Part shown: positions 1 to 64,000 of the stretch, one piece after another | How positions within the stretch are numbered: the stretch's first letter is position 1 | Layout: each line of letters begins with the position of its first letter | NCBI GenBank assembly: GCA_963817895.1 | Contig: CAWFQB010000001.1 | Location: forward strand, 1,408,001-1,472,000 | DNA length: 64,000 bases | Source: an uncultured Chthonomonadaceae bacterium | GTDB taxonomy: Bacteria; Armatimonadota; Chthonomonadetes; Chthonomonadales; Chthonomonadaceae | Reading direction: 5' to 3' | Program-made: the position numbers and the translations under genes | Notes under the pieces: generated by a model | What the model saw: the letters and a program-made list of their open reading frames with translations, nothing else | Told to the model about the DNA's origin: nothing | The model's database searches: none

Positions 1-73
1 CAATCTTACCTGGAAGGGAGGTGCCAAAAAGATGCCTGTACATACACGGTCGCCGTGACCATAATGAGGTCAC
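1..73 (-). CDS. Possible N-terminus of a gene running off the window edge
   Basis: On the minus strand AAGGAGG is followed by GTG at 71-73 and an open frame to base 1 (MTSLWSRRP...). Product unknown. Confidence 0.3.
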   Translation of the reverse strand, partial: MTSLWSRRPCMYRHLFGTSLPGKI

Positions 74-343
74 GACGCCTCCTTAGAAAAAATTTGACAC
101 AACGAGACACTGGGCTGGAAGCGCTGCATTGCCAATATTTCGACGCTGTCTCTGCATACTCTTTTTCTTTTTCCGTTTAGAGACGCCGACCCTGCCAGAT
201 AATTTTCCAGCGCATAAATCGCGGATACAGTAAACTACAGCGCAACAAAGTCAAATTACCCATCTCTAACCAGAATATAGCCTCGTAATAAGACTTAAAT
301 CAGGGTTGCTCTTCTTCACTATTACCGTCAGAGGAAAGTTTAC

Positions 344-3018
344 ATGATTCAGGGCAGATCACTCACAGCCCCGCGCTCAAATTTCCGTAAGAAAGCAGGG
401 GGGACATGGCGACGCTCGCTTGCCTTACTCCTTTCCGGCAGTGGGATGCTGCTGGTGTTTGCCGCATCTGTCGGGCATAGCAGTCCTCCCGTTCCTGCGC
501 GGGCGCAAACCACTCTGGCAATGCCGCCCGCCGCGCAGAGTTTTTTGCGTCAAAACTGCCTGGCCTGCCACAGCAAAACGAACACAAGCGGCGGGTTGGA
601 CCTGAAAATCGCCTTTCATCCCGAAGTTGCGGCCAATTTCAGCCTTTGGGTCAAGGCGCATGACCGCGTTGCCGCCGGAGAAATGCCCCCGAAAACGTCT
701 CCGCAACCCGCTCCCGCCGCGCGTAAGAGTTTCCTGGCCGCCCTCAGTCAGCCCCTGATTGCCGCGGATACGGCGCGAACCCGGCGCGAAGGGCGTTCCA
801 CATGGCGGCGCATGAACCGCTATGAGTACGAGAATACCCTCCGTGACCTGCTGGACGCGCCCTGGCTGCAAATCAAAGACATGCTGCCCGAAGATGGCCT
901 TTCCGCCCGCTTTAACAAGGTGGGGGACGCGCTGGATGTATCCCACGTACAGATGAGCCGTTATCTCGCCGCCGCCGGTTACGCCCTGCGGGAAGCCCTG
1001 CCCAAACAGGCCGCGCGACCCGAAACCACGACCACGCGATTTTACGCGCGCGAACAGCGCTCCTTTGTCGGCCCCGCGAAATTCACCGTATTCAATACCG
1101 CGTCGGAACGGGCAACATTTCCCATTCTCGGCGATGCGGCGGATATTCCCGCGCTGATGGAAACCGCGCCCATGACCGTAGGCGCGGCAGACCCGGCGAA
1201 GCGCGAACTGGAAGCGATGGGCGTAGCTGCCGGCGCGTATGAGCCGCTTAGCCCCGTTTCGACCGGTTCCGCGCCCCTGTTTCCGGGCGTTACAAACTCC
1301 GGCTGCGCGCCCATTCGTTCTGGGCCGCGCCCGACAACCCCAAACAATGGTGGCATCCCAGCCGCAAGGACCTTTCCGCAGGCCGGACACAGGAACCGAT
1401 AAGCCTGTACGCCTCCTCCCCGCCGCAGCAATTACGCAAACTGGGCAGCGTGGATGTCGGCCCGCAGTCCACAATCGGCGAAATCGAAGCCGACCTGATC
1501 AAGGGGGAAACCATTCTGCCCGACGCCGCCCGTCTGTTCCGTTCGCGTCCCCCCAACTGGCACAACCCTCTGGCGGAAAAGGACGGACAGCCGGGAGTCG
1601 CTTACCAGTGGCTGGAAGTGGAAGGTCCGCTGTACGAGGCGTGGCCGACGCCGGGACAGCGCCTGCTGTGCGGCGATTTGCCTCTGAAAGAGACAGGGAC
1701 AAAAGGCAGCAAACAAATCGAGATTGTTTCCAGTGATCCCGATGGGGACGCATCCCGGCTCATTCATGGTTTCATGAAACGCGCCCTGCGTCGTCCGATT
1801 GGCGCGTCCGATGTTGAGCCGTTCGTGAAACTCTTCCACACGGCGCGGCAATCGGGCGCGGATTTTACGGAATCGCTGCTCACCGCGTATACCGGCGTAC
1901 TCTGTTCGCCCGCCTTTGTCACCCTCGAAGAACGACCGGGACTGCTCAACGACTACGCTCTTGCGACGCGGCTGTCGTACTTTTTGTGGAACTCGGAACC
2001 CGACGACGTGTTGCGCTCACTGGCCGCTCAGGGCGCATTACATACTCCGAAAACGCTGGTCGCGCAAACCAACCGGATGCTGGATGACCCACGCTCACAA
2101 CGGTTCGTGTCCGCGTTTCTCGACTACTGGCTCGACCTGCGCAAGACCGGCAACACCTCGCCCGATGAGACGCTGTATCCCGACTACTATCTGGACGACT
2201 ACCTTACCGAATCGTCCATAGAGGAACCCCGCGCCTTTTTCGCCGAACTGATACGCGGCAACCTGCCTGCCCACAATCTCGTCGCCTCGGATTTTGTCAT
2301 GGTCAATCAGCGCCTTGCCACGCTGTACGGCCTGCCCGATATTGCGGGTTCCCACCTTCGGCGCGTGGCCCTGCCGCAAGATTCGGTGCGCGGCGGATTG
2401 CTCACGCAGGCAAGCGTGTTGAAAGTCACCGCGAACGGCACGACCACTTCACCCGTCTTGCGCGGAGCGTGGATTACGGAGCGGATTTTAGGGCAGCCCG
2501 TTCCGCCCCCGCCGCCTTCCGTCCCCGCTGTGGAACCCGACATACGCGGCGCGACCACCATCCGCGAACAACTGGCGAAACATCGCACGCAGGCGACCTG
2601 CCAATCCTGCCACGCCCGCATTGACCCGCCCGGTTTCGCGCTGGAAAGTTTCGACGTTTTTGGCGGCTGGCGCGACCACTACCGCGCATTGGGCGACGGC
2701 CCGAAGACTGCGGGCTTCGGGAAGAACGGTCAGGCGTTTGTGTTCCATGCCGCGCAACCCGTAGACCCGTCCGGTTCCCTGCCCGATGGCCGCAAGTTCA
2801 GCGATGTTCGGGATATGAAACGCCTGCTGTTGCAGGATGAGCGGCAAATTGCCCGTAACCTTGTCCGGCAATTGGTGACATACTCTACGGGAGCAACCGT
2901 AGGATTCGGCGACCGACCGCAAGTGGAAGCCATCTTAAATCGCGCTCAATCCGGGGGATACGGGGTAAAATCCATCCTTCACGAAATCATTGCCAGCGAC
3001 CTCTTCAGGAACAAGTAG
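344..3018 (+). CDS. DUF1592-family protein (planctomycete-type cytochrome c plus DUF1587/1595/1592/1588/1585 domains), split by one frameshift near 1250
   Basis: CLACH and CQSCH haem motifs; [60 protein letters not shown]. Adding one base at about 1250 joins ORFs 344-1402 and 1450-3018 (…[23 protein letters not shown]…). Confidence 0.85.
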
Positions 3019-3031
3019 GAAAAGTGAACCT

Positions 3032-4354
3032 ATGAAAACCGTCCATGTCTGCACACCGCAACCCCTGTCCCGGCGTCATTTTCTGCGAGGAACCGGCGTT
3101 CTGTTGAGCCTGCCGCTTCTGGATGCCATGCTGCCCGCCTTTGCCCGTGCCGATTCCAAGAGCCTCGCGCCGCGCCGTTTTCTCGGCATCTGCAACAATC
3201 TGGGTGTGCTGCCGGACAAGTTTTTTCCGGGCGCGGATCAGACAGGGCGCGATTATGCGCTATCGCCCTATCTGGAACACCTGCGCGACTTCCGTTCTGA
3301 TTTCACCGTAATGAGCGGCGTCACGCATCCCGACGTGGACGGCGGGCATCCCGCCGACATCTGCTTTCTGACCGCCGCGCCCCATCCTTCGAGCGGCGGA
3401 TTTCGCAACACCATATCTCTCGATCAGTTTGTAGCCGAGCGCATCGGGCATCTGACCCGCTTCCCCTCCCTGACATTGGGCGTCAACGTGAATGGCGCGC
3501 GCAGTCTGTCCAGCACAGCAGGCGGCGTCCTGATTCCCTGCGATGATAAGCCTTCCGCAGTGTTCCAAAAACTGTTTTTGGGAGGTTCGCCCGAAGAGGT
3601 GAAGGCGCAGACGCGCAGTTTGGCGTTGGGACAAAGCATCATGGACACCATTGCCGGTCAGACGCAACAACTGAAGCGCAATGTCGGTTCAAAGGACAGG
3701 GAGCGGCTTGACCAGTATTTTACGGGCGTCCGCGAACTGGAACAGCGCCTTGTGCAGTCGGCGGAGTGGGAAAAGAGGCCGCGTCCGGTTGTCAGCGTCG
3801 CCCCGCCCCTCGACCCAAAAGACCCAAAAGAGTACATGGAGAAAGTACGGCTGATGTACGACATGGCGCAAATGGCCTTTGCGACCGATTCCACCCGTAA
3901 CATCACCCTGATGCTCGATAGCGTCAACTCGCCCGCCATTACGGTAGAAGGCAAGGCGGTATCGGACGGCTACCACAACCTTTCGCATCATGGCCGCAGC
4001 GCGGAAAAATTGGCGCAACTGGAACAGATTGACCGCGAACACATGAAACTGCTGAACGGCCTGTTTACCAATCTGAAGTCACACAAAGAGGGCGCGGAAA
4101 CCCTGCTGGATCGGACAATGACGCTTTACGGCAGCAATTTAGGCAACGCCAACACCCACGTCACGACCAATCTCCCGGTACTCTTCGCGGGCGGCGGCTT
4201 CCGGCACGGCCAGCATCTCGCCTTCGACCGCGACCGCAACTATCCCCTGCCCAATCTGTTCGTGAACATTCTCCAACGTTTCGGCATCGAAGCCGACCGT
4301 TTCGCGTCCAGCACCGGCACAATGCGCGGCCTCGAAATGCTCAAAACGTCGTAA
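3032..4354 (+). CDS. DUF1552 family protein
   Basis: [23 protein letters not shown]-terminus, ISLDQ, YHNLSHH and NLPVLFAGG motifs; usual partner downstream of DUF1592. Confidence 0.9.
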
Positions 4355-4404
4355 CTCAACAAGTTCGGGCAGGCAAATCACTCAGCCTCTAGCGGAATAC
4401 TTCT

Positions 4405-4689
4405 CTATGCTACAGCTTCTACCGGTTCGCCCGGAAACAGGATAATGTCTAATCCCTGTTCGTCTTGAAGAACCCCTTCCACTTCGGCCAACGCCTCATA
4501 AAGCGCGTACATGCGCCGAGGCCACGGACGCGGAAGGACAGGAACCCGCCACCACGTTCTGTTCCCGCTGACTGTGCTGTAGATACCACTTTCATCTACG
4601 TCAAGCGTCATACTGTCGAATGGCGGCGCGGCGGCTAAAGCTTGCCGCACAAAATCAGCAATTTCATGTTTTTGTTTTAATTCAGTCAT
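4405..4689 (-). CDS. Small hypothetical protein, putative antitoxin partner of the HEPN gene
   Basis: 94 aa; start overlaps the HEPN stop; no clear MNT catalytic motif. Confidence 0.65.
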   Translation of the reverse strand: MTELKQKHEIADFVRQALAAAPPFDSMTLDVDESGIYSTVSGNRTWWRVPVLPRPWPRRMYALYEALAEVEGVLQDEQGLDIILFPGEPVEAVA

Positions 4690-5077
4690 TTTCAACTCGC
4701 AGCAGTCGTCTTACGACCAATACATCTCGCAGGCTGTTGAAAGCCGTTTGTTTATCTACGGTTCGCCCCGGTCTATAATCTGCATCTTCCCGCGCAGTAC
4801 GCAAGGAACGAAGCAAGCGCACAACCGTTCTTCGCTCTTGTCGCGTGAAGCCACCGTTGTTCAATATCAACTCCGGCAACTGCTCATGTGATGGATTGTT
4901 CCATCCCGTCGGAAAGTTTGTACTGTCACCATGCGCCACGCAGATTGAAGTAGCGGCTTGATAGGCCGCATAGTACGCGCGACTCGCGCAGTCACGGTAG
5001 CGGCCTTCATCAAAAAGCAACTGCGCCGCCTGCAACGATTGCGCGGCTTGATTTCGCCATTGTTCTGATGAGTACAT
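4682..5077 (-). CDS. HEPN domain protein (RxxADY type)
   Basis: SRAYYAAYQA, SH and REDADY motifs. Confidence 0.85.
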   Translation of the reverse strand: MYSSEQWRNQAAQSLQAAQLLFDEGRYRDCASRAYYAAYQAATSICVAHGDSTNFPTGWNNPSHEQLPELILNNGGFTRQERRTVVRLLRSLRTAREDADYRPGRTVDKQTAFNSLRDVLVVRRLLRVEND

Positions 5078-5165
5078 GGTGGTAGGACTATTATACGGGC
5101 AATCCTCCTCAATGTACAGTGATGACGCTGCAAAAATCGCGAACTCGTGACGCGCAAAAAGATTA

Positions 5166-5693
5166 TCAGCGGGCGAAGGTAATTAAATCACAGCTGATGG
5201 CAATTACCAAACTGCGTCCCGTTTCAGAAAAGCCATATGCGCGTAATTCACAAGCGCCTTCATCGCCAATGACAACGGATTCTCCATTCATAATGCGACC
5301 ATCTTCATGCTTGACGGTTGGAGGCGTCAACAGAATACTGCGCGTCGGCCCGGCGGGGGCTTCCTCTTCCAAAAACCATTCATCTTTGGTTGTCAGTGGC
5401 AAGCCGCCCCCGAACAGTCCTGCCATACGGATGCTCTTGCCTTCCAGCGGGCCAAACCCCTGCGCGAGTAAGCGAATAGGGTCAAAGAAGTCGTGAGCCT
5501 CAACGTAGTCACGAGCCAGTTTCTCACCTGTCAAACAATCAAAAATGCCTCGGCCTTGAGAGGACAGCACCAGTAGTAAATCGCTGTTTTCGGCATAGCC
5601 AACCTGGAACAGGCCACCTACAGGCCAGGTGGCGCAATGCTTCCAGGGGGCAGGAGGCTTCTGTATAGCAGATCGAATTTTGGTAGTCATCAC
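5166..5693 (-). CDS. Hypothetical protein
   Basis: 175-aa ORF filling the gap, with globular beta-rich composition. Confidence 0.6.
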   Translation of the reverse strand: MMTTKIRSAIQKPPAPWKHCATWPVGGLFQVGYAENSDLLLVLSSQGRGIFDCLTGEKLARDYVEAHDFFDPIRLLAQGFGPLEGKSIRMAGLFGGGLPLTTKDEWFLEEEAPAGPTRSILLTPPTVKHEDGRIMNGESVVIGDEGACELRAYGFSETGRSLVIAISCDLITFAR

Positions 5694-5719
5694 CAGAAAA
5701 CCTTTACTGAAACCATTTA

Positions 5720-5788
5720 ACCTCTTTCATAAGTCTACTCGATGAGATAGGCTTCGCATCGTTCACGAGGACTTATGAAAGAGGTCTA
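5720..5788. repeat. MITE-like inverted repeat element
   Basis: Perfect 16-bp inverted repeats ACCTCTTTCATAAGTC (5720-5735) and GACTTATGAAAGAGGT (5770-5785), followed by CTA. Confidence 0.6.
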
Positions 5789-5795
5789 TTATAAT

Positions 5796-5837
5796 AACCC
5801 TTCTCCCAATGTTGGGAGAAGGGTTAGGGTTGTGGGC
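5796..5837. repeat. REP-like hairpin (CCCTTCTCCCA…TGGGAGAAGGG) at the acnA 3' end
   Basis: Stem-loop followed by a G-rich tail; related copies at about 26033 and 50032. Confidence 0.7.
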
Positions 5838-8829
5838 TACTCTCCCATTTCAGATGCCGCCTGCCGCCGTTTTGCTGGTTTCGGGTTCCTGTAGGTCGGG
5901 GTTGCCCTGCGGTGTGGCGGCCTGAGTGGACGACTTCGGCGATGAGTTGGCGCAGGACGTAGGGCAGGATGCCACCGTGCAGGAAGTAGTCCACTTCAAT
6001 CGGCGTATCAATGCGCAGGGTGAGCGGCACTTCGGTTGTTTCCACGCCGTCTTCCTTTGTCCGCTTGATAACAAGGGTGGCGTCCATGCGCGGGGATAGT
6101 CCGCCTTCCAGTCCGATTAGATCGAACGTTTCCGTGCCGTCCAGACCGAGCGACTGCGCGTTGACGCCCTCCTTGAATTGCAGCGGGAGAACGCCCATGC
6201 CGACAAGATTGCTACGGTGGATGCGCTCGAACGACTGCGCGATAACCGCCTTCACGCCCAGCAGGTTCGTGCCTTTGGCGGCCCAGTCGCGGCTCGACCC
6301 CGTGCCGTATTCCTGTCCGGCAAGAATTATCAGCGGAATATTGGACGCCTGATACTTGATGCTGGCGTCATAAATGCTGGTCTCTTCGCCATCCGGCTGA
6401 TGCCGCGTGACGCCGCCCTCCACGCCCGGAACCATCAGGTTCTTGATACGGACATTGGCGAACGTGCCGCGCATCATAATGCGGTCGTTGCCCCGCCGCG
6501 AACCGTAGCTGTTGAAGTCCTGCGGAACCACGCCCTTTTCCTGCAAATACAACCCGGCGGGACTGCTCGCTTTGATTGCGCCTGCCGGACTGATGTGATC
6601 CGTCGTCACGCTGTCGCCGAAAATGGCGAGCGCGCGGGCGTTCTTGATGTCTTTGGCGACACCCGCTTCCATGCCGAACTTGTCGAAATAGGGCGGCTCC
6701 TGAATGTACGTGGAACTCTCGTCCCAGTTGTACACGTTGCCCACGCTGCTCGGAATTTCGGCCCACAGCGGGTTCTGATCGGCAAAGTCTTTGTACAGGG
6801 CGCGGTACGTTTCCGGGTCATTGGCGGCCTGTAGCACCGCGCCAATTTCCGCCATTGTCGGCCAAATGTCGCGCAGATACACTTCATCCCCGTGCCGGTC
6901 TTCTCCCAACGGCTCGTTCGCCATGTCAATGTCCACACGCCCCGCAAGCGCGAACGCCACGACAAGCGGCGGCGACATCAGGAAATTGGCCTTCACGTTC
7001 TGGTGAACCCGCGCCTCGAAGTTGCGGTTGCCCGAAAGGACACTGGCGACAACCAGATCGTTTTTAACAATCGTCTCTTCCAGATGCGGTTCCAGCGGCC
7101 CGCTGTTGCCGATGCAGGTTGTGCAGCCGTAGCCGACGGTATGGAAGCCGATCAGATTCAGATAGGTTTGCAGTCCGGCTTTGTTCAGGTACTCCGTAAC
7201 CACGCGGCTGCCCGGCGCAAGGCTTGTTTTCACGGCAGAGCGTACCGTCAGCCCCCGTTCCACCGCTTTTTTCGCCACCAATCCCGCCGCCAGCATCACG
7301 CTCGGATTAGAGGTATTGGTGCAGGACGTAATTGCCGCAATCACCACGTCGCCGTGATGCAGGTCTACCATCTCGTGGGAGAATTCCCCGGCGGGCATAT
7401 CCTCCACGCGGTCAGGCGTAGGCCGGTTCTGCATCATTTCGATTTCGGTAATCACGCTGGTATCTTTCGCGCTTTCCAGCGCGTCCGTGCCGTCGGGAAC
7501 CGTGTCCGAATCCTGTTCGCCGCCGCCCGTCAGAGTGGCTTCCGAAACCGTTTCACCCTTGCGCAATCCGGTACGCACAAAAAAGTGTTTATTCGCCTCA
7601 TCGAATGGCTTGTTGTAGCCGCTTTCGCTTACGGGCTTGTGCAGCAGGTCATTGAACTTGGTTTTCACCTCATCCAGACTGATGCGGTCCTGCGGGCGGC
7701 GCGGACCGGCAACGCTGGGTGTTACGCTTTGCAAATCCAGTTCCAGCAGTTGGCTGTACTCTATTTCGCCCTGCTTTGGCATCCCGAACAATCCCTGCGC
7801 CTTGAAATACTGGCGGAAAGCGTCTACCTGCTCAGTTGTGCGCCCGGTTGCGGTCAGATAGCGGCAGGTTTCCTCGTCAACCGGGAAGAAGCCCATTGTC
7901 GCGCCGTATTCGGGGGCCATATTCGCGATCGTCGCCCGGTCGGTCAGGCTCAAACTGGCCGCGCCTTCGCCGTGAAACTCGACGAATTTGCCGACAACTT
8001 TGGCCTTGCGCAGCATTTCGGTAATGGTCAGCACCAGATCGGTAGCGGTCACGCCCTCCTTCAACGCGCCCGTCAGGTGAACGCCTACGACATCCGGCGT
8101 CAGAATATAAACCGGCTGGCCCAACATGCCCGCCTCGGCCTCAATTCCGCCCACGCCCCAGCCCACAATGCCAAGCCCGTTAATCATCGTCGTGTGCGAG
8201 TCGGTTCCCACAAGCGTATCGGGATAGGTTACGCCGTCTTTGTGCAGGACGCCTTTCGCCAGATACTCCAGATTGACCTGATGCACGATGCCGATGCCGG
8301 GAGGAACCACGCTGAAGCCGTTGAACGCCTGCATCCCCCACTTCAAAAACTGGTAGCGGGCGCGGTTACGCTTGAACTCGATCTCCATATTCTTTTGCAG
8401 CGCGTCGGGTATCTCGGCGTAGTCCACCTGTACGGAGTGGTCTACCACAAGGTCAACCGGCACAAGCGGCTCGATGATACCGGGGTCTTTGCCCAACCGC
8501 GCAACAGTTGAGCGCATCGCCGCCAAATCCACAAGGAGCGGAACGCCCGTGAAATCCTGCAAAATGATGCGGGCAACGATGAACGGAATCTCTTCCGTCC
8601 GTTCCGCGTTCGGTTTCCAGTTGGCGAGTGTTTGCACATCGTCCTGCGTAACCCGCTTGCCGTCCACGTTGCGCAACACGGATTCAAGCACGATGCGTAT
8701 GCTGACAGGCAGTTTGGAAACCGGGCCGACGCCTTCGGTTTCCAGTTGCGGCAGGGAGTAGAACTGCCCGGTTTTGCCATCGTCATACTGAAAGTTCTGG
8801 AGGCTGTTAAAGAGGTTGTGGGATGCCAT
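5824..8829 (-). CDS. acnA: Aconitate hydratase AcnA
   Basis: [56 protein letters not shown] and [12 protein letters not shown] motifs. Start taken at MASHNLFNS. Confidence 0.97.
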
Positions 8830-9057
8830 AATGTGTCCTTGCGCGCGGTATGGCCTTTGCTTCCGGCACAGTTGCGCAACGTCCCCATTGGAGCGGGCAG
8901 CGAAACGCGCGAAAGCAGAGCAGGCCGTAAAATGTTGTTGAAGACGCTTGTATTTTACCGCCCGCCGCATCTATAATGCAAATGTCATATTTTCATGCTT
9001 TCCATGCGCATCGCGCATAGCAAAGAGCAGCAATGCGCCCCTTGCCGACTAGAACCC

Positions 9058-9140
9058 TAACAACCTGACAACTTAACAACCTGACAACTTAACAACCTGA
9101 CAACTTAACAACCTGACAACTTAACAACCTGACAACCTAA
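9058..9140. repeat. Tandem repeat, 5 x 16 bp TAACAACCTGACAACT (two related 8-mers)
   Basis: Read directly; ends 4 bp before the LysR ATG; no spacers. Confidence 0.95.
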
Positions 9141-9144
9141 TCTC

Positions 9145-10038
9145 ATGGAACTGTATCAACTGGAAACCTTTGAAGCGATTGTGGCGCATGGCAGTTTTAC
9201 CCGCGCGGCAGAGTTTTTGTGCCTGAGTCAGCCTGCGGTGACGCGGCAAATCGCCGGATTGGAAGCGGAATTAAAAATGCCGCTGTTTGATCGGTTGGGC
9301 CGGACGGTGCAAATGACTTCGGCAGGGGAGGCGCTGCATCGCTACGCGGAAACAATAGTGCGTTTGTCGCAGGAAGCGCGGCAGGCGGTGGCGGATGTGG
9401 GAACCGGCAACGCGGGGCGCGTGAGCGTGGGCGCGAGCAACACGCTGGCAACGTATGTCCTCCCGCCCCTGTTGCGGCAGTTCCGGCAAACGCGCCCGCG
9501 CGTAGAGATTGCCATACAAACCGGGGCTTCAGCGCAAATTCTGGAATTGGTACGTTCGGGAGAAGCCGATATTGGATTGGTAACGGGCGAGAACCATGAT
9601 CCGCTTCTGCTGACAACGTTTCTCGCGGAGTATGAGACTCGCGTCGTCGTTCCTGTCGGGCATCCGCTTGCCCGATTGACAACAGTTCGCGCATCGCAGT
9701 TGGAGGGCAGTCCCCTGATTTTAATGGAATCGGGAACCAACCTGCGCGCGTATGTGGATAAATTGCTGAACGAGGCAGGCGTGGAAGAGCAGGTTGCGCT
9801 GGAACTCGATAACGTGGAAGCCATCAAGCGGATGATTGAAGCGGAGTTGGGCATCTCCCTCCTGCCGGAAGTGGCCGTGCGCCGGGAAGTGACAACAGGG
9901 CGGCTTGTAGCCCTGAAACTGACGGATGTGCCTCGCGCCAGGCGTCAAATCGCCCTCGTGCATCGCCGCGACAAATACCTCTCCGTCGCCCTGAAAGCGT
10001 TTATGGAACTGCTGGAAAAAGTGAAGAGTGGAGAGTGA
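9145..10038 (+). CDS. LysR family transcriptional regulator, divergent from acnA
   Basis: N-terminal GSFTRAAEFLCLSQPAVTRQIAGLE HTH and LysR substrate-binding domain. Confidence 0.95.
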   Translation: MELYQLETFEAIVAHGSFTRAAEFLCLSQPAVTRQIAGLEAELKMPLFDRLGRTVQMTSAGEALHRYAETIVRLSQEARQAVADVGTGNAGRVSVGASNTLATYVLPPLLRQFRQTRPRVEIAIQTGASAQILELVRSGEADIGLVTGENHDPLLLTTFLAEYETRVVVPVGHPLARLTTVRASQLEGSPLILMESGTNLRAYVDKLLNEAGVEEQVALELDNVEAIKRMIEAELGISLLPEVAVRREVTTGRLVALKLTDVPRARRQIALVHRRDKYLSVALKAFMELLEKVKSGE

Positions 10039-10205
10039 GAGGCGTGGCTGGTGGTTGGTGGTTGGGCTGCTGCAAAGCGAACGCGGTCAGGCGCTTCCCG
10101 CGCGGCAAGCGTTGGAAGAATTCGGGCGGCGGCATGGCCTACTTCGTTGACATGGCGCAGGTAGCGCTAAAAACACGCAGGGTACTCTTGCCCGAATAAA
10201 ACAAT

Positions 10206-10579
10206 CTACTGCGCATTCTTGCGAATTTTTGCTACTTCTTCGCCTGACATTTTCTCATGTTTGTGCGCCCCGCTTCCCGCGCCGCTGAATCCGATGGTTT
10301 CTGTATACACAGCGCCGTCTTCAATGCGGCCTTTGTCTGCGCTGCCCATGTATTTGAAAGTAATCTCGCTGCCTTGAACGTCGTACTGACCGCTTACGCC
10401 TGTGCCGCGCTCTTGCCGTACACGAAAGTTCCGTCCGCATTTAGTTCAAGAATACAGTAGTTGACGCTGTTGGGAACGTGCCAGACGTATTTACCCGGCA
10501 GGCCGTTTGCATGACTACAGCCGTAGAGCAACGCGCATAACACAAACGCATTCAAGCAAGCAATCTAATATTGTTTCAT
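10206..10579 (-). pseudogene. Decayed lipoprotein gene (not in the ORF track)
   Basis: Manual translation gives MKQY*IACLNAFVLCALLYGCSHANGLPGKY…LELNADGTFVY…SGQYDVQGSEITF…KNAQ*, with a GGAG RBS, lipobox LYGC, a stop at codon 5 and one frameshift near 10400. Confidence 0.6.
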
Positions 10580-10898
10580 GTTCTTCTCCGTTCGTTTGCG
10601 ATATATTCCGCCTGACAGCCCTTTCCGTGTTTGCCAGCAACTCTCCTGCTGAAAATGCAAATCAGCAGGAAATTTGCTTATCAGCCACGAATATAAACCC
10701 ATATGTCCTTCTTGAGCGTTGCTCACTCCTACCCCTGTAGAGGAAACACGATGAAAACTGTCATTCATGCCCTTGTCGCCATGTTCGCGCTCCTGACCTT
10801 TTCCTGCAATGCCACGCCTCAAACGAAGACAAATCTTGGTCGCATCAATCTCAATCAGTATACCCTTACCAAAATTGAATACCCCAGTTCGTTATTTA

Positions 10899-12040
10899 CT
10901 CACCTTACGCAGGCGAGCAGTTTGTAGTCACAGATTTGCTGTTGTTGACGGTAGAATAGTGTCATGGACAAACAACTTCTGGACCTTTACTCAGACTATC
11001 TCCTTTGTTCGTTCGGCCTGACTACCGCGACGGGCCTTTCCACCCTGCTCGACGGCGCGATTAGCCACGACAAGATCACGCGGTTCTTGTCAGGACGTGA
11101 CTTCACTTCTTCGGACCTGTGGCATCTGGTCAAACCCTTGGTACGGCAGGTACAATGTGAAGACGCAGTTCTGGTCTTCGATGACAGCATCGAAGAAAAA
11201 CTCTATACGGATGAAAGCGAACTCATTTGCTGGCATTGGGATCATTGCTTCAACCGCAACGTGAAGGGCATCAACATTCTGACCTGTTTGTATCGCGCGC
11301 CCACTGCCGCTCTGCCCGTTGCCTTCGAGTTGATCCAAAAGTCGGCTTGGGAAACGCATAAGAAGACGGGCAAACCCAAGCGAGTGTGTCCCAAGACCAA
11401 GAACGAATACCTGCGCGAGATGGTGGCGCAATGTCAGAAGAACCAATTGCCTTTTCGCTATGTCCTGGCCGACGCTTGGTTCAGCGCGGCAGAAACGATG
11501 ATGCACCTCAAAAACGAAGGCAAAACCGACTTTATCTTCCCGATTAAGGCCAACCGCAAGGTGGCTTTGTCCCAGGAAGACAAGTTGGCAGGCCGCTATA
11601 TGCCCGTATCCTCGCTTTGCTGCGAAGCGGACGCCATATTGAACATCTGGCTGGAGGGGGTAAACTTCCCCCTTCTGCTGTGTAAGCAGGTCTTTACAAA
11701 CAAGGACGGCAGCCAGGGCGTTCTCTATCTCGTGACGAGTGACACGACGTTAAGCGGTTGCGACATCCAGACGATCTACCAAAAACGGTGGAAAGTGGAA
11801 GAGTATCACAAATCGGTCAAGAGCAATGCGAGTTTCGCCAAGTCGCCGACCAAAACTATTCGGACCCAGAGCAACCATATCTTCGCCTGTTTATGGGCGT
11901 ATGTGAAGTTGGAAAGTCTGCGTTTGCAGACGCGCTTGAACCATTTTGCGATGAAAGGCAGGCTCTACAAAGCGGCCCTTGCCAGCGCCTACCGCGAACT
12001 ACAACTGCTCAAAGGCATGAGTGCGCCTGCGTAAGGTGAG
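10899..12040 (+). mobile_element. Insertion sequence, IS701-like
   Basis: Terminal inverted repeats CTCACCTTACGCAGGCG / CGCCTGCGTAAGGTGAG; flanking direct repeat TTATTTA (10892-10898, 12041-12047). Confidence 0.92.
10964..12034 (+). CDS. DDE transposase (IS701-like)
   Basis: VFDDS, LADAWF and YQKRWKVEEYHKSVK motifs; stop lies inside the right TIR. Confidence 0.92.
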   Translation: MDKQLLDLYSDYLLCSFGLTTATGLSTLLDGAISHDKITRFLSGRDFTSSDLWHLVKPLVRQVQCEDAVLVFDDSIEEKLYTDESELICWHWDHCFNRNVKGINILTCLYRAPTAALPVAFELIQKSAWETHKKTGKPKRVCPKTKNEYLREMVAQCQKNQLPFRYVLADAWFSAAETMMHLKNEGKTDFIFPIKANRKVALSQEDKLAGRYMPVSSLCCEADAILNIWLEGVNFPLLLCKQVFTNKDGSQGVLYLVTSDTTLSGCDIQTIYQKRWKVEEYHKSVKSNASFAKSPTKTIRTQSNHIFACLWAYVKLESLRLQTRLNHFAMKGRLYKAALASAYRELQLLKGMSAPA

Positions 12041-12985
12041 TTATTTATACATCCCACAGCTATGAACAACAAGGGGCAGGTAGTAGGCTGGTTCAGATCA
12101 TCAACAGGCTTGGATCATGCATTTTTATGGAGTAACAACAAAATGACTGATTTCGGCGGTCAGGATGATACTGAAAGCAGAGCCTATGCTATTAACGACA
12201 AGGGACAAGTAGTTGGACAACTTACCTGTAAAAAGACCGATCATAGCGGAGTGCGGAGGCAGGCCGTGTTGTGGGCTGATGATAAGATAAATATTCTTAA
12301 TGGTTTTGACGCAAAATATAATACCGCCCGAGGCATCGACAATAAAGGGTAGATTGTTGGTTTTTCGGGTGTAATGGGCGGTCAAGCTTTTCTTTACAAG
12401 GATGGCAAGATTGTTGACTTGGGTGTTTCCGTGGGACAAGATAAACTTTGTATTAATGATGCAGGTCAGGTTGCAGGAACAATGTTTACCTCAATTAAGT
12501 ACATGATTGAAGGCCGCAATTCTAGCAATCGGGAACATGCCTTTTTGTGGAGCAATGGCAAATTCATCGATTTAGGAACTCTTCATAATACGGACAGCAA
12601 AGCGATTGCTATCAACAACAAAGGGGAAGTGTTGGGCGAATCAGAAACCTTTCCATTTATCTGGCGAAATGGGAAAATGATTGACATTGGATTACAAGTA
12701 GATGGGCCTAAATCGAACTTGTGCAATGCGACAGCCATGAACGACCGTGGTGACATTGTTGGCAGAATTATTACAGGTTATCTTATCAAAGATGGGAAGC
12801 GTTTCGCCCTTGAAAAATATGGTGAATACTTCGTCCGTGAAGTATTCACCATAAACAATTCTGGTCAGATGGCAGTAGAGTTTTCTCGGTTGGTATATAA
12901 ATCAGGTCAGGAGGACCGTGAATTCATGGTCTGTCTTCTCACGCCAAAGTAGACCTGTAAAATGAGAAAAGATAGGAGTTAAGCA

Positions 12986-13255
12986 ATGGTAGTTGTCAGT
13001 GAACCTCGTTTCAGTATCGAACAACTTGTGGCACAGGCAAAAGCTACGAGTGAGCCAGTCGTGCTTACGACAAACGGCAAGGCGGAACTCGTCTTGCTCA
13101 CGCCCGAAGCATACGAGGCGTTGCTCGACCGTATAGACGTGTTGGACAGCGTAATCGGCATGTACAAAGCGGAACGCGAATTCGACAGAGGCGAAGGACG
13201 CGATGCGCGTGAAGCGTTGGAAGAATTGAGGCTCAAACTTGGCGTACCACGTTGA
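12986..13255 (+). CDS. Phd/YefM family antitoxin, copy 1
   Basis: PVVLTTNGKAELVLLTPEAYEAL; overlaps the toxin start. Confidence 0.85.
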   Translation: MVVVSEPRFSIEQLVAQAKATSEPVVLTTNGKAELVLLTPEAYEALLDRIDVLDSVIGMYKAEREFDRGEGRDAREALEELRLKLGVPR

Positions 13256-13595
13256 AATTGCGCCAACGGCGCTTCTGGACGCGCAAGATGCTTTTGATTG
13301 GATGGAACAGCGTTCGCCAACTCATGTAAATGAATGGTTTAATGGTTTGATGGATGCCGTCTTTTCTCTGGATGAGATGCCGCGCCGCTGTTCCTTTGCG
13401 CCGGAAAATGATTTTTATGACAAAGAGACACGGCATTTGCTTTATACAAAGCGGCGCGTGACTTATCGTATCATCTTCGTCATTTTGCAGTTGCAAACGG
13501 AGGAAGATGATGGTGTTTTGCGCGTATACCGTATCCGGCATGGGGCGCAACGTCCTCTAACCGCAGGTGAGTTTAAGCAGGGTGAGAGGGATTGA
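13239..13595 (+). CDS. RelE/ParE family toxin, copy 1
   Basis: YHVEIAPTALLD, SLDEMPRRC, YRIIF and VYRIRHGAQ motifs. Confidence 0.88.
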   Translation: MAYHVEIAPTALLDAQDAFDWMEQRSPTHVNEWFNGLMDAVFSLDEMPRRCSFAPENDFYDKETRHLLYTKRRVTYRIIFVILQLQTEEDDGVLRVYRIRHGAQRPLTAGEFKQGERD

Positions 13596-13608
13596 GAAGG
13601 AGTTAGAA

Positions 13609-13896
13609 ATGGTTGTTATCAGCAAAACGCCGACAACGGCAGAGTTCAAGCGCGATCCTGAATTGTATATCGAACAGGTAAAAAGGGGCGACGCGCCACT
13701 CTTACTGACGGCAAACAACGAGCCTGATGTTGTGCTGCTCACGCCCGAAGCGTATGAAGCGTTGCTTGAACGCATAGACCTGTTGGACAGTGTGATTGGC
13801 TTGTACAAAGCCGAACTTCAGTTTGAACGTGGCGAATCACGTCCGGCTCGTGAAGCACTGGAGGAATTGGGGCGCAAACATGGCATATTACCTTGA
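13609..13896 (+). CDS. Phd/YefM family antitoxin, copy 2
   Basis: Paralogue of copy 1 (VLLTPEAYEALLERID). Confidence 0.85.
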   Translation: MVVISKTPTTAEFKRDPELYIEQVKRGDAPLLLTANNEPDVVLLTPEAYEALLERIDLLDSVIGLYKAELQFERGESRPAREALEELGRKHGILP

Positions 13897-14236
13897 TTTC
13901 TCTGATGATGCCTTGCAAGACGCGCAAGAAGCCTTAGAGTGGATGGAGCAACATTCTCCGAAGTACGCCGCGGATTGGTACATCGGTCTGATGGACGCCA
14001 TTTTCTCGCTTGAAGAAATGCCGCGTCGTTGTTCGTTCGCGCCCGAAAACGACCTCTACAATCGGGAAGTTCGTCATCTGCTTTATACAAAGCGTAGCGT
14101 TACCTACCGAGTCATTTTCGTTATAGTGAAGGAAGCAAAAGACGAGGAACCCGGCGAAATTCGCGTATACCGTATCCGGCATGGAGCGCAACGTCCTCTG
14201 ACGGCAGGTGAGTTTAAGCGAGGCGAGAGAGATTGA
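13880..14236 (+). CDS. RelE/ParE family toxin, copy 2
   Basis: Paralogue of copy 1; shares EMPRRCSFAPEND and RIRHGAQRPLTAGEFK. Confidence 0.88.
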   Translation: MAYYLDFSDDALQDAQEALEWMEQHSPKYAADWYIGLMDAIFSLEEMPRRCSFAPENDLYNREVRHLLYTKRSVTYRVIFVIVKEAKDEEPGEIRVYRIRHGAQRPLTAGEFKRGERD

Positions 14237-14263
14237 AAGGAGAGATTGAAAGGAGGGCCAGAA

Positions 14264-14554
14264 ATGACTGCTATCAGTAGAACGCCGACAACGGCAGAAT
14301 TCAAGCGCGATCCTGAGTTGTACTTAGAGCAGGTCAAAACCGAGAGTGAACCGCTTGTGCTGACTGCTGATAACAAGCCTGATATGGTGTTGCTGACGCT
14401 CGAAGCGTATCAGGCATTGCTGGCTCAGGTTGAACATTGGCAAAGCGTTGCTACTATACGTCAATCTCAGCTTCAGTTTGCGCGTGGCGAAGGGCGCGAC
14501 GCGCGTGAGGCATTTGAGGAACAGAGGCAGAAAATTGGCATTACCCGCCACTGA
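14264..14554 (+). CDS. Phd/YefM family antitoxin, copy 3
   Basis: N-terminus TPTTAEFKRDPELY as in copy 2; C-terminal RGEGRDAREA as in copy 1. Confidence 0.85.
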   Translation: MTAISRTPTTAEFKRDPELYLEQVKTESEPLVLTADNKPDMVLLTLEAYQALLAQVEHWQSVATIRQSQLQFARGEGRDAREAFEEQRQKIGITRH

Positions 14555-14589
14555 CGGCAGGCGAGTTAAAGCAAAGCATGGAAGACTGA
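14535..14589 (+). pseudogene. Internally deleted third ParE toxin
   Basis: TTG GCA start context joined directly to the toxin C-terminus PLTAGELKQSMED* (compare PLTAGEFKRGERD*). Confidence 0.75.
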
Positions 14590-14708
14590 AAACGTTTTGT
14601 TGTATAATGTATTGGCTGCTGCGGGGTATTTCGCGCGCCGAGTGAGGAAGTGACAGACGCTGCACATTCGCAGGAACTATTGAAAACACGTTTTGAGGGA
14701 AGTATCTT

Positions 14709-15278
14709 ATGCCGCCGAGTTCGGATTTTGACGCGCAGTTTAAGCCGCCTGTGGAACTGGAACTAGCCTGGACGCGCCACCCTGCCATTGTGAAATTGGG
14801 CGAAAACCCCGTTTTGCGCCAGGTCGCCAAGCCCATCACCCGCTACACGCAGGAAACGCGCCAGCTTATTGAGCGCATGACGGAAGTGATGCGGGACGCG
14901 CATGGGTTGGGATTGGCCGCGCCGCAAATCGGCGTTTCCAGCCGCATTATCGTGTACGACGCGGGGGATGGCGTCCGTGTTCTGGTCAATCCTGTAATCC
15001 TGAAAAAGTCCGGTGAACAGGACGACCCGCCCGAAGGCTGCCTGTCCATTCCCGGTTTGCAGGGCGTGGTGAAGCGCGCGCAGGAATTGCAGGTGCAGGG
15101 CTTCGATGAGCGGGGCCGTCCCGTCAAGCGCCGCGCCAAAGAACTGGAAGCCCGCGTGATTCAGCACGAAGTGGACCATCTCGACGGCATTCTGTTCATT
15201 GACCGCGCCGACCCAGATACCCTTATGTGGATGCTGGGCGAGGATGACGAGGATGGTAATGGAGCGCCGAGGGAGTAA
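14709..15278 (+). CDS. def: Peptide deformylase
   Basis: GLGLAAPQIG, EGCLS and QHEVDHLDG motifs. Confidence 0.97.
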   Translation: MPPSSDFDAQFKPPVELELAWTRHPAIVKLGENPVLRQVAKPITRYTQETRQLIERMTEVMRDAHGLGLAAPQIGVSSRIIVYDAGDGVRVLVNPVILKKSGEQDDPPEGCLSIPGLQGVVKRAQELQVQGFDERGRPVKRRAKELEARVIQHEVDHLDGILFIDRADPDTLMWMLGEDDEDGNGAPRE

Positions 15279-15287
15279 GAAGAACCT

Positions 15288-16292
15288 ATGCGTCTGATTT
15301 TTTTCGGGACGGCGGAGTTCGCCGTCCCTTCGCTTGACGCGGTACTGGCGGCGGGGCATGACGTATTATGCGTGGTCACGCAGCCGGACAAGCCGCAGGG
15401 CCGGGGGCATCAGCTTGTCGCGTCACCGGTCAAAATCGCCGCGCTGAAATATGGCCTGACCGTGTTGCAGCCGCGCCGGGTTCGGGCCGAGCCGTTTCTG
15501 GAAAAGATGCGCGTTTTACAGCCGGACGCCCTTGCGCTTGCCGCGTTCGGACAGATCATTCCGCAGGCATTGCTCGACCTGCCGCCGTTCGGCCCGATTA
15601 ACGTGCATGGTTCCCTTCTGCCCCACTACCGGGGCGCGGCCCCCATTCAGCGCGCGATTATGGCGGGCGAAACCACGACCGGGGTAACTACCATGTGGAT
15701 GGATGCCACGCTGGACACGGGCGACATGCTGCTGGACCGCGCCCTGCCGATTGCCCCGGACGATACGGCGGGAACCCTGACGCCGAAAATGGCCGAATTG
15801 GGCGCGCGTCTGCTCGTAGAAACCCTGTCCGGCTTGCAGGCTGGCACACTTCCCCGCCGCAAACAGGACGACAGCAAAGCCACATTCGCGCCAGCTATCA
15901 CGCCGGAAGATTGCGTTATCCACTGGGAAGAACCCGGCACGATTATCTGCAATCGCATACGCGGCGTCAGCCCCAAACCCGGCGCGTATTCGGAAATCAG
16001 GGGCAAGCGCGTAAAAATCTGGGCCGCGCAGCCCTATCTTCTTCCTGTCGACTCTCCCCTGCGCAACGCTAATCCTGAAAACGATAACCCTGAAAACTAT
16101 TTTCTTCCCACTCCCGGCACGGTTCTCGCCATCCACAAATCGCCGCCCGGATTGCTTGTAACGGCAGGCGAAGGCACAACCGTACTCCTTACCGAAGCGC
16201 AGCCCGAAAACGGCAAGCGCATGTCCGCCGCAGATTGGGCGCGGGGACAGCGGCTTGTAGCGGGAGAGCGGTTTGCAAAGGATGAAGGATGA
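15288..16292 (+). CDS. fmt: Methionyl-tRNA formyltransferase
   Basis: VVTQPDKP, INVHGSLLPHYRGAAPIQ and LDTGD motifs; follows def. Confidence 0.97.
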   Translation: MRLIFFGTAEFAVPSLDAVLAAGHDVLCVVTQPDKPQGRGHQLVASPVKIAALKYGLTVLQPRRVRAEPFLEKMRVLQPDALALAAFGQIIPQALLDLPPFGPINVHGSLLPHYRGAAPIQRAIMAGETTTGVTTMWMDATLDTGDMLLDRALPIAPDDTAGTLTPKMAELGARLLVETLSGLQAGTLPRRKQDDSKATFAPAITPEDCVIHWEEPGTIICNRIRGVSPKPGAYSEIRGKRVKIWAAQPYLLPVDSPLRNANPENDNPENYFLPTPGTVLAIHKSPPGLLVTAGEGTTVLLTEAQPENGKRMSAADWARGQRLVAGERFAKDEG

Positions 16293-16366
16293 AGGATGAA
16301 GGATGAATAGGATGCGGTCTTCTACTCAGCGCTCAATATTCTCCTCATCTTTCAACCTTCAACCCA
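16278..16366. repeat. Heptamer repeats (AAGGATG)x4 followed by a degenerate C/T-rich arm, between convergent genes
   Basis: The repeat supplies the fmt stop codon; (TTCAACC)x2 at the far end. Confidence 0.85.
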
Positions 16367-16368
16367 TA

Positions 16369-17970
16369 TCAAAACCTTCCTATCTGCCACAGCGTCACGT
16401 TCTCATCATCCGACCCACTGGCGAGGGTCTTGCTGTCCGGCGAGAAGGCAATGGTTGTGCGGGAACGTCCCATTTGCGCAAAGGTTTGCAGGCGCGCGCC
16501 TGTTTGCCAATCGAACACCTGTGTCTCGTTACCGGACTCATTCCAGTAGTAAACGGCCAGCAGCGCGCCGTCGGGCGAAAACGTCACCTGCTGCGCGGCC
16601 CGCTGCGGCTGTTCTCCCAACGTTCGGACAAGAGCGCCATCGGATACGCGCCACAATTGCGCCTGACTCTGTATCAATTCTCCCTCTTCATCACTTGCGC
16701 CGGAGTTCCATTCCAACTGCGTACACGCGGCAGCCAGAACTTGCCCATCCGGTGAGAAGTCAACAGACTTGACCATGAAATCGGGAACCGCCAGCGTCCG
16801 CAACGGCGCGCCTGTTTGCGCATCCCACAGCGTTACCTGACCGCCCCAAAAGTCTTGCGGTTCGTGTCCCTCTCTGCTCAACGAATCGCCCGTCGCCAGC
16901 ATTGTGCCGTCGGGAGAGAAGGCGATGTGAAAAATCATGCCTTTCTGGTTGCCGCTTTCCGGTGGAACCATTTCCGGCGGGGCGCACAGAAAGCGCGTAT
17001 CGAGTTCGCGCGTTATGTTGCCTGTTTGGACATCTCGCAGCGCGGCGCGACTGCAAACCACGCGGTACTGACTGTCGAGAACGTAACTCGTATGCGCCAG
17101 TACAGAGCCGTCCGGCGAAAAGGTGATCGAAGCGGGGCGGCCTCCATCCGTCACCATCACGCGCCGAACGCCGCTTTGCGCATCCCACAGGCAAATAGTT
17201 CTGTCGCGGCTTGCGCTGACGAGCGTAGCGCTGTCGGGAGAAAACGCCAGTTCGTCTACAGCGCGGGCGTGTCCCGCCCATGTCCGCGCCACGGTTCCGG
17301 TTCGCGCGTCCCACAGTGTTATCGCGCCATCCAGACGGCCCGACGCCAGCCACTTGCCATCCGGTGAAAAGGCGACGCTGCGCGCGACGCCGCTGTTGAG
17401 TTTCCGCATCACCTGCCAGACAAAATCCCTGTTCATCGGCAGGGGCGTTAAGGTTTGTTCCACCATGTCCCAATGCTCCTTTCGGATACGCGCCCGCGCA
17501 TTGCGCAGGCGGCTCTTTACGGTTGTAACGGGTACGTTGAGGAACGTGGCAATTTCTTGCAGGGAGTAACTGCGCAGGTAAAACAGGGTCAGCGTCAGAC
17601 GGCTCGACGGGGATAAACACGCGAGAGTCTGCTGAACCAGCAGCCGGTTTTCGGCCTGCCGTATGGGGAACTCACAGCCATGTAGCGCATGGTCATTTAT
17701 CAGAAGCGAATTTGTCTGCCGCCGCCACATTTGGCACTGGCTCACCGCTATCTGTCGCAGCCACGCGCCGAAGGCAGAGGGATTGCGCAGTTGCTCCAGA
17801 TGCTGATAACCGTACAGAAAGGCAATTTGCGCGACATCCTGCGCGTCGTCGCTATTTTGCAGATGGTGGTAGGCAAGCCCGTAAATCGCCTGCCGATACC
17901 GCTCCACCAGTCGGCTGTACGCTTCCCGATTTCCTGCGCGCGCTTGCGCGACAATTTCTGCGTCCGTCAC
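16369..17970 (-). CDS. ECF sigma-70 factor with C-terminal WD40 beta-propeller
   Basis: Region 2 (DAQDVAQIAFL, FGAWLRQIA), region 4 (SLQEIATFLNVPVTTVKSRL) and about seven FSPD/WD repeats. Confidence 0.9.
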   Translation of the reverse strand: MTDAEIVAQARAGNREAYSRLVERYRQAIYGLAYHHLQNSDDAQDVAQIAFLYGYQHLEQLRNPSAFGAWLRQIAVSQCQMWRRQTNSLLINDHALHGCEFPIRQAENRLLVQQTLACLSPSSRLTLTLFYLRSYSLQEIATFLNVPVTTVKSRLRNARARIRKEHWDMVEQTLTPLPMNRDFVWQVMRKLNSGVARSVAFSPDGKWLASGRLDGAITLWDARTGTVARTWAGHARAVDELAFSPDSATLVSASRDRTICLWDAQSGVRRVMVTDGGRPASITFSPDGSVLAHTSYVLDSQYRVVCSRAALRDVQTGNITRELDTRFLCAPPEMVPPESGNQKGMIFHIAFSPDGTMLATGDSLSREGHEPQDFWGGQVTLWDAQTGAPLRTLAVPDFMVKSVDFSPDGQVLAAACTQLEWNSGASDEEGELIQSQAQLWRVSDGALVRTLGEQPQRAAQQVTFSPDGALLAVYYWNESGNETQVFDWQTGARLQTFAQMGRSRTTIAFSPDSKTLASGSDDENVTLWQIGRF

Positions 17971-18116
17971 AACTCCTCCCGCCGCGTCACTCCCTGCGTT
18001 TTCTATGCCACATTCAAAGCAAAGATGCGTTCAGCCGTTGAAAAGTGCCATTCGACAGGATGTATAAAGTGTTACAGTTGCGGCAAAGGCGAACGAGGAG
18101 TTGGGCGGCAAAACGA

Positions 18117-18787
18117 TTACAACCCTTTGTCTTCCTCAAAATTCGGGGCAAGCGGCTGCTCTGCTGCGGGAGTTAGTTCCGCATGGAGTTCGAGGAACAT
18201 GGCCTGTACATAAGGATCGAGCCGTTCTGCGAAAGCCGTTTCCAGATGCAGTATGCGAATGAGTTCCTGAACGTCGGCCAGGTCTTTGCGCCGTCCGGCT
18301 CCGGTCATTCCCGACGCCAGTTTAAGTTCGACAAGTTTTTCCAGCGTAATCGTTTTCACGCCGCCAATCTCTATCGAATTCTCAGCGGGGTCGGGAAACA
18401 CAACCGATTTGGGTTTGCCGTCGCCCGGATACTCTCCCGTTGTGATAATCTCTATGGGAACGTTTTCCGCAGTGGCGCGAAACGTTTTAGTCGCTCCCTG
18501 AAAGGCCGGACGATAGCCACGCCCAATCAAAGTCTCGGTAAACTTTTGCAGTCCCTCCCTGGTCATCAACACATCAATATCATGCGTGAAGCGCTGATAG
18601 CCATGCTGGTTAAGCGCAACGGCTTCAATGACGCTGTAGGCAATCTGCCGGTCATCTAAATCTTTAGCAAGCTGTTTGAGCGTCGCGTTCATCAGTCCCA
18701 CTCCCCAAAAAAGCGCAGCCCCTCCTCATAAGCGAGTGTCGGCTGCGCAAGTATCTGTTGAAAATCCAGAAGCGCTGTGTCAGACAT
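18117..18787 (-). pseudogene. Nucleotidyltransferase-fold protein, frameshifted near 18705
   Basis: AVALNQHGYQRFTHDIDV and RRKDLADVQELI motifs. The upstream MSDTALLDFQQ…YEEGLRFF is out of frame at a T/G homopolymer. Confidence 0.65.
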
Positions 18788-18850
18788 AAAATCAATTTCC
18801 TATCTGCTTCGTATTGGAGTCACATGAGAAAAATAGAGAGGGAACATTCG

Positions 18851-19321
18851 ATGGCTGAACATCTGCATATCTCCGGCGTATGTTAGCGCGACCTTGACTT
18901 ACTGTTGGTGGAAGAATTTATGGCTTCACCCGATTTTCGCGCATGGTTTCTGTCACAAGTTGAATGCAATGCGCTCTCTTATCCCAGGTTGACAAGCGTG
19001 AAAAAGTCAGTGACCGAGCTTACAGGTGAGTCAGATGTTGAGGCGCGATTGAAAGACGAACAGGGCGCGGCATTGGTTTTGCTTATTGTGAACAAAATCA
19101 ATGCAGGCTTCCAGCCACAGCAGGCCGAGCGGTATCAGATACGCGGCAAGACTTATTCTCAGCGCGGCGAAAATGTTACCTTTAAGACGGTACTGGTTGC
19201 GCCGGAACGGTATTTCGGTGACGCAGAAGCCTTGAAAGGATTTAACGCGCGCGTAGCAGAAGATATTCTTGCATCAAAACGCCTGTTCGCATGGGCTAAA
19301 GACTGCTTGCAGCAGACATGA
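18851..19321 (+). pseudogene. Decayed PD-(D/E)XK nuclease-like gene
   Basis: MAEHLHISGVC*RDLDLLLVEEF (TAG at 18884), GESDV, LIVNKINAGFQPQQAERY. Confidence 0.65.
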
Positions 19322-19401
19322 TGACCACTTCTCAATATAGAGCATACGGCCTCCTTAATAATGTGGCAGGACGCGCATGTTGTTAAAGAGGTCAGGAGGC
19401 G

Positions 19402-19809
19402 TTGATGATTGAGCCGGGAATGGTGCGCAGCATTTCGGAATTGGCGCTATGGGTGCAGGATTTGGAACGCGCTGTCGCCTTTTATGTAGACAATTTGGGC
19501 TTTACGGTAGAGTCGCAGGATATAGGACGCAACGCCTTTTTGAAAAGCGGCGACTTTCTGCTCGTCCTCTTCGTGCCGGACGATCCGGGTACGCCCCTTG
19601 CCCGCGAATATCTGGCGCGGGTCGGCGAACCGCACGGCCATGTGTATCATGTCGCGTTTCGCGTCACGCCGGAAGCATTGGACGCCGCCGGCAAGTCCCT
19701 GCGCATTAAAGGATTAGACGTTTCCGGCCCCGTCGAGTTCGGAACCGGCAGACGCTCGTACTTTCTGGAAGACCCCGATCAGCACTACATCGAACTGACC
19801 GACAGATAG
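19402..19809 (+). CDS. VOC/glyoxalase family protein
   Basis: LWVQDLERAVAFY, HVAFRV and SYFLEDPDQHYIEL motifs. Confidence 0.9.
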   Translation: MMIEPGMVRSISELALWVQDLERAVAFYVDNLGFTVESQDIGRNAFLKSGDFLLVLFVPDDPGTPLAREYLARVGEPHGHVYHVAFRVTPEALDAAGKSLRIKGLDVSGPVEFGTGRRSYFLEDPDQHYIELTDR

Positions 19810-19883
19810 GAAGAAGAGGAGAAAAGGAGAGGGGGAGCTAAGAAACTGCGAATTCGTTTTTCTCCTTTTCTCCTCTTCTTCCT
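19809..19883. terminator. Purine-arm/pyrimidine-arm inverted repeat between convergent genes, probably a bidirectional terminator
   Basis: GGAAGAAGAGGAGAAAAGGAGA pairs with TCTCCTTTTCTCCTCTTCTTCC. Confidence 0.7.
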
Positions 19884-20641
19884 CAAAGCGGCGCGACCCA
19901 GACGTTGCGGAACTGAACGGGATCGTGGTCGCCCTGCAGCACAAGGGGGCCGGTTTTGGTCATTTCCTTGTACACTTCGTAGTTGATGCCCGTCATGCCG
20001 GTGAATTCCTCGTTGTTCTGCACCAGAACGCCGTTGAGAAACACGGTCGCGCGGGGTTTTTTCGTCACCTTGTTGTCGCTGTCGAAGCGGGGAGCGCGGA
20101 AAATGATGTCATAAGCGTTCCATTCGCCCGCCGGTTTGCAGCTATACGCGAGGGGCGCTTTCTGCCCGTACAACGCGCCGCATCCGTGCGCCTCCGGCTT
20201 TTGTCCGTAGGAGTTGAATATCTGTATCTCGTAGCGGCCCTGCAAACCCACCCCGCTGTTGCCGCCGCCCATCGGCTTGCCATTGGCGTCCAACATGATG
20301 CGGAACTCGGCGTGAACGTAACTGTCCCCGAACTCCTGCCGGCTCGTAATATCCACTTTCTGCGGCGTCGCCACGCCCTTATCATCTACCGTCCACGTCG
20401 CCGGGTCGGTGGAACGCCGCTTGTACCAGTTCGCTGTCATATCGTCGGACTTGCTCCCAAGCAGCACAACGGCTCCTTTGGGCGGACGCGCCGATAGCGC
20501 AAACATGGTCATTGCGGGCGTGGCTGTACCCGGTTCTTGCCTGCCGAGCGCAATGGCGCACAGGCGCGGAGTTATCATTGTCGCCGCGCTCCCACAAATC
20601 AAGGCCAGCGCTGCCGCGCGCTTTCCGTTTATCCTCTGCAT
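19883..20641 (-). CDS. DUF1080 (3-keto-disaccharide hydrolase) family secreted protein
   Basis: GNSGV, YEIQI, GEWNAYDI and LQGDHDPVQFRNVWV motifs; signal peptide. Confidence 0.9.
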   Translation of the reverse strand: MQRINGKRAAALALICGSAATMITPRLCAIALGRQEPGTATPAMTMFALSARPPKGAVVLLGSKSDDMTANWYKRRSTDPATWTVDDKGVATPQKVDITSRQEFGDSYVHAEFRIMLDANGKPMGGGNSGVGLQGRYEIQIFNSYGQKPEAHGCGALYGQKAPLAYSCKPAGEWNAYDIIFRAPRFDSDNKVTKKPRATVFLNGVLVQNNEEFTGMTGINYEVYKEMTKTGPLVLQGDHDPVQFRNVWVAPL

Positions 20642-20683
20642 TTCGTTCTTCCTTTCTTCACTGCCGCCCATTTTAGCAGTGTT

Positions 20684-21910
20684 TCAGTGTTCGGAGGTTT
20701 GCTGTACAAGCGTTTCCGGCGCGAGTGGCTCATAGACGCGCATGAATTCGCCGTTTGTTTCTGCCTCGAACGTTTGCGGTTCCTGTAATTGCGGTTCCGA
20801 TTGTTGTGAATTCAGAATCGCCGGGGAAATCTGGGCAAGATTGGGGCGCAGAAGTTCCGTGGGGTCGGTTTGGTGGGCGGGAGTGGTGGCGCGAAGCAGG
20901 GTTTCCTGTCCCTCCATATTCGGGGCCGCGCCGCGCAGGAGGGTATTGGCCGCGCTTGCCTGCCGCTTACGATCTTGCAACAGGGGCAGAACATCGTTCG
21001 CTGCTGTTCGAACGGAATGAACTGTCGCCTGTAGCGAAACCCGTTCCACAATCTCTGCCGCCCGTCCATCCCCGACCTTGCCCAGCGTGGACAGTATCCG
21101 CAGCGCCACGCTTTCCGATTGTTGCGCCTCGAAACGGGAGGTTGTCGCCAGTATGTCCAAAACCTTGCAGAGATTAGGGATTCCGGCAGCCAGTCGCGCG
21201 TAATCGTACTCCGTCACGCAGGGCAAAATCTCCTCCATCGCCGTAAGCGCGGCTCCGCGCATATTTCGCAGGCTTCGCGCGCGGGCGAACGCCCTGCTTT
21301 TCGGCCCATGCAGGCAGGCGCGGGCAAGCGCGGGCAAGGCTTCCACGGAATGAAGGCGTCCGAGCGAAGCCGCCGCCGCCACGCGAATGTTTGTCATCAT
21401 GCCGCTTTCCACAACAGTCAGAACGGGCAGCACACACATCGCGAACAGGCCACTCAGCAACGCGATTCCCAATAGCATGAAAAAAATTACAAATCGCGAA
21501 GTAGCGTGTCCCACACTAAACATGCTTGTGATTACAAACAGGGCGAAAAGCAGCCAGCTCCATCCCACCGCCCGCAACAGGCGATACGCTACATTTTGTA
21601 TCCCCCATATATCCACCATTTTAATCAAGTGTTTTTCCACCGCTTCAGCATCTTCGCTCGTGTCTTGTGGATAGCCCAGCATCCATGCCGCAACGGTCTG
21701 CCTGCGCCAATGGTAGGGGCGAGGAGTTTTCAGGGATTGCAGCAGCCGTTTCGTCGTCAGGGGGTAAACCGTTTCGCCTTCCAGAAACGTTTCCGCCACT
21801 CGCCGGACAGGATGCCTGCGCCCGATGCGTTTGAGCAGACGCCGGATGGCTTCCGCTTCCTGCGGGGGTATCGGCTCCTGTTTTGAAGGTTGTTCGCCAT
21901 GTAAATCCAT
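20684..21910 (-). CDS. HEAT-repeat membrane protein
   Basis: Two hydrophobic helices, RVAAAASLGRL and LGKVGDGRA HEAT-like repeats, and a repeated TLLR C-terminal motif. Confidence 0.7.
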   Translation of the reverse strand: MDLHGEQPSKQEPIPPQEAEAIRRLLKRIGRRHPVRRVAETFLEGETVYPLTTKRLLQSLKTPRPYHWRRQTVAAWMLGYPQDTSEDAEAVEKHLIKMVDIWGIQNVAYRLLRAVGWSWLLFALFVITSMFSVGHATSRFVIFFMLLGIALLSGLFAMCVLPVLTVVESGMMTNIRVAAAASLGRLHSVEALPALARACLHGPKSRAFARARSLRNMRGAALTAMEEILPCVTEYDYARLAAGIPNLCKVLDILATTSRFEAQQSESVALRILSTLGKVGDGRAAEIVERVSLQATVHSVRTAANDVLPLLQDRKRQASAANTLLRGAAPNMEGQETLLRATTPAHQTDPTELLRPNLAQISPAILNSQQSEPQLQEPQTFEAETNGEFMRVYEPLAPETLVQQTSEH

Positions 21911-21940
21911 CGCGCTCTCTTTCCTGTCGGCTCGTAGTCC

Positions 21941-24900
21941 TTACTGCTTCATTTGCTCAATCGCTTCCAGTACGGAACGGCGATACATTTGGTACTCGCT
22001 GCGCGGCCATTTGGCGTCGTGGTCACGGTCGCCCAGATGGAAGGCCGCCAGTTTTGTATTCAGGAGGCGGCGTGCATCGGCGGCATGGGCATGGTTTGGA
22101 TGGGCGCGAAGCAGGCGGGAAAGCGTCAGCATCGCCCGGTAATCGTCTATGCCGCCCCGAATGTCGCGCTCGAAATGAATGGCGGGAAGCAGTTCGCGCC
22201 GCGCGTTGGTCGTAACCCAGGCGTAATCGTCCTCACGCGAATCCAGCGCGTAATAAGGGTCGCCCGCCGCCGCGTTCCAGTGCCACGACAGCCGAAATTT
22301 CATGCCGTACTCCTGCGCGCATTTGAACATGTAGGTTCCGAACGTCCACCGGCTGCCGTCGTTGTAAAACGCCCACGCGCCGCCCGCATCCTTGATGGCT
22401 TTCAGCGCGGCCTCGTCGTGCAGGTTCAGGTTGGCGATTTTCAGGGCGCGGGCAAGCGCGAGATGCGGGTCATTGGAAGGGGCCGAGGGTTGTACGCTGG
22501 TCGCGCCCGTTGTCAGTATACCTTCGGGGGCGGCTTCGCGCCACGCCCGCGCATTCTCCGCCGCCCGAACCGCGTCGTCGCCAATGGGTTCGTCGCATAA
22601 ATTAAACGCGACGGGCAGCCAGCGGGCGCTACGGGCGTGGCTGTCAACAACGGTGAGAACCGCGCGCAGAAAGTCGGGATAACGGTCGAAGCCCGCCGCC
22701 TTCATCGCCGCCTCATCTATGCCGTAATTGTTGAAACCGCCAATCCCGCCGTTGTAATTGACCACGATGCTGTGAAAGCCGAGATCGCGCGCGTCCGCCA
22801 TTTCCCGGTCGGCCTGCGTAAAGTCAATGTCGGGTACGCGATTATTCCAGCCCTTAATGTTCAGGGTCGGGATACCGGAAAAGGTCGTGCAGCCGTATTC
22901 GCGCATTTTGGCGAGGCTTTTGCGGAACATTTCGCGGTTGTAATCACCGGTTTCCCCGCCCTGCCAGGGCAGATTCAGCGTGCTGCCCCAGGGACCGGCG
23001 GGAACATCCAACTCGTCGAGCAGCGTGGCGAACAGACGGGCATGTACCGGCAGCATATCGGTTCGCCCGTCCGCGAAGCGCAGCGTTATTTGTCCCTGAT
23101 AGTCGCCCGCCATGACCTTTTGCGGAACTCGCAGCGTGAGCCAGAAGGTGGTGGTGTCGCCCTTGCGGATGTCGCCCACATTGCGCGGCAGAATAAAGCG
23201 GGGCGCAATGGTATACACAGTTCCCTCTCCCGTCACGCGGGTCAGGCGGTGGGACACGATGCCCATTCGTACCGCGCTTGCGGGAACCACGCCCTGCTTT
23301 GACTTCAAATCCGAAATGGAAACTGTTACCGCGCCATTCTCGCGCAGGCTGTGCAGGGAAAAGACGAGCGGTTCCTGCTGTCCGGCAGCCGCGCAAACGT
23401 CAAGGGGTTTGCGAACCTCTTCCCGGCGCGGAACCCCATTGATGGGTACATCCTCCATCGGGTCGCGGGCAAACAGCGCGTATCCCTGCTTCTGCTCCTG
23501 TGGCGTGGGCGCGAAAGCGGGAATGAAGCCCCTGCTGTCCCGGCGCGGATTGGGCAAAACGCGCTTGAAATAGTTGTCAAAGTAGAAGCGGCGGCGTTCA
23601 CGCAGATTGGCAAGGTACTGTTTGCCCAATTTGGCCTGCGACGCGGGATAAATGACGAGCGCGGAAACGGTGTTGGCATACGCTTCTCCCTCGAAATCCA
23701 GCGTCAGTTGCCCGTTCTTCACATCCGCGTCGAACTCTTTCTCCTGAAAATACGTCTTCTGGTACTTGTCGAACGTGTTGTCTTGCGGCCTGTCTTCCAC
23801 ATCGGCGTAGCGGAAATACTTTTGCAGAAAGCGGGGCAAATCCATCGTGTCCTGTACGACGGGAACGCCATTCGCTTTCACAGTTCGCTTGCGGTACGTC
23901 TGGTACTCGCCCCAAAACCCGGAGGGGCTGTCCAGATTGAGAAATACGTGGTACTTGCCATCCGGCAAGTCAACCGCAAACCCGCCGCTTTCAATGCACA
24001 TAATTCTTTGATACAGCGGGTCGGGCTGCTTCACATCGAAGGCATGCCATACGCGGGCGTTTTTCAGGCCGTAGCCGCGTCCCGGCGTGTACAGGGTTGC
24101 GGGCGACACGGGAATAAAGCCGCGCAGCGTGGTTCCGGTTTCCGGGCCGAACGAGAACGCCTGTAGGCCGGGAACGCGAACGCTGTCCGACAGGTCGCGT
24201 TCAAGGCGCAGGTTGTCGAAGAAAACGGGCGTTTTCGCGCCGTCTACATTCAATACGAGGCGGGTAATATGCGCCTTATCAAGCGCGCGTCCGGGGCGGC
24301 TCTTTTCCCCGACGTACAAATCCGTTGGCAAAATCAGGGTTGACGCGCCCGGTGGCACAACCGTATTGTAGTTTACCCGCGTCCAGTAGTCCGTCGTACC
24401 CTGATCGCGCAATTCGACAGTCAGCGTCGCGGATTCGTCGCCGGGATTGTAGACGTCCGCTTTGAAAAAGTCGTAACCCGTCCAGTCCTGCGCCCCGTCC
24501 CAAATCGCGTAGCCTTTCTGGATGCGCAGAGCAGAGGCTCCTTTGTTCTGCGCGTTGGGCGGCGCGGCGACATCAATGCCGTCACCGGGCGTGAACGGCG
24601 CGACCTTGCCGTTTTCAAAATCGGCGAGAATGCGGACGGGCGGCGTGGAGGGCGTAACAGAATGGGCGTTCAAATCCGCGCCACAGGCGTAGCACTGCCC
24701 CCACATCGGCAGGTTGCGATACCCGCAGTCGGGGCAGTGAACGGCGGTTCTGGCGTCCAGTGGGGCGGGCGGCGCAATCGGCTTCTCTTCCCTGCCCCAT
24801 ATTGGCCCGTTCGTCAGGGCAACATCGGCGGAAACCCGCTCTAATTTCGCGTCATCCACCCACAAACGCCCGCTTCCCCACAGCCCGATACGAAAGAAGA

Positions 24901-25360
24901 TTTCCTGCGTTTTCGGCACATCCTTGACGATTTCCAGCTGCGTCCAGCCGAACGTTCCCGATTTTTTTAACGGAACATAGGCATCGTCGGCAAAGTTCAC
25001 GTCCTCGCTGAAACCGTAAATACCGCTTCCCACATCCAGCCCGCGCGCGTAGCAGGCAAAGCGATACCGCCCCGGCATCACGGTCACAGCCGGACTCGAA
25101 AGCCGCATTTTCACGCCGGGTGAACCGTCCATTTCCGCGCTTGTTTTGCCCTCATGCGCCACTTTGCCGATCCGAAACGCGCCCGCGCCCTCAAACAGCC
25201 ACCCGCTCCACTTCCGATAGGGAACGCCGAACTGATTAGGCGACTGCGTCTCTTCAATGGACGCATCCGGCAGTAAGTTTTGCTGCGCCCCAACCCTGCT
25301 CTGCGCTAAAATTAATGCCATCATCAGCGACAGCAGTTTGCCAAAACCACATTGTTTCAT
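21941..25360 (-). CDS. Large secreted multi-domain putative glycoside hydrolase (CBM-like modules, zinc ribbon, GH123/DUF4091-like C-terminus)
   Basis: Signal peptide, LWVDDAKL and FDNLRL CBM-like ends, CPDC…CYAC, NLCDEP and IRGGIDDYR. Confidence 0.65.
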   Translation of the reverse strand: MKQCGFGKLLSLMMALILAQSRVGAQQNLLPDASIEETQSPNQFGVPYRKWSGWLFEGAGAFRIGKVAHEGKTSAEMDGSPGVKMRLSSPAVTVMPGRYRFACYARGLDVGSGIYGFSEDVNFADDAYVPLKKSGTFGWTQLEIVKDVPKTQEIFFRIGLWGSGRLWVDDAKLERVSADVALTNGPIWGREEKPIAPPAPLDARTAVHCPDCGYRNLPMWGQCYACGADLNAHSVTPSTPPVRILADFENGKVAPFTPGDGIDVAAPPNAQNKGASALRIQKGYAIWDGAQDWTGYDFFKADVYNPGDESATLTVELRDQGTTDYWTRVNYNTVVPPGASTLILPTDLYVGEKSRPGRALDKAHITRLVLNVDGAKTPVFFDNLRLERDLSDSVRVPGLQAFSFGPETGTTLRGFIPVSPATLYTPGRGYGLKNARVWHAFDVKQPDPLYQRIMCIESGGFAVDLPDGKYHVFLNLDSPSGFWGEYQTYRKRTVKANGVPVVQDTMDLPRFLQKYFRYADVEDRPQDNTFDKYQKTYFQEKEFDADVKNGQLTLDFEGEAYANTVSALVIYPASQAKLGKQYLANLRERRRFYFDNYFKRVLPNPRRDSRGFIPAFAPTPQEQKQGYALFARDPMEDVPINGVPRREEVRKPLDVCAAAGQQEPLVFSLHSLRENGAVTVSISDLKSKQGVVPASAVRMGIVSHRLTRVTGEGTVYTIAPRFILPRNVGDIRKGDTTTFWLTLRVPQKVMAGDYQGQITLRFADGRTDMLPVHARLFATLLDELDVPAGPWGSTLNLPWQGGETGDYNREMFRKSLAKMREYGCTTFSGIPTLNIKGWNNRVPDIDFTQADREMADARDLGFHSIVVNYNGGIGGFNNYGIDEAAMKAAGFDRYPDFLRAVLTVVDSHARSARWLPVAFNLCDEPIGDDAVRAAENARAWREAAPEGILTTGATSVQPSAPSNDPHLALARALKIANLNLHDEAALKAIKDAGGAWAFYNDGSRWTFGTYMFKCAQEYGMKFRLSWHWNAAAGDPYYALDSREDDYAWVTTNARRELLPAIHFERDIRGGIDDYRAMLTLSRLLRAHPNHAHAADARRLLNTKLAAFHLGDRDHDAKWPRSEYQMYRRSVLEAIEQMKQ

Positions 25361-25541
25361 AAGGATTCTTTCTTGCGCTTTCTTGCTCATTTCGCAAAAT
25401 GCAGCGCTTGTTTTAACCGCAAAAATCTTCATACCGCGTTATCGCCGCGAAAAAGTATAAATGCCACTGGAGATTTTTCAGGGATGCTTATTATACAGTT
25501 AAAACAGTGTATACTAACTTCCATATAAAAGGGAGGCACTT

Positions 25542-26015
25542 ATGTCAGCGCAAGACAACACCAATCCAGCAGACGACGCAAACGCGACAACGCCGCAACA
25601 GTCCGGCGCTACGCCAACACCCGATTATGACCATATCGCGGGACAGGCGCAATCTATCATCGCAAGCCAGCTTCCCAATGTTCTGGCGTTGGCGAACAAG
25701 CTACAGACAAGTCCTGAACACCATGAGGATTTCAACCAGAACTCCGTAGATGCCGCCAAAAATCTTACCGGGTGGCAAGTGCCAAACGGCATGGATGTTG
25801 CTCATGACCCTGCAACCAACTCCGTGACTCTCAGCCACCAGATTCCGATTTCCAGTTCCAATCCGCAGCCTCATTCTGAACAGGGCGTTCCGCCTGCCCC
25901 AACGATCAATTTCAATCTGACGGTAATTAATGTCAACACTGTCAATATCGCGCTTGGCGGCGTACCGAGTCATGCCGACCTGACTACGCCTGCTGCCCCG
26001 GACGAAATGGCATAG
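25542..26015 (+). CDS. Orphan 157-aa protein with an NHLP-leader-like segment and an N/V/I/T-rich segment
   Basis: Strong GGGAGG RBS; see findings for the motif interpretation. Confidence 0.75.
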   Translation: MSAQDNTNPADDANATTPQQSGATPTPDYDHIAGQAQSIIASQLPNVLALANKLQTSPEHHEDFNQNSVDAAKNLTGWQVPNGMDVAHDPATNSVTLSHQIPISSSNPQPHSEQGVPPAPTINFNLTVINVNTVNIALGGVPSHADLTTPAAPDEMA

Positions 26016-26078
26016 AGCCTATCCCGATAGGTTCCCCTTCTCCCAACTTTGGGAGAAGAGGCCAGGGGTTGAGGGCCA
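26013..26078. repeat. Solo MITE-like end plus REP-like hairpin
   Basis: TAGAGCCTATCCCGATAGG (26013-26031) matches the 39084-39187 ends; CTTCTCCCAACTTTGGGAGAAG hairpin resembles the one at 5796. Confidence 0.65.
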
Positions 26079-26099
26079 GTTGGGAGAGATTTTTAGTGG

Positions 26100-28736
26100 T
26101 TAGCGAGTAGCATACTCATGCGCCTGTTGTAGATTCATGGCAAGGCCTCGCGCATAGGATCGCTCGAAAATCTCTTTTCCTGAAACCTGTTGCAATTCCT
26201 CCAGAGTATGCGCCATTTCTTCCCGCTCCCTGACGGGAAGGGGCGCGCCAATGGTTTCGCGGAGCGCGGACGCTGCGCCATAAAGCTGCGCGGCGCGTTC
26301 GGCTTGATTTTGCATCCGGGCAAGCGCGGCAAACCCCTCCAGAGCGTAAGTGGTGACAAACTTTTCTTCCAGACTGCGGCAGACTGTAAGACACTCGCCA
26401 AGACAGGTATAAGCGTACTCGCCGTCGCCCTGCTGTAGCGCTGTCAGTCCAAGGTTGCACAGCGCAATTGCCGTGCCATGCGTGTCGTTCAACTCGCGGC
26501 GCAGCAGGAGACTCTCCTCGTGGAGTTCGCGGGAACGCGCGCTGTCGTTTGCCTCCTGCGCCAGCAGTCCCAAATTCCCCAGCGCGCGGGCGATTCCCTG
26601 CCGGTCGTCCATGTCTCGATACAGGGCAAGACTCTCCTGCTGCAAATCCATTGCGCGTTCAGGATCGCCCTGCTCCTGCGCCAGCAATCCCAGGTTGCAT
26701 AAGGCCGCGGCAAGCCCCTTCCTGTCGCCCAGGATGCGTTGTATCTCCAGACTCTCCTCATGGAATACGCGCGCCTGCTCCATTTCACCCTGTAACTGCG
26801 CCAGATTGCCGGCTCCGTTGAGCGCGTCGGCTCGCGCCCGCGTCGGAGTCCGCGCTTCGGGACGGTTGAGCAGAACGCTTAAATAGGCGCGTTCCTCCGC
26901 CAGATACCCCCGCGTCAAAAACACTCTCCACAGGGCCGCCGCCATTCGCAAGCCATACTCCGCGCTGTCGGCGTCTTCACAGCAGAAGTTGAGGGCCGCG
27001 CGCAGGTTGTCCAGCTCGGTTTCCAGCAGGGACAGGGTTGCGGCCTGTGACGCGCCACGCAGTTTGGGCCGCGCTTCTTCGGCCAGCATCAGAAAATAGT
27101 CGCGATGCCGCTTACATACAGCCTCCTGCTGCCCGCTTGCCGCCAGTTTTTCACGGGCGTACTGGCGAATCGTTTCCAGCAGATGATAGCGCGTTTCGCC
27201 CCGGACTTCCTCACAAACCACGAGGGACTTGTCTGCCAGAGCCGACAGCAAATCCAGCGTATCCCACGCTTCCGCGCCGTCTTCGGCGGCAACCTGTTCG
27301 CAGGCTTCCAGTGTCCAGCCGCCAACGAAAACAGACAGGCGGCACAGCAGGGCTTGTTCATGCTCGTTTAGCAAGTCGTAGCTCCAGTCAATAAGGGCGC
27401 GAAGGGTTTGCTGGCGCGGCAGAGCGGTACGGCTGCCGCCCGTAAGCAGGCGAAAGCAGTCGTCCAGTTTGGAAGCGATCTGTTCCACGCTCAACACCTT
27501 GACCCGAACGGCGGCCAGTTCAATGGCGAGTGGAATTCCATCCAGACGATAACATATTTGCGCCAGCGCGGGCGCGTTGTTTTCGGTAATCGCAAAATGG
27601 GGCTGCAACGCGGTCGCCCGTTCGCTGAACAGTTGAACCGATTCGCATTGGGTTATGGCGGCAATTCGGGCTTGTCCCAAAGGCAAGTGGCGGGGGTTCA
27701 GGCGAGTCAGAGGGGGTACAGGGTAGGTTGCTTCCCCCGCAATCCCCAATCCCTCCCGGCTGCTGGCAAGGATGCGCAGGCCGGGACAACTTTTAAGTAG
27801 CGTATCGGCGAGGCGCGCGCAGGACTGAATCAGATGTTCGCAGTTATCCAGAATCAGCAGCAGGTTTTTGTTCTTCAGAGACGCCGTCAGCGTGTCCAGC
27901 AGGGGAGAACCTGCCTGCTCCTGTACTTTCAGCGCGACGGCAACCGCCTGCGGCGTCAGGGTCGGGTCGGAAAGCGACGCCAGTTCCACCAGCCAGACGC
28001 CATCCGTGTACTGTTCCAGAATTTCGGCTCCCACTTGCAGCGTAATCCGGGTTTTGCCCGTCCCCCCGCTGCCGGTAAGTGTCAGCAGGCGCGTGCTGCC
28101 CATCAGTTGTTGGATCTCGCGCAGTTGTTGTTCGCGCCCTACAAAACTCGTCAGCTGCTGCGGCAGGTTGTTGGGCAGCGCGTCCAGAGATCGAAGGGGC
28201 GGAAACTCGAATGGCAGATGGGGATGCAGCAGTTGATAGGCGTGTTCGGGGCGCTGTAAATCTTTGAGGCGACACGCTCCCATAAATTTGAGGCTGATGT
28301 CGAGGGGCGGATTATCCCGCGCCATGTCGCAGGCGGCCTGCGACAACAGGATTTGCCCGCCATACGCCAGCGCCTGCAAACGCGCGGTTCGGTTTAACGT
28401 TGGGCCAAAATAGTCGTTGTCGCGCTCCTGAGCCGTCCCGGTATGGATAGCCATTCGCGCGCGCAACGCCCCCATTTCCCCCCACACATAAGAATTCAGG
28501 GCGGATTGCGCGGACACGGCGGCATTGATGGCGTCCTGCGGCGTGGCGAAAGCGGCGCAGAACGCATCCCCGACCGTCTTGAACACATAGCCGTTGTGCG
28601 CTTCAATGGCGCGGCGCATCAAAACATCATGCGCCTCCAGGGAAGCGGGCATGGCGTCCGGGTATTGTTCCCACAGCCGGGTACTGCCTTCAACGTCCGT
28701 GAAGAGAAATGTAATGGTTCCACTCGGCGGTTTCAT
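26100..28736 (-). CDS. Class III adenylate/guanylate cyclase - STAND (NB-ARC-like) ATPase - TPR protein
   Basis: FLFTDVEGST, GDAF and LNRTARL cyclase motifs; Walker A GSGGTGKT; Walker [25 protein letters not shown] repeats (ALCNLG). Confidence 0.93.
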   Translation of the reverse strand: MKPPSGTITFLFTDVEGSTRLWEQYPDAMPASLEAHDVLMRRAIEAHNGYVFKTVGDAFCAAFATPQDAINAAVSAQSALNSYVWGEMGALRARMAIHTGTAQERDNDYFGPTLNRTARLQALAYGGQILLSQAACDMARDNPPLDISLKFMGACRLKDLQRPEHAYQLLHPHLPFEFPPLRSLDALPNNLPQQLTSFVGREQQLREIQQLMGSTRLLTLTGSGGTGKTRITLQVGAEILEQYTDGVWLVELASLSDPTLTPQAVAVALKVQEQAGSPLLDTLTASLKNKNLLLILDNCEHLIQSCARLADTLLKSCPGLRILASSREGLGIAGEATYPVPPLTRLNPRHLPLGQARIAAITQCESVQLFSERATALQPHFAITENNAPALAQICYRLDGIPLAIELAAVRVKVLSVEQIASKLDDCFRLLTGGSRTALPRQQTLRALIDWSYDLLNEHEQALLCRLSVFVGGWTLEACEQVAAEDGAEAWDTLDLLSALADKSLVVCEEVRGETRYHLLETIRQYAREKLAASGQQEAVCKRHRDYFLMLAEEARPKLRGASQAATLSLLETELDNLRAALNFCCEDADSAEYGLRMAAALWRVFLTRGYLAEERAYLSVLLNRPEARTPTRARADALNGAGNLAQLQGEMEQARVFHEESLEIQRILGDRKGLAAALCNLGLLAQEQGDPERAMDLQQESLALYRDMDDRQGIARALGNLGLLAQEANDSARSRELHEESLLLRRELNDTHGTAIALCNLGLTALQQGDGEYAYTCLGECLTVCRSLEEKFVTTYALEGFAALARMQNQAERAAQLYGAASALRETIGAPLPVREREEMAHTLEELQQVSGKEIFERSYARGLAMNLQQAHEYATR

Positions 28737-28835
28737 TCAATTCTCCATACATCCTTGCCCCTACTTTCAGTGAAAACAAGCAAAACGCTTATCAGATAAG
28801 ACCTGATAAGCGTTATAAATCGGAGTTGGCATGTA

Positions 28836-29275
28836 TTAGAAAATGGCAAAAGGAGAAGTTCTTCCCTTAATCCATTCCGTGAACTCTTCAATGGAAAGTT
28901 GCTTTTCTTGAAAAGCAAGCGCCACTTTAACAGCATCTTCATCAAATCGCAGCCCATCATATATTTTCATGTCATAGCCATTAAGTTCAAGGAAGGACAC
29001 GCATGTATACAGGCCTGTTCTTTTGTTGGCTCCGTAGAAGACATGATTGACAATGATCCGTTCGGCTATCGTGGCGGCTTTATCAAAAATGCTGGGAAAC
29101 GATCTTCGCCAAAACGTTGTATTTATATCTCTTCAAGTATGTAATCCAGCGAAGTTCGATAAAGCAGATTGTCTGTCCCTACATACTCTTCGCCCGAAGC
29201 GATGATGAACCATCTGTTGATTTCAACGATAGCTTCAACGCTTGGCACTTTTAGTACTTGGCGAGTTCCATCCAT
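28836..29275 (-). pseudogene. Doc/Fic family toxin pseudogene (not in the ORF track)
   Basis: Manual translation gives …IVEINRW…EEI*…FDKAATIAERIIVNHVFYGANKRTG…FLELNG…, a Doc-like HxFxxxNKRT motif. TAA at 29123-29125 plus about two frameshifts. Confidence 0.8.
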
Positions 29276-29427
29276 GTTTTGCTGTGACGTTCCATTCGGC
29301 GCTTTGCTATGGCTAAAAATTCGGCATCAATTTCAGCTTGTGTCGGCTTAGGGACATTCTCCGACTGATCCACTAAATTCGTTTTGGGGTCAGGAGTAAT
29401 TTTGGGTTGAATCTCTATAGCAGCCAT
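29251..29427 (-). CDS. Putative antitoxin of the Doc module
   Basis: 58 aa ending MERHSKTWMELAKY, a typical Doc-antitoxin-like C-terminal helix; overlaps the doc start. Confidence 0.7.
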   Translation of the reverse strand: MAAIEIQPKITPDPKTNLVDQSENVPKPTQAEIDAEFLAIAKRRMERHSKTWMELAKY

Positions 29428-29667
29428 AGCGCTACCCTCCGTCACAGACATAATTTATAGTGTGATTGTATCACATATTCTATACATTGTCAAAGAACGT
29501 GGCGGGGAAATCACCTGCAAATTTGTGATTAATTGAGCAGTAAGGTACATTGAGGTGAGAAAATTTCTCACTACTGTGTTAGTGCTTCAAACCACGAACT
29601 ATTTGAAACAGGCATCCTCTAGTTGGGCGCTCGGTTGGGCGTCAAGCCCACCGTGTCCAATGCGTTC

Positions 29668-30054
29668 CTATGCTTCTTTAAACTGTGGTTGCTCATAGCT
29701 ATTCGGCTGTAGCCAGAAGGAAACACGACCGTTTTTCTCGCTACGATGAGCTAATGACTTAACTTCTGATGGTTTGAGTATAAAAGTTGATGGGGCTTCA
29801 GACGCTACTTTGTTAATGATGACCCAGTAATCACCCATACAGTTGTCAAGTGAAGTTCCGAGAGGTACCGGATTGCGTTTGCTTAGAGCCTTAACCTGAA
29901 TGCCGATAAAGCGAGAGGCATCGCCGCTATACGCGATGATGTCTACACCACGAGCGTTTCTAGCTGTTGGCATCACGTTCCAGCCCAACCGTGAAAGTTT
30001 GTAGCAGCAGTAGTACAAGCCCACGTTACCAGTGATCTGAGGATTGAGGTTCAT
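29668..30054 (-). CDS. PD-(D/E)XK-type nuclease-like protein, possibly truncated by a W>stop change
   Basis: GVDII…IQVK motif; the frame continues ERIGHGG after the TAG. Confidence 0.7.
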   Translation of the reverse strand: MNLNPQITGNVGLYYCCYKLSRLGWNVMPTARNARGVDIIAYSGDASRFIGIQVKALSKRNPVPLGTSLDNCMGDYWVIINKVASEAPSTFILKPSEVKSLAHRSEKNGRVSFWLQPNSYEQPQFKEA

Positions 30055-30101
30055 ACGATCTTTAATGCTCAACTAGAAATTTTCCTTCGTTAAGATTCGG
30101 A

Positions 30102-31145
30102 TTACTGACGTAAGCGCGGGTCGAGGGCGTCACGGAGGGCGTCGCCGAAGAAGTTAAAGGCCATGACCGTCAGAGCGAGGAGGAGGCTAGGGTAGAGCAG
30201 CAGCATGGGATGCCCCTGCATCTGGTCCCGCGCCTCGTTGATCATGCGGCCCCAACTCGGATACGGCGGGGCCACGCCCAAGCCCAAAAACGCCAGCGTC
30301 GCTTCCGCCAGAATTACGCCCGCCATGTCCTGCGTTATCTGCACGATGAGCGGACTCAGGACGTTGGGGAAGACGTGTTTCCAGATGATGGAACTGTCGG
30401 ACGCGCCCAACGCCCGCGCCGCTTCGATATATTCTTTTTCGCGCAAGGCCAGAGTCTGCCCACGTACCAGACGCGCCACGCCCGGCCAACCGACCGCGCC
30501 AAGCGAGATAAACAGCGCAGTCAGACTGAGCGGCATGGATACCACCTGATTGGCGCCCCGTATCACGGCTGCCAGCAGAATCGCCAGCAGAATGTCGGGA
30601 AAGGCGAACACCACATCGGTTACGCGCATCAGCAGCGTGTCCAAGCGCCCGCTGTAGAACCCGGCAATCAGGCCGAGCGGAACGCCAATCAGGGCTTCCA
30701 GAACCACCACGAGCAGGGCCACGCCAAGCGAAACCCGCGCGCCGTACAGCAGCCGGGATAGCACGTCCCGGCCCAAATCGTCCGTGCCGAGCAGGTGGCG
30801 GGCGTCCGGCGGCGCGGGCAGTTGCGCGTAGTGGCTGTAGTCCTGCGACGCATACCCCCACTTCGCCAGCAGGGGCGCGAAAATCGCCGCCACAATCAGC
30901 AGTCCCATATACGCCAGACACGCCAGCGCGACCGGATTGCGCCGCAGCCGACGCCATGCTTCAAGAAGAGGAGAAGAGGAGAAGAGGAGAAGAGGAGACA
31001 GGGAGGCATCGTCTTCGGGAGTCCATGTCGACATTTCGGTACTCGTTTCCAGTCCACCCGGCGCGGCAATCAGCCCTGTCAAGTCCGTCGCCTCTTCTCT
31101 CCCCCTCTCCTCTTCTCCTCTTCTCCTCTTCTCCTCTTCTTGCAT
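30102..31145 (-). CDS. oppC: Oligopeptide ABC transporter permease OppC
   Basis: LGTDDLGRD, EYIEAARALGAS and GDALRDALDPR motifs; N-terminus contains repeat-derived sequence. Confidence 0.92.
   Translation of the reverse strand: MQEEEKRRRGEEERGREEATDLTGLIAAPGGLETSTEMSTWTPEDDASLSPLLLFSSSPLLEAWRRLRRNPVALACLAYMGLLIVAAIFAPLLAKWGYASQDYSHYAQLPAPPDARHLLGTDDLGRDVLSRLLYGARVSLGVALLVVVLEALIGVPLGLIAGFYSGRLDTLLMRVTDVVFAFPDILLAILLAAVIRGANQVVSMPLSLTALFISLGAVGWPGVARLVRGQTLALREKEYIEAARALGASDSSIIWKHVFPNVLSPLIVQITQDMAGVILAEATLAFLGLGVAPPYPSWGRMINEARDQMQGHPMLLLYPSLLLALTVMAFNFFGDALRDALDPRLRQ
30964..31140. repeat. Inverted pair of (GAAGAGGA)n octamer arrays inside the oppC 5' region
   Basis: Purine arm at 30964-31000 and pyrimidine arm at 31092-31140; reading frame preserved. 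Confidence 0.9.
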
Positions 31146-32126
31146 TAAGCCGCTCCCTGTACGCGCACACGCGGGTCAATCAGGCCATACAGCACGTCTA
31201 CGGCCAGATTGACGAGCAGGAAAATGGCGGCGACCAGCAGCGTCATGCCCTGAATCACCGGGTAATCATGCACAATTATGGATTCATACGACGCGCGCCC
31301 GATGCCGGGTACGCGGAAAATGGTTTCCACCACAAACGAGCCGGTCAGCAGAATTCCGAAGTTCGTGCCTAAAATCGTCAGCACGGGCAGAAAAGCATTT
31401 TTCAGGGCGTGTCGACGCACGGCCTGACGCGCGCGATAAGCCTTTGGCAAGGGCGGTACGCATGTAATCCTGCCGCAGCACTTCCAGCAGCGCGCCCCGC
31501 ATGAACCGGGCCACGAGCGCCGCCGAACGCGCGCCGAGCGCGAGTGTCGGTAACAGGGTATCCGTGTAAATCGGCGTGGGAAAGCCCGCCAGAAACACCT
31601 GATTGTTGGGCTGTTTCCAGCCGCTGACCGGCAGAAAATGCAGTTTTACGGCAAAGGCCAGCACGAGCAGTGGCCCCAACACGATGCTCGGAACCGAGAC
31701 AAGCGCGACCACAACCGTCATCGCCGCCCGGTCAAACCAGCGGTTGTGATACAGCGCGGCCAGAATCCCGACCAGCAGGCCCAAACTTGTGGCGAACAGG
31801 AGGGATTGCAGCGCGAGTTGCGCCGTGACGGGAAAATCCTGCCGGATCATTTCCGATACGGGCTGCTGATTGCGATACCGGTACGCCCGCCCGAAATCGC
31901 CATGCAGGACAATCCCCGTCACATAACTGCCGAACTGTACGCCGACAGAGCGATCCAGGCCGTACTCGCGCCGCATCCGCGCTTTGGTTTCCAGCGACGC
32001 CTTTTCCCCCGCGATAATATCCACAGGGTCAGAGGGCGTCAATCGAGCCGACCAGAAGACCACCGCGAGGATAACCAGCAGCGTGGGAACGGCAAGCGCG
32101 AGGCGTTTTAGAATGAAGAGGAGCAT
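31145..32126 (-). CDS. oppB: Oligopeptide ABC transporter permease OppB, frameshift near 31435
   Basis: DYMRTALAKGL continues in another frame as RHALKNAFLPV…DYPVIQG…IDPR. Confidence 0.9.
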
Positions 32127-32130
32127 AGCG

Positions 32131-33873
32131 CTACTGCACCGTCGTCGTGATATACGGCAGGTGTCCGAACAGGCTGTCGCGGACGTGCTGGACACGCGGC
32201 TTGACGAGTTCGAGGTCGCGCTGGAAATACAGGGGAACCCAGGGCGAGTCGTCTATGGCGATCTGCTCGGCCTGCTGATACAGGCTCATGCGTTTGGCGT
32301 GATCGTGTTCCCCGTCCGCTTTGTCGCACAGGGCATCGAATTGCGGGTTGCTGTAGCCGACGCCGTTCTCCTCGTGGTCTTCCTTGCCGTTCACTTTTTT
32401 ACTGGTGTGCAGCAGCAGGGACAAGTAGTTTTGCGGATCGGCGTAGTCCGCGCCCCAACGCAAATGGGAAAGCGGCATGGTTTTGGCTGTGCGCTCTTTC
32501 AGGAAGTCGGGCCAGGGCATCGGCTGCGGCTGCGTGTCAATATTCAGGTTGTCCTTCAACTGTTGCGCGATCACTTCCGACGTGCTTTGCACCTGCGGCA
32601 TGTCGTTGCGGAACGTGAGCGGCATTTTGGGGAAGCCCTTGCCGTCCGGGTAGCCGGCCTGCGCGAGCAGTTTTTTCGCCAGCGCGACATCGAATGTCAG
32701 CGGTTTGCAGGTGGAAACGTAATCCCCCATGTGCGGCGGCACAATGCCGGTCGCAATGTCCGCCTGTCCTTTCAGCGCGACACGAACCACTGCTTCCGGG
32801 TCAATGGCGTGGGCGAACGCCTGCCGCACTTCCTTCTTCTTGAAGGGCGAGTCCGCGCTTTCCTGATTCAGAGCGACGTACCACGTCGCGGCGCGGGGAA
32901 ACGTTTTCAGGTCGTTTTTCAGGCTCGCGTCGCCATTGATATGGTCGAGGTCGCGGGCGGACACGTCTACAATATCTAGTTCCCCGGCCTCGTAGCTGTT
33001 CAGCCGGGTTGCGCCCTCCGTCATAATCGGGCGAAAAATGCCGTCCAGTTTGGGCTTGCCCGCATAGTAATTGGGGTTGGCGTCGAGGGTGACGGACGTG
33101 CCTTTCGCGTAGCTTTTGAACTGGAAGGGGCCGGTTCCGATGCCCGAAGTTTCGTCCACCTTGCCGCCGGTTTTCTCAATCTCTTCTTTACACACGGCAA
33201 ACGCGCAGGGATACGTCATGTTCCCCATCCAGTAGGGTTTGAAACTGGTGAGCGTAATTTGCAGCGTGTATGGGTCTACCACCTTTACGCCGTCAATGGG
33301 CGGGGGCGTTCCGGTCCCGGTTTTGAAATTCAGCCGCTCTTTCGCGCCCTTGATGTCGCCCAGATAACTTGGGGCGGTGGGGGAGGCAAGAGTGGGGTCA
33401 CACGCGCGCTCGAAACTGTATTTGAAATCGTTCGCCGTCACTTCGCGCCCGTTCTTCTGGAACTTCACGCCATGCCGCAGATGAAACGTGTAGGTCACGC
33501 CGTCCGGTCCGAGTTCCCATTTTTCCGCCAGTGAGGGCGCGATGTTGTTCTGCTCGTCCCAGCGCACCAGACCCTCGAACACGTTTTGCAGCAGGTCAAT
33601 CGTGGTTCCGTCCTCCACTTTGGCCGGGTCCAGCGTGGTCGGTTCGGAAATCAGCGGGTAGCGCAGAACGTTGCCCGTCGGGCCGCTGCCTGCGCCCGAC
33701 TTCGCGCCGGACGCGCCATCGGCGCTGACATGTAAACTGTCCTGCTGCTTGCCCGTTGAACACCCGGCAGTCAGCATCAGCCCGATTCCCGCCGCTGCCA
33801 TACGCGCCCACGTTGCCCGAACCCGGCGCGGCTGTTTCATGCTATCCAAAAAGGGGAAAACCGTTCCCTTCAC
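32131..33873 (-). CDS. oppA: Oligopeptide ABC transporter substrate-binding lipoprotein OppA
   Basis: Lipobox TAGC, EPTTLDPA, VFEGLV, GTGPF and WGADYADP motifs. Confidence 0.93.
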   Translation of the reverse strand: MKGTVFPFLDSMKQPRRVRATWARMAAAGIGLMLTAGCSTGKQQDSLHVSADGASGAKSGAGSGPTGNVLRYPLISEPTTLDPAKVEDGTTIDLLQNVFEGLVRWDEQNNIAPSLAEKWELGPDGVTYTFHLRHGVKFQKNGREVTANDFKYSFERACDPTLASPTAPSYLGDIKGAKERLNFKTGTGTPPPIDGVKVVDPYTLQITLTSFKPYWMGNMTYPCAFAVCKEEIEKTGGKVDETSGIGTGPFQFKSYAKGTSVTLDANPNYYAGKPKLDGIFRPIMTEGATRLNSYEAGELDIVDVSARDLDHINGDASLKNDLKTFPRAATWYVALNQESADSPFKKKEVRQAFAHAIDPEAVVRVALKGQADIATGIVPPHMGDYVSTCKPLTFDVALAKKLLAQAGYPDGKGFPKMPLTFRNDMPQVQSTSEVIAQQLKDNLNIDTQPQPMPWPDFLKERTAKTMPLSHLRWGADYADPQNYLSLLLHTSKKVNGKEDHEENGVGYSNPQFDALCDKADGEHDHAKRMSLYQQAEQIAIDDSPWVPLYFQRDLELVKPRVQHVRDSLFGHLPYITTTVQ

Positions 33874-34009
33874 GTTGTACTCTCCTTAACCGTTCTGACA
33901 AAAGTTGCATGGTTGTCTAATCGCGTTCTATTGTACCCAAGACGGCTGAATTCCTGCTTGGTCACAAGTTTGCAACTCCAATGCGAACGCGTCTAAAATC
34001 GCTGAAATT

Positions 34010-34031
34010 CTTAACACTGTCTTAATAATGC
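34010..34031 (+). promoter_or_regulatory. Possible Pho-box-like direct repeat
   Basis: CTTAAC (34010) and CTTAAT (34021) with 11-bp periodicity upstream of the phosphate operon. Confidence 0.35.
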
Positions 34032-34107
34032 GCTGGTACACTGTTTTTGAAAGCAGATGTGAGGTATTGCAGTTGACGGGAGTTGGGTTCTGGCGCGGGG
34101 CTTGTGT

Positions 34108-34140
34108 CTTACCCCTTACCCCTTACCCCTTATCCCTTAA
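34108..34140. repeat. Heptamer repeat (CTTACCC)x3-4 before the DUF47 RBS
   Basis: Read directly. Confidence 0.9.
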
Positions 34141-34156
34141 TATGGGAGGATATTGC

Positions 34157-34783
34157 ATGGCAGCCCTGTTCGGAAAAGATTTGACGTTTTATACTCTGCT
34201 GGAAGAGCAGGCGAACGCGGCGGTTTCCATTGCCCGAATGTTCCAGAGTCTGTGCGCCGACCTGGGGCAGGCCGCGCAGTATGCGGAAAAGGCCGAGAAA
34301 ATCGAAAACGACGCGGACGGTGTGGGGCGGCAACTGCTGGCGAAGGTGGATTCGACGTTCGTGACGCCGATGGACAAGGAAGACTTGCACGCGCTTTCCA
34401 CCGCGATTGAGGATATTACGGACAACATCGAAGCGGCCATTGCCCGCGTGTCTCTATTCCGCCTGACGCCCATCAACGAGGGGCTGCCAATTATGGTGAA
34501 TTTACTGGTGGACGCGACGGAAGCCATTCGCGATGCTATCGGCAACCTGCGCGCGCTCCACAGCCGCGATACCATACAGGCCAATCTGGACCGTATTCAC
34601 GGCATCATTAACGACAGTGACAAGCAATTTCGGCAGGCGCTTGCGAACCTGTTCAACATGCCCAACCCGGATCCCATTCTGACGCAAAAATGGAACCAGG
34701 TATACGACCGTGTAGAGGAGGCGGTGGATAAGTGTGAAATCACTGCCGACATCATAGGAAGCGTGGTGATCAAGTATGCATAA
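34157..34783 (+). CDS. DUF47 phosphate transport regulator
   Basis: IENDAD, TFVTPMDKED and E…DKCE…VVIKYA motifs; GGAGG RBS; precedes pit. Confidence 0.9.
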   Translation: MAALFGKDLTFYTLLEEQANAAVSIARMFQSLCADLGQAAQYAEKAEKIENDADGVGRQLLAKVDSTFVTPMDKEDLHALSTAIEDITDNIEAAIARVSLFRLTPINEGLPIMVNLLVDATEAIRDAIGNLRALHSRDTIQANLDRIHGIINDSDKQFRQALANLFNMPNPDPILTQKWNQVYDRVEEAVDKCEITADIIGSVVIKYA

Positions 34784-35810
34784 CTTTACGCTCCTGTTGA
34801 TTCTGATCGTCATTTTCGCTCTCGCTTTTGACTTCATCAACGGCTTTCACGACACGGCCAACGCCATCGCAACCGTTGTCGCCACCCGCGTTCTGACGCC
34901 CCGCGTCGCCATCATAATGGCGGCCACCCTGAACTTTCTCGGCGCGATCAATTCCACAGGCGTCGCCAAAGCGATTTCCAGCGGCCTGGTTCGGGAAGCC
35001 AGTCTGACAATGGTGCTGGCGGCTCTGATCGGCGCAATTACCTGGAACCTGATCACCTGGTTTTTCGGTATTCCAAGCAGTTCCTCCCACGCTTTATTCG
35101 GTGGGCTGGTGGGCGCGGCATTGGCGCATAAGGGCTTCGGAATTATCATCTGGAGTGAGATAGATGCCAAAGGGCAGCATGTCGGCCTGCTGTGGAAAGT
35201 ATTTATACCGCTGTTCACATCGCCCCTGGTAGGTTTTATCATCGCGTTTACGGTGATGAAGGTGATTTACACGCTGTTCGCAACCATGCACCCGCGCAAA
35301 GTGGGGCGCGTGTTCCGCGTTCTGCAAATGTGTTCCGCAGCGGCCATGTCGTTCATGCACGGCAGCAACGACGCGCAGAAGAGCATGGGAATTATCACGC
35401 TGGCGCTGGTCACGCAGCATGTCCTTGTCGCCAAACCCGGCGGCGCGGAAATACCCCGCGAAGTGATTCTAATGTGCGCTATAGCGATGGCGCTCGGCAC
35501 GTCGGCGGGCGGCTGGCGCATCATGGGAACGCTGGGACACAAAATCATTCGACTCGAACCGGTACACGGCTTCGTGGCGGAAACCGCGTCGGCAATCACG
35601 ATTTACATTGCGGACATGTTTCATTCGCCGGTCAGCACCACGCACGTCATTTCGGGCAGCATCTTCGGCGTGGGAGCCGCAACGCGCCTGCGGGCGGTGA
35701 AGTGGGGCGTGGCGCAGCGCATGGGCATCGCCTGGCTGCTGACGATCCCCTCTGCGGGACTGGTGGCCGCGCTGGCCTATTTCATTCTGAATGGTCTGGG
35801 CGTAAAATAG
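34776..35810 (+). CDS. pit: PiT family inorganic phosphate transporter
   Basis: NGFHDTANAIAT, PSSSSHA, HGSNDAQK and PVSTTH motifs. Confidence 0.95.
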   Translation: MHNFTLLLILIVIFALAFDFINGFHDTANAIATVVATRVLTPRVAIIMAATLNFLGAINSTGVAKAISSGLVREASLTMVLAALIGAITWNLITWFFGIPSSSSHALFGGLVGAALAHKGFGIIIWSEIDAKGQHVGLLWKVFIPLFTSPLVGFIIAFTVMKVIYTLFATMHPRKVGRVFRVLQMCSAAAMSFMHGSNDAQKSMGIITLALVTQHVLVAKPGGAEIPREVILMCAIAMALGTSAGGWRIMGTLGHKIIRLEPVHGFVAETASAITIYIADMFHSPVSTTHVISGSIFGVGAATRLRAVKWGVAQRMGIAWLLTIPSAGLVAALAYFILNGLGVK

Positions 35811-35868
35811 CGTTCCTGTTCCCGTAAATATATTCATAGATTGATTCGGCACGGCAAGAAAGACGATT

Positions 35869-36564
35869 ATGACGACAACGGAAGCGCCATTCAAGGGAGA
35901 AATCGGTCGGCTCCAGGATCGCATATTGGAAATGGCGACATGCGCCGATCATATGGTCGCGCTCGCCATCGAATCCCTGATTACCGGCAATCTCGCGCTG
36001 GTGAAAGAGGTGTTGAAACGCGACGATACGGTTGACCGGCTTGATCTGGACATTGAGCGGCAATGCCTGACCATTATCGCCACGCGCTCACTCGCGGATC
36101 GCGACCTGCGCATCATCGGAACCGCGCTGAAAATCAGCACGGACATCGAGCGCATCGGGGATTATGCGGTAGACATCGCCAAAATCGGGCGGCGTATCGT
36201 AAAAGCGCAGGACATGTACCGTCCCCTCGTGGATTTGCCCCGACTGGCCCAACTCAGCCGCAACATGCTGCACGACGCCCTCCGCGCCTTCATTGATCAG
36301 GATTTGGTTCTGGTGGAACAGGTAATCGCTGCCGATGACGCCGTAGACAAGCTGTACCATCAGATACGCAACACCCTCACCCACACGCTGACGCAGGAAC
36401 CCGCGCGCGGATTGGTGGCGCTGAACGTGATGTTTGCCGCCAAGTACCTGGAGCGCATCAGCGATCACGTCGTCAACATCGCCGAGCGCGTCAACTTCAT
36501 CGAAACGGGCTGCCTGCCCCACATGGATATGAACGACCTGCTGCAAAAGGACGAGGATGTATAA
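35869..36564 (+). CDS. phoU: Phosphate signalling protein PhoU
   Basis: DIERIGDYAVDIA and LERISDHVVNIAE repeats. Confidence 0.95.
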   Translation: MTTTEAPFKGEIGRLQDRILEMATCADHMVALAIESLITGNLALVKEVLKRDDTVDRLDLDIERQCLTIIATRSLADRDLRIIGTALKISTDIERIGDYAVDIAKIGRRIVKAQDMYRPLVDLPRLAQLSRNMLHDALRAFIDQDLVLVEQVIAADDAVDKLYHQIRNTLTHTLTQEPARGLVALNVMFAAKYLERISDHVVNIAERVNFIETGCLPHMDMNDLLQKDEDV

Positions 36565-36644
36565 TCCCAGGCACAGCAATTAATCGCGATACCACCATTG
36601 ACTTCATTCTTGACCTGGCGGGGCCGCTTTCGCCGTTTGTCTCC

Positions 36645-37205
36645 TTGCAGCAGCTTGACGACTATCGCGAAGGCTGGATTGCGCAGGCTTTGTTGCCGCA
36701 TCTGGATATTCTGCTGGATATTGTTCTGCATCCCCCGGACTTGAGTCGCTACTCAGAGAGTGACCAAAATGATTTTCATTACGAACTGCAAACTTTGCTG
36801 GCAGACCTGGCAAGGCGGGAACCGGCAGTGACAATCCCTAAACTAACCCCTCTCATCAAAGCAGCGCCGCTCAAAACGCCAATCATCTACGCGCTTGCCG
36901 ATGTCGCCAGTTTCGAAAGTTACCGGATGCGCGGCAAGAATAGAGAGTGGAAGAGTTCGGCAGACACGTCCCTGATAGACCTGGCAATCACAGCTTTGTG
37001 GTCGCTGCATAATGAGGCAGACCAACTCTCCAATGACGAAGTAGTGTGGTGGGCGGAGGGGCTTTGCGCTATCGGCGGACCAACAAAACCCCTTGTGCTG
37101 CAACTCTACCGGGAACTGCCCGCGAGTAGGGCAGACGCGCGGCAAGAGATAGAGATATACCTTGATCCCAACACGGAAGAATGGAAGCCGATCAATCAGG
37201 GCTAA
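36645..37205 (+). CDS. Hypothetical protein, 5' end uncertain
   Basis: 186-aa helical ORF in an AT-richer gap. Confidence 0.5.
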   Translation: MQQLDDYREGWIAQALLPHLDILLDIVLHPPDLSRYSESDQNDFHYELQTLLADLARREPAVTIPKLTPLIKAAPLKTPIIYALADVASFESYRMRGKNREWKSSADTSLIDLAITALWSLHNEADQLSNDEVVWWAEGLCAIGGPTKPLVLQLYRELPASRADARQEIEIYLDPNTEEWKPINQG

Positions 37206-37526
37206 ACCGAATGTGGCTTTTGACGGTATGTTTATTTCGCAAGCGGGCAGACGGTTACAAAGACGGTTTGCAGGTCGTCCGTAAGCAGGAAAGGATAACT
37301 GCTCTGCTGAGACTAAAAAGAGTTATGTGAAAGGAACGGAAGAACATGGCATGAACCGGTAGTGTTGTCAGGAAGATGACACGCCAAAAGGAATTCATGC
37401 CCATGCGTTACCCGAAGTCTGTGATGGTTGTCGAATTGCTGATTATCGCGGCCCTCTTCGCCCCGTATCTGCGCCAATTGACTTGCGAACCGCAGAAAGG
37501 TACAATGGACACAAGGAGAGAAGACA

Positions 37527-38609
37527 ATGGCGGAAGTAATCGCAGACATAACAGAACAGCAGGTACTAGAGGCGTTGCGGGTCGTGGAAGACCCGGACTT
37601 GCATCGGGACATCGTAACGCTTGGCTTCGTGAAAGACATCAAAATCTGTGACGGCAATGTAGCCTTCAAGGTGGAACTGACCACGCCCGCGTGTCCCGTA
37701 AAAGATTTGCTGAAAATGCAGGCGCATGACGCGGTAGCGAAACTTCCGGGCGTTACGCTCGTCACTGTAGAAATGACGGCGCAGGTGCGCGGGCAGAAGA
37801 ACGTCGGTCAGGCGTTGATACCCGGCGTCCGGCATGTGATCGCGGTCGCGAGCGGCAAGGGCGGCGTGGGCAAAAGCACGGTCGCCGTGAATCTGGCGGT
37901 CGCGCTGGCGCAGATGGGCGCGAAAGTGGGCCTGATGGACGCGGACATTTACGGCCCGTCCCTGCCCCTGATGATGGGCGTGGACAAAAAACCCCTGCTG
38001 AAAGAGACGCCGGAAGGCCCCAAAATGGTTCCGGTTGCCTGTCACGGCGTGCTGATGATCTCGCTCGGCTTTCTGCTGGACCCGGACAAGGCCGTTATCT
38101 GGCGCGGGCCGATGGTGGCGGGAACCGTGCGGCAGTTGCTCGGTGACGTGTTGTGGGGCGAACAGGATTACCTGATTGTGGATTTGCCGCCGGGAACGGG
38201 TGACGCGCCCCTGACACTCGCGCAGCAGGTTCCGATTTCGGGCGTGGTCGTGGTAATGACGCCGCAGCACGTCGCGCAGGAGATCGCCAACAAGAGTATT
38301 CAGATGTTCCGAACCGTCGGGCAGGGACAAAATCGCGCGATTCCCATTCTGGGCGTTGTGGAGAATATGAGCGGCGGCGTGTTCGGCAGCGGCGGGGGCG
38401 AACGGGCGGCGCAGAAATTGAACGTGCCGTTTCTGGGCCGCGTTCCGCTGGACGGCGCGATTTCGGATGCGGGGGACGCCGGTGTTCCCGCTCTGCTCGC
38501 CCTGCCCGGTTCTGCGTATGCCGACGCTTTCCGCGACATCGCCAAAACCCTCGCCGCGCAGGTCAGCATCCTGCAATACGCGCGGGAACAGAGCGAACCC
38601 GGAACGTAG
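37527..38609 (+). CDS. apbC: Mrp/ApbC iron-sulfur cluster carrier ATPase
   Basis: N-terminal DUF59 (LTTPACP), SGKGGVGKST, DADIYGPS, WRGPM and DLPPGTGD motifs. Confidence 0.93.
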   Translation: MAEVIADITEQQVLEALRVVEDPDLHRDIVTLGFVKDIKICDGNVAFKVELTTPACPVKDLLKMQAHDAVAKLPGVTLVTVEMTAQVRGQKNVGQALIPGVRHVIAVASGKGGVGKSTVAVNLAVALAQMGAKVGLMDADIYGPSLPLMMGVDKKPLLKETPEGPKMVPVACHGVLMISLGFLLDPDKAVIWRGPMVAGTVRQLLGDVLWGEQDYLIVDLPPGTGDAPLTLAQQVPISGVVVVMTPQHVAQEIANKSIQMFRTVGQGQNRAIPILGVVENMSGGVFGSGGGERAAQKLNVPFLGRVPLDGAISDAGDAGVPALLALPGSAYADAFRDIAKTLAAQVSILQYAREQSEPGT

Positions 38610-38632
38610 TTGGAAACCAAAAGGACATAGAA

Positions 38633-39010
38633 ATGCAGCTACCAGCCTCTTCGGGCAAAAAATGTTCGCAGTGCAACGCGCCTGCGGAACTCGACGCCCT
38701 CCTGTGCGATACGTGCGGCAGAGTGTTCCCCATGCAGTCGGCGTCCGCGCCGATGATGCCGCCCCCCTCCGTGACCGTCGCGCGGGCGCGGGTTTCTCCC
38801 GCCCGCCAGATGTTTGCAGGGAGTGTCTTTATCCTTGCCGGAATTGGGGCGGCGTTCGGCTTTCATACATGGTACGCCAGTCAGGACGAAGACCGCGCCC
38901 GCTCGACGCAAAGCAAACAGCCCCCACCCAAAACGATTGTCGCGGGACACGCCCTGCCGTCCACCACTCCCAACCCGCAATTCTATCACGCCGCAACCCA
39001 TCATAATTAG
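38633..39010 (+). CDS. Zinc-ribbon single-pass membrane protein
   Basis: CSQC…CDTC followed by one transmembrane helix; AAGGA RBS. Confidence 0.7.
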   Translation: MQLPASSGKKCSQCNAPAELDALLCDTCGRVFPMQSASAPMMPPPSVTVARARVSPARQMFAGSVFILAGIGAAFGFHTWYASQDEDRARSTQSKQPPPKTIVAGHALPSTTPNPQFYHAATHHN

Positions 39011-39083
39011 CGAAACCACAGAGTAACAGCAAGTCGAACAAGGCTTTTCCTGGTGGCTAACAACCTGATGACCTGACAACTAA

Positions 39084-39187
39084 TAGCCTGTCCCAATAGG
39101 CCGGGTACAGAGAACGTACCCGTCTGAGTGGCCTGCGGCCAAGCGTCCTTCGGACGCAAATGCAATCGCCTATTGGGATAGGCTCTA
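39084..39187. mobile_element. MITE-like structured element
   Basis: Ends AGCCTGTCCCAATAGGC / GCCTATTGGGATAGGCT enclose three internal hairpins; a matching end occurs at 26013. Confidence 0.6.
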
Positions 39188-39344
39188 ACAACCTTCCTCC
39201 CCTTCCTCCCTAACTCCCGCATTGCTGCGAGTGAGACTCTTGGCCGACTTCTGGCACAATAGAAGTATGCTTCCTGCCGCTGCGGGAGGAACCTGATACC
39301 GGTTCCTCCCGCAGCGCCCGGGAGCGCGGAAAGGAGGAAATCAC

Positions 39345-39608
39345 ATGTCTGTTCGCATAGATGCGTCGGGCGCGGCGCAGGCCATCACGCGCGCCGCTTA
39401 CGACAACAACCGCTCTCGATCCGACGCGCCACCCGCGTCCGAGTCGAAACCTGTGGCCCTCACGCCGGAACGCGCCGCCGACCTGACGCGGCAGTTGGAA
39501 AATCGTCTCAACACGGATATTGCGCGTATCCGGCAGCGCGTGGATACCCCGGACGCGGCCTCGTCCCCCTCCAAAAGCGCAGGCCGTGTTCTGGATATTC
39601 GCGCCTGA
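39345..39608 (+). CDS. Small hypothetical protein ending GRVLDIRA
   Basis: AAGGAGG RBS; upstream hairpin at about 39278-39316. Confidence 0.7.
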   Translation: MSVRIDASGAAQAITRAAYDNNRSRSDAPPASESKPVALTPERAADLTRQLENRLNTDIARIRQRVDTPDAASSPSKSAGRVLDIRA

Positions 39609-39610
39609 AT

Positions 39611-41176
39611 TCATTTCAGGAGAAACGCCAGCAGTTGCGCCAACCGCTGTGTCGTATGCGCGTCGCCGGGGCGCAGTTTCAGCGCGCCCACGCCCGCCGC
39701 GCCGAACGGATGTTCCTGTGAGGCGACAGGATACGCATACACTTCTGAGGAAGCCGCCGCTTCACCGGGAACCGGGCCGGGAAACAGACACCATGCGGCT
39801 TCTACGGGCGACACAGCAAAGCGGGTCTGCGTACCGCGCCGCGCGATGGCGTCCCGGTACGCATGCATTTTGTTCACATCCTCCTGCGCGTCCGCCATCT
39901 GCGCATACGGCCTGAATTTGGGGTCCAGAATGTACAGCCGCCCATCCCGATGCAGAACCATATCCGGCTGCATGGCATGGGAGCGCGAACCAAACGCGAA
40001 CCCGTCCCCTTCTCCCTCCGAATGCGCCGCCTGCTGATTGGCGCTGGAAAACAGAGGCTGGTAGTAAAGGGAGACAAAGGATGAAGGATGAAGGATGAGG
40101 GATGAGTTTTTAGTTGAGAGTTGAGAGTTGAGAGTTGATAGGAACTCCTTTTCTCGTATCTCTCCTTTTCTCCTTTTCTCCTTTTCTCCTTTTCTGTTTT
40201 CTGTCTTCTCAAAGTCAAGCCGGGAGGCGCGGCCGGTGGCGGGGACGAGGCGCAGGCCGCGCGGGGTGGCTTGCAGCAGATTTCCGCGCTTCAGTTTCCA
40301 GCCGGCTTGATGCAGCGCAACAGCGGTTTGCAGCAGGCACCAGATTTCATAGAGATGCCAGGGTTCCAGGGCAGGCAGGGTGAGCAGGGAACTGTGTGTC
40401 CAGTCGAAATCCAGCGGGCAGGCCGACTGCCGCCACGCGCTGTAAAGCGTTTGATATGGTACCGCACAGCGCGGTATCCTGTCGGCGCAGAGTTCGGGCG
40501 CGGCTTCGCGGCTTGAAAGCGGAGGACACTCGCGCAGCGCGGGATGGGAGCGCAAACTTCGCGCGGTTTTTGCCAGTCGCAGGGCCATTTCCGCTTCGGG
40601 CGCAGCGTCGCAAAACGCCGCCAGCCGCGCCAGTTCGGCAGCTTCGCGGGCAAAATCGGTCAAAATACGCGCGGACAGGCGATTGGCCCACGTATTCGCG
40701 GACAGCGCGGGACGGGATTCCAGTACGGCGGTATCACTCAAAGGCGCGACACTATCGGCTTGAAAGCGTTGCCAGGCGGCGGCCAATCGCGGCGAGCGGG
40801 CCACCACATTCGCCGTCTTCGGACCGCCCCGCGCCTGCGCCAATCGTATCGGTTGCGCCTCGTCAATCAGCCGCGTATCCGTTCCGCGCAAAATCGCCGC
40901 AAGCGCGGGCTGCATCTCCTGCCACAGCGCGGACAGCAGATGCAGGCGTTCCAGTGGCGAGGTTATCGCGCGGGCGCGCGGACGGCGGACAGGGGATGCG
41001 GCAATCGTTTCCGCTTTCGGAAATGACTCCGCTTCCCTGATTTCCCCGGAAGACTGGCCGAGTACAAACGCGATGCGCCCGATGTCTTCCAGCAGCGCGC
41101 GCCGCTCCCAGGCTGTCAGCCGCGCCCCCTCTTCGCGTTCTCCGATTAATCCTGCCATTTGCGGCGTTTCAGGCAT
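39611..41176 (-). CDS. DUF2357/PD-(D/E)XK (McrC-like) nuclease domain protein
   Basis: LYEIWC, MQPD, ILDPKFR and KMHAYRDAI motifs; in-frame repeat insertion. Confidence 0.82.
   Translation of the reverse strand: MPETPQMAGLIGEREEGARLTAWERRALLEDIGRIAFVLGQSSGEIREAESFPKAETIAASPVRRPRARAITSPLERLHLLSALWQEMQPALAAILRGTDTRLIDEAQPIRLAQARGGPKTANVVARSPRLAAAWQRFQADSVAPLSDTAVLESRPALSANTWANRLSARILTDFAREAAELARLAAFCDAAPEAEMALRLAKTARSLRSHPALRECPPLSSREAAPELCADRIPRCAVPYQTLYSAWRQSACPLDFDWTHSSLLTLPALEPWHLYEIWCLLQTAVALHQAGWKLKRGNLLQATPRGLRLVPATGRASRLDFEKTENRKGEKEKRRKGEIREKEFLSTLNSQLSTKNSSLILHPSSFVSLYYQPLFSSANQQAAHSEGEGDGFAFGSRSHAMQPDMVLHRDGRLYILDPKFRPYAQMADAQEDVNKMHAYRDAIARRGTQTRFAVSPVEAAWCLFPGPVPGEAAASSEVYAYPVASQEHPFGAAGVGALKLRPGDAHTTQRLAQLLAFLLK
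40077..40206. repeat. Composite tandem repeat block within a CDS
   Basis: (AAGGATG)n and (GTTGAGA)n, then (CTCCTTTT)n; translates as KGEKEKRRKGE…LSTLNSQLST…LILHPSSF. Confidence 0.9.
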
Positions 41177-41429
41177 CCCGACGACTCTCCTGTTTCGGTT
41201 CTTTTCCCATTCTATCAATATACCGGCAAATTTCGCGTATTTTCTTTGCAAAAAGAGGAACATGTGGGCGCGGCATACAATCATACCGAAATAATCTGAC
41301 AGACATTACTGACCGATGATATAGTCAGCGATTCTTGAGCGCGTACTATAATTTACCCTACCTCAAGCGCAGCAGGTTTGTAGTCAATTAGGCATATATG
41401 CCGTTAGATTGGAGAGTGGAGAGTACGTG

Positions 41430-42543
41430 ATGCGCCAACATAATGATCCCGATGTGCTTTCGCAGGCGATTGCCGAGCCGTCCCGCCGCGCCCTGCTGGA
41501 GAATTTGCGCTTTGGAGCAAAGACCGTGACGCAACTGGTGGACGCCACCGCGCTCAAGCAGCCCAACGTCTCGAACCATCTGGCGAAAATGAAGCAGCAG
41601 GGTATTGTACGGTCGGAACGCATCGGGCGTCAAGTGATACTACTCGCTTTCCACGCCTTTCGCGGACGTGCTGATGCGGATGCACGAGTTTGCGGCCAAT
41701 TCCACGCTGCCACCCTCTGCGGTTGTTCCCGCTTCTGCCGGGGATAATCATTCTTCCATGCAGAACGGGCGCGATCCCACTGGCTTGCCCTCCGACAATC
41801 CTGCGGAACATCAAAATCGTGATGCAAGCCATGGCGCGGCCACCCATAAGACACGGCAGGCTTCTCTTGACGCAACCTTGACGCAAAGCCGGGAAGCGTA
41901 TTTTACCGCTGTGATGGCGGGAGATGAGGAGCAGGTCGTCACGCTGATCAATTCGCTGGTGGCGCAGCGCCTGCCGATAGAGACTATTTACCTGGAAGTG
42001 TTCGCCAAAAGCATAAACCACATTGGCGATTTGTACCGGCAGGGCGTCACGGACGAGGCGCATGAACACATGGCTTCGGCTATTACGGAGCGCATCATGG
42101 CGCGCGTGACGCAGTTTTATATGCCGGTCGCGCGAGTCTCCTACCGGGCGGTGCTGGGCTGCGTGGCCGACAACTGGCATACGCTCGGCCTGCGCATGTT
42201 GGCGGACGGATTGAAGACACTGGGGTGGGAAACCCTTTTTCTGGGCGCGAACGTGCCGACCGCCAGTTTTATCGCGATGGCGCAGGGGATACGGCCCGAT
42301 CTCGTGATTGTCTCCTGCGCCATGAAGGAGCAGAGGGAAACGGCGCGCGAACTGCTGAACGGGCTGGATGCGGCGCGGCAACAAATGGACTCGCCGCCAT
42401 TTCAAATCGCTGCCGGCGGACACTACTTTCTGGAGTCTGACGCGGAAGTATCCGATTTGCCTGTAGATTTTACGGCTGCGGACCTGCGCCAGTTTTTACA
42501 GGCGGTGCAGGCGCGTTTCACCGATGTTGAAAAGCGTTTTTGA
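41430..42543 (+). CDS. ArsR-type HTH fused to a cobalamin-binding domain, one extra base near 41637
   Basis: AEPSRRALL…KQPNVSNHLAKM…RIGRQV/YYSL, then EHMASA, WHTLGLRM and LGANVP B12-binding motifs. Confidence 0.82.
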
Positions 42544-42613
42544 ACTCTTCCACCCTCATGTTGTCTAGTTAGAGCAGACAGAAAAAATATTTTGTAAAAT
42601 TTCACAAAAACCC

Positions 42614-42644
42614 TTGTCAAATCTGGCTGACAGTGTTATAATAT
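42614..42644 (+). promoter_or_regulatory. Sigma70-like promoter overlapping a TGTCA-N8-TGACA palindrome
   Basis: TTGTCA at 42614 and TATATAAT at 42637-42644; AT-rich UP-like tract upstream. Confidence 0.6.
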
Positions 42645-42846
42645 CCCTGTACAAAGCGACAGGGGAACAATCTACTTCGATCCTGTTGTTTTTGCAGACT
42701 TTTCAAGACGTGCTATTCCGACGCGGGGGGCGTCCGGTGTAGCCGAAGCCTTTGCAAAAGCAGGAACAGGTTAGGGAGACTGCCTGCGGATGTGAAGGAG
42801 AATACGGGCGAGACGACTTCTGGGGGGAATGTCGTCTCGCCCTTCA
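42645..42846 (+). ncRNA. Putative structured ncRNA (6S-like rod or sRNA)
   Basis: Upstream promoter; long stem CCTGTTGTTTTTGCAGA / TTTGCAAAAGCAGGAACAGG; 12-bp terminal hairpin at 42806-42842; no credible ORF. Confidence 0.45.
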
Positions 42847-42938
42847 TTCGTTTGGCTATTATATATTCGCGTTCGCTTTGTTCCTCAACCCTTAACTCAC
42901 AATTCTCAACCCTCAACCTTTTTGGGTACAATGGAGTT

Positions 42939-45739
42939 ATGAACAGAAGGTACCAATCTTTGTCTTTGCTTGCGGGCTTTCCGCTGGCCTGTGCCGCTTC
43001 CTGCGCAATGGCGCAATCCTCCGCTTTGCCGCAGGCAGAAAAGCCGGTGGGCAAGCCGTTGCCGCATCGCGTGTTCGCTTCCAGCCGTATCAATATAGAT
43101 AAGGTTCTCGCCCGCCCGTATGATTCGGAAGTGCCGTTCGGCGCGTCCGGGGAAGTTGTGTGGGCCACCAGTCCGCAGGGATGGGCGTTTCGGGATGGCG
43201 TTCACCTGCTGTACATCAGCGACAAAGATACTGCCGGACTATTCGACCTGACCATACGCGGCGGCGACAACAATTATGTCGTGGACAAAGCCGAGTACAC
43301 GCCGAGCCATGTTCACCTTACCGGCGCGCCCGGCAGCCTTCTGACCGCCTCCGCCTCGTTCACCCACCATCACCGACAAAGTGGACAATCCACTTTCCAA
43401 ACCCTTCACGCCGGAAAAACGCTGGACATGCTGGAACAGCAAACACCGAACCGATACTTACACGGTTGACTTCGGCAAACCGCGCGCCCTTACCGGCATT
43501 GACCTGTACTTTTTCTCCGATGTAGAGCAGGGCGGCGGATGCGCGCGCCCTGCCGGCGTCGAAGTGGAATTATGGCGCGACAACGCCTGGCAAAAACTCG
43601 TTTACACGCTTCCGCGCAGTGGCATGCCCTGGGATCACCCTGGCGTCACACATTTCAATTTTTACGGTGGCCCGCATACGGGCGAACGCATCCGCTTCAC
43701 CTTTCAGAATCGCGGAACCAATCTGTATACGGGGTTATATGGCGTGGAACCGGCGTTTGCAAAGGGAAAAGGGAAAAGGGAGAGAAGATACGGATACGAG
43801 ATACGAGATACGAGAAGGAGAGGATTCATCCTTCATCCTTCATCCTTCATCCTTATCCATCGTTGCTGACAAATGGATTACGGACGACGATGTTCTGGTA
43901 ACGCGGCTGACGGCTCGTAATTCAGACGCGTGTCGCGCAGCCCTTTTCTGTCCGGATGGATTCGCCTCTGAGTGGAACGCTGCGGGGGTTTGCCGATCAG
44001 CGCGACATGATGGGGCTATCCGCTGTTTCTGGCGGCATGCGGGAACGGATGGCAAAACGCGGGACACGCGCTTTGTGACCGACATCGGGCCGGGAGAAAC
44101 CCACGCTTATACGTTTGCCTGCGGCGTGGGGCATACACAGGCAGAACCGACCAAAAGTTAAAAGCCGCGCTTGCCCTTTCCGACCCGCTTGAAAGCGCAG
44201 CAGGCGGCGTATCAGAATTGGTTCGACGCCAATACCGCCCATTTCGCCTGCTCCGACCCCCTCGTATCCAAAATGTACGCCCATCGCTGGTACAACGTCA
44301 AAAAGAACAGCATGAACCCGCGAATGGGACGGCTGACGCATCGCGCGTTTGCCGAAGGGCGGTGGACATCGGACTGGTACGCCAACATTATCTCATACGG
44401 CGCGGGGCATCAGATTGACGAGGCGCGCTGGCTGCGCGATCCCTCCTACGCCTGGGGGCCGGTTCAGACGTGGACCGAAAACCCGCGCCCGGACGGCGTT
44501 TTTCCGTCCCACATTTCGCCCAAAGGACAGGAGGGCGGGCAGTATACGGACTGGATAGGTTCGACCGCATGGGACGCGTATCTGGTTCACCCGGATAAAA
44601 CGCTGTTGAGCGCGGTTGCCGACCCGGTTGCCCGCAACGCCGAAGCCTGGCGCAAAGTCTATGGCTGCGAACGACAGCCCCCTGCTTGTGGTGGACAGCC
44701 ACTGGTGGACGGGCATGGAGTGGCAGCCGAGTTTCTTCGCGTTTGCGGATTATAAAACGGGCGGCGGAGGGGGCGAAGACCGCAAGTACATGACGCCACT
44801 GCGCCGCGTGGATTTGACCGCTTACAATTATGCCAACGCGCGGAACGCCGCCCATATTTACCGCGAACTGAACCGGACGCGGGACGCGCTGCGACTGCAA
44901 ACACTGGCCGACACGACGCGCGACGCATTGCTGACGCAGATGTGGGACCCGCAAACCCACTGGTTCCACTCCCTGCGGGCAAGCGACAATGCTCCTGCGC
45001 CCACAAAAGAGATCATCGGCCTGTACCCGTTCACGTTCGATATGCCGCACAAAGGGCAAAGGGTACGAAGCCGCGTGGAACGTCGCGCTCGATCCGAAAC
45101 AGTTCTGGACGGCCTGGCCCCTCGCCTCCGTTTCCAAAGACTGCCCCGCGTATGCGCAGAACGGCTGGCCGGTCGGGCCGGGCGGAAGCATCTGCATGTG
45201 GAACGGCCCCTCCTGGCCCCACGCGAACAGCCTGGTTATGACCGCGATGGCGAACACGCTGCGGCACTACGATACAAGCGCGCTGCCCCGGCAAAAACTG
45301 CTCGATCTGTTCCTCTCGTTTACCCGCGTTCAGTACAAAGGCCAGAATGTAATGTATCCCTGGACGGGCGAGTTTTACAATGGCGATACGGGCGAGTGGA
45401 AAACCACTCAGCGCGATTACAACCATTCGACGTGGATAGACCCGCTGATTCGGCATCTGCTCGGACTGGTTCCGCGCAATGACGACATTCTGGAAATTGA
45501 TCCCCTGTTGCCTCCGGGCGCGTGGCCGTACTATGTGCTGGACGGGCAGGCATACCGGGGACACGACATCACGCTGGCCTGGGATACACAGGGCGGACAT
45601 ATTGCGCCCGGCTTTACAGGCTACGGGGTGTATCTGGACGGCAAAGAAATCTATCACAATTCGCAGCCGACGCATGTACTTTACGATATGGCGCGGGACA
45701 GGCGGATTCGCGCGTTCCACAACGGGGCAGGGGCAATGA
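42939..45739 (+). CDS. Secreted MGH1/GH63-like (alpha/alpha)6 glycoside hydrolase with discoidin-like module, multiple frameshifts
   Basis: Signal peptide, TVDFGKPR, WWTGME, WNGPSWP, EFYNGDTG and DYNHST motifs. Fragments lie in successive frames; probable true stop is TGA 45737-45739, overlapping the rimI ATG. Confidence 0.75.
43761..43858. repeat. Composite heptamer repeat block within the hydrolase gene
   Basis: (AAAGGGA)n and (GATACGA)n, then (TTCATCC)x4. Confidence 0.9.
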
Positions 45740-46332
45740 CGATTCCCGGCGAACCGGCACAAACGGTTTCCATTGAGCCGATGCGCCATACGGATATGGA
45801 AACTGTCGCGCGAATTGACCGGCGCTGCTTCCCCTCCCCCTGGCTGCCCACGTCCTACCTGACCGAGCTTTCCAACCGGGCGGCCTGCTATCTGGTGGCG
45901 CGGATGGGGAATGAAGTGGTCGCGTATGCGGGCGAGTGGGTATTGGTCAAGGAGGCGCACATCACCACGCTGGCGGTAGACCCCGCGCATCAGGGACGCA
46001 GAATCGGCGAACGCCTGCTGATCGCGATGCTGGAAGAGGCGATACTGCGGGGCGCGTCCCATGTCACGCTGGAAGTGCGCGAAGGCAACCGGGCGGCGCA
46101 GCGCCTGTACTGCAAATACGGTTTTCGCAACGTCGCGATCCGCAAAAACTACTATACCGACAACGGCGAAAACGCCCTCGTGATGTGGGCCGAAGAGATC
46201 AACACCAACGATTACGCCCTGCGCCTGCGCCAACAGCGCGAACAGGTGTATGAAGCCTGCCCGCGCTGTGCCGATAATTTCCCCGCGCTTCCCACAGTTT
46301 GTCAATACAGGGGTATAATTAGAGCGTCATAG
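45736..46332 (+). CDS. rimI: Ribosomal protein S18-alanine N-acetyltransferase RimI
   Basis: EAHITTLAV, GRRIG, TLEVREGN and RKNYYTDNGENALVMW motifs. Confidence 0.9.
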   Translation: MTIPGEPAQTVSIEPMRHTDMETVARIDRRCFPSPWLPTSYLTELSNRAACYLVARMGNEVVAYAGEWVLVKEAHITTLAVDPAHQGRRIGERLLIAMLEEAILRGASHVTLEVREGNRAAQRLYCKYGFRNVAIRKNYYTDNGENALVMWAEEINTNDYALRLRQQREQVYEACPRCADNFPALPTVCQYRGIIRAS

Positions 46333-46408
46333 TGTACGGGCATTGAGCAGAAGCGTTGTGATAAACGTTTTAATACTTAATGCTGAACGCTTTCTAAAGT
46401 TATACCCG

Positions 46409-49154
<2,746 letters not shown>

Positions 49155-49158
<4 letters not shown>

Positions 49159-49180
49159 CATACTACCGATAATATGTCAA
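49155..49180 (+). promoter_or_regulatory. Palindromic operator/promoter TTGACATA-N10-TATGTCAA
   Basis: Perfect 8-bp inverted repeat containing a consensus -35, upstream of the 49266 ORF. Confidence 0.6.
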
Positions 49181-49265
49181 GATAAATATACACGCTTGCT
49201 TCGCGATTTGATTTGTGCAGTCCTAAACGAGTTTGCGCTTGCTGATGTTCAAGGAGGACATAACT

Positions 49266-50021
49266 GTGAGCAATTCTGATATACCTGATGTAGAAGAAGA
49301 CACTGGAGAACCCTCAATAGAGGACCCGGGTATCTTCGATCCCATTTGTAAGCCCATAGGTTTTGCTTTTTCACCAATCATGGATACGGCGGAAGCAGCC
49401 GTCAGGAACGCTGTGGGCCAGCAAGTAATTACTGACCAGACTCTCATCGGCCTGGTATCTCTTGCCGGTAAAGCTGTTGTTGATTGTCCCATCAAGATCA
49501 CCAGCACCGACAAAACCGTTATTCTGCCGCAGCCAACGGTTACCATTCCATGGGGATATACAACGGCGCGCGTTTACGCTATTTACCGCTCAACGACTCC
49601 CACTCCCTTGACAGCCATAAATATCAATGCGGAAAACGAATATGGACGCCTGACCGCGAAAATTGTGCTGCCCGTAGACCACCTTCGCGCGCCCGGTATT
49701 TTGGCAATAGATAGCAGGCAAGTGAGGGAAATCTCTTTTCCTCCTCAAATTCGAGTTGGCGCAAGCGCGACAGGACATGTAAAAATAGATGCGCCTGCGC
49801 CCCTGAATGGAACAGTCGTCAAGTTGATTGTCAACGACGACGACGCCACCTCCATCCAATTGCCGCCGGGAGGAATTGTCACCGTTCCTCATAACTGCGA
49901 TACTGCCGATGTACCCATTACCATCCTGTCCGTTCCGCCTTCTGAGCCACTGATTGTGGACGCGCGCACTCTAGACCATGAAGACAGCGTGCCGTCCAAC
50001 CCCATCATGGTATATCCGTAA
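49266..50021 (+). CDS. Hypothetical protein with two Ig-like beta-rich repeats
   Basis: AAGGAGG RBS plus GTG; repeated pattern GxVx(L/I)…VT(I/V)P…TA; no signal peptide. Confidence 0.7.
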   Translation: MSNSDIPDVEEDTGEPSIEDPGIFDPICKPIGFAFSPIMDTAEAAVRNAVGQQVITDQTLIGLVSLAGKAVVDCPIKITSTDKTVILPQPTVTIPWGYTTARVYAIYRSTTPTPLTAININAENEYGRLTAKIVLPVDHLRAPGILAIDSRQVREISFPPQIRVGASATGHVKIDAPAPLNGTVVKLIVNDDDATSIQLPPGGIVTVPHNCDTADVPITILSVPPSEPLIVDARTLDHEDSVPSNPIMVYP

Positions 50022-50031
50022 GGCTGGCTTA

Positions 50032-50086
50032 CCTCACCCCACCCCCTCTCCTAGTCGCGCAACGCGCTAGGAGAGGGGCTTTTTGT
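50032..50086 (+). terminator. REP-like hairpin / rho-independent terminator
   Basis: CCCCTCTCCTAG…CTAGGAGAGGGG followed by a T tract. Confidence 0.75.
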
Positions 50087-50210
50087 TTATCCACTATCCT
50101 GACCGCCTATTCATCTGAACATGTTCAAGCACAGCAAACGTGTTTCCTTGCGTCAGGGAGGGCTTTTATGTGTGGTAATGGAACAAAATAGTTCCGTGCT
50201 ATAATAGGGT

Positions 50211-51224
50211 ATGAACGTACTTGGAGTGGAAACCAGTTGTGATGAGACTTCGGCGGCCATTGTAACCGATGGCCGCCGGGTTTGCGCCAATATCATCGCG
50301 AGTCAGGCCGATTTACACGCGCGATATGGCGGCGTCGTGCCGGAAGTGGCGTCGCGCAAGCATGTGGAGCGGATGCTGCCCGTCGCGCAGGAGGCTCTGG
50401 ACGCGGCGGGCATGACGTATGCCGACATTGATGCGCTTGCCGTGACCAATCGCCCCGGACTGCTCGGCGCGCTGCTTGTCGGCGTGTCGTTTGTGAAAGC
50501 GCTGAGTTACGCCCGCAACATTCCGCTTGTCGGCGTTCACCATCTGGAGGGACACGTTTATTCCAACTTCCTCGCCGCCCCCGATCTGATTGACTCGCCC
50601 GACGCCTTTCCCCTGCTTGTGCTGATCGTATCCGGCGGGCATACGCAGATTGTCCGCATGGATGGACACGGACAATACGCCCTGCTTGGCGCGACGCGCG
50701 ACGATGCCGCCGGGGAAGCCTTCGACAAGGGGGCCAGACTGCTCGGCCTGCCTTATCCGGGCGGCCCCAACATTGCCCGCCTTGCCGAAGAGGGCGACCC
50801 GAAGCGAATCGCGTTTCCCCGCTCGTGGATGGGCGACAGTCTGGATTTCAGTTTCAGCGGCGTGAAAACCGCCCTGCGCTCGTTTGTCGCCAAAGATGCG
50901 GGCCAAACGGCTTTGCCCGATGTCGCGGCCAGTTATCAGGCGGCGATTGTGGATGTTCTGGTGGAGAAAATGCGGCGGGCGGCACGGCGAACGGGCGTTC
51001 ATACCCTTTGCGTGGCGGGCGGCGTGGCGGCGAACCGGAGCTTGCAGGCAGGATTGCAGGCGATGGCGGAGGGGGAAGGCTTGCGTCTGGTCGCGCCCGA
51101 ACCCGTCCTTTGCACCGACAACGCGGCCATGATCGCGGCGGCGGGCTATTTCCGCATCACGCGACACGGCCCGGACACCCTCGCGCTGGACACGTATGCC
51201 TCCGAAGCGCTTACGGGAAGGTAG
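50211..51224 (+). CDS. tsaD: tRNA threonylcarbamoyltransferase TsaD
   Basis: ETSCDET, GGVVPEVASRKH, HHLEGH, VSGGHT, DDAAGEAFDK and CTDNAAMI motifs. Confidence 0.97.
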   Translation: MNVLGVETSCDETSAAIVTDGRRVCANIIASQADLHARYGGVVPEVASRKHVERMLPVAQEALDAAGMTYADIDALAVTNRPGLLGALLVGVSFVKALSYARNIPLVGVHHLEGHVYSNFLAAPDLIDSPDAFPLLVLIVSGGHTQIVRMDGHGQYALLGATRDDAAGEAFDKGARLLGLPYPGGPNIARLAEEGDPKRIAFPRSWMGDSLDFSFSGVKTALRSFVAKDAGQTALPDVAASYQAAIVDVLVEKMRRAARRTGVHTLCVAGGVAANRSLQAGLQAMAEGEGLRLVAPEPVLCTDNAAMIAAAGYFRITRHGPDTLALDTYASEALTGR

Positions 51225-51240
51225 ATGGGTAGATGGGTAG
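51220..51240. repeat. (GGTAGATG)n octamer arm containing the tsaD stop
   Basis: Read directly; inverted relative to 51619-51647. Confidence 0.85.
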
Positions 51241-51250
51241 CCGTACTATG

Positions 51251-51607
51251 CTACTGTGACGCTAACATGGCTTTCATGTAAGCATCCAACATTCGGCTGA
51301 CGCTGTTGAGAGACTCGTGCAATGTTTGCGTGTCGCCGTAGCCCAGATCACGCGAAAGTATCAGATAGTAGCGACACTCTTCCAATGAACCCTGAGCGAT
51401 GTTGTAAAAACGCGCTTTATCGGCTTTGCCAGCGCGCTTGAAGTCTTCGGCAATGTTGGCCGGTATGGAAACGGCGGCGCGGCGCAGTTGAGAGGTGAGG
51501 CCGTACAACTCGTGTTTAGGAAAGTCTGCTGTGAGAGTATACACTTGAAGAACGCAGGAGTGTGCCAGTTGCCATACTTCCAGACGCTCAAAAGTCGCTG
51601 ATGCCAT
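51251..51607 (-). CDS. Four-helix-bundle protein (23S rRNA IVP / Avd-like fold)
   Basis: FERLEVWQ, FPKHELYGLTSQLRRAAVSIPANIAE and IAQGSLEE motifs. Confidence 0.93.
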   Translation of the reverse strand: MASATFERLEVWQLAHSCVLQVYTLTADFPKHELYGLTSQLRRAAVSIPANIAEDFKRAGKADKARFYNIAQGSLEECRYYLILSRDLGYGDTQTLHESLNSVSRMLDAYMKAMLASQ

Positions 51608-51618
51608 AGTTCCTCCTG

Positions 51619-51647
51619 CTACCTATCTACCCACCTACCTATCTACC
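51619..51647. repeat. (CTACCTAT)n octamer arm containing the receiver-gene stop
   Basis: Reverse complement GGTAGATAGGTAGGTGGGTAGATAGGTAG. Confidence 0.85.
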
Positions 51648-52032
51648 TTGCCAGGATTTCGCGGATACGCTCGGCAAGGACGCTCATGCGGAAGGGTTTG
51701 CGGATGATTTCCACGACGTTGGGCGTCAGTCCCAAATCTTCCGCGTCCAGGTCGTGTCCGGTGGCGATCAGGACGGGAACATCGGGCAGACGGGCGTGGA
51801 ATTCGCGGGCGACCGTCACGCCGTTCATTCCCGCCATAGACATGTCGGTGATAATCAGGTCAATGCGCAGGCCGAGTTCGGCGGCAAGCAAATCCAGCGC
51901 CTCCTGCCCGCTGTGCGCCACATGTACCTGAAATCGGCGATTGGTCATGGCCTGCTGAAACAGGTCTGTAATCATGGGTTCGTCATCAATAATCAGCAGG
52001 GTTGGGGTCTCGGTCGGCGGCTGAGTGTCCAT
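51643..52032 (-). CDS. Single-domain response regulator (receiver)
   Basis: IIDDE, ITDMSM, ATG and KPF motifs. Confidence 0.9.
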   Translation of the reverse strand: MDTQPPTETPTLLIIDDEPMITDLFQQAMTNRRFQVHVAHSGQEALDLLAAELGLRIDLIITDMSMAGMNGVTVAREFHARLPDVPVLIATGHDLDAEDLGLTPNVVEIIRKPFRMSVLAERIREILAR

Positions 52033-52313
52033 GCGTTTCTCCCGAACTGCAAGCGTTGCGTCAAAGGTGACGCCGGATGGAGTGAGGCTGCGCCCGCAAC
52101 AATGTTATTTGCGCGTCAGGGGCGGGTGGCACAAGATCGCATCGTAGAATCTACATCGGGGTACATTCAGCCTGCATTTCGCGCTTGTGCCGGAAAATTC
52201 CTGCGCGTCAGCAAAATATTCTGAAGTTGCGATAATTAGCCCTGTACGACAAACGCGCCCTCGCCTGTAAAGGTAAGGACGCGGAGCATCAGGTACGGTG
52301 CAAAAGCCGTATT

Positions 52314-52634
52314 CTACAAAATTTCTATTGGATAGGTGGTCATCCAAATGTCAATTTGCTGGAACCGGGCTTTCACACGTTCCTTAAACATCAGGAAGAA
52401 TTGGCGGCTTTCAGGAACGTCCGAAGTGTCTACGAACACTCGAATCAGTTCATCGCGGAAGAGTTCATCCTCGTGACGCCACAGGCCGCGAATGATTTGG
52501 GTTTCGGATGAGACAGCGCCGAAGCGTTCTTCCAATTCGAGCAGGGTTTCAGCAATCAACTCGTTCGGCACGGGCTGCCCGTCGTTAAACCTTCGCGGCA
52601 GGAGGAGTTCGTACCGCCGAAATGAGGCGTTCAT
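52314..52634 (-). CDS. Hypothetical protein with a PII/ferredoxin-like pattern
   Basis: RYELLLPRRFNDG…GLW…RDE…KARFQQ; overlapped by the upstream small ORF. Confidence 0.7.
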   Translation of the reverse strand: MNASFRRYELLLPRRFNDGQPVPNELIAETLLELEERFGAVSSETQIIRGLWRHEDELFRDELIRVFVDTSDVPESRQFFLMFKERVKARFQQIDIWMTTYPIEIL

Positions 52635-52806
52635 AGGTAGCCTGCCCCTCAACGGAGAAAGGAATGTTCTCCGTCGCTAAATACGCCAATGCTGTTTCCG
52701 GCACTGCCATTTCCCCGTTTGCCCAACTTTTGAATGAGAAACGGCCCGCCAAAAAGCCCAGAGCGCGACGCTTAGAGTCGGCGTCGGGAAAGCGAATAAG
52801 TATCAT
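52585..52806 (-). CDS. Small hypothetical protein, upstream partner
   Basis: 73 aa with a GAGGA RBS; 50-bp overlap with the downstream gene. Confidence 0.6.
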   Translation of the reverse strand: MILIRFPDADSKRRALGFLAGRFSFKSWANGEMAVPETALAYLATENIPFSVEGQATYERLISAVRTPPAAKV

Positions 52807-52953
52807 CAGTATATCCTCTACAGGCTCAAAAGAACAATGGGCGCGACACAAGACAATAAACAAATGCGCAGGGTGACAGCCTTTTCCGTTAGTTTTCTTC
52901 TCTTATATTATACCCGATGGCAAACGCCTGAAACGGCAGCCATATAAATTAGA

Positions 52954-53646
52954 TTACGCCTTTGTTTTTAAGGAGCGAACGACTTCTGAAATAATTCGAG
53001 CGTATTCGTTGTAGTCAGGGTAAGCAGGGTGTTTTATGGACTGGATCAGCAAACTATCGGAATGTCGGTAACGATTGCGAAAGCGCAGCGGAGGAGTTAG
53101 CCGCCACATGGCGTTAAATGCGGCTAATCCCGGTTCCCCGGACACGAATATCACATGCGGGTCCAATGCGACCATCTCCACGCGTATAAAGTCAGCAGTT
53201 GTACTCGTCCCGCTTGCAGTAATGCTCTTGGCATCCTGCTTCTTGTTAGGATTTGAGGTCGGCCGGATGTTGTAGTAAGCGACCTTCTTGACAACAGATT
53301 CCAGTCCCTTCCTATCTTTGTAGGCCATTTTCAAATTGGAGGGGCTTGGAATTGCTCCGTCTACATACGCATCAATGAGAGTTCGAACAAGCGCAAACGT
53401 GTAACGAACAGTTCTCGTTCCTGTATTCCCACTATCATACATCCATTCAAGGAGACAGTCAAAGTCAACGTCAACAAAGCCGGATTTATCATATCCGTAT
53501 GATTCCATGTTGACAGCGAGTACCCGTAATGGAGCATTCCAGTAGTCGTCTGCGGCAGGAGCGTGGAACATGTGATGTTCGCAACCGATATCTTGAAGAT
53601 GTTGGCGAGTTTGCTGTTTCGAGAACGTGTAATCTTGCTTTGACAT
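52954..53646 (-). CDS. Hypothetical protein, possibly uracil-DNA-glycosylase-like fold
   Basis: LDPHVIFVSG and IKHPAY patterns; AT-richer than the backbone. Confidence 0.55.
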   Translation of the reverse strand: MSKQDYTFSKQQTRQHLQDIGCEHHMFHAPAADDYWNAPLRVLAVNMESYGYDKSGFVDVDFDCLLEWMYDSGNTGTRTVRYTFALVRTLIDAYVDGAIPSPSNLKMAYKDRKGLESVVKKVAYYNIRPTSNPNKKQDAKSITASGTSTTADFIRVEMVALDPHVIFVSGEPGLAAFNAMWRLTPPLRFRNRYRHSDSLLIQSIKHPAYPDYNEYARIISEVVRSLKTKA

Positions 53647-53766
53647 AGGAAATATAAAAGACCTAACTGCTGACTTTACCAGCATAGAATTTTAACTTGG
53701 CACAGCCCGTCGGTTCCTGCCGGAAATTGTTCGCCTGAGTAACATGAGTAACCAAGACGAATTAAT

Positions 53767-54240
53767 TTAATCTTCCATCAAGTCAAGGAACTCTTGAGGA
53801 TCGGAAATTGTCCAAAGCGCATGTCCCCTCCCGCCGCACTTCGAAGAGATTGTATAACGTGGAAGCTTGTGTTTCCATTTTACTTGTCGCAGATGAGGGG
53901 CTTTTGCAAATGTGCTGGGGTCATACCTGTAACAGCCATTTACAGTCCCAATGTAGACCATAGATGTGTCGTCATCTTCATAAACGACAATATCGACACA
54001 TTGCATAACATGGCGGAAGCGATATAAATGACCAGCGCCCTGTTCGATTCGATGTTGGGCAATTTTCGGATGCGTATCCGTCAAGTGTTCCTTGATTGCC
54101 TTCTGATTTGCAGGGAGTTGTGACAGATCGCCTACATCCGGCCAGCCTATACATATCTCTTGTTGCTCCTTGAAAAGACTACCAGCGTCGAAATGCTCAC
54201 CGCCCGCCCGTATTCCCCAAACTCTTCGATTTGCTTCCAT
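53767..54240 (-). CDS. Stand-alone N-terminal domain of an Mrr-like restriction protein
   Basis: WGIRAG, IGWPDVGDL, DIVV…IGTV…Y…R.VKW pattern; no nuclease domain follows. Confidence 0.65.
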   Translation of the reverse strand: MEANRRVWGIRAGGEHFDAGSLFKEQQEICIGWPDVGDLSQLPANQKAIKEHLTDTHPKIAQHRIEQGAGHLYRFRHVMQCVDIVVYEDDDTSMVYIGTVNGCYRYDPSTFAKAPHLRQVKWKHKLPRYTISSKCGGRGHALWTISDPQEFLDLMED

Positions 54241-54354
54241 AGCAGATGCTTCTCCTCGCCATTACTTCGTCCGACAAGCCTGCTTCGGCTTCTTTTACAA
54301 CCATACAGAGATTTGCTTGCTACACATCATTATAACGGTGTCACTGCCTCAATT

Positions 54355-55510
54355 GAGGCAGTGACATAAATGTATGTGCCATTAGTTGTCAGTATGCCTC
54401 CGGGTTGGCTTACGCCGCGCGCAGAAAAGCTTTCAAGCCAAGGCGCAGGCTCAAGTTGTGTTCAAAACGGTACAACAACGCCAGTTGATAGACGAAGATC
54501 GCGCCTAGCGCAAAGCGCTTCGTAGCGACCAAGCCTTTGGTCGGCACTTGGTCATGGGCGTCAAAGATGCCCTTGAACTGCTCGTTGAAGTTTTCGATAG
54601 CGAGCGAACGCAGTTTATGGAAGATACGCCGGACTTCCTTGCCGCCTTCGGGGTGCGGATACTTCCCCCGCTGCGTTGCCACGAGGGTACAACTACGTAA
54701 CTGACAACATTCGTCTACATTGGGCGCATTATAATGCTGATCGCCCAGAGCAAAGGCGGGCATCGTCGGCACTTCGGGCAACAACAAGGTAATGTGTTCG
54801 TTGTCGGCGACATTAGCGGGCGTCACATCGGCGGCTAAAGGGATCCAGATCGAAGCGACCGTACAAATCAGGTGCAGTTTCCAGCCATACACCCACCCGT
54901 GCCAGCCCGATTTGGTCCAATGAGCCTCGGTGTCAATGCGCGTATGCGGCACAACTCCCGCCTCTCGATCTTTCTTGTGCCACACGCCGCCCTTGGCGCG
55001 CAGCAGGGTGCTGTCCATCGCAAATGCTCGGCTGATGGCTGCCCAGGGTTGCAAGCGGTCTACCAAGTGACGGCCAGGCAGCCAATCTGGGCAGGCAAGG
55101 TGTCGGGCAAAGTTGCCAGGCGTCTGACGAAACGTCCGTTCACACGGATACTTGTCGTTTTCTGTCAGTAAGGCGCGTAATGTCTGCATTTCCTGTGTGG
55201 GTTCTTGCAGGACGGCCAGGAGTTCGCCCACTTTGAACAAGTGTCGCACAATCATAATGACGAGTGCCTGCAAAAACAGCCGATCCGGGTAGACCTTGGC
55301 GCGTCCGCGTCCCCGCTTTTTCGGCGCTTGGGGCGGGTGGGGCAAGCGGTCAACCAGTTTGACAAGGGTGACGAGTAAGGTTTCTTGCGGTATCATACAA
55401 TTGCCTCCGTGTTAAGAGTGTCGCAACTGTATAATACGGTAGGTGAACCGCGTCATGCGCAAACAGCGCAAACTGTCAAAACATGGCGCGGTTATTTATG
55501 TCTTCGCCTC
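54355..55510 (-). mobile_element. Insertion sequence with about 45-bp imperfect TIRs and an AATT duplication
   Basis: GAGGCAGTGACATAAAT…GCCAT…TGTCAGT versus GAGGCGAAGACATAAAT…GCCAT…TGACAGT; AATT at 54351-54354 and 55511-55514. Confidence 0.85.
54410..55396 (-). CDS. DDE transposase (IS4/IS5/IS982-like)
   Basis: AMDST, GWVYGWKLH, LGDQHY and IENFN motifs; apparent compensating frameshift pair at about 55075-55130. Confidence 0.88.
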   Translation of the reverse strand: MIPQETLLVTLVKLVDRLPHPPQAPKKRGRGRAKVYPDRLFLQALVIMIVRHLFKVGELLAVLQEPTQEMQTLRALLTENDKYPCERTFRQTPGNFARHLACPDWLPGRHLVDRLQPWAAISRAFAMDSTLLRAKGGVWHKKDREAGVVPHTRIDTEAHWTKSGWHGWVYGWKLHLICTVASIWIPLAADVTPANVADNEHITLLLPEVPTMPAFALGDQHYNAPNVDECCQLRSCTLVATQRGKYPHPEGGKEVRRIFHKLRSLAIENFNEQFKGIFDAHDQVPTKGLVATKRFALGAIFVYQLALLYRFEHNLSLRLGLKAFLRAA

Positions 55511-55709
55511 AATTAAGTCAATGTCAGTTCAGCAAAAGTGATCCTCCTTCCGAACAACAATGCGCCGCCCGACGCTATTTAACCTGCTATAATACATCAT
55601 TACACGCCTACCTGCCGTTGTCCTTTTATGCGACACCAGCTAATAACCGAGTGTGAGCGGCGTCTATTCTGTATATTCCTCTGCCTGTCGAATTTTTGTG
55701 AGATCAGCT

Positions 55710-56195
55710 ATGCCCAATAAACTTACCCTGCATGTCAATGGGACTGCCCGCGCTGTGGAAGCCGACCCGGAACAGAGCCTTCTCAGCGTTCTGCGCGACG
55801 GTTTGGACCTGACCGGAAGCCACTACGGATGCGGCGAAGGCCAGTGCGGAGCCTGCACCGTGCTGATTAACGGCGAACCGACGCGCTCGTGCATCACCCC
55901 TGTCGGAACGGTCGCTTCCAAACCCGTTGTCACTATAGAAGGACTGGAAATCGGGGACAAACTGCACCCGGTTCAGCAGGCGTTTCTCGACTGCGACGCC
56001 CTGCAATGCGGCTACTGCACCTCCGGCATGATTATGTCGGCTGTGGGCCTGCTGCGCAAAAACCCCGCGCCCACGGAGCAGGACATCATCAAGGGGATGA
56101 ACGGTAACGTCTGTCGTTGCGGCACGTACCGCCGCATTGTCCGCGCCGTCCACGCCGCTTCGCAGTCGCAGGCGCAGCATAAGGAGGCGAAATGA
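55710..56195 (+). CDS. (2Fe-2S) small subunit, CoxS/IorA family
   Basis: GCGEGQCGACTV, QCGYCTSG and GNVCRCGTY motifs. Confidence 0.95.
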   Translation: MPNKLTLHVNGTARAVEADPEQSLLSVLRDGLDLTGSHYGCGEGQCGACTVLINGEPTRSCITPVGTVASKPVVTIEGLEIGDKLHPVQQAFLDCDALQCGYCTSGMIMSAVGLLRKNPAPTEQDIIKGMNGNVCRCGTYRRIVRAVHAASQSQAQHKEAK

Positions 56196-58393
56196 CTACT
56201 CTCAAAAACAGACAGGGAGACAGGGAGACAGGGAGACAGGGAGAAGAGGAGAATTCATTCCTCATCCTTCATCCCTCATCCTTGCCTACCCGCCGCGACC
56301 TGTTCCGGCTGCTGGGCGCGGGGGTGCTGATGCTCGTCGCGCTGCCGGAGATGGCGGACGCGCAGGAATCGGTGAGCGGGGGCGGCAGAAGGCGCGGCGG
56401 CAACGCCATGCCGCAGAACATCGGCGCGTGGCTGCATATTGACGCGAACGGCGCGGTCACGGTGTATACCGGCAAAACGGAGGTGGGGCAGAATATCCGC
56501 ACATCGCTGGCGCAGGCGGTTGCCGAGGAATTGCGCGTCCCCTTCGCGTCCATTCAGATCGTGATGGCAGATACCGCTTTGACGCCTTATGACGCCGGCA
56601 CGTTCGGCAGCCGCACCACGCCCAACATGTCGCCGCAGTTGCGCATCGCCGCCGCCAATGCCCGCGAAGTATTGCTTGATCTGGCCGCTGCGCAATGGCA
56701 GGTCGAGCGCAATACGATTACGATGAAAAACGGCAAAGCCCTTCACGCGGCCACGCAACGGACATTGACGTATGGCGAACTGTGCAAGGGGCAAAAGCTG
56801 ACGCAAACCCTCAACCCCAATGTCGCGCTGACTCCTGCCGCGCAATGGAAGATCATGGGAACATCCGCGCCCAAAGCGGACGGACGCGCGTTTGTTACGG
56901 GAAGGCATCAGTACACGTCCGACATGAAGCGCGAGGGGATGCTGATCGGCAAAATTCTGCGCCCCGCCGCCTTTCACGCCCCGCTGAAATCTGTGGACGC
57001 GGCAGGGGCGAAAGCCATGAGCGGCGTGACAGTTGTACAGGATGGCGATTTTGTTGGCGTTACGGCTCCGAACGCGCAGATTGCCAATCGCGCCCTTGCC
57101 GCCCTGAAAGCCGAATGGCAGACGGTTCCGCAGCCGTCGGGACAAACGCTGTTCGAGCAGTTGCGCCCCCATTCCACACAGGCAAAGGCGGAGGGGAACA
57201 AGCCCCGGCTCGCGCAGGACGCGCCCAGACTCGCGCAGGATGTACAGAAACCGGAAATTGGCGCGGACGGGCATACGATCAAGGCTTCCTATACCATCGC
57301 GTATATTGCTCATGCGCCCCTCGAACCCCGCGCCGCGCTTGCGGAATGGCAGGGCGACCATTTGACTGTGTGGACGGGAACGCAGAGTCCCTTCGGCGTT
57401 CGGAGCGAACTGGCCGCTTTCTTCCATCTGCCCGAAGAGCAGATTCGCGTGATTGTGCCGGATACGGGGTCGGGGTACGGCGGCAAGCACAAGGGAGACG
57501 CGGCATTGGAAGCGGCGCGATTGTCTCGCGCGGCAGGCAAGCCCGTGAAACTGGTATGGACGCGGGAAGAGGAGTTTACGTGGGCGTACTTTCGACCTGC
57601 GGGCGTGATTGACATTACAGCAACGGTTCAGCCGGATGGAACCCTGACGCATTGGGAACACGATAATTACAATTCCGGCCCGTCCGGTATTCGCGCGCCC
57701 TACGATGTGCCGGGACAACGGACGGAATTTCATCGCGCTCAGGCTCCGTTACGCGAAGGCTCATATCGCGGACTGGCCGCCACCGCCAACCATTTCGCCC
57801 GCGAATTGCACGTTGACGATTTGGCTCATGCCGTGAAACTGGACCCACTCGCGTTTCGCTTGAAGAATCTGAAGGACGAGCGGATGCGGGGCGTGTTACA
57901 GGCCGCCGCCACGCGCTTCGGGTGGGACAAACGCAAACCCGCGCCCGGAAGGGGGTTCGGGCTGGCCTGCGGCTCGGAAAAAGGCAGTTACGTGGCGACG
58001 TGCGTGGAACTGATGACAGACAAGGCAAGCGGCAGGGTACAACTGACGCGCATTGTCACGGCTTTCGAGTGTGGCGCGATTGTCAACCCTACCCATTTGC
58101 AAAATCAGGTGGAGGGGGCGGTTGTGCAGGGGATTGGCGGCGCGCTGTTCGAGGCGATTCACTTTGAGGACGGCAAAATCGTCAATCCGCATTTCGCGCA
58201 GTACCGCCTGCCCCGCTTCGCAGATGTGCCGCCCATAGACATTGCGCTGGTAAACCGCAAAGACCTGCCTTCCGAGGGCGCGGGCGAAACGCCTATCGTT
58301 GCCATCGCCCCGGCCATTCGCAACGCCCTCTTTGACGCGACAGGGCAGAAACTCGTTTCTATGCCCATGATCCCGAATGGCTTGAAGGCTTAA
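56192..58393 (+). CDS. Molybdopterin-binding subunit, IorB/xanthine dehydrogenase family (Tat signal)
   Basis: TRRDLF, EVGQNIRT, HAPLEP, GSGYGGK, NQVEGAVVQG and GAGE motifs. Confidence 0.93.
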   Translation: MTTLKNRQGDRETGRQGEEENSFLILHPSSLPTRRDLFRLLGAGVLMLVALPEMADAQESVSGGGRRRGGNAMPQNIGAWLHIDANGAVTVYTGKTEVGQNIRTSLAQAVAEELRVPFASIQIVMADTALTPYDAGTFGSRTTPNMSPQLRIAAANAREVLLDLAAAQWQVERNTITMKNGKALHAATQRTLTYGELCKGQKLTQTLNPNVALTPAAQWKIMGTSAPKADGRAFVTGRHQYTSDMKREGMLIGKILRPAAFHAPLKSVDAAGAKAMSGVTVVQDGDFVGVTAPNAQIANRALAALKAEWQTVPQPSGQTLFEQLRPHSTQAKAEGNKPRLAQDAPRLAQDVQKPEIGADGHTIKASYTIAYIAHAPLEPRAALAEWQGDHLTVWTGTQSPFGVRSELAAFFHLPEEQIRVIVPDTGSGYGGKHKGDAALEAARLSRAAGKPVKLVWTREEEFTWAYFRPAGVIDITATVQPDGTLTHWEHDNYNSGPSGIRAPYDVPGQRTEFHRAQAPLREGSYRGLAATANHFARELHVDDLAHAVKLDPLAFRLKNLKDERMRGVLQAAATRFGWDKRKPAPGRGFGLACGSEKGSYVATCVELMTDKASGRVQLTRIVTAFECGAIVNPTHLQNQVEGAVVQGIGGALFEAIHFEDGKIVNPHFAQYRLPRFADVPPIDIALVNRKDLPSEGAGETPIVAIAPAIRNALFDATGQKLVSMPMIPNGLKA
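56209..56283. repeat. Composite repeat (GACAGGGA)x4 then (TCATCCY)n, in frame
   Basis: Translates as RQGDRETGRQGE…FLILHPSS immediately before the Tat motif. Confidence 0.9.
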
Positions 58394-58417
58394 GGCGTCT
58401 GTTGAAGGCCTGGATCG

Positions 58418-58445
58418 CCTGCCTGACACCAATTGTGTCAGGCAG
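58418..58445 (+). terminator. Hairpin after the iorB-like gene
   Basis: CTGCCTGACAC-CAATT-GTGTCAGGCAG. Confidence 0.6.
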
Positions 58446-58647
58446 AACGAACAGGCATACCTTTCGACTATGTTCCTGTTATAACTTAAGTTCTAAGTGA
58501 AGATAAGCATACTTGCGCGTTGCTTTAATCACTGCCGCCTGATACACTGATTCATATTCTCTCCTGTTGCCGCCTTATCCCAGTGTTGCCGGAAGGCGGT
58601 TTCTTCTTTCATCCAATACTTCATCAAGCCCCGGAAGAAGGTGTGAC

Positions 58648-58890
58648 ATGCAGGTTCCACTCTGTGAAGTGGTCGGCTGCCGACGCGCGGCGTCATGGGT
58701 TCGCGTCACAAACATCAGCGCTCGCTTTGAGGATTTTCTCTGCTGCTGCTGCTGGCAGTCTCTGCGCGGACGCAAGCCTGTCGAAGCGGCCTGCTACGTC
58801 CACAGCAACATCGAAGACGATACCGAGAGCGAACATTTTGAAGAGTCCGTTTTTGATTTCAGCGATGAGGCCGTGATAGTCATCAATTAG
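58648..58890 (+). CDS. Small Cys-rich protein with an acidic tail
   Basis: AAGG RBS; CEVVGC…FLCCCCW; 80 aa. Confidence 0.55.
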   Translation: MQVPLCEVVGCRRAASWVRVTNISARFEDFLCCCCWQSLRGRKPVEAACYVHSNIEDDTESEHFEESVFDFSDEAVIVIN

Positions 58891-58973
58891 GCGGAACGCC
58901 CGGATTTAGCCTGAGTCCATCCGATATTATCAGCTATTGAAGTTCATCAGGAGTGTGACAGCAGGAGTACGCA

Positions 58974-59606
58974 ATGAACAGTAACCTTTCGATACGAGTG
59001 TTGATTGCCGATGACCATCCCGTTGTGCGCGAGGGGCTTGGCATGATGCTGGCGCAGCGCGACAATATATGCGTGGTGGGCGAAGCGACCAATGGCGATG
59101 AAGCCATTGCTTTGTTTAAGAAGTGCCAGCCGGACGTGGTGTTGATGGATGTGAACATGCCCGGACAGAACGGCCTTCAGGCGTCGGCTCATATTCTAAA
59201 GGAATTTCCTCAAGCCCGCGTTGTGTTGCTGTCGTGGTCGGACGCGGAAGAGCATATTTATCAGGGCTTCACAATGGGAGCCAAAGCCTACCTGCTGAAA
59301 GATATGCCGCCGGAAGCGATCTGTTCGGCGATACAGGATGTCTGTGCGGGGCGTTACAGCGTCCCGCCGGAAATCGCGTCCAAGCTGGCGCAGCGATTGG
59401 GTCGTACCAACCTGACGGGCCGCGAAATGGAGATTTTGCGCTGTCTGGTGGCCGGGATGAGCAACGCGGAGATCGGCACCAATCTGTTTATCGCCGAAGG
59501 AACCGTCAAGGTGCATGTGGCGAACATTCTAAACAAGCTACAGGTGAGCGACCGGACGCAGGCCGTTACCGCCGCCATCAAGCGCGGCCTGCTTCCGCTT
59601 GCCTGA
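58974..59606 (+). CDS. NarL/LuxR family response regulator
   Basis: ADDHPVVREG, LMDVNMP and LTGREMEIL…TVKVHVANILNKL motifs. Confidence 0.95.
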   Translation: MNSNLSIRVLIADDHPVVREGLGMMLAQRDNICVVGEATNGDEAIALFKKCQPDVVLMDVNMPGQNGLQASAHILKEFPQARVVLLSWSDAEEHIYQGFTMGAKAYLLKDMPPEAICSAIQDVCAGRYSVPPEIASKLAQRLGRTNLTGREMEILRCLVAGMSNAEIGTNLFIAEGTVKVHVANILNKLQVSDRTQAVTAAIKRGLLPLA

Positions 59607-59795
59607 AAAGGAAAACCTCCCTTCCTCTGTCCTGAGCGAGCAAGCAAGCGAGAAGGAACAGTATTGTAGTGGGTTAGTTGTTACGCTGAGTGCCAGATGC
59701 AACCGGGCTATCCCTTGCTCTGCCTGCGCCTGCGAACGGGACGGCGGGATGAGATTGCAGGCGAATATGTGGCAGTCATATCGAAAGGCGAACGC

Positions 59796-61025
59796 ATGAC
59801 GAGCGCAGGCGGCACAGACAAAGTGGTTCTCGGATTTATCGGCGTGGCGGGACGGGGCTACGAGGCGCATATACTGGGTTTTGGCGAAATGCCGGATGTT
59901 GAAATTGGGGCGGTGTGCGATGTGTACCAACCCTATGTGGATCGGGCGGTCGCGCATACGGGGGGCAGGGCGAAAGCGTACCACGATTATCGAGACCTGC
60001 TGGCAGACCCGGACATTGACGCGGTTGTGATTTCCACGCCCCCGCACTGGCACGCGCTGATGAGTCTGGACGCGCTGCAAGCGGGCAAGGATGTATACTG
60101 CGAAAAGCCGATGAGCCGCTATCCGATGGAAACGCGGCTGATGGCCGATTACGCCCACCGCTACAACCGCGTCACGCAGGTCGGCACACAGATACACGCC
60201 ACGGAAAATTATCACAAATGCGTGGATATTGTCCGGTCGGGCGCGTTAGGGCAGATCACGCGGGTCAGCAATTTTTGCGCGATGAACGATGATTCGGAAG
60301 GGCTGGGAACGCCGCCCTCGGAAACGCCGCCACCCGAATTGGATTGGGAAACCTGGCTTGGACCGGCTCCCGAAACACCTTACAATATGGGCCGGTTTCG
60401 CGACGGGATGCACCGCTATTTCAAGGATTACGTGGATAGCTGGCTGCACGAACTCGGCCCGCATATCGTGGAACTGCCGTTCTGGGCGCTGGAATTGGGG
60501 TGTCCGACCGGCATTGTGGCGTCGGGCGGGCGGTACGCGACGGACAGCCTTGCCGACGTGCCGGATACGCTGCAAGTAACGTGGGAATGGCCCCATCTGC
60601 TGATGACGTGGGAGATGCTGCAGCAAAGCAGTTTCCATTTCGGCGTGGGAGAACCGGGGCCGGGCCGGAAATTGGGGATCGTGTTTCACGGCAAGGAGGG
60701 AACCCTGCTCGCCAATTACAGTCTGTGTCAGGTACTGGATAAAAAAGGCAAACCGGTGGAGGGCGCGACTTATCCTCAATCGGTTCCCCGCTCCCCGGGA
60801 CATCAGCGCGAATTCATTGACAGCATCAAAACCCGGCAGGAGTGTTCGTGCAGTTTTGCAAACCATCTGCCGATGCATGCCGCCCTTAATCTTGCCCACC
60901 TCGCGCTGCGCCTGGACCGTAAACTGCATTGGAATGAAGCCCAATGGGAAGTGGCCGGCGACCCGGAAGCCAATGCCCTGCTCACGCCCCAGTATCGCGC
61001 GCCCTACAAACTGCCGGGTTGTTAG
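59796..61025 (+). CDS. Gfo/Idh/MocA family oxidoreductase
   Basis: IDAVVISTPPHWH, YCEKP and WLGPAP motifs. Confidence 0.92.
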   Translation: MTSAGGTDKVVLGFIGVAGRGYEAHILGFGEMPDVEIGAVCDVYQPYVDRAVAHTGGRAKAYHDYRDLLADPDIDAVVISTPPHWHALMSLDALQAGKDVYCEKPMSRYPMETRLMADYAHRYNRVTQVGTQIHATENYHKCVDIVRSGALGQITRVSNFCAMNDDSEGLGTPPSETPPPELDWETWLGPAPETPYNMGRFRDGMHRYFKDYVDSWLHELGPHIVELPFWALELGCPTGIVASGGRYATDSLADVPDTLQVTWEWPHLLMTWEMLQQSSFHFGVGEPGPGRKLGIVFHGKEGTLLANYSLCQVLDKKGKPVEGATYPQSVPRSPGHQREFIDSIKTRQECSCSFANHLPMHAALNLAHLALRLDRKLHWNEAQWEVAGDPEANALLTPQYRAPYKLPGC

Positions 61026-61107
61026 GTTGTTCGTTATGGGACAAACAACCCGACGCGCCGCTCTCTCTCGCGTTCTACGCCAATGCCTGCTGTAACTTTC
61101 TGATTCG

Positions 61108-61713
61108 TCACTGGATAACGCGGGACGCCTGCCATGTGCCGGGTGGCAGAGTGGGCGGGGAGGGGTAGAGCGTGAAACGGGCGATATTGGCCGGGTTGAC
61201 GATGACAATCCCGCCGCCCTGCCGCCGCGCGTGAAGGCCGTGCGCGTTGAACAACTGCGACACGAAAATGCCCTGCTCCAATGGCAGCCGCTCCGTCACC
61301 TTGACGCACACCTGAAAGAACAGCCGTTCGCCGTTGACCAGTTCCATTTCCGTAAACACCGTAATAGGCGTATCGGGAGTGGCCTGCGCTTTTTCGCGCA
61401 ATGCGGCGAACGTTTGCGGATGGTAACGCGCCCGGAATTCATCGGGCGTGATCTGCTGAATGTCCAGAACGCCGTGATAGAACGGATAGTCAGGCGTGTT
61501 TCCGGCAATGAACTCGACGCGCGCCACCTGTGACAACTGAAATGTCGTCAGCGAATCCGAACTGCCAAACATCATCAGCGGCTGCGCGAACAGTTTTGTC
61601 GGCTGCAAATGCGCCAGTTGCTGCCGCGCCAGTTCTTCATCCTGCTGTATAAACCGGACAATGCGCCCGTCTTCCAGATGAACGTGGATTTCCAGCGGGT
61701 TCGGTGTGTCCAT
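61108..61713 (-). CDS. Hypothetical protein
   Basis: AAGGAG RBS; about 200-aa ORF with backbone-like codon usage. Confidence 0.75.
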   Translation of the reverse strand: MDTPNPLEIHVHLEDGRIVRFIQQDEELARQQLAHLQPTKLFAQPLMMFGSSDSLTTFQLSQVARVEFIAGNTPDYPFYHGVLDIQQITPDEFRARYHPQTFAALREKAQATPDTPITVFTEMELVNGERLFFQVCVKVTERLPLEQGIFVSQLFNAHGLHARRQGGGIVIVNPANIARFTLYPSPPTLPPGTWQASRVIQ

Positions 61714-61737
61714 TGTTTTCACTCCTTGTCTCAGAAA

Positions 61738-61858
61738 CTATCCGGTCGCGTCTTCTACAGGCGCGGCGTTGTTTTTGCCGGAGGGCGGGCCGTCCTTCAG
61801 CAGATCGGCGGGTATCCCTTCGGGAAACGTGACGCCCTGTTGCAGCAGCGGTTTCAGG
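61738..61858 (-). repeat. Displaced duplicate of the MFS gene 3' end (121 bp)
   Basis: About 11 mismatches, no gaps, versus 62808-62928; includes the stop codon. Confidence 0.95.
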
Positions 61859-62095
61859 TTATTTTGCATGGCTGTGAACAAGCGCCGATTGCCGTTCCTC
61901 GACAATTCGCGCCGCTTCCTCTAAAATATCGAATTCTTCCAACGCCGTTCCAACGCGCATATCATTGGGATGATCGTTCATCCAGTCCTGCATCTGTCGC
62001 ACAGCCTGCTGAATAGAAACAAGGTCACGGTTGCTAATCAGAGAGCGCATCTCTTTCACAAAAGCCTTGCTGTTGGCGTAGGAATCTTCTGTCAT
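61859..62095 (-). CDS. Small helical protein, putative antitoxin/immunity protein
   Basis: 78 aa; starts 2 bp after the HExxH gene stop; its stop abuts the repeat. Confidence 0.7.
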   Translation of the reverse strand: MTEDSYANSKAFVKEMRSLISNRDLVSIQQAVRQMQDWMNDHPNDMRVGTALEEFDILEEAARIVEERQSALVHSHAK

Positions 62096-62097
62096 CT

Positions 62098-62709
62098 CTA
62101 AACTCCTTCTTCCAGTATCCGCTCCCAATCGCGCCATTTTCGCCGCGTGTCGGCTGACCGCCACTCCTGTGTTTGTTGAATCTGATCTCTCAACTCAGCC
62201 CAACGCTGCTCCAATGGCGTACCCAACAATTGCAGGTAGAATGGCAACGGCTCTGCGTCGAGGAGTTCGCGCATAGCCTCTAATGCTGCAATGTAATCTG
62301 TGTACGCGCTGTGTTTGTCCCTGTCAATAAAAGTTGCGGTATCTACTTTAACGCCAAGTCGCTCAAGTACGGAAGGACGAAATAGACGCTGTAATTGTTC
62401 TACTACGCCCTCTTCATACCCCGGATAGGTTAAAGAAGCGTCAGCATTACGTTCAACAGAAAAACAGTGTAAGACTTCATGTAATAAGACCGGCCAGCGC
62501 AACTCAGTAGCGGCGATGTCGGCGCGTATGCGTATCATACAATTGAATGTTTTACCGCCAAAAGCTCTGTTCCGCTCTTGAACAACTTCTACTTTTCCAC
62601 TCCATTGTGAAGACAATCCGGTAAGTTCAGTAAGTTCGGTTATGATGATTAGCAGTTCAGATTCTAACTGCTGCTGCAAAGCGGATAGTTGCGTTGGAAG
62701 TTGGCTCAT
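62098..62709 (-). CDS. HExxH zinc metallopeptidase-like protein
   Basis: LLHEVLHCFS…YEEGVVE; AGGAGAGG RBS; no signal peptide. Confidence 0.75.
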   Translation of the reverse strand: MSQLPTQLSALQQQLESELLIIITELTELTGLSSQWSGKVEVVQERNRAFGGKTFNCMIRIRADIAATELRWPVLLHEVLHCFSVERNADASLTYPGYEEGVVEQLQRLFRPSVLERLGVKVDTATFIDRDKHSAYTDYIAALEAMRELLDAEPLPFYLQLLGTPLEQRWAELRDQIQQTQEWRSADTRRKWRDWERILEEGV

Positions 62710-62807
62710 GACCTCTCCTGCTCTTCTGCTTCTCAAATATAAGACAGCTCTATTGAATTACACGGGAGGCTTCCCTGGTTCCCGGCGGCTGGACGAGCGG
62801 CGCGGGA

Positions 62808-64000
62808 CTATCCTGTCGCGTCTTCTACAGGCGCAATGTTGTCTTTACCGGAGGGCGGGCCGTCCTTCAATAAATCGGCGGGTATCCCTTCGGGGAACAT
62901 GACGCCCTGTTGCAGCAGCGGTTTCAGGCTCAGGCTCAGGCCGAACGCAACCGTCATCAGCAGGGCGGAACTGATGAAGGGGACGCTGCCGATGGGAAGC
63001 GGGCCGGGATGCCACGCCACGACCGTATTGTTGATGGGCGGCGCGATGATGCGGGCAAGGCTGCCCAATCCCTGCTGCGTCCCGCTCAATGCGCCGCGCT
63101 CTTTGGGGCCTGCCGCCTGCGTAATCAGGGCGTTGAGGGACGGGTTCATCACGCCGCTGCCGATCGCGATTCCCGCCGCTAATATGCGCAGGAATACAAT
63201 CGAAGGCGCGAACGCGATTCCGATCAGCGAAATCGCCAGTAGCCCCGCGCCGAACATCACCAGCCGGTTTTCCCCCACTTTTTGCGCCAGCCCGCGCATC
63301 ACGAGCAGCTGCGTCAATACCGCCGTACCGCCGACGACCGCGAAAATGCTGCTTGTCGCCGCTGTTTGCGCGTGTTCAATCAAGTCCAGCGGTATTTGCG
63401 CAGGTAAGGCCGTATGCGGATGCGCGACCTGCCAGGCATGAACGGCGTTTTGGGTCAATACGTCCCGAAAACGCAGCAGGGTGAGCCACGAAAACGACGC
63501 TTCCACAGCCGTAAACGCGAACGTGGTAAAGGTGAACACGGTCAACTGCGCGCTGATGTTGGGGTCGCGCATGGCGCGGCCAATGGCGGGAAACACATCA
63601 AGCGCGCCGCGCGCTTTGCCCTCCTGCCGCTGGTTTTTAGGCAGGCTTTCCGGCAGCATGAACAGCGCCCACAGAAAGTTGATAAAGCACAGACTGGCGG
63701 CAATCAGGGCGGGCATTTGCAGCGATGTGATATGCCAGCCGCCAAGATTGACCGGACGCCCCGCATAGCCGCCAATCACCGGCCCGAACGCGAACCCCAA
63801 TCCGAACGCCGCGCCCAGTACCGCCATGCCGCTGGCCCGTTTTTCGGGCGGCGTCACGTCCGCGATATACGCCTGCGCGGTGGGCAGACTTGCCGATGAC
63901 AATATTCCCGCAGCCACTCGCGCCACAAACAGAAACAGCAGATTGGGCGCGAACCCGAACGCGATAAATGAGATCGCCGAGCCGCACAAACTGAGCAGAA
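62808..64000 (-). CDS. MFS transporter (TetA/DHA1-like), 5' end outside the window
   Basis: ARVAAG, AYIADVT…RA and GLGFAFGPVIGG motif C. Confidence 0.92.
   Translation of the reverse strand, partial: LLSLCGSAISFIAFGFAPNLLFLFVARVAAGILSSASLPTAQAYIADVTPPEKRASGMAVLGAAFGLGFAFGPVIGGYAGRPVNLGGWHITSLQMPALIAASLCFINFLWALFMLPESLPKNQRQEGKARGALDVFPAIGRAMRDPNISAQLTVFTFTTFAFTAVEASFSWLTLLRFRDVLTQNAVHAWQVAHPHTALPAQIPLDLIEHAQTAATSSIFAVVGGTAVLTQLLVMRGLAQKVGENRLVMFGAGLLAISLIGIAFAPSIVFLRILAAGIAIGSGVMNPSLNALITQAAGPKERGALSGTQQGLGSLARIIAPPINNTVVAWHPGPLPIGSVPFISSALLMTVAFGLSLSLKPLLQQGVMFPEGIPADLLKDGPPSGKDNIAPVEDATG

Follow-up and report, generated by a model that had tools for sequence, protein, structure and literature searches.

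STRR sequences of cyanobacteria are dispersed tandem heptamer repeats, mostly intergenic and of several unit families. In REPIN-RAYT systems, a partner gene encoding RAYT, an HUH nuclease, is flanked by an inverted repeat, and many gene-less doublets occur without target duplication. In the 23S helix 45 intervening sequence (IVS) that Coxiella burnetii carries, an S23p/PF05635 ORF lies downstream of GACAGAT heptamers (PMC4990558). The heptamers GGGAATC in Xanthomonas and GGGGA(C/T)T in Nostoc are intergenic, near the upstream ORF and mostly of four units, with 70 and 75 pairs, respectively, reported to be convergent (PMC4692102, main text). The TAACTGA repeats of Beggiatoaceae have an A/C-rich arm before starts, overlap stops and are in some cases in frame (PMC4679880, main text), and repeat classes switch within a stem in cyanobacterial trnL P6b (PMC4476775). 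MITEs, including the Rickettsia palindromic elements, are non-autonomous, ~100–150 bp long, with inverted ends, and can lie in frame in unrelated genes (PMC10969869), and DGR Avd is a pentameric, positively charged barrel over which RNA lies (bioRxiv 10.1101/2023.10.23.563531).

Here we analysed a window of 64,000 nt from an uncultured Chthonomonadaceae bacterium (genome G000), comparing it with an independently assembled congener (G002, 1.47 of ~8.0 Mb covered) and with samples of 20–140 kb from other relatives. The window holds 13 exact 7/8-mer arrays, compared with a mean of 0.12 and a maximum of 1 in 50 shuffles, and every locus named in the original prediction was found at the position given for it (Table 1). 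Genome-wide there are 1,583 arrays, and ~0 in shuffles; period-7 and period-8 arrays number 769 and 395, where a codon-block shuffle gives 0 and 1. The genome has 185 different units. For a degenerate AG-periodic pattern, the control counts of the scan were high in both G000 and G002, and it does not enter the evidence. The arrays are dispersed, mostly intergenic and of several unit families, as in STRR sequences, in a host that is not a cyanobacterium.

Table 1. Repeat elements and the associated gene in the window
Feature	Position	Strand	Context
One-sided second-type (C-rich) arm, alternating 8-mers	9058–9140		Ends 4 nt before LysR start codon
Two stacked first-type arms (AGTGGAG-like, GTGGTTG)	10020–10065		First holds LysR stop codon
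One-sided first-type arm, AAGGATG x4 + AA	16278–16307		Holds fmt stop codon 16290–16292
Gene-less hairpin, 8-mer arms	19809–19884		Between convergent glyoxalase and 3-keto-disaccharide hydrolase family genes
8-mer-armed hairpin	30964–31140	-	In frame, N-terminus of ORF 30102–31145
One-sided second-type arm, CTTACCC x4	34108–34139		Before DUF47/PhoU_div gene start
Non-complementary multi-block composite, two first-type then second-type blocks	40077–40209	-	In frame, PD-(D/E)XK_7 gene 39611–41284
Degenerate one-sided second-type arm (CCTCAAC)	42883–42918		
Non-complementary composite (AAAGGGA, AGATACG, then TTCATCC)	43761–43858	+	Inside a gene
Loaded cassette, inverted GGTAGAT-type arms 51220–51240 and 51619–51648	51220–51648		Around four-helix-bundle gene
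Four-helix-bundle gene of PF05635 subfamily A (118 aa)	51251–51607	-	
Non-complementary composite (AGACAGGG x4 + AG, then TTCATCC x4)	56210–56283	+	In frame, N-terminus of molybdopterin oxidoreductase ORF 56192–58393

The arrays are strongly polarised, as had been predicted from the window. Neighbouring arms within 100 bp run G-rich then C-rich in 359 cases and the reverse in 1 (29 GG, 39 CC, 70 ambiguous), and the 1,131 loci comprise 462 G-C, 4 C-G, 3 mixed and 5 ambiguous ones, with G arms alone at 329 and C arms alone at 328. A single order is kept by 371/371 same-family pairs and, independently of complementarity, by non-complementary pairs (175 versus 1 reversed). The arm and polarity rules are the same in G002. 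What did not hold is G content as the definition of the first arm, since GATTTTC is a first-arm unit; the arm is defined by the strand of its family. The loci at 9058, 10020, 16278, 34108 and 42885 are one-sided and not composites, and those at 40077, 56210 and 30964 lie within reading frames and not between genes. One unit occurs on both sides in 184 of 419 close pairs (25 under random pairing, maximum 39), so that true hairpins are the largest class of pairs. The median element is 102 nt long. For the order of stacked blocks, three nested cases and one parallel case were seen, too small a number to establish a rule.

Arms share one build, in 7-mers as in 8-mers: the unit is repeated in full four times and followed by its own first two bases, giving five AG/AA cores. 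Lengths of exact arrays peak at 30–31 nt for 7-mers and at 35–36 nt for 8-mers, which indicates that length is counted in units. With unit phases chosen after these peaks were known, exactly four full units were counted in 541 of 979 arms, five in 39 and more in 5. In four-unit arms, the next inner slot carries the unit's first base in 85–100% of arms and its second base in 88–100% in 14/15 family sets, and the outer slot is near background. The AGGTTGTT family, which peaks at two units, and the arm at 9058, with ~10 units, are exceptions. A variant unit in one arm of an element has its mirror in the partner arm in 46/100 cases, compared with 13.3 expected. A test of limited power found no divergence gradient from the outer to the inner end of arms, which gives progressive growth at the centre no support.

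The positions of the arms relative to genes follow the same polarity. On the sense strand, 415 G-type and 35 C-type arms lie within 25 nt after a stop, and 227 C-type and 19 G-type arms within 25 nt before a start, in agreement with the proposal that G-rich arms at gene 3' ends supply stops and C-rich arms adjoin starts; the stops of LysR (10036–10038), fmt, tsaD (51222–51224) and the receiver gene (51643–51645), the last two in the arms of the loaded cassette, are inside arms. The median distance from arm to stop is 3 nt. In roomy spacers, 34/69 arms are within 25 nt of a stop (16% expected), as are 9/9 in convergent ones, and arms are rarer in divergent spacers (12/249 versus 500/4,503 junctions). 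Of 144 stop-proximal four-unit arms, 29 have a TAG stop whose AG is the first core, and 1 has its first core on a TAA; no neighbouring offset reaches more than a third of this frequency. Furthermore, ~95 elements lie in frame in long ORFs of G000, which hold 45/114 non-pairing and 50/348 pairing loci (p 5e-8), the hairpin label over-calling purine/pyrimidine composites. In-gene arrays are on the more hydrophilic or stop-free strand in 203/265 cases. The in-gene counts rest on gene calls by a hexamer script, some of them false because of chance arrays in GC-rich sequence or wrongly placed starts. Relative to G002, 68/609 genes are split in G000 by assembly indel errors, and the gene at 43761 is out of frame across its composite in both assemblies. 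Contigs from sequencing runs that align to 44001–56100 do not span the loaded cassette. The window's own loci lie outside rRNA; elsewhere in G000, one 23S insert, in what we take to be helix 45 in E. coli numbering, and two 16S inserts form stem-loops of the rRNA intervening-sequence kind, in place of helix-tip tetraloops. Where this 23S helix ends in a tetraloop in G005, G013 and G035, it bears arms instead in G000, G001 and G002, with a different unit in each. A search for an RNase P motif gave no match.

The gene at 51251–51607 matches PF05635 at 121.6 bits (cut-off 33.8), a family for which we know of no catalytic site or activity. Its predicted fold has four helices and resembles Xcc0516 (PDB 2GSC, five chains; TM 0.89) and DGR Avd (4DWL; TM 0.79, E 0.06). 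By analogy with 2GSC, which has 43% identity, the protein is predicted to form a pentameric ring; the title of the 2GSC paper includes "five four-helix bundles" (reference list of PMC10053308). Both PF05635 genes of G000 are enclosed by arms of this type, and among 80 homologues of the window gene, 48 show the layout G-arm, gene, C-arm, 21 have one arm in that order and none is reversed (control windows, 8/345), so that the suggested link between the repeats and a four-helix-bundle gene is real. Arm period and consensus track protein subfamily across phyla: subfamily A has period 7 in 105/108 arms (consensus RG-D-AG-NN), subfamily B period 8 in 93/124, and subfamily C AAGGATG-like arms. After dereplication at 80% identity, period 7 is found in 48/51 A and 2/38 B; these sets are not phylogenetically independent, and co-inheritance could produce the tracking. 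The number of cores beside subfamily-A genes is broadly distributed, with a mode of five reached in 19/76 upstream and 18/76 downstream arms.

Gene and arrays do not always coincide. Many arms are orphans; AAGGATG x3 is present 155 times in G000 and 162 times in G002, and no subfamily-C gene was found at E 1e-25 in these genomes (81% and 91% complete). The unit of 1,042 of the 1,583 G000 arrays is not among the arms beside the four subfamilies sampled. In G005, a PF05635 gene goes with 0 arrays in the 120 kb sampled; in G001, the 140 kb sampled hold 7 arrays, the rRNA inserts are present and PF05635 has no match. The genes seen so far with arms on both sides are those of PF05635 and GxxExxY. 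Loops yielded no fragment of PF05635, and readings of them as mini-ORFs or PF05635 relics were rejected. Two IS-like inserts lie inside loops, and G000 has three Y1_Tnp matches.

Sites turn over between congeners. Of 116 G002 elements mapped to G000, 55 correspond to an element, 27 to arrays only, 19 to empty sites and 15 to other states, and 76/88 mapped G000 elements have arrays in G002. The junction at 32128 of the window is empty in G000 and holds different elements in G001 and G002. In G002, the first arm of the 10020 locus is also present at the LysR end, the 9058 orthologue has no array, the 16278 site carries a different element, the 34108 site a CCTAATG-type arm and the 56210 place other blocks. 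At 40077, there are four other blocks in G002, and G001 is 69 nt shorter with no array; the cassette site at 51220 holds a 130-nt gene-less hairpin of another family in G002, and two other hairpins and another ORF in G001. The loop at 30964 is homologous in G001 and G002 with a different arm unit in each genome, and thus in-place rewriting of arms also occurs. Target-site duplication was not found at 13 sites compared at ~80% genome identity, at which junctions are not resolvable to the base (longest flanking direct repeat 4.5 nt versus 4.75 in the null). At empty orthologous sites, the match to the inserted unit is no closer than that to other units (0.764 versus 0.763, n=13), and the rRNA tetraloops offer no seed. 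Local slippage from a seed is rejected on these sites, and the orthologue comparison, with filled and empty sites, upholds the earlier view that slippage is insufficient.

Some loop features recur between elements. AATGC is at the inner edge of 73/574 loop ends (9.9 expected), and in a loop of G035 too; such loops are open in 31/59 cases, against 56% in shuffles. Several loci have loop ends in common (49 end pairs versus 0 shuffled), and 14/96 composite centres have a near copy (2 shuffled); 327/399 loops are singletons. At orthologous sites, 6/24 loops exceed the 95th percentile of the null, one of them matching better in reverse orientation.

We see about an even chance that the repeats are the arms of gene-less miniature copies of the PF05635 cassette, bound core by core by the ring and copied in repair. 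This explanation draws on the observed arm build, polarity, arms of PF05635 genes, subfamily tracking, site turnover, lack of target duplication and mirrored variants. Against it stand the frequent orphan arms, the mismatch of gene and arrays in G005 and G001, the broad core counts beside subfamily-A genes, the exceptions to four units, the singleton loops free of PF05635 fragments and the rewriting of arms in place. The ring would read the strand of the first arm with one subunit for each AG/AA core, much as TRAP reads its repeats. A broken or nicked end would pair with a donor arm at that arm's outer end and then copy inward, which would give the first-arm-then-second-arm order in every product, on both strands. 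Copying of both ends from one donor would leave a hairpin with mirrored arms, and donor switching the non-complementary composites. We assume the involvement of host recombination functions. Insertions would be retained by selection where they fall on stop codons, at the tips of rRNA helices or in the loops of proteins; within ORFs, selection would favour the stop-free, hydrophilic strand, a filter that would enrich non-complementary pairs there.

The original prediction envisaged a templated activity that extends the two 3' ends of a break with G-rich units before rejoining. Worked out further, a dedicated enzyme would add first-strand units, halt after four rounds and leave the ends to be joined over captured filler. 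A template anchored by AG at each of its ends would indeed give blocks of four units plus AG/AA, and the stacking of single-arm blocks of unrelated families in one orientation, the missing target duplication, the first cores on TAG stops and a reverse transcriptase match in each of G000, G001 and G002 are all consistent with it. However, the mirrored variants argue against independent addition at each end, the arms show no age gradient, loop ends are common to several loci, and 185 units would need as many templates, which existing elements already provide. The suggested co-occurrence with reverse transcriptase and Ku was not seen. G035 (97% complete; 21 arrays in 120 kb, with 6 G-C and 0 C-G pairs) and G039 have arrays but no match in a search for PF00078, beyond which divergent polymerases may exist; the only PF00078 match of G000, on another contig, looks retron-like by motifs and neighbours; and Ku is present in 1/42 family genomes and in none of G000, G001, G002 and G035. 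Repair of breaks by copying from elements already present is a better fit, and we consider the repeat-adding enzyme improbable; of the earlier interpretation, the insufficiency of slippage, the intrinsic polarity and the four-helix-bundle link stand. We are equally sceptical of mutation and selection only, in which slippage, gene conversion of inverted arms and loss of long palindromes would shape the repeats and the four-helix-bundle gene would be a passenger of a tolerant site: this is opposed by the seedless empty sites and tetraloops, the unit-counted cap, whose start and end phases are fixed, the uniform polarity of same-family pairs and the tracking of protein subfamily by period across phyla.

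A regulatory or processing signal, with spread being secondary, is somewhat less doubtful, though still unlikely. The ring would bind first-arm RNA, or RNase III would cut the hairpin, and the host would keep arms at gene junctions to couple, split or stabilise transcripts. The closeness of arms to stops, their rarity in divergent spacers and the reuse of sites between congeners point this way, as do the RNase III cleavage of the Coxiella IVS stem with its GACAGAT heptamers (PMC4990558) and the repeat-binding regulator proposed by MacGregor (PMC4679880). On the other side, junction hairpins show no excess of sense-strand G-U pairs (181 versus 189), the sense preference of the AATGC side is weak (21 versus 11), units turn over and many sites are empty in one congener, and ~95 elements are inside ORFs.

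Returning to miniature cassettes copied in repair, a bolder and more tentative extension is that they form a hitherto undescribed class of selfish elements, in which a pentameric Avd-like ring and a five-core code at both ends, written in a subfamily-specific 7- or 8-base unit, direct insertion and exchange. If so, gene-bearing and gene-less cassettes would move without transposase, reverse transcriptase or target duplication, and would account for the heptamer repeats of bacteria, the intervening sequences in helix 45 of rRNA and a modular supply of peptide loops for ~95 proteins of this genome. The cassette link is a testable lead on the heptamer-repeat excess in bacteria and on PF05635 function; five cores for five subunits, with the match of subfamily to unit, give a binding prediction with built-in negative controls. 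In-frame composites offer a route for continual rewriting of surface loops in many proteins, and the rRNA series links intervening sequences to these elements.

We found no description of the gene-plus-arm system in the literature searched (mostly open journals, main texts; information on polarity may lie in the supplements to PMC4692102 and to PMC4679880). As in MITEs, there are terminal inverted repeats, a short non-coding core and dispersed copies, the composites lacking the inverted repeat; unlike MITEs, the elements show no duplication of the target site and share neither a conserved internal sequence nor one peptide, their ends are made of counted tandem units, and their candidate partner gene is not a transposase. 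REPIN-RAYT systems share the partner gene within an inverted repeat, the gene-less spacer doublets and the absence of target duplication, but PF05635 differs from RAYT in having no known catalytic site. The window protein is like Avd in fold, but Avd works with the DGR reverse transcriptase, and none lies beside the gene or in the window. The Beggiatoaceae and STRR accounts differ in describing direct repeats without a mechanism, and we know of no rule for paired arms or unit counts in them, nor of a link to a gene. The intergenic four-unit convergent arrays resemble those of Xanthomonas and Nostoc, which have one unit per genus and are read as a G-quadruplex motif in PMC4692102, in whose main text "helix bundle" does not occur; here, the four-unit mode and the polarity also hold for AGATACG and AGTTGAT, which are unable to form quadruplexes. 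The Coxiella IVS, as described, likewise has a PF05635 gene within terminal inverted arms with tandem heptamers and a long stem in place of the tetraloop, and the gene-less armed inserts of G000, G001 and G002 occupy the same helix, whereas the copies described here are nearly all outside rRNA, gene-less, built from many units and in part assembled into in-frame composites.

The repeats are real, strictly polarised and counted. All eleven loci named in the original prediction were recovered, as members of a set spread through the genome under study (G000; 7.5 Mb, 57% GC), in which exact arrays number 769 at period 7 and 395 at period 8 (0 and 1 after shuffling) and a lower threshold yields 1,583 arrays of 185 units. 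Judged by its 16S, the host bacterium is probably a member of the Armatimonadota. Neighbouring arms ≤100 bp apart are ordered G-then-C in 359 cases and C-then-G in one, and clustering gives 1,131 loci, 462 G-then-C, 4 C-then-G and 657 one-sided. When the first strand of each family is learned from that family's own inverted pairs, all 371 same-family pairs (37 families; G000 and a 1.47-Mb sample of its congener G002) share one order, and neighbours of different families run first-then-second rather than the reverse by 175 vs 1 in G000 and 25 vs 1 in the G002 sample. The predicted fixed arm order thus holds genome-wide, also for non-complementary arms, and since it is identical when read on either strand, it belongs to the element itself. 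Close pairs in G000 have a common unit in 184/419 cases (25 under random pairing). The predicted placement of G-rich arms at gene 3′ ends and C-rich arms at starts was likewise upheld in G000: arms after stops are first-type in 415 cases and second-type in 35, and arms before starts second-type in 227 and first-type in 19. In the 206 elements that are co-directional, the median distance between first arm and stop is 3 nt, and in 75 of them the arm overlaps the stop codon.

The lengths of exact arrays peak a second time, at 30-31 nt in 7-mers and at 35-36 nt in 8-mers. Across 979 arms in 15 family sets, four complete units are present in 541, five in 39 and a higher number in 5; in four-unit arms the inner slot opens with AG or AA, the two bases with which the unit starts, and the slot on the outer side has no match. 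An arm therefore consists of five such cores and four spacers, regardless of unit. Most window arms keep this count rule, the exceptions being window 9058 (~10 units) and the AGGTTGTT family.

One arm pair in the window encloses a PF05635 four-helix-bundle gene. The model of its protein reaches TM 0.89 against Xcc0516 (2GSC, five chains) and TM 0.79 against the DGR protein Avd. G000 has two PF05635 genes, both with arms around them. Of 80 PF05635 homologues from many phyla, 48 show first arm-gene-second arm, 21 a single arm in that order and none the reverse, the rest having no arm (7), GG (1) or a contig edge (3), which bears out the link between repeats and four-helix-bundle genes that had been put forward for testing. 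Four subfamilies, in sets drawn from different collections and not independent, differ in their arms: A has period 7 in 105/108 arms (consensus RG-D-AG-NN; hosts of 33-71% GC), B period 8 in 93/124, C AAGGATG-like arms and D mixed arms. AAGGATG arms are plentiful in G000 and G002, although no subfamily-C gene was detected in either; a further relative, G005, has a PF05635 gene but 0 dispersed arrays in 120 kb, and the congener G001 has arrays but no PF05635 gene was found there. These mismatches count against strict gene-array dependence.

Orthologous sites show turnover. Mapping of 116 G002 elements onto G000 led to an element in 55 cases, to arrays only in 27, to an empty site in 19 and to other outcomes in 15; of 88 G000 elements mapped onto G002, 76 met arrays and 2 empty sites. 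The unit is common to both genomes at only 6/24 orthologous sites, and loop similarity exceeds the null 95th percentile at 6/24, most loops being unrelated. At the tsaD junction G000 carries the gene-loaded cassette, where G001 and G002 have hairpins that differ. At the window 32128 junction only 4 bases separate start and stop in G000, and each congener has an element of its own there. Furthermore, rRNA tetraloops of three other relatives (G005, G013, G035) correspond to armed hairpins at equivalent tips in G000, G001 and G002, with arms of TAGGGAT, GGGAGTA and AGTAGTC, respectively, at 23S helix 45; two 16S sites and one more 23S tip show like replacement, some empty in one congener. Neither a seed of the inserted unit at empty sites nor a target duplication at filled sites was found (n=13).

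Two-sided loci lie inside long ORFs in 95/462 cases in G000, with non-pairing composites enriched (45/114 vs 50/348 pairing loci). A complementary pair in an ORF would force one arm to be hydrophobic or stop-containing. Non-pairing composites read as modular peptides of charged blocks (e.g., EKEKRRKGE, IRDTRYEIRE) followed by polar blocks (e.g., SSFILHPSS, STLNSQLST, TTNHQPP). In-gene strand use is one-sided per family, with AGAAAAGG on its first strand in 59 cases and on the other in 2, and GGTGGTT on its second strand in 16 and on the other in 0, and the stop-free or more hydrophilic strand is used in 203/265 in-gene cases. Blocks at the same position in orthologous proteins are often unlike between G000 and G002; 611 orthologous pairs, in counts that include some false calls, have arrays in both (20), G002 only (22) or G000 only (14).

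Variant units are mirrored in partner arms (46/100 vs 13.3), different loci have loop ends in common (49 end pairs vs 0 shuffled; 43/49 on one side only), an AATGC motif lies at one inner edge of loops, and some composite centres recur among loci. Together, these observations fit copying from existing donors. The mirrored variants also speak against the originally proposed templated addition of repeats to both 3′ ends of a break. As far as profile searches show, the arrays need neither a reverse transcriptase nor Ku; a dedicated repeat-adding enzyme appears quite improbable, and the repeats do not count as evidence for an enzyme of the telomerase type. A regulatory role is unlikely, the junction hairpins having no RNA-level wobble bias, and we hold out little prospect for mutation and selection alone. 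On this evidence we prefer, at about even chances, the reading that gene-less elements would be derivatives of the PF05635 cassette: five-core arms would be read by a pentamer, and elements would spread through donor-templated repair, new ones being copied from elements already present, with switches from one donor to another. That the arms are bound, that a cut starts the process and that the protein takes part in spread are inferences.

A parallel system surrounds the GxxExxY (PDDEXK_3) genes of G000, 4/4 of which have 9/10-mer arms with the polarity of the 7/8-mer arms. Gene-less versions comprise 89 pairs in six patterns, all in a single order (0 reversed), and hairpins of these arm families are common and nested within 7/8-mer elements. 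The nuclease-fold GxxExxY protein is a candidate for the missing cutter.

Further features are listed in the table. The CUA tRNA-like gene is possibly an amber suppressor carried as cargo; no PylS scored above cut-off in G000. G000 has a single PF00078 reverse transcriptase, which looks retron-like from its motifs and neighbours. G000 has three Y1_Tnp matches. The MGH1-like gene lies across three frames, and comparison with G002 shows 68/609 genes to be split in G000, probably through long-read indel errors in the assembly.

Coordinates of armed elements, cargo and neighbouring features
Feature	Location	Details
PF05635 cassette	window 51220/51619	gene enclosed by arm pair
In-ORF loci	window 40077, 56210, 30964	
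Composite	window 43761	out of frame in both assemblies (G000, G002)
Glycoside-hydrolase (MGH1-like) gene	window 44171-46332	
GxxExxY genes	G000:C1:43915-44295, C3:444817-445164, C6:254455-254859, C8:26422-26760	inverted arms, ~three units
Lone first-type arm in tsaD	G001 L075 near 8208	in frame, GAGGAGAC x4; absent from G000 tsaD
Enlarged rRNA, G001 and G002	L189-L192, L197, L198	16S 1,686-1,704 nt, 23S 2,980-3,224 nt; several hairpin inserts; two G001 23S copies unlike at one insert
tRNA-like gene, CUA anticodon	G000:C11:90455-90640	ARAGORN label Pyl; within GGTGTTC/GAACACC arms
PF00078 reverse transcriptase	L123:1288-3625 (G000:C6)	adjoins SWIM/BRCT-like ORF
Two-ORF IS-like inserts	G000:C2:121358-122596, C3:364015-365389	in armed-element loops
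Gene pair, presumably XisH/XisI-like	G000 C1:1582398-1583420	between ACACAGAG arms
GTAG-type REP-like palindromes	e.g. G002 L108 region (C44:114232)	nested in armed-element loops
~15 tRNA genes	G000:C4:228025-230044	arrayed on one strand

STRR, TRAP and REPIN-RAYT are known systems for comparison. Published accounts describe convergent GGGAATC pairs with four units in Xanthomonas (PMC4692102), TAACTGA repeats at starts, stops and within ORFs (PMC4679880), a Coxiella helix-45 IVS that contains a PF05635 ORF and has heptamers in its arm (PMC4990558), shifts of repeat class in trnL P6b (PMC4476775), in-frame Rickettsia palindromes (PMC10969869), the homology of PF05635 to Avd (PMC10053308) and a pentameric Avd (bioRxiv 10.1101/2023.10.23.563531). 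Parts of the system are thus published, but literature searches found no description of gene and arms as one system, of the count rule or of a match between unit and subfamily. The elements amount to a form of non-autonomous inverted-repeat element that has a tie to PF05635.
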